Source: Heterodontus francisci
Lineage: Eukaryota
Direction: 5' to 3'
Assembly (NCBI RefSeq): GCF_036365525.1
Contig: NC_090399.1
Location: forward strand, 31,342,430-31,406,429
DNA length: 64,000 nt
How positions within the stretch are numbered: the stretch's first letter is position 1; each line of letters opens with the position of its first letter. Under the pieces are notes generated by a model. The model saw only the letters and a list, made by a program, of their open reading frames with translations. It had not been told where the DNA came from and did not search any database. Positions 1-64,000 of the stretch are shown here, piece by piece. Both the position numbers and the translations under genes were made by a program.

Positions 1-3000
1 AAGGCAATGCACAATTTTGTAAGTGATAAGCTTCAGCCTTGAAGGCTTGGAAATGCCTGGCAGAAATCCAATTTGAAGTTTTCAAAAAAGCTTTGCTTCA
101 ATTGGACCAAAGTTTAAAATCAGCTATTGCTTTTGTTTGCAGTTTAAATTAAAGACATGTCTTACTGATTGTTAAAGGATGAATAATGGAAATACTGGAA
201 GGCTTTTAAAGTTAGTTTAAGAGGCTGGTGTTAAATCTTCGTTATAATAATATTAAATAACCTTTTCTTTAGTTTTTGGTTTATTACAATCAACTGAAAA
301 TGCGCCAGAAGAAAGAACATGAAAAGTGATGTAATTTACCTTTTCTTTTTAAAAAGTATGTGCTATTCTGTTCTGTGTGTAGTTCATATGCATTGGTTTG
401 AATTAAATTCAAATTTTAAGGTTAACTGACCTGTTAAATTGAGAAAATTGGAATTTCATTAGTGATCACAATGAACTTTGAAGTTATCATTTCATGGTAT
501 AACGGAGTATTTAATTCCTAATATAAGGCTTGCTCGTATATAACATTGGCTCTTTTGACTTGTAAATGTTTATTGCTGTGAATTTGAATTGGGAATCATC
601 CTTGTTGTGTCAAAAAAATTATTGGATTAGGAACCTCTAACAAAATGTTAAAAGTTTGGAAACAATTGGGGTTCAATAGAAAATGCTGCCTTCCCTAATG
701 GAGATGTTTTGAAGTTTAAAGGAAGATCAAAATCTTTAAAAAAGCAGTTTAAGTGGTTTCTATGAATACAGTGGATATGGGAAGAAATCAATGGAACATT
801 AACAGAACCCTGTCATCCCAGCAACACTGTTACTTGAATTTTGAATAATTTTGAGCTGCACAAAGTCCAGTGCAATTCAGCAAGTTACGTTTAAAAAACT
901 AAAATGTCATCTAAGATCAAGAACAAACAAATAAACGAAGGATAAAACATAAAATGTAATTGTCACGCTGTGTCATGAGCGCATAAGAGAGTGGGTGCGT
1001 GGTGCACAGCAGTCATGAGGAAAGATAAAGGATCTTAGAAAGTTGGCAGTAAATAATTTGGGGTGGTTTTACCATTTTAGGGTATTGTCCTGAACAGACT
1101 TAGACAGGAGTCAGGAAGAAAACACATGTGTTCATAAGCTTTGCTTTGGTGTATTAAATCAGTGTCCTGTTATTTCCTTGTCTGTGTTAGCTCCGACTGT
1201 GTCACCAGGCTAATGGCTTACTAACCCTCAGTGGTCCTGGTCCTGCATGATGGTCGAAAGTTTTGATAGCTGCATAAACTGCATGAGAAGTTGTTAAAGC
1301 ACACGTTTTGTTTTGGCAAGGGAAAAGAGAGAAGGGTTGCTTTAAGGGGGACGATAGGTAATGATACTCAGCATTGTCAATTCGATTGTTCCAGTTGGTG
1401 AAAAACTCAAGGGTCACATTTCCGTGACGCCCCACGCTTGTGAGAGGCTGCTGTTTGAAGTTTCACAGATTTAAACAAAGGACCAAGACCACTGATGCAT
1501 TTTATTTCCTTTGTTTTGTTTTTTTTCATCTTAAGTTGTTAAGTTGAATGAGTGTTGCAGAAATTGTGTGGATAATGTATGTGTGTAACGTTTAATGTGC
1601 TTTCTTCCCTAAAGGGTGGTCGCACAAAAGATTTGTCAGCGCATTAAAAATAAGAAGGTATTTCACAATGAGGAATATGAATTGGATCAAAAGGAAGGTG
1701 TAAACAAGCTAAATGTTTAAGTTATAAGAGATTCGAGTTGCGACTTCTGGTCGACAGTCACAACCCGACTGTATTTTGATGAACGTGGGAATTTTAATCT
1801 AAAAACGTTCGCTGCACCCCCTTTTAGACGAGCAGAAAGTTAACCCTTTCCACTAGCAGTTGAAGCTGGCCATACAACTTTCAAAATTTATCGCAACAAG
1901 ATTGCTCAGAGGTTCAGGAATTTGATCAGACATCTACAATGAATTGAAGCTGATGAATTAAACGAAATTACTTTGTGTTGGTATTCTCACCTGAAATTTA
2001 AAGAGATTCAAGTTAAACAATAAAACCACACACACGGACCTGGTGGTTTCTGCTTGGACAACAGTAAATATTGGACTAAATATGCAAACACCATCACTGT
2101 CTGTTAGCTCAGAGCTTTAGTGAAGGTATCTATCCTGGATAGATAGATTGAAAAGGGAAAAATCTAAAAGTCAAGAGATTCATACTTTACCTTCCAGGAA
2201 TGCCACATGGGGTGACGCCACTCCTGATGGTCTCAAGTCAAATGACATGACTCACATTCTGTTTCTGCCAACAGGAGGGCCAGTAACAGATCGCTTAGTT
2301 ATTTTGTTTCAGCTGAACCACTAGAGCAATGGCAACCTGGTGGGTAGCAGTAACGGTGATCACTCTCCTGGTAACCAGAGCAGCAAGGGAGCCGCCCACT
2401 GCAAGTCTAAACAGAGCCACATGCCTCTATCCAAGACAGTACGTGCAACTATCTAAAGGAGGGAGCACCTCAAGGGCGTCTAACACCAGAGTGAACATCA
2501 TGGTGGGATGTACCAATCAGTCTCAAGTTGTTTGAGAACTCAAAGGGAACGGTCTGTGACATGTTGGATCAGGATTTGGTAGATAAGGTTGTTTCAGATA
2601 CTGAAGATATAAGATTTGGTATGGCCGCCCGACATATACATCAGGCTGTGAAAAGTTTAAATCTGATTAATTTGGACGAGGAAAGACAGGAACTCGTAGT
2701 TACACAACCTATAATGGGCGGAGTGGAGAGTAAAATCAAATCCCTGATGATTGTGCTTCAAGAACAAGCAAATAGTACCTATACAGGGGATATAAATTCG
2801 TATCCCTGGGGGTGCTGAGGGATGAGTTGGTGTGTATGTAGGACCCCGGGGATATATTGCTCCCTGTTTAAATAGTACTCTTCGATGAGAACATGAGCAT
2901 GTTGGACTGAGTTGCAGCATTACATCATCTGCTCTTGTAATACTCGGATACTGACTCTGCCATAGTGGTATCCATTAGCCCTCTTGATGAAGCGTTGAAG

Positions 3001-4261
3001 ACAGTGAAAACATCCACTTCCCAAATGGTGCTTTTTGACGGACGAGACAAGGTTCTTATACTGAGGATTGGATTGTAATACTAATCACACCACTGATTCC
3101 TTTTCAGTAAAACTACATGACTCACAGTGGGGGATTTCCATCTTGCGGGCAAGGTCCTCATTCGTATGTGTTCCCAGAAAGAATAGCCTGGAAGTGATGC
3201 AAAGGGCCTCAGCCAACACTAGGAGATGTAGGAGCAAATCCGTCAAACAATCGCAAGGGGCAAGGTGCAGGTGAACCTAGCCAAAGGACTGGCTAGAGTA
3301 TTGGAGGACTTGGCCAGAAATCAAGCCAAGATGGCAGGAATGGGAATAACTGATGGGAAGTGGGAAAGATCGCTACAGCAATTGTGACCATTGCAGCCCT
3401 GGTAGTTGGAGCCTGCATTTGTTGCTGGCAGAGGCTGATGTTATCCCAAGCGGTGCAGATGATGATATTGGCCAACAAAGGGTGCACCCTAGTATCCACC
3501 GCAGTTGAAGCCCCTCTCCCAGGGAATATTAAACTCTGGAATATTTATGAGGATTTTGCTATCTAAGGGCTAATAGTTCCGGGCCCTGCCTAGGTCAATA
3601 GGACTTCAGTGAAGCCGTATGAGAACGGTCGACCATGAGATCTGAAACCCACTGAACTCCAGTAGGATACCTGGAGCAATTGGTGAGTGAGGGATGTTGG
3701 GAATGACCCGACTGGGTCTGGTGCTGCGTCTGACCAGAGGTCCAAAAGGAAGGACTGAAGTGGAAGCAGAAGGGTAATATTAATAGAATTAGTATTAGAA
3801 TGTATTAACGTTTAGAAGAATTACTGTAGTTGTAAGGGACCATGGAATGATGGGATGCTGGAGCACTCTGCTGGAACTGTGCAACTCTGTACTTAATTGC
3901 CTTCGCAGTCTGTGTAAACATGCTTTTCTTGTTTCACTGATCAAAGAGATAAGGGGAAAGGCTGGAGACGAGACAAGCAGCAAATTATGGGAGCTGGCAG
4001 ATTCAAGGTTTGGGAGGAGATAGCAGGAGAATGTTTGTGGGGCAATACAATCCAGGTTATTGATCAAGCTGCAGACCTATAATGTATCAGGGTAGTAACA
4101 ATAAGTAATGGTTATTGTGTCCTATAAATGCGTGCTCCACTCTCTCTTTCACTCAGAAGCTGTTTGGGTGACCAGAGGGCTTCTCCCTTAAAGTTGTTTG
4201 ATTGAAAGCCTTTATTTGCTTGAATCCCGTGGTCTCGAGAGTGGTTATGTTCTCCATAACA
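1..4261 (+). mobile_element. 3' part of the same LTR element in copy 1 (3' LTR 3756..4261)
   Basis: Colinear with 39677..44617: PPT, TG...CA LTR and right TSD AGAA. Confidence 0.9.
2329..3566 (+). pseudogene. Decayed envelope-like type I glycoprotein gene, copy 1
   Basis: Signal peptide MATWWVAVTVITLLVTRAA, frameshifted ectodomain fragments, and a C-terminal TM KIATAIVTIAALVVGACICCW just before the PPT and 3' LTR. Upstream acceptor tttctgccaacag. Confidence 0.7.
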
Positions 4262-4670
4262 AGAACAACCCTAGCTTCTCCGACTTCACCTTGTAACTAC
4301 AATCCTCCATCACTGGAACCATTCTGGGAAATCGCCTCTCCACTCTCTCCAGGACCCTCACATTCTTCCGGAGGTGTTGTGACCAGAACTTGATGCAGTC
4401 CTCCAGTTGGAGCCTAACTAGAGCTTTATAAAAGTTCAGCATAACTTCCATGATTTAGTACTCAATGCCTCTATTTATGAATCCCAAGATCCCATATGCT
4501 TTACTAACTGGTCTCTCAATATGTCATGCTATCTTCAAAGACCCCCAGGTCCTTTTGTCCCTGCAAATTGTTTAGAACAGTACCATTAAGTATATATTGT
4601 CTTACCCTATACCTTCTGCCAAAAAGCATGATCTCACACTTGGTTGTATTAAATTCCACTGGCCACTTTT
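4262..4670 (-). mobile_element. Old CR1 fragment that was the target of the LTR element (copy 2 44618..45030, continuing at ~37530..37918)
   Basis: EVMLNFYKALVRLQLEDCIKFWS...LERVERRFPRM. Confidence 0.85.
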
Positions 4671-5549
4671 CTGATTTAAGTGGATGCTGGATCAGTACAT
4701 GAGAAAGAAAGCAATAGAGGTTATGCTGACAGAGTTAGATGAAGGAGGATGGGAAGAGGCTCAGGTGGAGCAGAAAAACTGGCATAGACAAAGTGGGTTA
4801 AAAGGTTTGTTTCTGTGCTATATTTTCTCTGCAATTGTACATACAATAAATCAAAATTAAATTCTTGGGACTTGTCGCTTTGTGAAGATCAGTGTACCAA
4901 TAGGTTCTAACTAAATTGCTATTTTAAGGGATAAATTTACCTGTTTATTAGACACACTAGCCTGTGTGTTCTAGCAATTGAGAAAAACAACTTTACACAA
5001 TCCCATTAAACCTCTATGCATCTGTTTCCCACACATAATGTGAAAGCGTAAGACATGTAGCATGAACACCTCGAGCAGAGGGTGTCCTAGCTTTTGTCTT
5101 CCTGGGCCACACAGCCTTGGGAAAGGACTCATACGTGAAGTCTACTCCAAATCTTATTGATTTGCAGTTGGCTCAAGTTGCTCTTCGGAACAGATTTGTG
5201 TTTTAATTCAGGATTTATCCTGAAACCAGGCACCATTGACGGGAGAACATAGCTCTTTGCAACCTTCCATGAAACCACCAAAGTGAGAAATGTTGTAGAA
5301 ATAATCTTGGTCAGTAGCACACAATGGGAAATATTGCACCTGCTAAATGTTCAGCCTGATAATCCAATCCTTTCCAGTCAATGGGTGTAGTTGCATAGTA
5401 TTTATGTTACAGAACCAAATTGCAGAGGCCTGTACTAATGATCCAGAGGCATGAGGACACAAACCCATCCCATCAGCTGGAGAAATTAAATGCAGTAAAT
5501 TAACTAAATTTGGAATTTAAATATTAAATTAAATAAATAGGGAATGAAC

Positions 5550-5995
5550 AGGTTGTCTTATGAGGGAATGTTGGACAGGCTAGGCTTGTAGCCGCTGGAG
5601 TTTAGAAGAGGAAGAGGCGACTTGATTGAAACATCTAAGGTCCTGAGGGGTAGATGTAGTAAGCTGTTTTTCCCATGTGGGAGTATCTGGAACTAGGGGT
5701 CACTATTTAGAAATACAGAGTCACCTATTTAAGACATAAGTTAGATATTTTTTTCTCAGATGGTCGTGAGTCCTTGGAATGCTCTTCCACAAAAGTCGGT
5801 GCAAGCAGTCTTTGAATATGTTTAAGGCAGAGGCAGATAGATTCTTGCTAAGCAAGGCGGTGAAAGGTTATTGGGGTTAGGCGGGATGTGGAGTTGAGGT
5901 TACAATCAGATCAGTCATGATGTTATCGAATGGCGGATCAGGCTCAAGGGCCAAGTGGCCTACTTCTCTTCCTAATTTGTATGTTCATATGTTCG
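5550..5995 (+). mobile_element. CR1 3' fragment (copy 2 ~47250..47780)
   Basis: Decayed LSYE..L..LGL..LE.RR.RGDLIE, then the 3'UTR and tatgttc tail. Confidence 0.8.
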
Positions 5996-6139
5996 TACTA
6001 CATCACTGTACCCATTAGCCAATGTACCCCTAGAGCTGCCAATTGGATACCTCGCACTTAATTATTCAAAGTAAATCTTCCCACCACAATATTGCACAAC
6101 CTTAGCGCTTGTCAAACAGCAAAGAATAGACATCCTTAC

Positions 6140-6253
6140 CTTTCTTTCTGCATAACCGCACACAGCGGAGTGCAACAATTAGAAGGACGCCTCCTGTCAC
6201 TGGTGCACTGATGAACAGGATTAGTAACAGACCGTTGATAGATCCTGTTTTTT
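6140..6253 (-). CDS. Transmembrane exon of the NCR3-like gene, copy 1 (uncharged TM)
   Basis: Strong acceptor ctttctctcttttccatag, donor AG|GTAAGG, 114 nt, phase 1-1 and in frame with V1: EKTGSINGLLLILFISAPVTGGVLLIVALRCVRLCRKK. Hydrophobic helix followed by a basic stop-transfer segment. Confidence 0.85.
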
Positions 6254-6284
6254 CTATGGAAAAGAGAGAAAGTCAGATAGAGGC

Positions 6285-6870
6285 GTTGGGACATGTGAGC
6301 AGCAAGAGGCCATTCAACCCCTCGCATCTGTTCCATCATTCAATTAGTTCATGATCGATATGAATCTGACTTATCTGCCACCTTCGTTTTATATCCCTTA
6401 TCACCATTGCCTAAAGAAATCGATAAATTTCAATTTGAACTTTTCAATTTACCTCATCGTCCGTTTTATGGAGGACAGCTCCATATTTCCACCAACTTTT
6501 GTGCGAGGAAATGCCTTCTGAATTCGCTGTTGAATCGCCTAGCTCTAATTTTAAGGTTATGCCCCCTAATTCTTGACCGCCCTCACCAGAAGAAATAATT
6601 TATCTCCATGTGAATACCAAATCCTTTAATCATCTTAAACACCACACCCTAGCATTATTCTGGTGTGTCATGATCCTCTAAGGTCAACATATCCTTCCTG
6701 TGGTGCCGAGAATTGAATGCAATACACCAGATGCAGATCAAATGGAGCTTTAAGTGAATGTACAATAACTTTCCCACTTTTGTATTCAAACCTACCGATG
6801 GGATAAAAACTAACATTCCATTTGCTTTTTTGTTTAGTTTTTGTACTTGCCCTCTTGCTGTTAGAATAAT
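6285..6870 (-). mobile_element. CR1 3' fragment in the V2-TM intron (copy 2 ~48070..48660)
   Basis: KKANGMLVFI remnant and the reverse complement of the CR1 3'UTR (aggccattcaacccctcg). Confidence 0.7.
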
Positions 6871-7240
6871 CATCTCAGTTGACTTCCAAAGTGACTACCA
6901 GACTCTTTTGTAAGTTCCAGGAGCACGATTTGCTTATGATAAGCTCTTACTAACTGAAACATCAGACACTCGGGATGGTGGTGGAATGGTGGTGGAAGCA
7001 CTGACGGTAAAAGCTACACAGCTATTTTAACATTGCAACTATCCCACTTACAACAGGCAGAACAAATTAAAATCCACTCCGCCCAATCCCAGACGGGGAA
7101 AGGACAGTGTCTGATCGACTGCCCCACCTATTCGCAGAGGAGGAAGGGACAGTGTCTGACCCACTGCAACATCCAGTCCTCAAGTATACGGATAATTGTA
7201 ATTGCAGTTTGATGATATTGCAGACAGGAGAATGACAGAC

Positions 7241-7572
7241 CTCTCACAGTGACAAATGTTCCTGCTCCATACTTCTTGTCGAGTCCTTTCATTTTCACGC
7301 TGCAGTAATCAATCCCGGAATCGTTCACTCTCACCGCCTTTATTTTAATGGAAGCGTTTTAAAAATGCTCCGCTTTGGGCCAAAAGATCCGTCCTCTGTA
7401 TCCTGCTTCTCCATTAGAAACATTTGTTCCATTTCTGGCATTCTTGTACCAGTTATAACAATCCTTCCCAATAGACACATTGGCTGTGTGGATACAGGGG
7501 ATGAGCACTGACTCCCCTCCACCGCCTGAATACTCGGTAACTTCTGAATAACTCTGAACTCGGCGTTAATGC
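7241..7572 (-). pseudogene. Second NCR3-like VJ exon (V2), copy 1: 1-nt frameshift plus premature TAA
   Basis: Acceptor gtttctag|GC, donor AG|GTCTGT, 332 nt. (G)INAEFRVIQKLPSIQAVE / frameshift / ...WYKNARNGTNVSNGEAGYRGRIFWPKAEHF*NASIKIKAVRVNDSGIDYCSVKMKGLDKKYGAGTFVTVR. Confidence 0.85.
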
Positions 7573-8082
7573 CTAGAAACCAAATAAATTTAAAATTGCT
7601 GCTTTATGATTGGAAGTTGGAGCTTCCTGAGACAGCCGTGCAGGAGCGGATATGAAGGGCCGACTTTCAAAGTGGATTTATTTGTGTCAGCCCATCCCCT
7701 TTTTACTTATGCAAACAACCAACTAATAACGTGTGCTGTTTTTAATATGGAAGATCCTCCGTTATTTAAACACAAATTGGACAAAAGGTTGCCCCCTCGG
7801 TCGCCCGTTATATACATCGCCCCATATTCAGTTCCACAGACTTCAGTCGCACTGAATATCACATGTGTGGTATAAAGGGTGGTAAAAGCTATCGCGTGCC
7901 TGTTCTGTGTCCCTGTCTGTGTCAACATTCACCCCCAGTCAGTAACCGGTTGATTAACATGGTTAAATAGTCTCTCTGCAGCTCAGGCTGAGTCCGTCTT
8001 GGAGTCCACCACCACGCAGCCATTGTGACAGATGCTCCAGTTGGAGATAGGGCCCCCATATTGTGCAACTGATCCCCAAACC

Positions 8083-8158
8083 GCTCCCCCTCCTCCCCCC
8101 ACCCACCCCACCGCCCCCTCCCCCCCCCCCCCCCCCCCACACCTCCTCCCCCGCCCAC
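8083..8158 (-). repeat. Intronic G-run tract (C-rich on plus) just downstream of the V1 donor; copy 2 ~49871..49945
   Basis: Many G3+ runs and one long homopolymer on the transcribed strand. Confidence 0.85.
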
Positions 8159-8200
8159 ATCCATTGCTTATTTAATATTGCAGGCAGGAGAATGACTGAC

Positions 8201-8542
8201 CTCTCACCGTGAGATTTGTTCCCGCTCCATATTCCTCGCCCAGTTGCATCATTCGCACTTTGCAGTAATACACCCCGGCATCGTTCAGTCTCACGTCCTT
8301 TATTTGGATGGAAGCATCTGCAGTATGAATGAAATCCTCTTTGTGGCTGTAGATCCGTCCGCTGTACTCTGCTGTCTCATTGGAAACTTCTATGCCTTTC
8401 CTGCCATTCTTGTACCAGCTATAAGTCCCTATCAGCTTGGAGACGTTGGCTGTATAGGTACAGGGGAGGGAGACTGTTTGTCCTTCATCTGCCTGAATCC
8501 TGGGCACATTTTGAATAACTGTGAGCTTCTCGGTGTTAATTC
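8201..8542 (-). CDS. NCR3: NCR3/NKp30-like VJ-type Ig V-set exon (V1), copy 1, intact, phase 1-1
   Basis: Acceptor ttttattgattttcag|GA, donor AG|GTCAGT, 342 nt. Translation (G)INTEKLTVIQNVPRIQADEGQTVSLPC...IGTYSWYK...EVSNETAEYSGRI...DAGVYYC...YGAGTNLTVR. Has the B/F-strand Cys, C-strand Trp and a J-like GxGTxLTV in the same exon. By eye it tracks human NKp30 motifs (LPC, IGSVTW, GKEVRNGTPEFRGR, IRDVRGHDASIYVC, GNGTRLVV). Confidence 0.88.
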
Positions 8543-8579
8543 CTGAAAATCAATAAAAGAAAGACTCTATCAGATTAAA

Positions 8580-9430
8580 AGTTGTAAGTTTGAGAGACGA
8601 CATTAAGGCAAACAGCCAAAAGCTTGGTCAAAAAGGTAGGTTTTTAAGGATTGTCTTGAAAGGAGGAAAGCGATCAGGGGAGGTGTATGGAGGAAATTCC
8701 AGAGTTTGGGGCCTAGGCAGGGCCACCAGTGGTGGAGCAATTAAAATCGGGATGCTCAAGACGGCGGAATTCCAGGAGCATAGATATATCGGAGGGTTTG
8801 TGGGACTGCAGAAGATTACAGAGATTGGGAGGGGTGAGGCAATACAGGGGTTGAAAACAAGGATGAGAATTTTAAAATCGAGGCATTGCTTAACTGGGAG
8901 CTAATGTAGGTCAGCGAACACAGGGGTGGTAGGGGAACGGGACTTGATGCGAGTAAGAATACAGGCAGCAGGTTATTGGATGACCTCATGTTTAGGGAGG
9001 GTAGAATGTGGAAGGCCAGCCAGGAATGCATTGGAATAGTCAAGTCTAGAGGTGACAAAGGAATGCATGAGGGTTTCAGCAGCAGATGAGCTGACATGGC
9101 GCAGAGTTGGGCGATATAAAAGAGGTGAAAATAAGTGATCTTATTAGTACCTGTAAGATATGCAGTCCGAAGCTCATTGCAGGGTCAGATGTGACACCAA
9201 GATTATGAGCAATCGGGTTCTGCCTCAAACACTTGCCAGGGAGACGGATGGAGTTGGTAGCTAGGGAACAGAATTTGTAGTGGGGACTGAAGCCAATGGC
9301 TTCAACCTTCACAATCTTTAACGAGAGGAAAGTTCAGCTCACCCATTATTGAATGTCAGACTAACAGTCTGATATTTTAGCAACAGTGGAGGAGTCGAGA
9401 CAGGTGATTTTGAGGTTGAATAAATGACAG
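8580..9430 (-). mobile_element. L2-clade LINE 3' fragment (copy 2 ~50345..51197)
   Basis: Minus strand reads AETLMHSFVTSRLDYSNAFLAG, typical of the L2 RT C-terminus. Confidence 0.8.
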
Positions 9431-10680
9431 CTTGGGCAATACAACAGAAACTCATTGAGCAGTGCCTGTGCAATGTGTCCGCTTTGTTTTTGTATTGCAC
9501 ATTCAGTATTGCCCATTGTTGCACAGTCACCCAAGACAAACCTATACCCCTTAAGAAACAATGGAATGTCCGCTTACCTATGAGGGCAGCCAATATCCAT
9601 AGGATGGGGCTTGGGCTCATTTTCCTGCAGTGGAACGACGGATAAATCAGACAAAACATAAAGTTAACAGTCGAAGTTCGGAAATGAAAACACCTCATTG
9701 CAATTGGGATGGTGAGGACCACTGCAGATAAGAACGCGGAATGGTGGAGAGTGTGGGGGAGTTGTGTTTCCTCCTTGAGTACAACCCCCAGAAATTGCAC
9801 CCCGATTTGCGCCCAATTATGTACCCATTCTTCAGTTGTTCAAGTTACGCCCAAGTATCCACTCAATCTCATTACAATATGCCCGAATTGATAATGGTTA
9901 TAAATCAACATAAACCTTTGGTACTAAGGAAGCTCCAGAACCCAAAGCAGGATATATCATCTTTGTGTCTTAAAATTGCAGTTTCAACTTACTGAACCAC
10001 CATTCATTCACATCAAGCACACACTTTTATTAAGGACCAGCTGATCGGGGAAGCTTTTCAGTGTTTAATGTGACATTTACTTCGCCATAAAAATGTATTA
10101 AAAGAAAGGCAAACTACAATGCCAATCTAACTGAGGACACTTTTTTTAAAAAAAAGACTTAAATGCAATAAAAAAAAAAGTAAAACAAAATGATTGCTTT
10201 CTGAACTGCCTCAAAATCTGGGCCAGCCAATTCAGTTGGAGGATGTTTGGTCAGATTTGACATTTTGGATGTAACCAGTTTTGCGGGGAGAATCTGTTTG
10301 GAAGGGAAGGATTGCAGGAATATCAAGGATAGAGTAGAATTGTGCGTGTTGTAGCTATAGTCGGAACTCGCTTATGCCCAAACTTCCACGATGGTTTGAA
10401 CCACACAATTGGCGTGTGTCCAGAATACGTGGGCATCTGGGCGCAAATATGGCGGAAATTCTTCCTCTGTGTCCAGACATTTGCTGTCTTTGCTGTGGTT
10501 TAGTCATCTGAGCAGACGTGCTGAATGGGACGGATTGAAAAATGATGTTGGGTGCGATGGATAGATCCTAGGGTTCTACTGTTGAATGAAATATTTGTTC
10601 ACTCGTATCGTCACTGGATGATGAGCTCCCTGTTTCACCAGCTTCTCTATTATAGCTCACTCAGGACCTGCTGTACTCAC

Positions 10681-10730
10681 CCATTTTTGGGACCAGACAC
10701 AGAGATAAATAAGAAGAGGGTAATTTTAAC
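10681..10730 (-). other. Candidate (possibly degenerate) leader exon upstream of V1; copy 2 at ~52445..52494
   Basis: Consensus donor ATGG|GTGAGT, phase 1, reading ...SYLSLCLVPKM(G). Hydrophobic runs ITLFLFI and YPLLIYLC lie in the other frames. No in-frame upstream ATG within the exon. Confidence 0.35.
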
Positions 10731-11379
10731 TTTAATGTTGATTGGAAATAAACCGTGCAGATTTTAAAATAGAAAATGCGGTCAAATTAAAATTTGCAAT
10801 ATGTCAGACACGCAAAATACACAAGAAATTAAGCCACTTTTTAAGTTCTTTCCAACCACTTAATTTTGAACAACACACAAATTATTGTTTGTGACGTTGT
10901 TCACCTGATATGTAACGGTGAAACTTTCCTCTTAATTTTAGCAGAAATATCAACTGGATTAGATTAAAGTGGCTGCATTAGGTTTAGGGATAACCGGACA
11001 GTTTTCTTCGCTAGATTAAAGACAGAAATAGAAAATAAAATTGAGGCCCAAAAAAAAGATTACCTGTATAACGTAACTTTTAAAATGACTGCCAGCTCTT
11101 CTGCCAACACCGGTTGACTTCATGAAAATAAGCACAGGGAATATCTGAAATTAAAACAGAAACTGCTCAAAGTGCCCAGTAGCCCAGTCACTCGAGCTCC
11201 TTACCCCGGCTAAAGATAAAATCCATCAGCGTTATGAATATTTCTCTAACCCCAAGTCCTTTGCAATCATCCAGTTCCGCTCATCCCCAAACCAGCTTCC
11301 TTCCCTCACAATCGGTTCTATCTTCCCAGTATATCCTGGGGTAAAGACAGTTATTTCTGAACTCTACTTCTGCTGAAGG

Positions 11380-11930
11380 CTGTTTGATTTTTGCGCACAA
11401 ATCGTACAATTGTTACCTGAAAACTTTATCCGCAGACTGTCTTCCGGGAAAGTTTCACCGTTACATATCAGGTAAGCTTGCTCGCAGGAGCCCCCGCCTC
11501 TCCTGGACGCTGATCAGCGCAGCTCGCTTGCAGGCGTTTAATTTCACACACTTTGCAATGAGCTCGGCTTCTGGACCCGATACTTTACATTCCTGCAACG
11601 TCAAGCAGCCCCGTTTCTATGCCTATTTTCGCCGTGTTCACAAATAAACGCGCCTGTTCTGCTTGGAACGCGGTTTGAATGGCTGAGGACAGGCGAATCA
11701 ATTGTTCTATTTTAATCCATCAAGCATCCGGCTTGACGCAACCACAGAACCCATATCTCCTTCACCATTTTCAGAGACCGGCTCTGTCTCTCGATCATTT
11801 TAGCAAAATCTAATTTCCTGAACACAAGTAAAGCGCAGTAAGAAAACCGCCGAGAGCTCGCAATTTGAATGACGAGGATGGAGGAGTCATCAATAGTACA
11901 GCATATTCAGAGACACAATCATAGATCGAC
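11380..11930. promoter_or_regulatory. CpG-rich island, probable promoter region upstream of the NCR3-like gene, with a GAS/STAT palindrome TTCCGGGAA at 11442-11450 (copy 2 ~53144..53694)
   Basis: Visibly dense CpGs against a CpG-poor background, ~2.9 kb upstream of V1 on the gene's strand. TTCCGGGAA fits the TTCNNNGAA consensus. Confidence 0.45.
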
Positions 11931-11934
11931 CGAT

Positions 11935-13150
11935 ATTCACTCGCGCACACACACACACACATACAATGTCGCAGATATTCACTCAAATGCCACACACGCA
12001 CTGTGACAGAGATATTCATTCAGATAGACAAACACTGTGACAGAGATATTGACTCAGATAGACACACACTGTGACAGAAATATTCACACAGATAGACACA
12101 CACTGTGGGAGAGATTCACACAGAATGACACACACATACTGTGACAGAGATATTTACTCAGATAGACACACACTGTGACAGAAATATTCACACAGATAGA
12201 CACACACTGTGGGAGAGATTCACACAGAATGACACACACATACTGTGACAGAGATATTTACTCAGATAGGCAAACACAGACTGTGGGAGAGATATTCACA
12301 CAGATAGACACACATTGTGACAGAGATACTCACTGAGATAGACACACACACTGTGGCAGAATTTCACTCAGATAGACACACACTGTGTCAGAGATAGTCA
12401 CACAGATAGACACATTCACACTGTGAGTGAGATATTCACACAGATAGACACACACACTGACAGAGATACGCACTGAGATGGGCACACATACACTGAGCCA
12501 GAGATATACACACAGACAGACACACACAGACAGTGTGGCAGAGATATACACACATATGGACGTGCACATACTGTGGCAGAGATATTCACACAGATGGACA
12601 CACACACACACTGTGCCAGAGATATTCACACAGGGAAGACACACACAAACTGTGGCAGAATGTTCACTCAGATGGACACACACGGTGACAGAGATATTTA
12701 CACAGATAACACGCTCCCACTGTGACAGAGATATTCAGAGAGATAGTCACACACACTGTGACAGAGATATTCCCATATAGACAAACATACACTGTGACAG
12801 AATATTCACTCAGATAGACACACATACTGTGACAGAGATATTCCCATATAGACAAACATACACTGTGACAGAATATTCACTCAGATAGACACACACACGG
12901 TGACAGAGATATTCACTCAGATGGACACACACACGAAGGGAGAGATATTCATTCAGATAGACACATTCACACTGTGCCAGAGATATTCACACAGATAGAC
13001 ACACACACACACTATAACAGAGATATTCACACTGATAGACACACGCATACCATGGCAGAGATATTCACGCAGATAGACAACTCATACTGTGCCAGAGATA
13101 TTCACACAGATAGAAACACACGCACACTGTGGCAGAGATATTCACTCAGA
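11935..13150. repeat. Minisatellite, ~32-38 bp unit (cactgtgacagagatattcacacagatagacaca)
   Basis: Roughly 35 degenerate tandem units. Source of the Cys/Val-rich spurious ORFs. Confidence 0.95.
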
Positions 13151-13299
13151 TATAAATGTATGAATATAGAAAAATTCATATTGGCACAAATAAATATTGT
13201 TATACTGATAAAAGGGAAATTCATACACACGGATACACAGCCAAGCACTCAGAGATATGCAAAAACACATTCATAGACAAATGTAACACCTATATTCAT

Positions 13300-13835
13300 G
13301 AAGGAGATAGAAAACAGGAAATTATAGGCCAGTTAGTCTAACATCTACGATAGCGTAATTGTTACAATCCATTATGAAGGAGGTAATAGCAGGACATTTA
13401 GAAAATCATTATACAATCAGGCCGAGTCAATACGGTTTTGTGAAAGGGAAATTAAGTTGACCAACACATACAACAATTTTTCATTCGTATCTGGTGCAAA
13501 AATTGAACTGGAAAGGTGGCTCAACCGTGGCTTACAAAAGAAATTAGGGATAGTATTAGATCCAAAGAAGAGGCATATAAAATTGCCAGAAAAAGCAGCA
13601 AGTCTGAGGATTGGGAGCAATTTAGAACTCAGCAAAGGAGGACAAAGCGGATGATTAAGCGTGTGAACATAGAATATGAGAGTAAACTTGCAGGGAACAT
13701 AAAAACTGACTGTAAAAGCTTCTATAAATCTGTGAAGAAAAAAGATTACTGAAGACAAATATACGTCCCTTACAGTCAGAAACGGGGGAAATTATAATAG
13801 GGAAAAAATAAATGGCAGAACAATTCAACACATAC
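13300..13835 (+). mobile_element. CR1 ORF2 internal fragments (copy 2 ~55096..55632)
   Basis: AQPWLTKEIRDSIRSKEEAY...NIKTDCKSFYK. Confidence 0.85.
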
Positions 13836-13841
13836 TTTAAT

Positions 13842-14150
13842 TAAAGCAAAATACTGCGGATGCTGAAAATCTGAAATAAAAACAAGAAATGCTGGAAATA
13901 CTCAGCAGGTCTGGCAGCATCTGTGGACAGAGAAGCAGAGTTAACGTTTCGGATCAGTGACCCTTCTTCCGAACTCGAAGAAGCAGTTGCAGATGGTTGC
14001 ATAGTGGCAATGTCACTGCACTAGTAATCCAGAGGCCCAGGCCAATGCCCTGAGGACATGGGTTCAAATCTCACCATGGCAGCTGATGGAATTTAAATTT
14101 AATTAATAAGTTAAATTAATTAATTAAAAACCATCGGGAATTTAAAGCTA
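13842..14150 (+). mobile_element. Short interspersed repeat (aaaatactgcggatgctg...cagcatctgtgg) followed by a Deu/SacSINE-like SINE head
   Basis: The first motif recurs at ~17435 (-), 23222 and 26240. The second part has tRNA-like boxes (tagtggcaatgtc, gggttcaaatc). Confidence 0.6.
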
Positions 14151-14302
14151 GTTCTACAATACTGAGAAGTGTACAGGGAGTAGAGGGACATTGGAGTGAA
14201 TGTCCACAGATCCCTGAAGGTAGCAGCACAGGTCGATAAGGTGGTTAAGAAGGTATATGGAATCCTTTCTTTTATTAGAATATAAAAAGAGGAAGGTTAT
14301 GC

Positions 14303-16870
14303 CGAGGTTAGAAACAGGAGAGGAGAGGTCACCCTGTTGGGAGTTTTCTATAGACCTCCGAATAGTTCCAGAGATGTAGAGGAAAGGATAGCGAAGATGA
14401 TTCTCGACAGGAGCGAGAGTAACAGGGTAGTGGTTATGGGGGACTTTAACTTTCCAAATATTGACTGGAAATACTATAGTTCGAGTACTTTAGATGGGTC
14501 TGTTTTTGTCCAGTGTGTGCAGGAGGGTTTTCGGACACAGTATGTGGACAGGCCAACCAGGGGCGATGCCACATTGGATTTGGTACTGGGTAATGAACCC
14601 GGCCAGGTGTTCGATTTAGATGTTGGTGAGCACTTTGGCGATAGTGATCACAATTCGGTTAGGTTTACCTTAGCGATGGGCAGGGACAGGTATATACCAC
14701 AGGGCAAGAATTATAGCTGGGGGAAAGGAAATTATGACGCGATTAGGCAAGATTTAGGATGTGTAGGATGGGGAAGGAAACTGCAGGGGATGGGCACAAA
14801 CGAAATGTGGAGCTTATTCAAGGAGCAGCTAATGCGTGTCCTTGATAAGTATGTACCTGTCAGGCAGGGAGGAAGTTGTCGAGCAAGGGAGCCGTGGTTT
14901 ACTCAAGAAGTTGAAGCGCTTGTCAAGAGGAAGAGGGCGGCTTATGTTAGGATGAGACGTGAAGGCTCAGTTAGGGCGCTTGAGAGTTACAAGCTAGCCA
15001 GGAAGGATCTAAAGGGAGGGCTAAGAAGAGCAAGGAGAGGACACGAGAAGTCATTGGCGGATAGGATCAAAGAAAACCCTAAGGCTTTCTATAGGTATAT
15101 CAGGAATAAACAAATGATAAGAGTTAGAACAGGGCCAATCAAGGATAGTAGTGGGAAGTTGTGTGCGGAATCAGAGGAGATAGGGGAAGCGTTAAATGAA
15201 TATTTTTCGTCAGTATTTACAGTAGAGAAAGAAAATGTTGCCGAGGAGATTACTGAGATACAGCCTACTAGGCTAGATGGGATTGAGATTCACAAGGAGG
15301 AGGTGTTAGCAATTTTGGAAAGAGTGAAAATAGATAAGTCCCCTGGGCCAGATGGGATTTATCCTAGGATTCTCTGGGAAGCCAGGGAGGAGATTGCAGA
15401 GCCGTTGTTGTTGATCTTCAAGTCGTCATTGTCGACAGGAGTAGTGCCGGAGGACTGGAGGATAGCAAATGTTGTCCCCTTGTTCAAGAAGGGGAGTAGA
15501 GACAGCCCTGGTAATTATAGACCTGTGAGCCTTACTTCGGTTGTGGGTAAAATGTTGGAAAAGGTTATAAGAGACAGGATTTATAATCATCTTGAAAAGA
15601 ATAAGTTCATTTGCGATAGTCAGCACGGTTTTGTGAAAGGTAGGTCGTGCCTCACAAACCTTATTGAGTTTTTCGAGAAGGTGACCAAACAGGTGGATGA
15701 GGGTAAAGCCGTGGATGTGGTGTATATGGATTTCAGTAAGGCGTTTGATAAGGTTCCCCACGGTAGGCTATTGCAGAAAATACGCAAGTATGGGGTTGAA
15801 GGTGATTTAGAGCTTTGGATCAGAAATTGGCTAGCTGAAAGAAGACAGAGGGTGGTGGTTGATGGCAAATGTTCATCCTGGAGTTTAGTTACTAGTGGTG
15901 TACCGCAAGGTTCTGTTTTGGGGCCACTGCTGTTTGTCATTTTTATAAACGACCTGGATGAGGGTGTAGAAGGGTGGGTGAGTAAATTTGCGGATGACAC
16001 GAAGGTCGGTGGAGTTGTGGATAGTGTCGAAGGGTGTTGTAGGGTACAGAGGGACATAGATAGGCTGCAGAGCTGGGCTGAGAGATGGCAAATGGAGTTT
16101 AATGCGGAGAAGTGTGAGGTGATTCACTTTGGAAGGAGTAACAGCAATGCAGAGTACTGGGCTAATGGGAAGATTCTTGGTAGTGTAGATGAGCAGAGAG
16201 ATCTTGGTATCCAGGTACATAAATCCCTGAAAGTTGCTACCCAGGTTAATAGGGCTGTTAAGAAGGCATATGGTGTGTTAGCCTTTATTAGTAGGGGGAT
16301 CGAGTTTCAGAGCCACGGGGTCATGATGCAGCTGTACAAAACTCTGGTGAGGCCGCACCTGGAGTATTGCGTGCAGTTCTGGTCACCGCATTATAGGAAG
16401 GATGTCGAAGCTTTGGAAAGGGTGCAGAGGAGATTTACTAGGATGTTGCCTGGTATGGAAGGAAGGTCTTACGAGGAAAGGCTGAGGGACTTGGGGTTGT
16501 TTTCGTTAGAGAGAAGGAGGAGGAGAGGTGACTTAATAGAGACATACAAGATAATCAGAGGGTTAGATAGGGTGGATAGTGAGAGTCTTTTTCCTCGGAT
16601 GAGGATGGCAAACACGAGGGGACATAGCTTTAAGTTGAGGGGTGAAAGATATAGGACAGATGTCAGAGGTAGTTTCTTTACGCAGAGAGTAGTAGGGGCG
16701 TGGAACGCCCTGCCTGCAACAGTAGTAGACTCGCCAACTTTAAGGGCATTTAAGTGGTCATTGGATAGACATATGGATGTAAATGGAATAGTGTAGGTCA
16801 GATGATCGGCGCAACATCGAGGGCCGAAGGGCCTGTACTGCGCTGTAATATTCTAATAATTCTAATTCTA
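14303..16870 (+). mobile_element. Young 5'-truncated CR1 (HER1-like) LINE, copy 1 only
   Basis: Absent from copy 2 (empty site ggttatgc-tgt-ataactgg at 56091-56109). Ends in the CR1 3'UTR and a (ttctaa)n tail. Confidence 0.95.
14337..16796 (+). CDS. CR1 ORF2 fragment: C-terminal half of the AP endonuclease plus complete reverse transcriptase (N-terminus truncated, no true start)
   Basis: 819 uninterrupted codons. APE motifs MGDFN, LDLVL, SDH. RT motifs KSPGPDG, NYRPVSL, QHGF, DFSKAFDKVPH, GVPQGSVLGP, FADD. CR1 C-terminus LERRRRRGDLI...TRGH. Confidence 0.95.
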   Translation: MGVFYRPPNSSRDVEERIAKMILDRSESNRVVVMGDFNFPNIDWKYYSSSTLDGSVFVQCVQEGFRTQYVDRPTRGDATLDLVLGNEPGQVFDLDVGEHFGDSDHNSVRFTLAMGRDRYIPQGKNYSWGKGNYDAIRQDLGCVGWGRKLQGMGTNEMWSLFKEQLMRVLDKYVPVRQGGSCRAREPWFTQEVEALVKRKRAAYVRMRREGSVRALESYKLARKDLKGGLRRARRGHEKSLADRIKENPKAFYRYIRNKQMIRVRTGPIKDSSGKLCAESEEIGEALNEYFSSVFTVEKENVAEEITEIQPTRLDGIEIHKEEVLAILERVKIDKSPGPDGIYPRILWEAREEIAEPLLLIFKSSLSTGVVPEDWRIANVVPLFKKGSRDSPGNYRPVSLTSVVGKMLEKVIRDRIYNHLEKNKFICDSQHGFVKGRSCLTNLIEFFEKVTKQVDEGKAVDVVYMDFSKAFDKVPHGRLLQKIRKYGVEGDLELWIRNWLAERRQRVVVDGKCSSWSLVTSGVPQGSVLGPLLFVIFINDLDEGVEGWVSKFADDTKVGGVVDSVEGCCRVQRDIDRLQSWAERWQMEFNAEKCEVIHFGRSNSNAEYWANGKILGSVDEQRDLGIQVHKSLKVATQVNRAVKKAYGVLAFISRGIEFQSHGVMMQLYKTLVRPHLEYCVQFWSPHYRKDVEALERVQRRFTRMLPGMEGRSYEERLRDLGLFSLERRRRRGDLIETYKIIRGLDRVDSESLFPRMRMANTRGHSFKLRGERYRTDVRGSFFTQRVVGAWNALPATVVDSPTLRAFKWSLDRHMDVNGIV

Positions 16871-17400
16871 ATAACTGGTTAGATCACAACTTGCGTACTG
16901 TGTGCAATTTTGGTCACCTCATTACAGAAAGGATGTAAATGCGCCAGAGAGGGTACAGAGGAGGTTTACAAGGATGTTGACAGGACTGAAAAATGCAGCT
17001 ATGAGGAAAGATTGGATAGACTGAGGTTGTTCTCCTTGGAACAGGGAAATTTTATTGAATTGTACAAAATTTTGAAGGACATGGATAGAGTGGAGGTGAA
17101 GGGTCTATTCACCTTAGCATAGAGATCAGTGACAAGGGGGTGCATTGATTTAAAGTGATTGATGGAAAGGTTAGAAGGGAGATGAGGATTCATTTCACCC
17201 AGAGGGTGGTGGGGGTCTGGAACTCACTGCCTGAAAGGATAGTTGAGGCAGAAACCCCCGCTTCATTGTAAAGAAGTCTGGATATGCACCTCAAGTGCCA
17301 TAATTTGCAGGGCTACGGATTAGAATGGGTGGATCGTTTTCCGTCCCACACAGACATGATGGGCCATGTGGCCTCTTTCTGTGCCTTAAGATTACTATGA
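16871..17400 (+). mobile_element. Old CR1 3' fragment, host of the young CR1; continuous in copy 2 at ~55960..56630
   Basis: SYEERLDRLRLFSLE...; the 5' part lies at 14165..14302. Confidence 0.85.
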
Positions 17401-17828
17401 TTGGAATTATCCCATCCCAATGCTGTAGGCCTAAAACGTTTACTCTGTTTCTCTCTCCACAGATGCTGTCTGGCCTGCCGAGTATTTCCAGCACTTTCTG
17501 TTTTTGTTTCAGATTTCTAGCACTTGCAGTATTTTCTTTAATATTAACATGAAGAGATTCTTTTTAACCCAGTGAGTTGCGGTGATCTGGAATAGATTGT
17601 TAGAAAGGGTGGTGGAAGCAGGCTTAATGGTAACTTTCAAAGTGATTGGATAAATACCTGAAAAGGGAAAATTTGAAAGTTTCTGGGGAAATAGCAGATA
17701 CGTGGAACTAATTGGAATGTTTTTACAAAGATCCGACAAAGACATGATGGGTTGAATGGCCTCCTTTTGTGCTACATGTTTTAAAATAACCTACTTTAAA
17801 CAGATGTATGAACAACCTGTTAAAATAC

Positions 17829-17852
17829 CGTGCGAAGTCATTTCATCATCAC
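17829..17852 (-). other. Candidate 24-nt micro-exon, phase 1-1, (G)DDEMTSH; copy 2 at 57060..57083
   Basis: Strong acceptor tttatttttctctcttcag and donor CG|GTATTT in a short unique island between repeats. Confidence 0.3.
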
Positions 17853-18325
17853 CTGAAGAGAGAAAAATAAATTGCAGGAGTGCAGGGAAAAGGCAGGGAG
17901 GTGGTGCGAGGTGAGTTGCTCTTGCAGAGAGCCGGCGCGGACATGACGGGCCGAAAGGCCTCCTCCTGCGCGCGAACCACTCGATGATTCTATAGCATTG
18001 GGAAGGGATAAATTCAAAGCTCAACTCTTTAAAATAATGGCAACATTATTGAAATGAAAATAGAAATTTCTGCAAATGCATAGCAGGTTTTTCAAGTGGA
18101 AAATCTAACCAGACTTTTTTCTATTTCAAATTAGCACCATTCAATGTTTTTTTCCTTCTTTGCATCTCCTGATAATCTGCATCAATTATTAAAGGATAAA
18201 CGTTTCAGTGCCACCATGTGAAACACAAACGTGCGAACACGTCCCCCGTTTATTGTTAACAGAATATTATACAATGCAGCCAGTTGACTCACCCAACACC
18301 GCTCCCACGCCGTACCACCGCCCAC

Positions 18326-19460
18326 CCAGATGGAGATGCTGAGTGAGGCGACTGAGTGCAGTGAGACACGGACACCAGTAGATGGAGATAGAGAGTGGGG
18401 TGACTGAGTGCAGTGATACAGAGACACCAGCAGATGGAGATGGTAAACGGGGTGACTGGGTGCAGTGATACAGGGCCACCAGCAGATGGAGATGGCGAGA
18501 GGTGGGGTATCTCAAGACAGTGAGACAGGGACAACAGCAGATTGAGATGGTGAGCTGAGTGACTGAATGCAGTGCGACAGGATACCAGCAGATGGAGATG
18601 GTGAGAAGCGTAACTCAGTGCAATGAGACAGGGACACCAGCAAATGGAGATGGTGAGAGGGGGTAACTGTGTGCATTGAGACAGGGACACCAGAAAATGG
18701 AGATGGTGAGAGGGGGTAACCGAGTACAGCGAGACAGGGACATCAGCAGATGATGATGGAAAGAGGAAGTGACTGCAGTGAGACACGGACACCAGCAAAT
18801 AGAGATGGTGAGATGGGGTGACTGAGTGCAATGAGGGCGGCACAGTGGCGCAGTGGTTAGCACCGCAGCCTCACAGCTCCAGGGACCCGGGTTCGATTCT
18901 GGGTACTGCCTGTGTGGAGTTTGCAAGTTCTTCCTGTGTCTGCGTGGGTTTCCTCTGGGTGCTCCGGTTTCCTCCCACATGCCAAAGACTTGCAGGTTGA
19001 TAGGTTAATTGGCCATTATAAATTGCCCCTAGTATAGGTAGGTGGTAGGGAAATATATAGGGACAGGTGGGGATGTGATAGGAATATGGGATTAGTGTAG
19101 GATTAGTATAAATGGGTGGTTGATGGTCGGCACAGACTCGGTGGGCCGAAGGGCCTGTTTCAGTGCTGTATCTCTAAACTAAACTAAACTAAAGAGACAG
19201 GGACACCATCTGATGGAGCTAGACAACGGGGTGACTGAGTGCAGGGAGACAGAGACACCAGCAGATGGAGATGGTGAGAGGGGTAACTGTGTGTATTGAG
19301 ACAGGGACACCAGAAAATGGAGATGGTGAGAGGGTACCTGAGTACAGTGAGACAGGGACACCAGCAGATGGCGATGGTGAGAGGGGATAAATGAGGCTGT
19401 GCAGCCCTGCAAGGTGTACGAGATGCAGAAAAAGAGGGGGTGATTGAGTGCAGTGAGAAA
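18326..19460. repeat. Minisatellite, ~50-55 bp unit (gtgactgagtgcagtgagacagggacaccagcagatggagatggtgagaggg)
   Basis: About 14-15 degenerate units, split by the HE1 SINE. Confidence 0.93.
18835..19193 (+). mobile_element. tRNA-derived SINE, HE1 family, full length, inserted in a minisatellite
   Basis: A box TGGCGCAGTGG, B box GGTTCGATTC, CR1-like 3' end ggccgaagggcctgttt and (ctaaa)n tail. Confidence 0.9.
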
Positions 19461-19869
19461 CGATAATTTGGGACAAAATTAACCGTCGCTTGGACAAATG
19501 TGAATTAACTAAGGAAAGCCAGCATGGATTTTTAAGGGTATCTCTTATTCTTAGGCAGTCCCTCGGCAACGAGGATGACTTTCTTCCACTCGAGGGTTGT
19601 GGATCCTTAGGTGACTGAATGGACCAATTCTGGATCCACACACTCTGCCACTGGTGGGGCAGGTGGTGTTTGGTGAGGCGAGTAAATAGGGTGCCCGAAT
19701 TTCGGAACGCTTCTTCGGTTGTTTGCACCTGATCGCTGCCTGGGCATGTCGACATTGTTTGAACTGGCTGGCACATTCACGGATGCTTATTCTCTATTTT
19801 GGGCTGTCTTGGACAAGAGATTCCCATGAATCACTGGAGATGTCCTAATTTTTTCAGCAAGGCATTAAG

Positions 19870-20395
19870 GACATCCTCGAAAGATATAAATCATGTTTAA
19901 TTAACCTGCTTGTGTTTCTGATGAGGTAACAGAAAGGATTGATTCGGGTCATGCAGTTGATGTGGTGTACATGGATTTCCAAAAGGCATTTGATAAAGTG
20001 CCACATAACAGACTTGTCAGCAAAGTATAAGCCCATGCAATAAAAGAGACAGTGGCGGCATGGATATGAAATTGGCTGAGTGAAACAGACAGTAGTGGTG
20101 AATAGTTGTTTTACGGATTGGATGAAGATTATATAGTGATGTTCACTGAGGTTCGATGTTAGGAGTATTGTTGGTTTTCTTGATATTTTTAATGACCCAG
20201 ACTTTGGCGTACATGACACAGTTTCAAAATTTTCAGGTGGCATAAATCTTGTAAGTGTTGTAAACTGTTAGGAGAATAGTGATAGACTTCAAGAGGACAT
20301 AGAGAGGTTGGTGGAATGGGCAGACAAGTGGCAGATGAAATTTAATGCAGAGAAGTGTCAAGTGGTTCATTTTCGTAGCAAGAACGAGGAGAGGT
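19870..20395 (+). mobile_element. Decayed CR1 RT fragment (copy 2 ~59100..59625)
   Basis: VDVVYMDFQKAFDKVPH...WQMKFNAEKC. Confidence 0.85.
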
Positions 20396-20489
20396 TCTCC
20401 CACTATAGTATATCGAGGGGCTGGAAATTGTGTAAAACCCCTCGGGCTGCATGCACCTGAGAATGTTTATGGTATGTAATGTAAATGTA

Positions 20490-21320
20490 CATGTACTGGA
20501 AGTGGTTAGCAAATTCTGCTACCATGGGTCAACGGTGACAGACAATCTGTCCCTTGATGCAGAGCTTGATACACGGATACGGAAAGCAGCCACCATCTTT
20601 GGCCAACTTGTGAAACGTGCATGGGATAACACCAAGCTGACCCTTAAAACCAAACTGGTAGTTTATAAGGCCTGTGTTCTCAGTACTTCGCTGTATGTCT
20701 GAGAAACATGGGTGACTTACATTTACCAGGAAAAGAAACCCAATGATTTCCATCTTTCCTGTCTGCAATGCATTATGGGTATATCCTGGCAGGACAAAAT
20801 CATAAATGTGGCAGTCCGCTCAAAGCAGAGCTCCCAAGTGTGTTGGTACCAATCAAACAGAGGTGGTTTCAATGGATTGGACATGTCCACAAGGTCGAAG
20901 ATGGTTGCATTCCCAAAGACTTTCTGTATGGTGAGGTATCTGGGGCCAGACGACCAGTGGGACGCACAACGTTCTGCTTCAAGGATGCTTCAAACGTGAC
21001 ATGAAGGCCCTAAATGTCGACTGTCGCACCTGGAAGTCACTAGCTGGTGAAAAAGGGAAATGGCAACACATCCTGCGGGCTGCAGTGCGCTACCATGATG
21101 ATCCGTTGCTACAGCAGTTTGGCAACAGGGGCCAACAACAAAAACAATAACTCATGGTGTTACTTGGCAGTTTCACGTGCAACACTTGTGGCAGAACCTG
21201 CCTCTCCAGGATTGGCATTCACAACAATCAGCAAAGATTCACCAGGAGAAGACACCTCACCTAAATGGATCGTTTGCTGTGTGTCCATCATCTTTCATAG
21301 ATGGACAGATGCCAACAATT
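20490..21320 (+). mobile_element. RTE-clade LINE 3' fragment (copy 2 ~59720..60550)
   Basis: LSLDAELDTRIRKAATIFGQL, KLVVYKACVLS, WIGHV..., LYGEVSGARRPVGR, and a terminal C2H2-like remnant. Confidence 0.82.
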
Positions 21321-21772
21321 GTAAATATAAACTGAAATGGCAAATGTATGAAGACACCTCATGCACCATTGAAAGAAACTAATCTCTTTGCACTTAATGT
21401 AATATCAAATTTGAATTATATAACGTATTTTTAATAAATTTTGTGAATTTTGTTTTTGGAAAAAAAAGTTTGCAGACTCCTTGAGCATCTGACATATTTG
21501 ATTGTCTCAGAATCTGATCCCTAGTTGGCCTGTCCACTGCTATGTTAATCCCAGGACAGGAATGCTTTCAGCCATTTCTTGGTCAATTTTAAATCTTTAC
21601 CTCTTGCTCTTTTTGGGAATGTCACTGCAGTTTGAAGACATCAAAGACTGATCCAACACACACCCCCAAAACACTCACACTAAACAGCCAACACGGATCT
21701 CGCCAGAGAATGGGGATTGTACTGAGGTTCTGTTTGTGCATTTTTACTGATGTTAGTATGAATTGTACAGTT

Positions 21773-21775
21773 GTG

Positions 21776-21806
<31 letters not shown>
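21773..21806. repeat. (GT)n microsatellite; longer and pure in copy 2 (~61003..61057)
   Basis: Direct inspection. Confidence 0.95.
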
Positions 21807-21989
21807 ATATCTGAGTGTCACTGGTGCAATAACGTAACCCCAGAGTCCCCTCACACCCTGTCTCCCCTTTGACCTGCTTCTAAAGTGACTTAGGGTCTCC
21901 TGCACTTCCCGGTGAAGACATTTATTGAACGAGATAAGCATAACCTCATTTTGTCCCCTGCTCCATTTTAAACATAGAGAAGGATGACA

Positions 21990-22800
21990 AGTCCTCTCTC
22001 TTCAGATGTTGTCCTTGTCTTCTGTAAATCTGTAGTCATCACCCCTCTCAAAAAACACCTTTGATTCCACCGACATTTCAAATTACCATTCCATCTCCAA
22101 CCTCCCTTTCCCCTGCAAAGCTCTTGAACATGTTGTTGCCTCCAAAATCCGTGTCCATCATACGTGTAATTTTATGTTGAATTCCTCCAAATTTCCACCT
22201 CTACCCCAAAGTCACAAATGACATATTATATGACTGTGACAAAGGTAAACTTTCCCTCCTCGTCCTTCTCGACCTGTCTGCAGCCTTTGACACGGTTGAC
22301 CACACCATCCTCCTCCAACGCCTCTGCACTGTCGTCCAGCTGGCTGGGACTGCTCTCACCTGGTTTCATGCTTATCTATCTAAGCGTAGTCAGAGAATCA
22401 CTTGCCATGGCTTCTCTTCCTGCTCCCACAACGTTACCTCTGGTGTCCCCCAATGATCTATCCTTACCCCCCTCCTACTTCTTATCTACAGGCTGCCTCT
22501 CAGCCACATCATCTGTAAACAGCCTGTTAATTTTCACATGTACACTGACAACATCCAGCTCTACCTCACCACCACCTATCTCGACTCCTCCACTGTTGAT
22601 AAGTTATTAAACTGCTTATCTGACATCCAGCACTGGGAGGGCACAAATTTCCTCCATTTAAATATTGGGAACACTGAAGCCATTGTTTTCGGTCCCTGCT
22701 CCAAACTCCATCTTTCTCCCTCTAAAGTGTCTGAAACGCAACCTTGGTGTCACATTTGTTGCTGAGATGAGCTTCCGACCATATATTTGTGCCATCAATT
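21990..22800 (+). mobile_element. L2-clade RT fragment (copy 2 ~61240..62045)
   Basis: LLVLLDLSAAFDTVDHTILL and FHMYTDNIQLY in shifting frames. Confidence 0.85.
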
Positions 22801-23069
22801 ACATCAAGGATTTTCCCACATCCACAACATCGCCCAGACAACAGAAAAGGGAGCCATGGGAATGGAGAAAGAGGTAGAGAGCTAGTCTTACAGAAATGTC
22901 TCTTGATTTCTGTCTCCCCCCTCTCATTTCCACATTTCTCTCTTTATCACCATTTTTCCCCAGGGTGGAGTGGATTTTGGGATTGAGACTGGGATCTACG
23001 TCGCCAGATACATCCTGAGTGCGCTGATTGCAAACTCCATCACGTAACCAAAGTCCTATACATATGCAG

Positions 23070-23850
23070 CAAGACTTCCTTACGCATGTTCCAATCCCCT
23101 TGCTATATAAGCCAACATACCATTTGCCTTCCTAATTGCTGGCTGCCCCGACATGTTAAGTTTTGGTGATTTGTGTACAAGGACACCCAAATCCCTTTGA
23201 ACACCAACATTTAATATAAAAGAAAAATACTGCTGATGCTGGAAATCTGAAATAAAAACAGAAAATAGTGGAGAGACTCAACAGATAAGGCAGCAACTGT
23301 CGACAGTTAACGTTTTAAGTCTGTTACCTTTCATCAGAACCAAGTTTCCGTTTCTCTCTCCACAGATGTGCCTGACCTATGAAGTATCAACATTTAATAG
23401 TTTCACACTACTTAAAAATATTCTTTTTTTTTTCATTCTTCCTGTCAAAGTGAGTAACCTCTCATTTATACACGCTAAGTTCCCAGCTATCACTTTCTTT
23501 CCCATTCACTTAAACCGTCCATATCCCTTTCCAGCCTTTCTGTGTCCTCCTCACTTTTCCCACCTAACTTTGTATCATCCCCAAACTTGGATACATGACA
23601 CTCAATCCTTCATCTGAGTCATTGATATAGATTGTAAATAGTTGCAGCTTTAATACTGATCCATGTAGCAGCAACTAGGACCAGCCTGCCAACTTGAAAA
23701 TGATTCATGTATTCATACTCTCTATTGTCTATCCTTTCGCCAATGTTCCATTCAAGCTAATATATTAGCTCTGAGCCCAGGAGCCATTATCTTCTTCCAT
23801 AATATTTCATGAGGCACCTTATTGAATCCCATTCAAAAATCCAAATATCC
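23070..23850 (-). mobile_element. CR1 RT fragment (copy 2 ~62310..63090)
   Basis: Reverse-complement remnants of the DF..AF.KVPH and KANGMLA motifs. Confidence 0.7.
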
Positions 23851-24479
23851 TTCTGTAACTCGCTGGCCCTCGGTCACCTTCTCGATTATGATCAGATGCT
23901 GCAAATATTGTTACAGTCAGTACACGTGGTAGCTTAATGTTACAATAAGATATCATAATCTCTATTCAGATAACTGTCATCCCACAGGGGCAAAATTTCA
24001 CTCTGTTAACATTCTCACCAAACACTAAAGCATTCCGCAATGCAAGGTTCACAAATGCAACACAAGTTTCCTTTTAACGGTCTCCGTGGTCTGTTTTGAT
24101 TCTTTGATAGATTATGCAAGGTTCACAAATGCAACACAAGTTTCCTTTTAACGGTCTCCGTGGTCTGTTTTGATTCTTTGATAGATTATTGGTTCTTATC
24201 CTCCACCTGAGCAGTCGTCCTAATCTCGTGTGCCTGTCTGGTCCCATACACGGCATCAGGTTACAATAAGACAAGTAACACAGGAGCGTCTCAGTGACTG
24301 AGGCAGGTGAGTCTTGAGCTTGACGTCTGAGTGAACCGAGTTAATCCAACACGCCCAAGTGCCGTTTCTAGCCCGAGGTTTCCTTGTCCTACCCAGTGAA
24401 TTTCCAATGCTCCCAAACCAATAGTGAGAAATGTGAGGGTGAATCCATTTTGCCTGGGAAATGGGGTAGTTCTGTAAGT

Positions 24480-24830
24480 TTTTTTTCCAAAAATATACTT
24501 TATTCATAAAAATGTATTCATGAAAATACACTACATAACAGTTCAAATTTGACATTACAGAAAGTACAATACAGATCAGTTTCTTTCAATGCAGTACATG
24601 AGGTGGCTTATTGCACTTTGCCATTACAAGTTATATTTACAATGTGCATTTACTTGATATGTCATACATTCTTTGGTGCATACAGCCGTGGGGTTTTGCA
24701 CAAGTTCCAACCCCTCAGTTCACTATGGCGGGAGGACCTTACAAAGTGGCCTTTCCCCATTGAGCCTTTGTGGCGGCTACCCCAAGCTTTAGTGTGTCCC
24801 TCAGCACGTAGTCCTGGACCTTGCAATGTC
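24480..24830 (-). mobile_element. L1/Tx1-like LINE 3' end (copy 2 ~63646..64000)
   Basis: Minus strand ends ...aataaagtatattttggaaaaaaa, preceded by a QDYVLRD..K remnant. Confidence 0.55.
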
Positions 24831-25269
24831 CCGGTCTGCAAGTGGGTGGGGTTAAGCAGCTGCAAAGCACCCTTCCTATCCACATTTTAAATTGCAGCCC
24901 TGGTAAAGGTAGCAGGAGACATACTACACATTAAACTAGTTTTTTTAAAATTATTTACTTAACCGATTTTGACTGCAAGATTAACAAGTAAGCAACTTAA
25001 CTGGCACCAAGGTTCCTACATCTATCCGAGCTAATTTCACAGATTATCCAATTCGGAAGATAAGCCTCCTGCTAAGAGCCCTTCTCCCCCTTCACCTACT
25101 TTCACTTTCATAATATCGCCTGACTTCATCACTTTCTCAGTTCATCCAGGCAGTTGTTACCTCAAGACTCCACTATTCCAATGCTCTCCTGACCGGCTTC
25201 CCACATTCCACCTTCCACAAACCTGAGGTCATAACCTCTGCTGCTTCGACCTTTGCTCACACCAAGTCC

Positions 25270-27560
25270 CACCTGCTAAGTGGCAAGTAACATTTGCACC
25301 ACACAAGTGCCAGGCAATGAATATCTCTAACAAGAGAGAATCTAACCATCTCCCCTTGGTATTCAACGGCATTAGCATTGCTCAATCTCCCACTTTCAGC
25401 ACCCTGGGGTTACCATTGACCAGAAACTGAACTAGAGTAGCCATATAAATACTGTGGCTACAAGAGCAGGTCAGAGGCTAGGAATCCTGCGGCGCGTAGC
25501 CCACCTCCTGACCTCCCCAAAGATTCTCCAACATCTACAAGGCATAAATCAGGAGTGTGGGAATACTCTCCACTTGCCTGGATGGGTGCAGCTCCAACAA
25601 TACTCAAGAAGCTCGACACCATCCTGGACAAAGCAGGTCGCTTGGTTGGCATGCCATGCACAACATTCACTCCCTCCACCACTGACGCACAGTGACAGCA
25701 GTGTGTAGCATATACAAGATGCACTGCAGCAACTCACCAAGGCTCCTTCGACAGCACCTTCTAAACCCTCAACCTCTACCACGTAGATGAACAAGGGCAG
25801 CAGATGCATGGGAACACCACCACCTGCAAATTCTTTTCCAGGCCACACATGATCATATGACCATAAGAAATAGGAACAGGGTAGGCCATTCCACCCCTCG
25901 AGCCTGCTCCGCCATTTAACAAGATCATGGCTGATCTGATTGTGGCCTTAACTCCACTTTCCCACTTACCCGCCCCCGCCCCGGCGCCCTCCCCATAACC
26001 TTTGACTCCCTTGCAGATCAAAAATTTGTCTAACTCAGCTTTTAATATGTTCAATGACCCAGCCTCCACTGCTGTCTGGGAAAGAGATGTCTTATTACAC
26101 TGGGTTTATCAAAGGTAATTTAAAGTGATAGTTCATCTTCCGTTGATCTGGATAACGCCCGGTTAAACTGGATTCATTCAACTTGATTGAAAGAGCCACC
26201 ACCTCTTCTGGTGACCTAGATTGAATACCATGAAAAAAGTAAAATACTGCAAATACTGGAAATCTGAAATAAAAACAAAAAATGCTGGAAATGCTCAGCA
26301 GGTTTGGCAGCTTCAGTGGAGATAGGAGCAGAGTTAATGTTTCAGGTTCATGACCTTTGATAAGAATTTTTTTTTTATTTATATTATGCAACCCACAATA
26401 TACAGCAACAGTGAAATTACCGGTACAGTCAAACACATGATATTCATTCAGGGAGAGTATAATTCTCATCTTGCCAGTCAAAGCTAGACCAGGTCCGCTG
26501 CCACTAAGCATTTTTCTGCTGTATCTTTTATAGTCTTAATAATATTATGTTAATTGTAGAGGATGTTGCAACTAGACACTTAGAAAATAATATGATTGGG
26601 CTGAGTCAACATGGATTTGTGAAAGGGAAATCATGTTTGACAAGTCTTTTGGAGTTTTTGAGGATGTTACTTGTAGCATTGATAAAGGAGAACCAGTGGA
26701 TGTGGTGGATTGGGATTTTCAGAAGTATTTTGACAAGGTCCCACACAGAAGGTTAAGAAACAAAATTAGAGCACATGGGATTTGGGGGAATATAAAGAAA
26801 TGGATCGAGACTTGGTTAACAGACAGAAAGCAAAGAGTAGGAAAAAACGGGTCATTCTCCGGATGGCAGGCTGTTCCACTAGGGGTACCACAAGGATCAG
26901 TGCTTGGGCCACAGCTGTTTACAATCTTTATAAATGATTTGGGTGTGGGGATCAAATTTAATTTCCAAATTTTTTGGTGACACAAACTAGGTGTGAATGT
27001 AAGTTATGAGGAGGTTGCAAGGTGGCTTCAAGGGGAATTGGACACCTTGCAGGACAATGCATCCCTCTTGATCGGCACCCATCCACCACCTTAAACATTC
27101 ATTCCTTCCACCACCAACATACAGTGGCAGCAATGTGTACCATCTACAAGAAACACTGCAGCAACTCACCAAGGGTCCTTCAACAGCATCTTCCAAGCCA
27201 CACACCATCCTGTCTTGGAACTATATCGTTGTTCCTTCACTGTGTTGGGTCAAAATTCTCCCTCGCAGCACTGTGCTTGTACCGACACCACATGGACTGC
27301 ACCAGTTTAAGAAGGAAGCTCACTACCACCTTTTCAAGGGCAATTCAGGATGAGCAATAAATGCTGGCCTTGTCAGCAATGCTCACATCCCATGAACGAA
27401 TACAAAATAAGAATGTATATAACTATGCTACCAGTTCCAGTAGGCATATCCTGTTGGCGGGACAGGGCATACACTGGTATGATGGTGGAGGTGTCAGGGA
27501 AATTGGCTGAAACGTATGACTCAGTGAGTGTGACTATGCCAGGCTGTGGGACAGCCATAT
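25270..27560. mobile_element. Cluster of nested CR1-clade LINE and SINE fragments
   Basis: ATRAGQRLGILRRV (25454+), reverse CR1 3'UTR (25855-26085), CR1 RT SQHGFVKGKSC...GVPQGSVLGP (26547-27050). Confidence 0.8.
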
Positions 27561-29349
27561 GAGTTCCTATGAGTAGATCAATTCCCTTTACTGGTAAACT
27601 GTGGACAACACCTACAGTTACTATCCCAGATTTTTAAGTCACTTTAGTGGTGTACTTTATACAAAGGTACAGGTATACATACCTCGCCAATTCCATTAAC
27701 TAAAACTTTAGAGCTCAAGTCGCTCTCTGGTGAAAACCTCATATCTTTCCCCAGCAAGAGAGTTTGGGTTGCTCCTGTGTCCCTGAGTATAATGATCGGT
27801 TTTCTTGCCTCACTTACAGGATACGGAGTTACTCTCCCCTTTGACAAAAATTCATTATAACTCTCAGGTATTTTATTCTTAACCTCTACACTACTGTTAT
27901 TTATGGTATCTGGTTTTGCATTTGCAGCTGTCATTAATGTTATAGCCTGGCCTGCTATACTCTCAGTCAGAGTCTTTTCCTCTGCACTAACTTTGCATAC
28001 CCTAACAAGTCCTATGGGTTTACTTTGCAGTTTACAGCACTCTGAACGAAGATGACCCGCTTTGTTGCAATGATAACACATTGGCTTGTGAACCTTACTT
28101 CTACCCTGAGCACCTTCTTTTCCGATCTGTGTAGGTAATCCTGGGGCATTCCCAGCAGCTCCTTCTTGCCCCTGGCTACTTGCCTTCCTTTCAATCTCCC
28201 CCCTTCTATCCTTCTCGGGTTTATAGGGGTGATGGACAAAATAGGTTGGCTCATTCACACACTCAAAATCATCAGCAATCTCTGCTGCATGCCTAGCTGT
28301 TAAAACTTTCAGGTTATCTATATGAGTTCTTACTACTGAAGGAATGGAGTTTTTAAACTCTTCTAAGAGAAATAATTTTCAAAGGTTCTCATATGTGGTT
28401 TCTATCTTTAATGCCCGTATCCAACAGTCAAAATTCATTTGCCTCACCCTCTCAAATTCTAAATATGTCTGCCCAGCCAATTTCCATAAGTTCCTAAACT
28501 TCTGTCGGTAAGCTTCAGGGACTAACTCATATGCAGTGAGAATAGCCTTTTTTGCCATCTCATAATCTGCAGAAGCCTCTTCAGAAAGCATGGCATAAGC
28601 TTCATGAGCCCTGCCTACCAACCTGCCCTGCATGAGTAATGTCCAGCCATTTCATCTGTTTGGCTATTGTTTCAAAAGATATGAAAAATGCGTTTACATC
28701 CCTTTCCTTAAACATAGGAAGACCCTTTATAAATTGAAACAACTTCTCACTGGGTCCTGATCTAAACTCAGATTCTTCCTGACCCGATGTTTTTCTGGAT
28801 TCAAGACGACCCTTTTGTCTTAGTTCCATCTCATTTAACATAAATTCCCTCTCTTCTCTTTCACTTTCTCGCCGAAATGCTCTCTCTTTCTCCTTTTCCC
28901 CTTTTTCCAATTCAAGTTTTCTTAATTCTTCATCTACCACAATTTTGTTCGCTTCCATCTGAAACCTAGAGAATACCATTACATCACTTTCGGACCAGCT
29001 ACCTTCATGTCTCTGGTATTCCCTTTCTTGTTTCTCATATTGCCCTTCATCTGTATTATCATCATCATCTTCTACTAATTCCAGATGTTCGGTTATTATG
29101 TCAATTATCTCTGCTTTTTTGGCACCTTATTTCAACTCCAATCCCAATTTCGCTGCCATGTCTTTTAATTTGTTCTTAGTTAAAGTTATCAAGTCACTCA
29201 TGGAAATATTCTGCTTTCCCAAAAACTCTGCTATAGCTAAGAATGCCATTACAATTGTTTAAACTGTACCTTATTATACAAGAGACCTGGTTCTTTTAAT
29301 TTCTTTGTAATAGTTGTCAGATATAGATCACAACAATCAAGTTTCCAAT

Positions 29350-29635
29350 TTATAAGATCCCAGACTCGAGAGCAATTAATTTGATGCCAAACGCAGGACC
29401 CCAATTTAGATATGTTATCCCAGAGACGAGTAATTACTATGATTCCAAATGCGAGCCCTCCAGATTAGTCTGATTCTGATCCCAGATGCGGGCCACCAAA
29501 TTAAATATGATTTAACTGCAAGTGAGACCCCAATTAAGATATGATTCAAATCCAGAAACCCAAATATATGTGATTCAAATCTTGAGTAAGCCCCCAATTA
29601 CTATGCTTTTCCAATCCCAGACGAGAAACCCAATA
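29350..29635 (-). repeat. Tandem array of ~9 degenerate tRNA-Pro PBS-like motifs
   Basis: Plus-strand variants of ATCCCGGACGAGCCCCCAA near 29356, 29384, 29417, 29442, 29479, 29515, 29550, 29579 and 29614. Confidence 0.65.
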
Positions 29636-30489
29636 AATATATCACGACTGACCGCTCCAGTCAAAGCCCCCAATCAAAACATACAATTCTGATTGTGGTG
29701 GGAGGAACGCACTGTTAATTCAATCCCATTGCTCCAAAGATCGCCTGAAATATCATTTATAACTTTCAAAATTAGAGGAAGACCAGCCAAATTGTACCAT
29801 CTATTAACCCCCGAATGAGACTAACCATACCAGGTGTCTTTAAATCAACAAATTGACTGTTTAATTAGAAAAACTAAATTCTTAAGCACTATGAAGATGT
29901 AAACAATATTTAAAATACAAAAAAATAGAGTCCTTGCAAATTTACAGTCCAATGTTGTTTGAAGTCCTCAAAGACATCCTGCAGAACCAGTAAAACACAT
30001 ACAGTAAAAACACATATACCAAAAACACGTAAGAACTTAATTAAAACAATGGGGCCAGTCACACAACAAAGAACAGTGCATTGAAGCGAGATGAGTAGAA
30101 AGGGGCACAGCACACAGATGAATTGCAGATATGATTATAGAAAAGGTATTGAGGAGGATTCCAGAAACTGTCCTTGGACTTAGCAGATATAGGGAGTCGT
30201 TATGGACACCAGATATGATTAAACTCTGAATAGACAATGGGAAACTGTGAAGTTTTGAACAGGTTCTCACTGAGCCAAATAAGGAATTATCATTATGTCA
30301 TTAGACCCGACCTTTCTGAGTAGGTAAGAGGGGCGGGTCTTAGAAACAAGATTTAACCCCTGACTGAAACTGAAGAAGGTACGAGAACCCAGGGGAAGAA
30401 CACTCGAGAAGATACCCTGAGCCAGGGGCTCAGAGAACAGAAGAGCAGCCGCAAGTCCAAGACTGATCACCTCGTGTCTTGACGGGTAG

Positions 30490-30612
30490 TATACTGTACA
30501 GCTAGTGGGAGATTGTACTTTGATGAGTTTTGACACTGTACAACAAGTGAGAGCTTGTACTTTGATGAGTTTCGATACTGTACAAGTACTGAGAGTTTGT
30601 ACTTGATGAATT
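30490..30612. repeat. Three-unit ~42-bp tandem repeat inside the Gypsy LTR region
   Basis: actgtaca...gagcttgtactttgatgagttt repeated three times. Confidence 0.8.
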
Positions 30613-32457
30613 AGTGTGTGAATAAAATATTGATGTACCTTTCACCAATCGGATTCCATGGATTCTTTAAGAGTAAGTGTATATTAGGCACAACAGTTCG
30701 ATGTGGAAAAAAAGTTCTTCCACAGTAGAACAGTCCGTCGTCTAACTCCAGCAGTAAGTGATTCTTCCTTCTTCTATGATGGATTTCAATAATTAACATC
30801 TTGAGAACACTTTCAATAGAATCAATCTGAATTTAGATTTTTTGCGGGATAAAAGATTGTCACTGTCTAACTTCCCTTTCTTCAGTTCAAATTATCAGAG
30901 ATTTTCCTTAGGCTTGTTTTTTTTTTAGAATTTGTGAGATAATAATAATTAAACAGACCAAAATTCTCTTCCTTCAGTTTAAATGCCTGAGTACTATTTT
31001 TCAGGTCCTAACACGACAGCTGTCTGTTTGTTTGTGTTCCCTGTTAGAACAAACTGTCTTCAACTACAAAGCCAGTCCACAATTGAATTGCAACAAATGT
31101 ATCACTTGATACTCACTCCAAGTGGCCATGTCCATGGTAATGAGAGTGCACCCTTTGAATCGCAGTTTCCAAATGGTTGTATCCAACGGCAACTGAAAAT
31201 GCATTTTCTCTAACTCCGGAAGCCTGCTGGTTCTTAAAGCAGTACTGATCCTTTGCAAGCCTTAAAGGTACACCACATATTCCCGGGGAAAAAAACTACA
31301 GGACCATGACAATATGCATCAAGCTGTTCCACCTACCTCTCTCCAACTCAACGCTTTCATTCTGATGTCTGTAGTCCCAATTATAACACACTGTTGTTTA
31401 GGGTAATTAAGGCATAGAATATACCATTATGGTTAGTTACAAATAATCTCTAAATGCAAATAATATGTGACCTAATTTATATACATGCCTCTTTTGACTG
31501 CTGCACAGGAACTGCGAACTACATTGTCGGGTATATTGGCAGACTTTAGGCCTAAGATTGTAGAGCTTAATATAAAATGAAATTTGATTATAAATTAAAG
31601 TACAAGATGGATTCTCTTACTCTTGATATTGAAGTCGAACACTACTGAGATTGAACTACTCAGTATGACATTTTGCTTTCTGAATTATTTGCGTTAAAGT
31701 GGAGCCTGGATTGTCAACGCCTGCTGAAGCTGATTTGGGTATTGAAGTAATATATTACATGTTAGAGTTAGATGAATATCTTGGGAAATGTTTCGATAAA
31801 ATATAGACATATTGTGCCTGAACACATTGGCAGAAGATGTTTATTAAATAACAGATGACAAGTACAACTAACTTCAGAACAGATGTCTATGCAAGGTAAT
31901 CAATTATTAGCAACTTTCCGATAAACTTATCAGTTCTGTTTATATGCATCAGCTTAGACTACTTGTGATAGATTATGCTGGTTTTCTTACAAGAGACAGC
32001 TGAAGTGTGCATTTATTTTTGCATGATACTGAAAATGATTCATATGTGATGTTAGTTATTGCATATCCAGCTTATGCAGAGTTCAAATAATTTACTGTCC
32101 TGTCCAAACATTGCAACACATTATTTGGCCAATTATACAAACTGGGAGAGGATTATACCTTCTGGGCACTATGTAGCGACATCTTAAACGTGTGCGAACA
32201 TTTCCTTAGATTACAGTTTCCAGGGAAATTGTAGAAATTGCTAGCAAAGAAACATTAAATTCTTCCTCATATGTTTCGAATGACTTTATTATACAACAAC
32301 CAAAGCGAATGTAAGTAGTCTCAAATAGCTACATACAAGAGAATTTGTTTCACTTAATCACAACAGCACTGGAAACCTTGCAGAGAGGTAAGAATCCCTT
32401 TGGGTTCTATGAGAAAATTTCGTTGAAGTAGAAAGCAAGCTATTTTAGAAAAATATG

Positions 32458-32488
<31 letters not shown>

Positions 32489-32497
32489 GGATGGATG
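32458..32497. repeat. (GATA)n/(GGAT)n microsatellite
   Basis: Direct inspection. Confidence 0.95.
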
Positions 32498-34809
32498 CAT
32501 TGAGTTACATGTCTTCTAAATGTGCAAAAATGTATAATACTGGAGGCCAGCATGCTAAATGGCTTCAAGATCAAAGCTGTAATTCCGCAAAACCACACTC
32601 AATCTTATCTTTATCTATGGATGATCGGGGTTTTCGCTCTCTTTCATTGAAGTTCAGTGCAGAATATTGCACATAATCGACTTCATTTGCCTGTTTGAAG
32701 AGAAATAAAGTACCTTACTAAATATAATAATTATAGGCCAATAAACGTTTGCTTCTTTTGTTTTAATCGAACACATAAATATTAATTCATACATTAGAAA
32801 TGTTTGTTGTGTTTCGACGCATTTCCTGTCCAATTTCCTTTGTCACTCTTTTCCCTCGGCTTTTCTGTCAACATTTAGCACTGAAACTTTAAAATGGCAT
32901 CCGACAGTTAAGCAGTTGCAGGAAACCATGTAGTTGCCAACACTAGCTACTCAGTGAATTCGATTTCTATCATGTATATAAAAATATATTCATGAACTTA
33001 CAGTCCGCAAAGTCACTTTTTCTTTCTTTCTTGCATTCATTATCAAACGCCAATAATATGGTTAGAATTTCATCCAAATAATCCTGGATTGATTTATTAT
33101 CAGAATTATTGTTATTTATAATATTTTACAATTAAGCATTTTCAGATGTTACAAGTGCATTACTTGATGCAGTAGTGAATGATAGAAAATAAAAGGGTCC
33201 TGGGCTGATTCTTTTAACTGAGCTGTTGGGCTAGCTGAACGAGCGCTACAAATTACTAAATTACCCCTCGGCTATAGTGGTAAAATTAAGCAGTAAAGCT
33301 TTTATTGTTACTGAAGGCCTGTTGGAAAGTGCAATTACAAAGGGCTTCGCTCTGATGTTTATTATAGCTCGAGAAGCCGACGACGCTCTCTCAAGAGGCT
33401 CACAGCTAATGGTTTAACGCTCCTGTGCGCTTCAGGACAACAGGCAACACTGGAACCATAACTCAATATCAAAGCAGAGATGAAGACAAATATTCAACAA
33501 TATCGATTGTTCAGAATTTTGATTGGAACCTCGATTGTAATCAAATTAAGCTGCACTGATTAACACCAGGATGAAATTGATACAACCAGTTTGAAATTGG
33601 AAACAATTTCAGGGCAAATTAATGCAGAAATGTTACAAGTGTGGAAAAGATTCATCAGACTGACTTTTAGTCTGCTCGAGTAAGAGTGCTGTTAATTTTC
33701 TTTATATTGTAGCAATATTATCTTCTAACTTTTTTGTTAAGCAGAGAAGAAGAAAAAGCAAGTTTTAAAGTAGTAACCATTAAACGTTTGAACTGAGACT
33801 GACCAGAAAGCATTGGTTGCATTTAACATAAATTAACTATCGTCATAATGAGGAATCTTAATTATACAGTGGCTCATAATTTTCAAGAAGCTGTAAGTAA
33901 TAATATGGGGGCAAGGGCAACAGTTCGCACGCCCCCACCCCCCGCCCCGAAAAAAAAAACTGGGCAAATATCATCTTCTCAATTCGGGGTTGTAGAGCGT
34001 GAAGGAATTAATTGCTGTTCAAATGCGAAAGAATGAACATAAACATAATTAATCATTTTCCCTTGATGAAATTGCAATTGTATGTAACAAGAGAGACATG
34101 AGCGATAAGATAATGATCTAGGAAAATTATCACAATGGAAATATCTTGTTAATAAGGAAACCAGTTGATTAATTGAAGCTGTTTTGAAGGTCAATTAGAC
34201 TCGCCTTGTATGGAGTTGCATTTTGGGGAGAATCATAGTGGTCAAAGTAAGGGAATTACATGAAAAGTGAACATTTTTAATGAGCATTTTGATTTGAAAG
34301 GTTTTCAGAAGCCTAAGGAACAAAGCTCGGTAACTGTATTGCACTTAATCATCAGTTGTGATTGTATTTATTATCTTCTGAGTGGATATTTTGGCACTTT
34401 TGCAAGGACTGTATGCTGAATAAGACGACACGTTTTAGTTCAACGGCTCAAGAACCTTTTTGATTTTTAGGATATATATTAAAAAGTCTAATTATAAATA
34501 TCATCAACCGTCATGGAATAGGTATCACTGTGGTTAAGAAGATAAGCATGGATGAGCTCATTTTGAGGTGCTATATGTACCTGATTGCCAACCCAGCAGG
34601 AAGATCCTTCAACAAGTTTCTCTATATAATGTGTCTGAAAGAAAATGTAGAATGTCAGAAAGATCAGATTCCAGAAATCACCACTCAGCATTCCCAAGCG
34701 CGCCCACTGTTATGCTTCTAACTCGTCCAGTTTACTATCCAACTGTAGCACCACAAAATATGAAGCACGTCCATAATTACGAGATTATTGTATTGATATA
34801 AAAAGGGAT

Positions 34810-35670
34810 AGGGAAAATGGTGGAATCCATCATTAAGGAGGTTATTGCACGTCATTTAGAAAATCTTAATGCAATCAGGCAGAGTTAACATGGTTGTGCG
34901 AAAGGGAAATCATGTTCGAATAATTTATTAGAGTTCTTTGAGGAAGTAACAAGCAACGTGGATAAAAAGGGAACCTGTGGAGGTGGTGTACTTGGATCTC
35001 CAGAAGACATTTGACAAGGTGCCACATCAAAGATTGCAAAAGAAAATAAGAGCCCATTGTATCGGGGTGACATATTAGAACGGAGAGAGGATTGGTTAAC
35101 GAACAGGAAACAGCCAGTGGGCATAAATGGGTGGTTTTCAAGTTGGCAAGCTGCAACTAGTGGATTCCACAGGGATCAGTGCTGGAACCACAACTATTTA
35201 CAATCTATATCAATGGCTTGGATGAAGGGACAGAATGTATGGTTGCTAAATTTGCTGATGACACAAAGATAGGTCGAGAGTAAGTTGTGAAGAGGACATA
35301 AGGTGGCTGCAAGGGATATACATAGGTTAAGTGAATGGGCAAAGATTTGGCAGATGGAGTACAAAGTTGGAAAGTGTGAACCTGTCCACTCTGGCCAGAA
35401 AAATAGAAAAGCACCATATTCTTTAAATTGAGAGAGATTGCAGAACTCTGAGGTGCAGAGAGATCTGGGTGTCCTAGTCCACGAAACACAAAAAGTTCAT
35501 ATGCAGGTACAGCACGTAATTAGGAAGGAAAGTGCAATGTTGTCGTTTATTGCAAGGGGAATGTAATATTCAAGTAGAGATGTTTTGCTATAGCTTACCA
35601 GGGCATTGGTGGGACCACATCAAAAGTATTGTGTAAAAGTATTTTGGTCTTCTTACATCAGAAATGATAT
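34810..35670 (+). mobile_element. Decayed CR1 RT fragment
   Basis: VVYLDLQKTFDKVPH and KFADDTK remnants. Confidence 0.85.
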
Positions 35671-38600
35671 AATTGGGGGATGGCCTAAGAGAGGCATGTC
35701 ATTCCCACCCATATCCAATTGCACCCCAATGTCTCTTAGAACCTCAGGCAATGGAATATCTCAGATATTCATGCAATAATGTCACCAATAAATTAGAATA
35801 ATTGAATAGAACAGTATAGCATAAAAGGAGACCATGCAGAACAATCCAGTTAGTCCTCACTTTTACCCTTTTCGCTGCAATGTTCCCCATTCTTTACCAA
35901 TGTATCCAATGCCCTGGAATTTTTAATTTGTTTTCCCGAAATAACTTTGAACTTCTGAACTCTGCATTACTACCTACAGACTCTGTGGATTAGAAGCCTA
36001 TTGAGGGATGACATTGTAAATATCGACCGTGACGGTATTTTTGTTAAATGGGGCAGAAGAAAAGCAGTGTTGCCTTACATAAATCAGATTCCAGAGACTG
36101 AGGATGTGCATTCTTGTAGAAATGTAACAAACCTTTATCAGGAGGCGAATATGAACACGTTTAAAAAATATAAAATATTTTCAGGCTGGCAATTTGTCAT
36201 CTTGATAAGTTTTTGTTTAAAACTAAGGCATTAAATGAGCTACAACAGCTGTAATGGCACAGTTTGAAAAGCCTGATATCAGGCATTTCCCTGAACCATA
36301 ACTTACATATCAAATTGTAAATTTTATACCAGAGTTAAACCTTTTGATAGTAATATTTTGGATTATATTATCCCCATGGAAGCTAATATTGTTTGTCTAT
36401 GGATTAAACACCAGATTTCCTTACCCGCCATGTAATTGATTTCTGGTATATCTGTTTCTTGTCTGCAAAGCAAGAAGGTGAAGCAATTGAACTGCATGTT
36501 CCCATGCCACAACAACGATAACTTAGAATATCTAATAGCCACTTTAACATAATAAAACATCGCAAGCCACTTCACAGGTGCATTATAAAAAATGGCAATG
36601 AAACACATAAGGAGATATTAGGTCAGATGATCAAAAGCTTGGACACAAGCTAAGTTTTAGGGAGTCTCTTAAAAGAGGAAAGTGAGGTAGAGAGGCAGGA
36701 AGGTGTAGGGACGATATTCCACAATTTTGTAATTGAGAAGCATAGAACAACGTAAGGCACAGAAGGAGGCTGTTTGGCCTATCATGTCTGTGCTAGTTGA
36801 AAAAATGTTATCCAGCCTAATCTGAACTTCCAGCTCTTGGTCCGTAGCCCTGTAAATTACAGCACATCAAGTGGTTTTAAATGTGATATGTTTCTGCCTC
36901 TACCACCCTTTCAGAGAGTGGGTTTCAGACCCCCACTACCCTCTGGGTGAAAGAAATTACTGCTCTACTCCCCTCTAATCCTTCTACCAATTACACTCCG
37001 TGTATTTCTTATCATATGAATGTATATTTGCTAACAATTACTCACATTTGTATCTGTTGAACATCTAATGAAAAGGAAAATACAAAAGAAAAGTGCATTA
37101 GAAAATACATTTCTTATTCCTTAAATTTTATTTCTTATTGTTGCCAGTTTTGCTAATGAAGCAAAATAATTCATTCTGAGAAGTGATTCAATATATTTGA
37201 GATACATGATAAAGCCACCGTATGTATGGAAGTTGTTTCATTTCTTTTTAAATACATTTTATCTTAAAATACATTTTATGAAAAGAACAGACGAAGGGGG
37301 CGCCTAAGAGAGGTCTCTAAAGTTCTGAGACATTTTCATGGGGGAGACATAAAGAAAATGTTTCTGCTTGTGGGGGAGTTCAAAATCATAAATATAAATT
37401 AGTCACCAATAAATACAGTAAGGAATTATGTAGGACTTCTTTACCAACAACATGGCTAGAATGTGACACTTGCTACCACATGGAGCAGCTGAGGCAAATA
37501 TCTGATCCAAAGAGTTTTAGAGTCATAGAGTCATTTACAGCACATAAGGAGGACAACTGGCCCATCATGTCCATGCCAGCTCTCGGTGGAGCAATCCAGC
37601 CAGTCCAATTCCCCCGCTCCTTCACTGTAGTTTATTTCCTTCAAGTGCCCAACCAATTTCCTTTTGAAATCATTGACTGTCCCTTCTTCGACAACCCTCG
37701 TAGGCAGTGAGTCTGAGGTCATTGCCGTTCACTGCATTGAAAAAGTTCTTCCTCACATCCTCCCTGCATCTCTTGCCCAAAAGCTAAATTCTGTGTCCCC
37801 TAGTCCTTGTATCATCAACTAATAGGTACAGTTTTTATTTGCCTATCCTATCTAAACCTGTCATAATCTTGTACACTTCTATCACTTCTCCCCTCAATCT
37901 CCTTTGCTGCAAGGAGAATGAAGTGGGACCAGAAGGGTAACATTAATAGAATTAATATTAGAACGCATTAATAAGGTTAGAAGAATCACTGTAGTTGTAA
38001 GGGATCATGGAATGATGGGATACTTGACCACGATGCTGGAACTGTACAGATCTGTACTTAATTGCCTTCACAGTCTGTGTAAACATGCTGTCCTTGCTTC
38101 ACTAATCAAAGAGATAGGGGAAAGGCTGGAATCAAGACAAACAGTGAACTGGGAGCTGGCAGCTTCAAGGTTTTGGAGGAGATCGCAGATGAATGTTTGT
38201 GGGCAGTGCAATCCAGGTTGTTGATCAAGCTGCAGACCTGGGAAGTGTCAGGGTAGTATGAACAATGAGTGATGGTTATTGTATCCCATAAACATGTGCC
38301 GCAGACTCTGTTTCATTGAGAAGCTGTTGGATGACCAGAGGGCTGCTCCCTTGCATATGCTTGATGAAAAGTCTTTATTTGCTTAATCCCATGGATTCAA
38401 GAGTTGTTATTTTCCCCACAGCAGTTTAGCTGTCAGGATCCTTGAGGCTCCGTCGCCGGTGCCAGGTCCAAAGTTGGCATCAGGGAGCAGTTGAGTACAT
38501 TTACTTTACCAACCAATAGATGGGGAGGTTGATGCTCGGGACGGGAAGCTGACTTGCAAATATGAGGATGCGAAACAAAGAAGAGGTCCACAGGTGGAAT

Positions 38601-41600
38601 AACTAAAGATGTTTCAGTGCCAGGATCATGGGTCCTTGAGTAAAAGAAGAGGTAATATCATTCTCGAGGTTAACCAGGCGAAGCAGTGAACTTCTGTAGA
38701 GGAAACGACAAGTCTGCTTCCACAGAGAGGAGGTAAGAATGATCGGAGAGGACATGAGAGTTCCGTTTCCCATAAAGGAATGATCGTAGGGTCGTGAGAG
38801 ATCCGTACCCACACAAATAGTGACAATAGTAAGGCTATAAAACATCAGCCATGGCAAATAGGATCCGGAGTGGGGACCCAAAGGGTCACTCACCAAATTT
38901 TTGGCAGCCAAAAACAGGAAGACTTTAGATAAAGTGATCAAGAAGGTTGGGATCCCTCATGGACCCAGATAAGCATTAAGAATGGTGGAATGAACATAAA
39001 AATTGAATAATTATATTATGCAAGTGTTATCTTACCATGTGTCAGTTTAGAAAGTCTGAATTAGCTAGGCGAACTCAGGAAAAGAGATAGGTTACAAGTG
39101 TTAGAAGACTGAGAGCCAGAGTGGGAAAGTGAGAGATATCAGGCTGAGGTCAGAGGGACAATTTAAACAAGATGCTTTAGTGAAATTTAAAGTGAGTAAA
39201 AGCAAGTTACTGTGTCTTTGTTCGAGTCTGTATGAATGTTGGAAGCTTCCATGACTTTCTGTCCTTGTCTGTGTAGCTTGTGTGCTGTAGACCTAACAGT
39301 CGCTAACCCTTTGTTGTCTGGCTTTAATGTTGAAAATATGAGTCTGTTACTTGTTCTATTCTTGTTCATGAATATTTCTATGGGAACCTTGAGTCATGTT
39401 TTGAGTATGAACTAGTTGAACTTGCGTGTGCTCCTTGGGCTTGGGACTCGGAATTTAATACTGATTTTTAGTACTTTGAATTCATAACCCATTACAGGAA
39501 TCAACATTTCTAAGTTGTTTGGAATTAAGAAAGTGTGAATGTGAGAGCTGAGTGTGTTCATTTAGTCTAAGATTGTGCACCCAGAAATGGGATATAAAAA
39601 CTGGTTTACATTTTAAATTAAAAATGCTGGTGTAGTGTTTTATATTTATTTTAAAAGTTTGTTTTGAAACTGTGGAAAGGCAATGCACAATTTTGTAAGT
39701 GATAAGCTTCAGCCTTGAAGGCTTGGAAATGCCTGGCAGAAATCCAATTTGAAGTTTTTTTAAAAGCTTTGCTTTAATTGGACCAAAGTTTACAATCGGC
39801 TATTGTTCTTTTTTTGCAGTTTAAATTAAAGACATGTCTTACTGATTGTTAAAGGATGAATAATGGAAATATTGGAAGTCTTTTAAAGTTAGTTTAAGAG
39901 GCTGGTGTTAAATCTTCGTTATAATAATATTAAATAACCTTTTCTTTAGTTTTTGGTTTATTACAGTCAACTGAAAATGCGCCGGAAGAAAGAACATGAA
40001 AAGTGATGCAATTTTCCTTTTCTTTTTAAAAAGTATTTGCTTTTCTGTTCTGTGTGTAGTTCATATGCATTGGTTTGAATTAAATTCAAATTTTAAGGTT
40101 AACTGACCTGTTAAATTGAGAAAATTGGAATTTCATTAGTGATCACAATGAACTTTGAAGTTATCATTTCATGGTATAAGGGAGTATTTAATTCCTAATA
40201 TAAGGCTTGCTCGTATATAACATTGGCACTTTTGACTTGTAAATGTTTATTGCTGTGAATTTGAATTGGGAATCATCCTTGTTGTGTCAAAAAAATTCTT
40301 GGATTAGGCACCTCTTACAAAATGTTAAAAGTTTGGAAACAATAGGAGTTCAATCGAAAATGCTGCCTTCCCTCATGGAGATGTTTTGAAGTTTAAAGGA
40401 AGATCAAAATCTTAAAAAAAGCAGTTTAAGTGGTTTCTATGAATACAGAGGATATGGGAAGAAATCAATGGAACATTAACAGAACCCTGTCATCCCAGCA
40501 ACACTGTTACTTGAATTTGGAATAATTTTGAGCTGCACAAAGTCCAGTGCAATTCAGCAAGTTACGTTTAAAAAACTAAAATGTCATCTAAGATAAAGAA
40601 CAAACAAATAAACGAAGGATAAAACATAAAAGGTAATTGTCGCGCTGTGTCATGAGCGCATAAGAGAGTGGGTGCGTGGTGCACAGCAGTCATGAGGAAA
40701 GATAAAGGATCTTAGAAGGTTGGCAGTAAATAATTTGGGGTGGTTTTACCATTTTAGGGTATTGTCCTGAACAGACTGAGACAGGAGTCAGGAAGAAAAC
40801 ACATGTGTTCATAAGCTTCGCTTTGTGTATTAAATCAGTGTCCTGTTATTTCCTTGTCTGTGTTAGCTCCGACTGTGTCACCAGGCTAATGGCTTACTAA
40901 CCCTCAGTGGTCCTGGTCCTGCATGATGGTCGAAAGTTTTGATAGCTGCATAAAATGGATGAGAAGTTGTTAAAGCACACGTTTTGTTTTGGCAAGGGAA
41001 AAGAGAGAAGGGTTCCTTTAAGGGGGACGATAGGTAATGATACTCAGCATTGTCATTTCGATTGTTCAAGTGGGTGAAAAACTCTAAGGTCACCTTTCCT
41101 TCACCCCACACTTGTGAGAGGCTGCTGTTTGAAGTTTCACAGATTTAAACAAAGGACAAAGACCACTGATGCATTTTATTTCCTTTGTTTTGTTTTTTTC
41201 ATCTTATGTTGTTAAGTTGAATGAGCGTTGCAGAAATTGTGTGGATAATGCATGTGTGTAAAGTTTAATGTGCTTTCTTCCCTAAAGGGTGGTCGCACAT
41301 AAGATTTGTCAGCGCATTAAAAATAAGAAGGTATTTCACAATGAGGAATATGAATTGGATCAAAAGGATGGTGTAAACAAACTAAATGTTTAAGTTATAA
41401 GAGATTCGAGTTGCGACTTCTGGTCGACATTCACAACCCGACTGTATTTTGATGAACGTGGGAATTTTAATCCAGATCTGAGTTCGTGCATGTTAGAACA
41501 CGGCAAATTTTTAATGTTAGATACTGCTAATTGGAATGTGGGAAATAGCTTGGGCCTGAAACAGTCTGTGTGTTTTATGTTTAAATTGTTAAAAGGAAAA

Positions 41601-42301
41601 GAATTTGACAAAGGGATCTAAAAAGTTTGGAATTTTTAAACATTGCGGGAGGAATGTGTTCTGAAACATAAATTTCCTGTTTCTTTGAAAAGTATTTGTT
41701 TAAACTATACATAGCTCGTGGTTTGTTCTGGCTCAGTCGGAAAGGAGTGGTGACATCATCACTAGTCCATCTGAAAACGTTCGCCCCACCCCCTTTCAGA
41801 CGAGCGGAAAGTTAACCCTTTCCGCTTGCAGTTTAAAGCTGGCCATACAACTTTCAAAATTTATCGCAACAAGATTGCTCAGAGGTTCAGGAATTTGATC
41901 AGACATCTACAATGAATTGAAGCTGATGAATTAAACGAAATTACTTTGTGTTGGTATTCTAACCTGAAATTTAAAGAGATTCAAGTTAAACAATAAAACC
42001 AGACACACGGACCTGGTGGTTTCTGCTTGGACAACAGTAAATATTGGACTAAATATGCAAACAACATCACTGTGTGTTAGCTCAGAGCTTTAGTGAAGGT
42101 ATCTATCCTGGATAGATAGATTGAAAAGGGAAAAATCTAAAAGTCAAGGGATTCGTACTTTACCTTCCAGGAATGCCACATGGGGTGACGCCACTCCTGA
42201 TGGTCTCAAGTCAAATGACATGACTCACATTCTGTTTCTGCCAACAGGAGGGCCAGTAACAGATCGCTTAGTTATTTTGTTTCAGCTGAACCACTAGAGC
42301 A

Positions 42302-43920
42302 ATGGCAACCTGGTGGGTAGCAGTAACGGTGATCACTCTCCTGGTAACCAGAGCAGCAAGGAAGCCGCCCACTGCAAGTCTCAACAGAACCACATGCCTA
42401 TATCCAAGACAGTACGTGCAACTATCTAAAGGAGGGAGCACCTCAAGGGCGTCTAACACCAGAGTGAACATCGCGGTGGGAGGGACCAATCTGTCTCTAG
42501 TTGTTTGAGAACTCAAAGGGAAGGGTCTGTGACATGTTGGATCAGGATTTGGTAGATAAGGTTGTTTCAGATACTGAAGATATAAGATTTGGTATGGCCG
42601 CCCGACATATACATCAGGCTGTGAAAAGTTTAAATCTGATTAATTTGGACGAGGAAGGACAGGAACTGGTAGTTACACAACCTATAATGGGCGGAGTGGA
42701 GAGTAAAATCAAATCCCTGATGATTGTGCTTCAAGAACATGCAAATAGCACCTATACAGGGGGATATAAATTCGTATCCCTGGGGGTGCTGAGGGATGAG
42801 TTGGTGTGTATGGAGGACCCTGGGGATATATGGCTCCCTGTTTAAATGGTACTCTTCGATGAGAGTGGGGGATTCAATTACTAGAGGACACGAGTTCAAA
42901 GTGAAAGGGGAAAAGTTTAGGGGGGATATGCGTGGAAAGTTCTTTACGCAGAGGGTGGTGGGTGCCTGGAACGCGTTGCCAGCGGAGGTGGTAGATGCGG
43001 GCACGATGGCGTCTTTTAAGATGTATCTAGACAGATACATGAATGGGCAGGAAGAAAAGAGATACAGACCCTTAGAAAATAGGCGACATGTTTAGATAGA
43101 GGATCTGGATCGGCGCAGGCTTGGAGGGCCGAAGGGCCTGTTCCTGTGCTGTAATTTTCTTTGTTCTTTGTTCTTTGAGAACATGAGAATGTTGGACTGA
43201 GTTGCAGCATTACATCATCTGCTCTTGTAATACTCGGATACCCATCAGCAATGACTCTGCCATAGTGGTATCCATTAGCACTCTTGAAGAAGCCTTGAAG
43301 ACAGTGAAAACCTCCACTTCCCAAATTGTGCTTTTTGACGGACAAGAAAAGGTTCTTATACGGAGGATTGGAGTGTAATACTAATCACACCTTCTGCCTA
43401 CAATTCACTGATTCCTTTACAGTCAAACTACATGACTCACAGTGGGGGATTTCCATCTTGAGGACAGGGTCCTCATGCTTATGTGTTCAGCCCATGGTGG
43501 GATGGTCACTAAACATTGACAATGTCCCAGAAAGAATAGCCTAGAAGTGGTGCAAAGGGCCTCAGCCACCACTAGGAGATTTATGGAGCAAAGCCGTCAA
43601 ACAATCGCAAGGGGCAAGGTGCCAGTGAACCTAGCCAAAGGACTGGCTAGAGTATTGGAGGACTTGGCCAGAAATCAAGCCAAGATGGCAGGAATGGGAA
43701 TAACTGATGGGAAGTGGGAAAGATCGCTGCCGCCATTGTGACAATTGCAGCCCTGTTAGTTGGTGCCTGCATTTGTTGCTGGCAGAGGCTGAAGTTATCC
43801 CAAGCGGTGCAGATGATGATATTGGCCAACAAACGGTACACCCCAGTATCTACCGCAGTTGAAGCCCCTCTCCAAGGGAATATTAAACTCTGGAATATTT
43901 AAGAGGATTTTGCTATCTAA
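42302..43920 (+). pseudogene. Decayed envelope-like gene, copy 2, interrupted by a CR1 3' fragment
   Basis: As copy 1, but retains more ectodomain sequence (ECWTELQHYIICSCNTRIPISND; LCFLTDKKRFLYGGLECNTNHTFCLQF; helical RFMEQSRQTIARGK...LARVLEDLARNQ). Confidence 0.7.
42865..43175 (+). mobile_element. 5'-truncated CR1/HER1 LINE insertion, copy 2 only, TSD TGAGA
   Basis: ORF2 C-terminus TRGHEFK...FFTQRVVGAWNALP, 3'UTR ggccgaagggcctgtt and (tgttctt)n tail. Empty site at 2885-2891 in copy 1. Confidence 0.92.
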
Positions 43921-45489
43921 AGGGATAATAGTTTCGGGCCCAGCCTAGGTCAATAGGACTTCAGTGAAGCCGTAAGAGAATGGTCGACCATGATATCTGA
44001 AACCCACTGAACTCCAGTAGGATCCCTAGAGCAATTGGTGAGTGGAGGATGTCGGGAATGACCCGACTGGGTCAGTTGCTGCGTCTGACTAGAGGTCCAA
44101 AAGGAAGGACTGAAGTGGGACCAAAAGGGTAATATTAATGGAATTAGTATTACAATGTATTAACGTTTAGAAGAATTACAGTAGTTGTAAGGGACCATGG
44201 AATGATGGGATGCTGGACCACTATGCTGGAACTGTGCAACTCTGTACTTAATTGCCTTCGTGGTCTGTGTAAACATGCTTTTCTTGTTTCACTGATCAAA
44301 GAGATAAGGGGAAAGGCTGGAGACGAGACAATCAGCAAATTATGGGAGCTGGTAGATTCAAGGTTTGGGAGGAGATAGCAGGAGAATGTTTGTGGGGCAA
44401 TACAATCCAGGTTATTGATCAAGCTGCAGACCTATAATGTATCAGTGTAGTGTGAACAATGAGTAATGGTTATTGTATTCTATAAATGTGTGCTCCAGTC
44501 TCTCTTTCACTCAGAAGCTGTTTGGGTGACCAAGGCTTCTCCCTTGCCGTTGCTTGATTGAAAGCCTTTATTTGCTTTAATCCCGTGGTCTCGAGAGTGG
44601 TTATGTTCTCCATAACAAGAACAACCCTAGCTTCTCCGACTTCACCTTGTAACTACAATCCTCCATCCCTGGAACCATTCTGGGAAATCGCCTCTCCACT
44701 CTCTCAAGGATCCTCACATTCTTCCTGAGGTGTTGTGACCAGAACTTGATGCAGTCCTCCAGTTGGAGCCTAACTAGAGCTTTATAAAAGTTCAGCATAA
44801 CTTCCATGATTTTGCACTCAATGCCTCTATTTATGAATCCCTAGATCCCATATGCTTTACTAACCGGTCTCTCAACATGTCATGCCACCTTCAAAGACCC
44901 CCATGTCCTTTTGTCCCTGCAAATTCTTTAGAACTGTACCATTACGTATATATTGTCTCACCCTATACCTTCTGCCAAAAAGCATGATCTCACACTTGGT
45001 TGTATTAAATTCCACTGGCCACTTTTCTGATTTAAGTGGATGCTGGATCAGTACATGAGAAAGAAAGCAAAGCAATAGAGGTTATGCTGACAGAGTTAGA
45101 TGAAGGAGGATGGGAAGAGGCTCAGGTGGAGCATAAAAACTGGCATAGACCAAGTGGGTTAAAAGGTTTGTTTCTGTGCTATATTTTCTATGGAATTGTA
45201 CATACCTTAAATCAAAATTAAATTCTTGGGCCTTGTCGCTTTGTGAAGATCAGTGTACCAATAGGTTCTAACTAAATTGCTATTTTAAGGGATAGATTTA
45301 CCTGTTTATTAGACACACTAGCCTGTGTGTTATAGCAATTGAGAAAACCAACTTTATACAATCCCATTAAACCTCTATGCATCTGTTTCCCACACATAAT
45401 GTGAAAGCGTAAGACATGTAGCATGAACACCTCGAGCAGAGGGTGTCCAAGCTTTTGTCTTCCTGGGCCACACAGCCTTGGGAAAGGAC

Positions 45490-45707
45490 TCATACGACAA
45501 GTCTACTCCAAATCCTATTGATTTGCAATTGGCTCAAGTTGCTCTTCGGAACAGATTTGTGTTTGAATTCAGGATTTATCCAGCAACCGGGCACCAGTGA
45601 CGGGAGAACATAGCTCTTTGCAACCTTCCATGAAACCACCAAAGTGAGAAATGTTGTAGAAATAATCTTGGTCAATAGCACACAACGGGAAATATTGCAT
45701 CGGGCAC
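45490..45707 (-). CDS. Candidate alternative terminal TM exon with Lys in the membrane segment (copy 2)
   Basis: Phase-1 NAGNAG acceptor (tttagcag|GT) gives GARCNISRCVLLTKIISTTFLTLVVSWKVAKSY...*. Weak pyrimidine tract. The copy-1 equivalent (5129..5339) has a 7-nt deletion after the acceptor. Confidence 0.3.
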
Positions 45708-47925
45708 CTGCTAAATGTTCAGCCTGATAATCCAATCCTTTCCAGTCAATGGGTATAGTTGCATAGTATTTATGCTACTGAACCAAATTGCAGAGGCCTG
45801 TACTAATGATCCAGAGGCATGAGTACACAAACCCATCCCATCAACTGGAGAAATTAAATTCAGTTAATTAAATAAATTTGGAATTTAAAAAGAAACTAGC
45901 ACCTGTAGTAGTGACCATAAAACGACTGGGTTTGTCGCAAAAACCATCTGGTTCACTCATGTCCTTTCGAGAAGGAAACTTGCCGTCCTTACCTGTCAGG
46001 GCTTATATGTAAATCCAGACCAACACCAATGTGGTTGACTCTTAACTGCCCTCTGAAATTGCCTAGCAAATCATTCGGTTGTCTCAAGGTCAAACTGGAG
46101 GTGGGCAATAAAGGCTGGCCCTGCCAGTAGTGTCCACATTCCCATGAATGAGTAAATAAGAGAAATGAATATTGGACGGGCAGGCAGGTGATTGCTTTAT
46201 TCATTCCTGTAGTGTGAGCATCATTGGTAAGGCCAGCATTTATTGTCCATCCCTAATTTCCCTTGAGAAGGTGGTGGTGAACTGCCTTCTTGTACTGCTG
46301 CAGTCCATGTGGTGTAGGTGCACCCACAATGCTTTTTTTCCCCTGTAGCGGTTTGATACAACTGAGTGGTTTGGTGGGCAATTTCAGAGGGGAGTTAAGA
46401 GTGAACCAAATTGATGTGGATCTGGAGTCATGTGCAAGCCAGACCGGGCAAGGACAGCATATTTCCTGCCGTGAAAGACATTAGTAAACTAGCCAGGTGT
46501 TTACGATAATCTGGTAGTTTAATGATTGTTATTAATGAGAGCAGCATTTTCCTCCAGGTTTTATTAATCAATTGAATTTAAGTTCCCCCCCCCCCCCCCC
46601 CCAATCTGGAGTGGTGATTTGAACTTATGTCTCCAGAACATCAGTTCAAGCCTCTGGATTACTAGCCTAGTAATATTACCACTATACTACCGCTACCATT
46701 TCCTCTTATAATGTCCCCCATTTTGCATTAACACTCATATTAAATTCCTACCCCACCACACAAAAATAACATCCCTTTTTTATAGGTTCTGCAAGATGGG
46801 ATTAGAATGGGCAGCTAGTTTTTTTCAGCTGGCGCCGACATGATGGACTGAATGGCCTCTTTCTGTGCCGTACGTTTTCTGTGTCACCCAGATTGCGAAG
46901 GACGCATGACTGGGTCTTAGGATGCACATCCTTCTTTATTTTTTCATACAGATAACCTTGCTAACCAATTCTTAATGTCCCTGAAAATGTGTTGGCAGTT
47001 TTTTTTTTCTTGAAGCAGCTGCTGTTATAACTAAGTATCTCGGACTTGAGAGAGCATCATGTGTCAACCGAAGTTACTTGCAGGTCAAAGCATGATGATA
47101 TATTCCCAGCCGATTTTTTCCAAAATTCTGCAACTTTCAAAGCCATTCCCCATTGTCAAATTACCATATTCATTAAATGTAACTTCACCACTAACTAAAG
47201 TATCGTTTTAACTGACAAGAACACTGTGGCTGGTCTGGTACCATCTCTACAGTATTGGTCTGATTATTTAAGGAAGGATGTAAATGCGTTGGAAGCAGTT
47301 CAGAGAAGGTTAACTAGACTAATATGGAATGAGCGGGTTGTCTTATGAGGGAATGTTGGACAGGCTAGGCTTGCAGCCGCTGGAGTTTAGAAGAGGATGA
47401 GGCGACTTGATTGAAACATATCAGGTCCTGAGGGGTAGATGTAGAAAGGTGTTTTTCCCATGTGGGAGTATCTGGAACTAGGGGGTCACTATTTAGAAAA
47501 AAAGAGTTACCTATTTAAGACATAAGTTAGATTTTTTTTCTCAGATGGTCGTGAGCCCTTGGAACTCTCTTCCACAAAAGGCGGTGGAAGCAGTCTTTGA
47601 ATATGTTTAAGGCAGAGGCAGATAGATTCTTGCTAAGCAAGGCGGTGAAAGGTTATTGGGGTTAGGCGGGATGTGGAGTTGAGGTTACAATCAGATCAGT
47701 CATGATGTTATCGAATGGCGGATCAGGCTCAAGGGCCAAGTGGCCTACTTCTCTTCCTAATTCGCATGTTCATATGTTCGTACTACATCACTGTACCCAT
47801 TAGCCAATGTACCCCTAGAGCTGCCAATTGGATACCTCGCACTTAATTATTCAATGTAAATCTTCCCACCACAATATTGCACAACCTTAACGCTTATCAA
47901 ACAGCAAAAAAATCGACATCATTAC

Positions 47926-48039
47926 CTTTTTTTCTGCGTAACTGCACACAGCGGAGTGCAACAATTAGAAGGACGCCTCCTGTCACTGGTGCACTGATGA
48001 CCAGGGTTAGTAACAGACCGTTGATAGATTCTGTTTTCT
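47926..48039 (-). CDS. Transmembrane exon of the NCR3-like gene, copy 2
   Basis: 114 nt, ccatag|...|GTAATG. EKTESINGLLLTLVISAPVTGGVLLIVALRCVQLRRKK. Confidence 0.85.
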
Positions 48040-49029
48040 CTATGGAGAAGAGAGAAAGTCAGATAGAGGCGTTGGGACATGTGAGCAGCAAGAGGCCATT
48101 CAACCCCTCGCGTCTGTTCCATCATTCAATTAGTTCATGATCGATATGAATCTTACTTATCTGCCATATTCGTTTTATATCCCTTATCACCATTACCTAA
48201 AGAAATCTATAAATTTCAATTTTGAACATTTCAATTTTCCTCATCTCCAACAGTTTTCTGGAGGACAGCTCCATATTTCCACCACATTTTGTGCGAGGAA
48301 CTGCCTTCTGAATTCGCTGTTGAATCGCCTAGCTCTAATTTTAAGGTTATGCCCCCTTGTTCTTGACCGCCCTCACCAGAAGAAATGATTTATCTCCTTG
48401 CGAATACCAAATCCTTTAATCATCTTAAACACCACACCCTAGCATTATTCTGGTGTGTCATGATCCTCTAAGGTCAACATATCCTTCCTGTGGTGCCGAG
48501 AATTGAATGCAATACACCAGATGCAGATCAAATGGAGCTTTAAGTGAATGTACAATAACTTTCCCACTTTTGTATTCCAACCTACCGATGGGATAAAAAC
48601 TAACATTCCATTTTCTTTTTTGTTTAGTTTTTGGACTTGTCCTCTTGCTGTTAGAATAATCATCTCAGTTGACTTCCAAAGTGACTACCAGACTCTTTTG
48701 TAAGTTCCAGGAGCACGATTTGCTTATGATAAGCTCTTATTACTGAAACAATAGACACTCGGGATGGTGGTGGAATGGTGGTGGAAGCACTGACGGTAAA
48801 AGCTACACAGCTATTTTAACATTGCAACTATCCCACTTACAACAGGCAGAACAAATTAAAATCCACTCCGCCCAATCCCAGACGGGGAAAGGACAGTGTC
48901 TGATCGACTGCCCCACCTATTCGCAGAGGAGGAAGGGACAGTGTCTGACCCACTGCAACATCCAGTCCTCAGGTATACGGATAATTGTAATTGCAGTTTG
49001 ATGATATTGCAGACAGGAGAATGACAGAC

Positions 49030-49362
49030 CTCTCACAGTGAGAAATGTTCCTGCTCCATACTTCTTGTCGAGTCCTTTCATTTTCACGCTGCAGTAATCA
49101 ATCCCGGAATCGTTCACTCTCACCGCCTTTATTTTAATGGAAGCGTTTTAAAAATCCTCCGCTTTGGGCCAAAAGATCCGTCCTCTGTATCCTGCTTCTC
49201 CATTAGAAACATTTGTTCCATTTCTGGCATTCTTGTACCAGTTATAACATTCCTTCCCAATAGACACATTGGCTGTGTGGATACAGGGGATGAGCACTGA
49301 CTCCCCTTCCACCGCCTGAATACTCGGCAACTTCTGAATAACTCTGAACTCGGCGTTAATGC
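49030..49362 (-). pseudogene. Second NCR3-like VJ exon (V2), copy 2: in frame but with premature TAA
   Basis: 333 nt, splice sites intact. In-frame TAA at 49148-49150 after PKAEDF, three codons shorter than V1 at that point. Lacks the copy-1 frameshift. Confidence 0.85.
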
Positions 49363-49987
49363 CTAGAAACCAAATAAATTTAAAATTGCTGCTTTATCAT
49401 TGGAAGTTGGAGCTTCCTGAGACAGCCGTGCAGGAGCGGATATGAAGGGCCGACTTTCAAAGTGGATTTATTTGTGTCAGCCCATCCCCTTTTTACATAT
49501 GCAAACAACCAACTAATAACGTGTGCTGTTTTTAATATGGAAGATCCTCCGTTATTTAAACACAAATTGGACAAAAGGTTGCCCCCTCGGTCGCCCGTTA
49601 TATACATCGCCCCATATTCAGTTCCACAGACTTCAGTCGCACTGAATATCACATGTGTGGTATAAAGGGTGGTAAAAGCTATCGCGTGCCTGTTCTGTGT
49701 CCCTGTCTGTGTCAACATTCACCCCCAGTCAGTAACCGGTTGATTAACATGGTTAAATAGTCTCTCTGCAGCTAAGGCTGAGTCCGTCTTGGAGTCCACC
49801 ACAACGCAGCCATTGTGACAGATGCTCCAGTTGGAGATAGGGCCCCCATATTGTGCAGCTGATCCCCAAACCCCTCCCCCTCCTCCCCCACCCACCCCAC
49901 CGCCCCCCCCCCCCCCCCCCCCCACCCACCTCCTCCCCCGCCCACATCCATTGCTTATTTAATATTGCAGGCAGGAGAATGACTGAC

Positions 49988-50329
49988 CTCTCACCGTGAG
50001 ATTTGTTCCCGCTCCATATTCCTCGCCCAGTTGCATCATTCGCACTTTGCAGTAATACACCCCGGCATCGTTCAGTCTCACGTCCTTTATTTGGATGGAA
50101 GCATCTGCAGTATGAATGAAATCCTCTTTGTGGCTGTAGATCCGTCCTCTGTACTCTGCTGTCTCATTGGAAACTTCTATGCCTTTCCTGCCATTCTTGT
50201 ACCAGCTATAAGTCCCTATCAGCTTGGAGACGTTGGCTGTATAGGTACAGGGGAGGGAGACTGTTTGTCCTTCATCTGCCTGAATCCTGGGCACATTTTG
50301 AATAACTGTGAGCTTCTCGGTGTTAATTC
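49988..50329 (-). CDS. NCR3: NCR3/NKp30-like VJ-type Ig V-set exon (V1), copy 2, intact
   Basis: Same as copy 1 except EYSGR->EYRGR. Acceptor ttttcag and donor GTCAGT retained. Confidence 0.88.
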
Positions 50330-53300
50330 CTGAAAATCAGATTAAAAGTTGTAAGTTTGAGAGACGACATTAAGGCAAACAGCCAAAAGCTTGGTCAAAA
50401 AGGTAGGTTTTTAAGGATTGTCTTGAAAGGAGGAAAGCGATCAGGGAAGGTGTATGGAGGAAATTCCAGAGTTTGGGGCCTAGGCAGGGCCACCAGTGGT
50501 GGAGCAATTAAAATCGGGATGCTCAAGACGGCGGAATTCCAGGAGCATAGATATATCGGAGGGTTTGTGGGACTGCAGAAGATTACAGAGATTGGGAGGG
50601 GTGAGGCAATACAGGGGTTGAAAACAAGGATGAGAATTTTAAAATCGAGGCATTGCTTAACTGGGAGCTAATGTAGGTCAGCGAACACAGGGGTGGTAGG
50701 GGAACGGGACTTGATGCGAGTAAGAATACAGGCAGCAGGTTATTGGATGACCTCATGTTTAGGGAGGGTAGAATGTGGAAGGCCAGCCAGGAATGCATTG
50801 GAATAGTCAAGTCTAGAGGTGACAAAGGAATGCATGAGGGTTTCAGCAGCAGATGAGCTGACATGGCGCAGAGTTGGGCGATATAACAGAGGTGAAAATA
50901 AGTGATCTTATTAGTACCTGTAAGATATGCAGTCCGAAGCTCATTGCAGGGTCAGATGTGACACCAAGATTATGAGCAATCGGGTTCTGCCTCAAACACT
51001 TGCCAGGAAGACGGATGGAGTTGGTAGCTAGGGAACAGAATTTGTAGTTGGGACTGAAGCCAATGGCTTCAACCTTCACAATCTTTAACGAGAGGAAAGT
51101 TCAGCTCACCCATTATTGAATGTCAGACTAACAGTCTGATATTTTAGCAACAGTGGAGGAGTCGAGACAGGTGATTTTGAGGTTGAATAAATGACAGCTT
51201 GGGCAATACAACAGAAACTCATTGAGCAGTGCCTGTGCAATGTGTCCGCTTTGCTTTTGTATTGCACATTCAGTATTGCCCATTTTTGCACAGTCACCCA
51301 AGACAAACCTATACCCCTTAAGAAACAATGGAATGTCCGCTTACCTATGAGGGCAGCCAATATCCATAGGATGGGGCTTGGGCTCATTTTCCTGCAGTGG
51401 AACGACGGATAAATCAGACAAAACATAAAGTTAACAGTCGAAGTTCGGAAATGAAAACACCTCATTGCAATTGGGATGGTGAGGACCACTGCAGATAAGA
51501 ACGCGGAATGGTGGAGAGTGTGGGGGAGTTGTGTTTCCTCCTTGAGTACAACCCCCAGAAATTGCACCCGGATTTGCGCCCAATTATGTACCCATTCTTC
51601 AGTTGTTCAAGTTACGCCCAAGTATCCACTCAATCTCATTACAATATGCCCGAATTGATAATGGTTATAAATCAACATAAACCTTTGGTACTAAGGAAGC
51701 TCCAGAACCCAAAGCAGGATATATCATCTTTGTGTCTTAAAATTACAGTTTCAACTTACTGAACCACCATTCATTCACATCAAGCACACAATTTTATTAA
51801 GGACCAGCTGATCGGGGAAGCTTTTCAGTGTTTAATGTGACATTTACTTCGCCATAAAAATGTATTAAAAGAAAGGCAAACTACAATGCCAATCTAACTG
51901 AGGACACTTTTAAAAAAAAAAGACTTAAATGCAATAAAAAAAAGTAAAACAAAATGATTGCTTTCTGAACTGCCTCAAAATCTGGGCCAGCCAATTCAGT
52001 TGGAGGATGTTTGGTCAGATTTGACATTTTGGATGCAACCAGTTTTGCGGGGAGAATCTGTTTGGAAGGGAAGGATTGCAGGAATATCAAGGATAGAGTA
52101 GAATTGTGCGTGTTGTAGCTATAGTCGGAACTCGCTTATGCCCAAACTTCCACGATGGTTTGAACCACACAATTGGCGTGTGTCCAGAATACGTGGGCAT
52201 CTGGGCGCAAATATGGCGGAAATTCTTCCTCTGTGTCCAGACATTTGCTGTCTTTGCTGTGGTTTAGTCATCTGAGCAGACGTGCTGAATGGGACGGATT
52301 GAAAAATGATGTTGGGTGCGATGGATAGATCCTAGGGTTCTACTGTTGAATGAAATATTTGTTCACTCGTATCGTCACTGGATGATGAGCTCCCTGTTTC
52401 ACCAGCTTCTCTATTATAGCTCACTCAGGACCTGCTGTACTCACCCATTTTTGGGACCAGACACAGAGATAAATAAGAAGAGGGTAATTTTAACTTTAAT
52501 GTTGATTGGAAATAAACCGTGCAGATTTTAAAATAGAAAATGCGGTCAAATTAAAATTTGCAATATGTCAGACACGCAAAATACACAAGAAATTAAGCCA
52601 CTTTTTAAGTTCTTTCCAACCACTTAATTTTGAACAACACACAAATTATTGTTTGTGACGTTGTTCACCTGATATGTAACGGTGAAACTTTCCTCTTAAT
52701 TTTAGCAGAAATATCAACTGGATTAGATTAAAGTGGCTGCATTAGGTTTAGGGATAACCGGACAGTTTTCTTCGCTAGATTAAAGACAGAAATAGAAAAT
52801 AAAATTGAGGCCCAAAAAAAAGATTACCTGTATAACGTAACTTTTAAAATGACTGCCAGCTCTTCTGCCAACACCGGTTGACTTCATGAAAATAAGCACA
52901 GGGAATATCTGAAATTAAAACAGAAACTGCTCAAAGTGCCCAGTAGCCCAGTCACTCGAGCTCCTTACCCCGGCTAAAGATAAAATCCATCAGCGTTATG
53001 AATATTTCTCTAACCCCAAGTCCTTTGCAATCATCCAGTTCCGCTCATCCCCAAACCAGCTTCCTTCCCTCACAATCGGTTCTATCTTCCCAGTATATCC
53101 TGGGGTAAAGACAGTTATTTCTGAACTCTACTTCTGCTGAAGGCTGTTTGATTTTTGCGCACAAATCGTACAATTGTTACCTGAAAACTTTATCCGCAGA
53201 CTGTCTTCCGGGAAAGTTTCACCGTTACATATCAGGTAAGCTTGCTCGCAGGAGCCCCCGCCTCTCCTGGACGCTGATCAGCGCAGCTCGCTTGCAGGCG

Positions 53301-53694
53301 TTTAATTTCACACACTTTGCAATGAGCTCGGCTTCTGGACCCGATACTTTACATTCCTGCAACGTCAAGCAGCCCCGTTTCTATGCCTATTTTCGCCGTG
53401 TTCACAAATAAACGCGCCTGTTCTGCTTGGAACGCGGTTTGAATGGCTGAGGACAGGCGAATCAATTGTTCTATTTTAATCCATCAAGCATCCGGATTGA
53501 CGCAACCACAGAACCCATATCTCCTTCACCATTTTCAGAGACCGGCTCTGTCTCTCGATCATTTTAGCAAAATCTAATTTCCTGAACACAAGTAAAGCGC
53601 AGTAAGAAAACCGCCGAGAGCTCGCAATTTGAATGACGAGGATGGAGGAGTCATCAATAGTACAGCATATTCAGAGACACAATCATAGATCGAC

Positions 53695-54946
53695 CGATAT
53701 TCACTCGCGCGCACACACACATACAATGTCGCAGATATTCACTCAAATGCCACACACGCACTGTGACAGAGATATTCATTCAGATAGACAAACACTGTGA
53801 CAGAGATATTGACTCAGATAGACACACACTGTGACAGAAATATTCACACAGATAGACACACACTGTGGGAGAGATTCACACAGAATGACACACACACACT
53901 GTGACAGAGATATTCACTCAGATAGACACACACTGTGACAGAAATATTCACACAGATAGACACACACTGTGGGAGAGATTCACACAGAATGACACACACA
54001 TACTGTGACAGAGATATTTACTCAGATAGGCAAACACAGACTGTGGGAGAGATATTCACACAGATAGACACACATTGTGACAGAGATACTCACTGAGATA
54101 GACACACACACTGTGGCAGAATTTCACTCAGATAGACACACACTGTGTCAGAGATAGTCACACAGATAGACACATTCACACTGTGAGTGAGATATTCACA
54201 CAGATAGACACACACACTGACAGAGATACGCACTGAGATGGGCACACATACACTGAGCCAGAGATATACACACAGACAGACACACACAGACAGTGTGGCA
54301 GAGATATACACACATATGGACGTGCACATACTGTGGCAGAGATATTCACACAGATGGACACACACACACACTGTGCCAGAGATATTCACACAGGGAAGAC
54401 ACACACAAACTGTGGCAGAATGTTCACTCAGATGGACACACACGGTGACAGAGATATTTACACAGATAACACGCTCCCACTGTGACAGAGATATTCAGAG
54501 AGATAGTCACACACACTGTGACAGAGATATTCCCATATAGACAAACATACACTGTGACAGAATATTCACTCAGATAGACACACATACTGTGACAGAGATA
54601 TTCCCATATAGACAAACATACACTGTGACAGAATATTCACTCAGATAGACACACACACGGTGACAGAGATATTCACTCAGATGGACACACACACGAAGGG
54701 AGAGATATTCATTCAGATAGACACATTCACACTGTGCCAGAGATATTCACACAGATAGACACACACACACACTATAACAGAGATATTCACACTGATAGAC
54801 ACACGCATACCATGGCAGAGATATTCACACAGATAGACACGAAGTCTGTGGCAGAGATATTCACGCAGATAGACAACTCATACTGTGCCAGAGATATTCA
54901 CACAGATAGAAACACACGCACACTGTGGCAGAGATATTCACTCAGA
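53695..54946. repeat. Same minisatellite, copy 2 (one extra 36-bp unit)
   Basis: Unit-by-unit match to copy 1 plus an extra unit near 54827-54862. Confidence 0.95.
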
Positions 54947-57556
54947 TATAAATGTATGAATATAGAAAAATTCATATTGGCACAAATAAATATTGTTATA
55001 CTGATAAAAGGGAAATTCATACACACGGATACACAGCCAAGCACTCAGAGATATGCAAAAACACATTCATAGACAAATGTAACACCTATATTCATGAAGG
55101 AGATAGAAAACAGGAAATTATAGGCCAGTTAGTCTAACATCTACGATAGCGTAATTGTTATAATCCATTATGAAGGAGGTAATAGCAGGACATTTAGAAA
55201 ATCATTATACAATCAGGCCGAGTCAATACGGTTTTGTGAAAGGGAAATTAAGTTGACCAACACATACAACAATTTTTCATTCGTATCTGGTGCAAAAATT
55301 GAACTGGAAAGGTGGCTCAACCGTGGCTTACAAAAGAAATTAGGGATAGTATTAGATCCAAAGAAGAGGCATATAAAATTGCCAGAAAAAGCAGCAAGTC
55401 TGAGGATTGGGAGCAATTTAGAACTCAGCAAAGGAGGACAAAGCGGATGATTAAGCGTGTGAACATAGAATATGAGAGTAAACTTGCAGGGAACATAAAA
55501 ACTGACTGTAAAAGCTTCTATAAATCTGTGAAGAAAAAAGATTACTGAAGACAAATATAGGTCCCTTACAGTCAGAAACGGGGGAAATTATAATAGGGAA
55601 AAAAGAAATGGCAGAACAATTCAACACATACTTTAATTAAAGCAAAATACTGCGGATGCTGAAAATCTGAAATAAAAACAAGAAATGCTGGAAATACTCA
55701 GCAGGTCTGGCAGCATCTGTGGACAGAGAAGCAGAGTTAACGTTTCGGATCAGTGACCCTTCTTCCGAACTCGAAGAAGCAGTTGCAGATGGTTGCATAG
55801 TGGCAATGTCACTGCACTAGTAATCCAGAGGCCCAGGCCAATGCCCTGAGGACATGGGTTCAAATCTCACCATGGCAGCTGATGGAATTTAAATTTAATT
55901 AATAAGTTAAATTAATTAATTAAAAACCATCGGGAATTTAAAGCTAGTTCTACAATACTGAGAAGTGTACAGGGAGTAGAGGGACATTGGAGTGAATGTC
56001 CACAGATCCCTGAAGGTAGCAGCACAGGTCGATAAGGTGGTTAAGAAGGTATATGGAATCCTTTCTTTTATTAGAATATAAAAAGAGGAAGGTTATGCTG
56101 TATAACTGGTTAGATCACAACTTGCGTACTGTGTGCAATTTTGGTCACCTCATTACAGAAAGGATGTAAATGCGCCAGAGAGGGTACAGAGGAGGTTTAC
56201 AAGGATGTTGACAGGACTGAAAAATGCAGCTATGAGGAAAGATTGGATAGACTGAGGTTGTTCTCCTTGGAACAGGGAAATTTTATTGAATTGTACAAAA
56301 TTTTGAAGGACATGGATAGAGTGGAGGTGAAGGGTCTATTCACCTTAGCATAGAGATCAGTGACAAGGGGGTGCATTGATTTAAAGTGATTGATGGAAAG
56401 GTTAGAAGGGAGATGAGGATTCATTTCACCCAGAGGGTGGTGGGGGTCTGGAACTCACTGCCTGAAAGGATAGTTGAGGCAGAAACCCCCGCTTCATTGT
56501 AAAGAAGTCTGGATATGCACCTCAAGTGCCATAATTTGCAGGGCTACGGATTAGAATGGGTGGATCGTTTTCCGTCCCACACAGACATGATGGGCCATGT
56601 GGCCTCTTTCTGTGCCTTAAGATTACTATGATTGGAATTATCCCATCCCAATGCTGTAGGCCTAAAACGTTTACTCTGTTTCTCTCTCCACAGATGCTGT
56701 CTGGCCTGCCGAGTATTTCCAGCACTTTCTGTTTTTGTTTCAGATTTCTAGCACTTGCAGTATTTTCTTTAATATTAACATGAAGAGATTCTTTTTAACC
56801 CAGTGAGTTGCGGTGATCTGGAATAGATTGTTAGAAAGGGTGGTGGAAGCAGGCTTAATGGTAACTTTCAAAGTGATTGGATAAATACCTGAAAAGGGAA
56901 AATTTGAAAGTTTCTGGGGAAATAGCAGATACGTGGAACTAATTGGAATGTTTTTACAAAGATCCGACAAAGACATGATGGGTTGAATGGCCTCCTTTTG
57001 TGCTACATGTTTTAAAATAACCTACTTTAAACAGATGTATGAACAACCTGTTAAAATACCGTGCGAAGTCATTTCATCATCACCTGAAGAGAGAAAAATA
57101 AATTGCAGGAGTGCAGGGAAAAGGCAGGGAGGTGGGGCGAGGTGAGTTGCTCTTGCAGAGAGCCGGCGCGGACATGACGGGCCGAAAGGCCTCCTCCTGC
57201 GCTCGAACCACTCGATGATTCTATAGCATTGGGAAGGGATAAATTCAAAGCTCAACTCTTTAAAATAATGGCAACATTATTGAAATGAAAATAGAAATTT
57301 CTGCAAATGCATAGCAGGTTTTTCAAGTGGAAAATCTAACCAGACTTTTTTCTATTTCAAATTAGCACCATTCAATGTTTTTTTCCTTCTTTGCATCTCC
57401 TGATAATCTGCATCAATTATTAAAGGATAAACGTTTCAGTGCCACCATGTGAAACACAAACGTGCGAACACGTCCCCCGTTTATTGTTAACAGAATATTA
57501 TACAATGCAGCCAATTGACTCACCCAACACCGCTCCCACGCCGTACCACCGCCCAC

Positions 57557-58691
57557 CCAGATGGAGATGCTGAGTGAGGCGACTGAGTGCAGTGAGACAC
57601 GGACACCAGTAGATGGAGATAGAGAGTGGGGTGACTGAGTGCAGTGATACAGAGACACCAGCAGATGGAGATGGTAAACGGGGTGACTGGGTGCAGTGAT
57701 ACAGGGCCACCAGCAGATGGAGATGGCGAGAGGTGGGGTATCTCAAGACAGTGAGACAGGGACAACAGCAGATTGAGATGGTGAGCTGAGTGACTGAATG
57801 CAGTGCGACAGGATACCAGCAGATGGAGATGGTGAGAAGCGTAACTCAGTGCAATGAGACAGGGACACCAGCAAATGGAGATGGTGAGAGGGGGTAACTG
57901 TGTGCATTGAGACAGGGACACCAGAAAATGGAGATGGTGAGAGGGGGTAACCGAGTACAGCGAGACAGGGACATCAGCAGATGATGATGGAAAGAGGAAG
58001 TGACTGCAGTGAGACACGGACACCAGCAAATAGAGATGGTGAGATGGGGTGACTGAGTGCAATGAGGGCGGCACAGTGGCGCAGTGGTTAGCACCGCAGC
58101 CTCACAGCTCCAGGGACCCGGGTTCGATTCTGGGTACTGCCTGTGTGGAGTTTGCAAGTTCTTCCTGTGTCTGCGTGGGTTTCCTCTGGGTGCTCCGGTT
58201 TCCTCCCACATGCCAAAGACTTGCAGGTTGATAGGTTAATTGGCCATTATAAATTGCCCCTAGTATAGGTAGGTGGTAGGGAAATATATAGGGACAGGTG
58301 GGGATGTGATAGGAATATGGGATTAGTGTAGGATTAGTATAAATGGGTGGTTGATGGTCGGCACAGACTCGGTGGGCCGAAGGGCCTGTTTCAGTGCTGT
58401 ATCTCTAAACTAAACTAAACTAAAGAGACAGGGACACCATCTGATGGAGCTGGACAACGGGGTGACTGAGTGCAGGGAGACAGAGACACCAGCAGATGGA
58501 GATGGTGAGAGGGGTAACTGTGTGCATTGAGACAGGGACACCAGAAAATGGAGATGGTGAGAGGGTACCTGAGTACAGTGAGACAGGGACACCAGCAGAT
58601 GGCGATGGTGAGAGGGGATAAATGAGGCTGTGCAGCCCTGCAAGGTGTACGAGATGCAGAAAAAGAGGGGGTGATTGAGTGCAGTGAGAAA
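57557..58691. repeat. Same ~52-bp minisatellite, copy 2
   Basis: Near-identical to 18326..19460. Confidence 0.93.
58066..58424 (+). mobile_element. HE1-type SINE, copy 2
   Basis: Essentially identical to 18835..19193. Confidence 0.9.
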
Positions 58692-61001
58692 CGATAATTT
58701 GGGACAAAATTAACCGTCGCTTGGACAAATGTGAATTAACTAAGGAAAGCCAGCATGGATTTTTAAGGGTATCTCTTATTCTTAGGCAGTCCCTCGGCAA
58801 CGAGGATGACTTTCTTCCACTCGAGGGTTGTGGATCCTTAGGTGACTGAATGGACCAATTCTGGATCCACACACTCTGCCACTGGTGGGGCAGGTGGTGT
58901 TTGGTGAGGCGAGTAAATAGGGTGCCCGAATTTCGGAACGCTTCTTCGGTTGTTTGCACCTGATCGCTGCCTGGGCATGTCGACATTGTTTGAACTGGCT
59001 GGCACATTCACGGATGCTTATTCTCTATTTTGGGCTGTCTTGGACAAGAGATTCCCATGAATCACTGGAGATGTCCTAATTTTTTCAGCAAGGCATTAAG
59101 GACATCCTCGAAAGATATAAATCATGTTTAATTAACCTGCTTGTGTTTCTGATGAGGTAACAGAAAGGATTGATTCGGGTCATGCAGTTGATGTGGTGTA
59201 CATGGATTTCCAAAAGTCATTTGATAAAGTGCCACATAACAGACTTGTCAGCAAAGTATAAGCCCATGCAAAAAAAGAGACAGTGGCGGCATGGATATGA
59301 AATTGGCTGAGTGAAACAGACAGTAGTGGTGAATAGTTGTTTTACGGATTGGATGAAGATTATATAGTGATGTTCACTGAGGTTCGATGTTAGGAGTATT
59401 GTTGGTTTTCTTGATATTTTTAATGACCCAGACTTTGGCGTACATGACACAGTTTCAAAATTTTCAGGTGGCATAAATCTTGTAAGTGTTGTAAACTGTT
59501 AGGAGAATAGTGATAGACTTCAAGAGGACATAGAGAGGTTGGTGGAATGGGCAGACAAGTGGCAGATGAAATTTAATGCAGAGAAGTGTCAAGTGGTTCA
59601 TTTTCGTAGCAAGAACGAGGAGATGTTCTCCCACTATAGTATATCGAGGGGCTGGAAATTGTGTAAAACCCCTCGGGCTGCATGCACCAGAGAATGTTTA
59701 TGGTATGTAATGTAAATGTACATGTACTGGAAGTGGTTAGCAAATTCTGCTACCATGGGTCAACGGTGACAGACAATCTGTCCCTTGATGCAGAGCTTGA
59801 TACACGGATACGGAAAGCAGCCACCATCTTTGGCCAACTTGTGAAACGTGCATGGGATAACACCAAGCTGACCCTTAAAACCAAACTGGTAGTTTATAAG
59901 GCCTGTGTTCTCAGTACTTCGCTGTATGTCTGTGAAACATGGGTGACTTACATTTACCAGGAAAAGAAACCCAATAATTTCCATCTTTCCTGTCTGCAAT
60001 GCATTATGTGTATATCCTGGCAGGACAAAATCATAAATGTGGCAGTCCGCTCAAAGCAGAGCTCCCAAGTGTGTTGGTACCAATCAAACAGAGGTGGTTT
60101 CAATGGATTGGACATGTCCACAAGGTCGAAGATGGTTGCATTCCCAAAGACTTTCTGTATGGTGAGGTATCTGGGGCCAGACGACCAGTGGGACGCACAA
60201 CGTTCTGCTTCAAGGATGCTTCAAACGTGACATGAAGGCCCTAAATGTCGACTGTCGCACCTGGAAGTCACTAGCTGGTGACAAAGGGAAATGGCAACAA
60301 ATCCTGTGGACTGCAGTGCGCTACCATGATGATCCGTTGCTACAGCAGTTTGGCAACAGGGGCCAACAACAAAAACAATAACTCATGCTGTTACTTGGCA
60401 GTTTCACGTGCAACACTTGTGGCAGAACCTGCCTCTCAAAGATTGGCATTCACAACAATCAGCAAAGATTCACCAGGAGAAGACACCTCACCTAAATGGA
60501 TCGTTTGCTGTGTGTCCATCATCTTTCATAGATGGACAGATGCCAACAATTGTAAATATAAACTGAAATGGCAAATGTATGAAGACACCTCATGCACCAT
60601 TGAAAGAAACTAATCTCTTTGCTCTTAATGTAATATCAAATTTGAATTATATAACGTATTTTTTATAAATTTTGTGAATTTTGTTTTTGGAAAAAAAAGT
60701 TTGCAGACTCCTTGAGCATCTGACATATTTGATTGTCTCAGAATCTGATCCCTAGTTGGCCTGTCCACTGCTATGTTAATCCCAGGACAGGAATGCTTTC
60801 AGCCATTTCTTGGTCAATTTTAAATCTTTACCTCTTGCTCTTTTTGGGAATGTCACTGCAGTTTGAAGACATCAAAGACTGATCCAACACACACCCCCAA
60901 AACACTCACACTAAACAGCCAACACGGATCTCGCCAGAGAATGGGGATTGTACTGAGGTTCTGTTTGTGGATTTTTACTGATGTTAGTATGAATTGTACA
61001 G

Positions 61002-61059
<58 letters not shown>

Positions 61060-64000
61060 CTGAGTGTCACTGGTGCAATAACGTAACCCCAGAGTCCCCT
61101 CACACCCTGTCTCCCCTTTGACCTGCTTCTAAAGTGACTTAGGGTCTCCTGCACTTCCCGGTGAAGACATTTATTGAACGAGATAAGCATAACCTCATTT
61201 TGTCCCCTGCTCCATTTTAAACATATAGAAGGATGACAAGTCCTCTCTCTTCAGATGTTGTCCTTGTCTTCTGTAAATCTGTAGTCATCACCCCTCTCAA
61301 AAAACACCTTTGATTCCACCGACATTTCAAATTACCGTTCCATCTCCAACCTCCCTTTCCCCTCCAAAGCTCTTGAACATGTTGTTGCCTCCAAAATCCG
61401 TGTCCATCATACGTGTAATTTTATGTTGAATTCCTCCAAATTTCCACCTCTACCACAAAGTCACAAATGACATATTATATGACTGTGACAAAGGTAAACT
61501 TTCCCTCCTCGTCCTTCTCGACCTGTCTGCAGCCTTTGACACGGTTGACCACACCATCCTCCTCCAACGCCTCTGCACTGTCGTCCAGCTGGCTGGGACT
61601 GCTCTCACCTGGTTTCATGCTTATCTATCTAAGCGTAGTCAGAGAATCACTTGCAATGGCTTCTCTTCCTGCTCTCACAACGTTACCTCTGGTGTCCCCC
61701 AATGATCTATCCTTACCCCCTTCTTATCTACAGGCTGCCTCTCAGCCACATCATCTGAAAACAGCCTGTTAATTTTCACATGTACACTGACAACATCCAG
61801 CTCTACCTCACCACCACCTATCTCGACTCCTCCACTGTTGATAAGTTATTAAACTGCTTATCTGACATCCAGCACTGGGAGGGCACAAATTTCCTCCATT
61901 TAAATATTGGGAACACTGAAGCCATTGTTTTCGGTCCCTGCTCCAAACTCCATCTTTCTCCCTGTAAAGTGTCTGAAACGCAACCTTGGTGTCACATTTG
62001 TTGCTGAGATGAGCTTCCGACCATATATTTGTGCCATCAATTACATCAAGGATTTCCCCACATCCACAACATCACCCAGACAACAGAAAAGGGAGCCATG
62101 GGAATGGAGAAAGAGGTAGAGAGCTAGTCTTACAGAAATTTCTCTTGATTTCTGTCTCCCCCCTCTCATTTCCACATTTCTCTCTTTATCACCATTTTTC
62201 CCCAGGGTGGAGTGGATTTTGGGATTGAGACTGGGATCTACGTCGCCAGATACATCCTGAGTGCGCTGATTGCAAACTCCATCACGTAACCAAAGTCCTA
62301 TACATATGCAGCAAGACTTCCTTACGCATGTTCCAATCCCCTTGCTATATAAGCCAACATACCATTTGCCTTCCTAATTGCTGGCTGCCCCTACATGTTA
62401 AGTTTTGGTGATTTGTGTACAAGGACACCCAAATCCCTTTGAACACCAACATTTAATATAAAAGAAAAATACTGCTGATGCTGGAAATCTGAAATAAAAA
62501 CAGAAAATAGTGGAGAGACTCAACAGATAAGGCAGCATCTGTCGACAGTTAACGTTTTAAGTCTGTTACCTTTCATCAGAACCAAGTTTCCGTTTCTCTC
62601 TCCACAGATGTGCCTGACCTATGAAGTATCAACATTTAATAGTTTCACACTACTTAAAAATATTCTTTTTTTTCATTCTTCCTGTCAAAGTGAGTAACCT
62701 CTCATTTATACACGCTAAGTTCCCAGCTATCACTTTCTTTCCCATTCACTTAAACCGTCCATATCCCTTTCCAGCCTTTCTGTGTCCTCCTCACTTTTCC
62801 CACCTAACTTTGTATCATCCCCAAACTTGGATACATGACACTCAATCCTTCATCTGAGTCATTGATATAGATTGTAAATAGTTGCAGCTTTAATACTGAT
62901 CCATGTAGCAGCAACTAGGACCAGCCTGCCAACTTGAAAATGATTCATGTATTCATACTCTCTATTTTCTATCCTTTCGCCAATGTTCCATTCAAGCTAA
63001 TATATTAGCTCTGAGCCCAGGAGCCATTATCTTCTTCCATAATGTTTCAAGAGGCACCTTATTGAATCCCATTCAAAAATCCAAATATCCTTCTGTAACT
63101 CGCTGGCCCTCGGTCACCTTCTGGATTATGATCAGATGCTGCAAATATTGTTACAGTCAGTACACGTGGTAGCTTAATGTTACAATAAGATATTATAATC
63201 TCTATTCAGATAACTGTCATCCCACAGGGGCAAAATTTCACTCTGTTAACATTCTCACCAAACACTAAAGCATTCCGCAATGCAAGGTTCACAAATGCAA
63301 CACAAGTTTCCTTTTAACGGTCTCCGTGGTCTGTTTTGATTCTTTGATAGATTATTGGTTCTTATCCTCCACCTGAGCAGTCGTCCTAATCTCGTGTGCC
63401 TGTCTGGTCCCATACACGGCATCAGGTTACAATAAGACAAGTAACACAGGAGCGTCTCAGTGACTGAGGCAGGTGAGTCTTGAGCTTGACGTCTGAGTGA
63501 ACCGAGTTAATCCAACACGCCCAAGTGCCGTTTCTAGCCCGAGGTTTCCTTGTCCTACCCAGTGAATTTCCAATGCTCCCAAACCAATAGTGAGAAATGT
63601 GAGGGTGAATCCATTTTGCCTGGGAAATGGGGTAGTTCTGTAAGTTTTTTTTCCAAAAATATACTTTATTCATAAAAATGTATTCATGAAAATACACTAC
63701 ATAACAGTTCAAATTTGACTTTACAGAAAGCACAATACAGATCAGTTTCTTTCAATGCAGTACATGAGGTGGCTTATTGCACTTTGCCATTACAAGTTAT
63801 ATTTACAATGTGCATTTACTTGATATGTCATACATTCTTTGGTGCATACAGCCGTGGGGTTTTGCACAAGTTCCAACCCCTCAGTTCACTATGGCGGGAG
63901 GACCTTACAAAGTGGCCTTTCCCCATTGAGCCTTTGTGGCGGCTACCCCAAGCTTTAGTGTGTCCCTCAGCACGTAGTCCTGGACCTTGCAATGTCCCGG

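What the first reader, a model, noticed from the sequence alone, without database searches (positions are those of the whole stretch)
6140..50329. Tandemly expanding cluster of NCR3/NKp30-like VJ receptors with a V1-V2-TM layout
Seen: two ~40-kb periods, each with two paralogous germline-joined VJ exons and a TM exon, all phase 1. The window starts and ends inside a period, so the array may continue. Known: NKp30 has a non-rearranging VJ-type IgSF domain, a single V exon in mammals, and an MHC-linked multigene family in sharks. Inference: this is birth-and-death expansion of an innate receptor family, with a two-V-exon layout unlike mammalian NCR3.
Basis: partly seen in the sequence, partly recalled or inferred. 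Interest (0 to 1): 0.75.

Follow-up and report, generated by a model that had tools for sequence, protein, structure and literature searches.

The report
Shark NKp30-like inhibitory receptor and decoy
Two recently duplicated horn-shark immune receptor genes related to NKp30 share an almost identical binding domain and carry a broken second domain exon, and one likely signals inhibition while the other, fused to a neighbour's tail, likely acts as a non-signalling decoy.

Summary
The duplication and exons are real. The window is horn shark, and both genes are RefSeq models. The 'V1-V2-TM receptor' is not supported: V2 has a stop codon in both copies and a frameshift in copy A, so the membrane product is L-V1-TM. 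An intact V2 exists in a horn-shark paralogue and in catshark, so two V domains are ancestral and were lost here. V1 is closest to NKp30 by sequence and fold, and the white-shark and catshark relatives lie in the MHC beside C4. Unlike NKp30 there is no transmembrane arginine. Copy A has a YxxM/ITIM tail conserved to rays. Copy B's last two exons come from another NCR3-like subtype. Its main mRNA likely gives a 193-residue, ITIM-less protein (inferred from RNA contig lengths, one sample). The copies differ by 0.52% over leader/V1 and 3.98% over TM, pointing to recent unequal crossover. Copy number and array length stay untested. Verdict: known family, new variant, modest interest.

The parts
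1..24834 (.). Duplicated block, copy A (gene A from TM to upstream flank; its cytoplasmic exons lie left of the window)
   Evidence: Self-BLAST; alignment; residues 167-365 of RefSeq P0005 are not encoded in the window apart from a homologous exon of copy B
39677..64000 (.). Duplicated block, copy B
9578..9620 (-). Leader coding exon, copy A (43 nt, ends in phase 1)
8201..8542 (-). V1, intact germline-joined VJ exon, copy A
7241..7572 (-). V2 pseudo-exon, copy A: 1-nt deletion plus TAA; included in some transcripts
   Evidence: RefSeq isoform P0173 starts inside it and joins TM; X5 record 20
6140..6253 (-). Stalk/TM exon, copy A, no charged TM residue
1226..1269 (-). 44-nt optional exon, copy A version; not in the RefSeq gene-A proteins seen (P0005, P0173)
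6963..6963 (.). Step in A/B divergence (48752 in copy B), between V2 and TM: likely crossover or conversion boundary
   Evidence: Change-point log-likelihood gain 165
14305..16869 (+). LINE retrotransposon insertion found only in copy A, 836-codon open frame with RT and endonuclease (CR1 label recalled)
11300..11800 (.). CpG-rich putative promoter or 5' UTR exon (53060-53560 in B); inferred
   Evidence: CpG o/e 0.98 and 0.97 against 0.42 for the window
51345..51387 (-). Leader coding exon, copy B
49988..50329 (-). V1, copy B (one amino acid differs from A); RNA-like contigs end at its exon borders
49030..49362 (-). V2 pseudo-exon, copy B: in-frame TAA at 49150-49148; 83% identical to the intact third domain of paralogue P0164
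47926..48039 (-). Stalk/TM exon, copy B, no charged TM residue
40902..40945 (-). 44-nt optional exon; including it shifts the frame so that the last exon's ITIM is read (RefSeq P0006, 257 aa)
37046..37064 (-). 19-nt cytoplasmic micro-exon of copy B (type I origin)
36425..36462 (-). 38-nt cytoplasmic exon of copy B (type I origin)
34581..34634 (-). 54-nt exon from a type II NCR3-like gene; holds the stop codon of the 193-aa form
32571..32690 (-). Coding part of the last exon from a type II NCR3-like gene, ITIM VQYSAL; AATAAA signals at 32290, 32017 and 31845

Best explanation
These are two tandem copies of a shark NKp30-related gene whose second V exon is broken, so both would make single-V membrane receptors with near-identical binding domains: copy A likely an inhibitory ITIM receptor, and copy B, a chimera with a neighbour's last exons, likely a short-tailed decoy. 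Shown: exon anatomy, the V2 lesions, uncharged TMs, copy A's YxxM, ITIM and Y(D/E)EL motifs (from the RefSeq model, exons outside the window) conserved to rays, the type II origin of B's last two exons, and the divergence step. Inferred history: an ancestral L-V1-V2-TM-tail gene lost V2 by a stop codon and duplicated (4% divergence). One copy was fused by deletion to the 3' end of a downstream type II gene, out of frame. A recent unequal crossover (or long conversion) then made leader, V1 and upstream DNA 99.5% identical. Inferred function: A binds a B7-family or similar cell-surface ligand and recruits SH2 phosphatases through its ITIM. B binds the same ligand, but its main form has no ITIM, so it would dilute A's signal. 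Including the V2 pseudo-exon in A gives a premature stop and would lower A's output.
For: V2 lesions. RefSeq models P0005 and P0006 join V1 to TM; my exon join reproduces P0006 at 257 aa. RNA-like contigs of runs X5 and X6 end exactly at the V1 donor and carry 69 and 96 further letters. Both lengths are natural contig ends for the A/B variants of the TM exon (11 of 114 positions are) and neither is for V2. Records 18 and 26 carry 160 letters upstream of the last exon, which fits 1+54+38+19+48 TM letters. In X6 this gives an exact 30-nt overlap with record 31, and the form ends at 193 aa, with its stop 28 nt before the last junction and no ITIM. V2 inclusion in A: RefSeq isoform P0173 and X5 record 20. 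Tail motifs in alignment A1: YxxM tyrosine in 6 of 7 sequences, ITIM in 6 of 7, Y(D/E)EL in 7 of 7. B's last exons score 148 against type II P0083 and 43 against gene A's tail. Family: human NKp30 62 bits, the next different protein 39.8, SIRP-alpha 31.5; top Foldseek and VIA hits are NKp30. MHC position of relatives.
Against: No ligand, cell type or signalling was tested. The RNA evidence is contigs, not reads, from runs only guessed to be RNA, from one sample, and splice partners are deduced from lengths, not seen as letters. The 160-letter arithmetic also fits a form with the 44-nt exon (start at TM 111, one past a variant), and RefSeq's only protein seen for B includes that exon and an ITIM. 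B may simply be a damaged gene with no role. Listed DNA contigs have similar depth in the shared zone (6.7-10.2) and the once-seen zone (7.6-12.8), not the 2:1 expected for two copies with one B tail, though the tool states that depth is no copy number. The V-domain tree did not join shark and mammal-like NCR3 rows in a starred clade and placed SIRP-like rows among shark rows at unstarred support. Copy A's tail exons lie outside the window and rest on the RefSeq model.
Confidence: 0.55

Rival explanations
1. Neutral birth and death: A is the working inhibitory receptor, and B is a transcribed but functionless chimeric duplicate on its way to loss.
For: B's tail is out of frame with its borrowed ITIM exon. 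TM differs by 5 non-synonymous and 1 synonymous codon between copies. B has a 20-nt deletion in the V1 acceptor tract. The 0.5% identity zone covers at least 15 kb of mostly non-coding DNA, as any recent duplication would.
Against: B keeps intact leader, V1 and TM frames. V1 contigs in both RNA-like runs match B with 0 other letters, and the short form's stop sits 28 nt before the last junction, which would escape decay. This rival differs from the best explanation only in whether B's product matters.
Confidence: 0.25
2. Both copies are inhibitory receptors with alternative ITIM tails; B's working form includes the 44-nt exon and ends in VQYSAL.
For: RefSeq P0006 is this form, under four listed accessions. 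The last exon's frame is open for 39 codons with an intact ITIM. The 160-letter contig arithmetic allows it.
Against: The exact 30-nt overlap of X6 records 31 and 26 fits only the form without that exon. In this form the 19- and 38-nt exons are read out of their ancestral frame.
Confidence: 0.1
3. Assembly artefact: two haplotypes of one locus laid in tandem.
For: 0.52% divergence over leader/V1 is in a range that alleles can show (general knowledge). DNA contig depth is not doubled in the shared zone.
Against: 3.98% divergence, three insertions of 299-1417 nt and unrelated last exons distinguish the 3' halves. B-only sequence is not at half the depth of shared sequence. One X1 contig over 44926-45886 has 6 differences where A has 35, hinting at a third version (weak, could be a mosaic).
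Confidence: 0.08
4. One reading: a functional two-domain V1-V2-TM receptor.
For: V2 keeps AG/GT ends and is sometimes spliced to TM. Relatives do have tandem V domains.
Against: A stop in both copies and a frameshift in A. The RNA-like contig with a V2-like sequence matches the intact paralogue P0164 at 4 of 4 amino-acid-changing sites listed.
Confidence: 0.02

Closest known systems
Mammalian NKp30 (NCR3)
   Same: Single germline-joined VJ-type IgV exon; best sequence and fold match (62 bits; Foldseek E 5e-12, TM about 0.8; VIA Z 15.8, rmsd 2.3 over 108); MHC chromosome, through relatives.
   Different: No TM arginine (defining for NKp30 per PMC6514059 passages); long tyrosine-motif tail in A; relatives have 1-5 V domains; relatives lie by C4/RGL-like, while a separate NCR3 cluster lies by AIF1/PRRC2A in white shark.
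Shark NCR3 multigene family (Kinlein et al. 2021, PMID 33742259, not held and recalled; Verissimo et al. 2023, PMC10751288)
   Same: MHC-linked multigene VJ receptors. Nurse-shark NCR3 QTT61898 also lacks a charged TM residue. The catshark relative sits next to a gene labelled NCR3.
   Different: The window's genes fall in a different clade from QTT61898. Their white-shark and catshark relatives are unlabelled in the Verissimo tables. Whether Kinlein's subtypes include this clade or describe ITIM tails could not be checked.
Paired receptors such as Siglec-11/Siglec-16 (PMC5701461, abstract read)
   Same: Neighbouring genes with homogenised ligand-binding exons and different tails.
   Different: The partner here has no charged TM residue and no activating motif, so the pair is inhibitory plus silent, not inhibitory plus activating. 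The homogenised tract is at least 15 kb.
SIRP family
   Same: VJ-like IgV, ITIM tails; RefSeq names some cluster members SIRP-like.
   Different: About half the bit score and 27-29% identity in fold alignments; no C1 domains (Pfam finds one Ig stretch).

Membership tests
NCR3/NKp30-related VJ receptors (broad family) | V and J segments joined in one germline exon | tested here: met
   342-nt exon with Cys27, Cys93, DAGVYYC and YGAGT
NCR3/NKp30-related VJ receptors (broad family) | V domain closer to NKp30 than to other IgSF | tested here: met
   phmmer against PDB: NKp30 ranks 1-4 of 182; fold searches rank NKp30 first (the model's alignment held mammal-like NCR3 rows); reverse search ranks V1 8th and 9th of 89 domains at 67-69 bits, SIRP-like rows at most 12.5 (set chosen by likeness to V1)
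NCR3/NKp30-related VJ receptors (broad family) | One clade with tetrapod NCR3, excluding SIRP, CD28, TREM/CD300 and TCR V | tested here: inconclusive
   Deep forks unstarred; SIRP-like rows fall among shark rows; CD28, TREM/CD300 and TCR were not in the tree
NCR3/NKp30-related VJ receptors (broad family) | MHC linkage | tested here: met
   Indirect: white-shark LOC121291130 (chr19, 88.66-88.70 Mb) and catshark LOC119975535 both lie between RGL-like/C4C and C4B-H; not tested in horn shark itself
Mammalian-type activating NKp30 | Arginine in the TM pairing with CD3-zeta/FcR-gamma | tested here: not met
   No charged residue in either TM; feature from PMC6514059
Mammalian-type activating NKp30 | Short tail without its own signalling motifs | tested here: not met
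   Copy A tail of 208 aa with YxxM and ITIM
Mammalian-type activating NKp30 | Binds B7-H6 | not testable with these tools
Mammalian-type activating NKp30 | Expressed on NK or T cells | not testable with these tools
   Run tissues not on record
Classical paired receptors | Near-identical ectodomains | tested here: met
   1 of 113 V1 residues differs
Classical paired receptors | One partner activating through a charged TM residue or ITAM | tested here: not met
   Neither copy has one
Classical paired receptors | Both expressed in the same cells | not testable with these tools
   Only bulk contigs of one sample
SIRP | V-C1-C1 ectodomain (recalled) | tested here: not met
   One Ig stretch in P0005 and P0006; no C exon found in the six-frame motif scan

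The most novel reading that the evidence does not exclude
Elasmobranchs keep an ancient MHC-linked, C4-adjacent branch of NKp30-related receptors that is inhibitory and modular (1-5 tandem VJ domains). Horn shark has turned it into a tunable inhibitory/decoy pair: a dead V2 exon works as a poison exon on the inhibitory copy, and a tail-swapped copy switches between silent and ITIM forms by one 44-nt exon. This would suggest that the ancestral NKp30 was a checkpoint-type receptor, like its CD28/PD-1 relatives, and that the activating TM arginine came later.
Probability: 0.2. Interest if true: 0.65.

Novelty: new variant of a known kind. Interest (0 to 1): 0.36.

Why it matters
Shark NCR3-like genes and their MHC linkage are known, so the family is no surprise. 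If the reading holds, it adds three things. First, a conserved inhibitory branch of the NKp30 family, spanning rays and sharks, that RefSeq mostly leaves uncharacterised or misnames. Second, V-domain number that changes freely between species. Third, a worked case of exon death and tail swapping making an inhibitory/decoy pair. It bears on whether germline VJ receptors, proposed relatives of the antigen-receptor precursor, first worked as activators or brakes, and gives named genes to test. If B is just decaying, this is ordinary immune-gene turnover.

Tried and rejected
No whole genome was held, so unit count, array ends and direct MHC linkage in horn shark were not tested. Kinlein 2021 was not held by DOI or PMC id. 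Paper searches for NCR3/shark/NKp30, NCR3/cartilaginous fish/MHC (21), the MHC paper title terms (23), NKp30/XMIV/ITIM (34), NKp30/shark/inhibitory/multigene/Xenopus (56, 0 papers), NKp30/cartilaginous fish (57) and XMIV/Xenopus/MHC (66, 0 papers) listed no paper on this locus or on horn-shark NCR3 genes. Most subscription papers are not in the library, so this does not show the reading is unpublished. The 'near' length protein search found 0 of 1 candidates. The earlier-findings look-ups were empty. The single-sequence structure model was poor (pLDDT 46.9) and was replaced by an alignment-based one (93.8). The profile search of PDB is circular, as the profile held mammal-like NCR3 rows, and is not used as evidence. 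No listed holder of the stretch is on record as RNA. In one search the bin holding the 44-nt exon had no cover in X5 or X6, and X6 had none at 49249-49283; a hole proves nothing and is not counted. Laying 19.9 kb at 90% likeness let repeats swamp the variant and joint tables, so splice joints were not listed and the test for a third sequence version was mostly lost. DNA contig depths could not settle copy number. No type II V or TM exon remnant was found in 24835-39676 by tblastn. A complex prediction was not run: no ligand sequence was held.
Full report
Observation. Self-comparison shows positions 1-24834 repeated at 39677-64000 with offsets of 39.2-41.8 kb; 24835-39676 occurs once. Each copy holds, on the minus strand, a leader exon, a 342-nt VJ exon (V1), a second V-like exon (V2) and a 114-nt TM exon. 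V1 of copy A is 100% identical, and V1 of copy B 99% identical to that query, in RefSeq proteins of Heterodontus francisci on one 74.47-Mb contig: XP_067865383-6 (P0005, copy A) and XP_067865388-91 (P0006, copy B) (6 hits of 65 candidates).

V2 is dead. Both copies have TAA at the same codon; copy A also lacks one base (332 against 333 nt), and the F-strand motif no longer matches DxGxYxC. Joining V2 in gives products that stop before the TM. RefSeq's main models skip it. In the one read-laying run (runs X5 and X6 guessed RNA, X1 and X3 guessed DNA, all one sample, contigs only), V1 contigs stop at the exact donor 49988 with 69 and 96 letters left over. Both numbers are natural de Bruijn ends for the seven A/B variants in TM (11 of 114 positions are), and neither is for V2. 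This is deduction from lengths: the joints themselves were not listed. V2 is sometimes spliced to TM in copy A: X5 record 20, and RefSeq isoform P0173, which begins at a methionine inside V2. A second V2-like contig in X5 matches the intact third domain of paralogue P0164 at 4 of 4 listed amino-acid-changing sites.

Two V domains are ancestral, not new. V2, P0164 domain 3 and catshark LOC119975535 domain 2 form a starred clade (99/83). The window's V1 groups with other horn-shark V1-type domains (96/85) inside a 25-row shark and ray clade (99/89). The tree held 89 domains from 53 proteins picked by hand from about 170 held; long multi-Ig hits were left out. Relatives have 1 (bamboo sharks), 2 (catshark), 3 (white shark, P0164) or 2-5 (devil ray) V domains in their database models.

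Family. Human NKp30 takes ranks 1-4 of 182 PDB sequences at about 62 bits, ahead of pIgR (39.8), IgNAR V (33.7) and SIRP-alpha (31.5). The alignment-based model (pLDDT 93.8) finds NKp30 first by Foldseek and by VIA-align (Z 15.8, rmsd 2.3, 108 aligned; next row PILRA 14.6). Against this, the tree's deep forks are unstarred and SIRP-like rows fall among shark rows. The 'mammal-like NCR3' labels are mine, from resemblance. In the supplement of PMC10751288 (parts 5, 6 and 9 of 98 read, plus three term searches), the white-shark relative LOC121291130 lies on MHC chromosome 19 between RGL-like/C4C and C4B-H, and the catshark relative has the same neighbours. Both are unlabelled there, while five labelled NCR3 genes lie about 13 Mb away next to AIF1/PRRC2A in white shark, and one labelled NCR3 gene lies directly downstream of the catshark relative. 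Horn shark has at least four genes of this clade and three of other NCR3-like types on one contig; their order was not seen.

Signalling. Neither TM has a charged residue, whereas two mammal-like rows have arginine and four type I relatives have glutamate (20 proteins examined; for catshark P0018 the model lacks a TM and my finder misplaced it). Copy A's RefSeq tail, whose exons lie left of the window, has SIYTPM, IQYATI and YGYEEL. The YxxM tyrosine is kept in 6 of 7, the ITIM in 6 of 7 and Y(D/E)EL in 7 of 7 aligned type I proteins from horn shark to devil ray. That ITIMs recruit SH2 phosphatases is general knowledge. Copy B's last two exons match the tail of a different subtype, P0083 (score 148 against 43 for gene A), so B is a chimera with a junction between 34635 and 36424. 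The phases do not match: without the 44-nt exon the protein ends at 193 residues with no ITIM; with it, RefSeq's 257-residue form reads VQYSAL. Records 18 and 26 have 160 letters upstream of the last exon, 55 of them accounted for by the 54-nt exon plus one base. Two of eight exon combinations give a natural start (TM 67 without the 44-nt exon, TM 111 with it). The first is favoured because X6 record 31 ends at TM 96, an exact 30-nt overlap.

History. Divergence steps from 277 of 6962 columns (3.98%) to 79 of 15186 (0.52%) at 6963/48752, between TM and V2. The young zone runs to the window's end, long for gene conversion (general knowledge), so I infer unequal crossover, which predicts another B-type 3' half to the right. 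DNA contig depths are similar in shared and once-seen zones. That fits such a third part-copy, does not fit two alleles with a hemizygous tail, and does not fit two copies with a single B tail; the tool warns that depth is no copy number, so this stays open.

Literature seen: PMC10751288 (passages and the supplement parts named), PMC12227049, PMC6514059, PMC3972465, PMC3964593 and PMC10450919 (passages), PMC5701461 (abstract and outline). Kinlein 2021 was seen only as a reference-list entry; its content is recalled and may already describe ITIM-bearing subtypes or this clade, which would lower novelty.

Noticed in passing
window 1-24834 against 39677-64000: Substitutions between the copies are transversion-rich (isolated sites: 63 transitions to 108 transversions in the old zone, 25 to 44 in the young zone), close to random, whereas repeat-derived differences in run X1 give 194 to 168. 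Unexplained.
   Followed up: partly
window 14305-16869: Young LINE insertion only in copy A, with an unbroken 836-codon frame (RT and endonuclease), about 4.7 kb upstream of the leader exon.
   Followed up: partly
window 41470-41768, 42860-43175, 45892-47308: Three insertions present only in copy B, in the intron after TM.
   Followed up: no
window 50335: Copy B lacks 20 nt of the pyrimidine tract before V1, yet RNA-like contigs start at that exon's border.
   Followed up: partly
P0014, P0164, P0009, P0010: Related type I receptors have a glutamate in the TM that both window copies lack; an acidic TM residue is unusual for a receptor chain and may pair with a partner.
   Followed up: no
window 48992-49161, X6 record 30: An unspliced low-depth contig has 1 difference where A would have 2 and B none; a possible further allele or an error.
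   Followed up: no
window 11955-13152 and 53733-54948; 18327-19395 and 57558-58626: Minisatellites of about 36-nt and 52-nt period upstream of each gene.
   Followed up: no
window 27644-29126 (minus): Open frames of 244 and 174 codons with a CCHC-like motif, resembling a decayed retroelement gag region by eye; no Pfam hit.
   Followed up: partly
P0019, P0021, P0031, P0034, P0038: NCR3-like proteins in the frog clade of the tree (P0019 and P0021 named as frogs, the others unnamed) also show 2-3 tandem VJ domains, so multi-V forms are not confined to sharks.
   Followed up: partly
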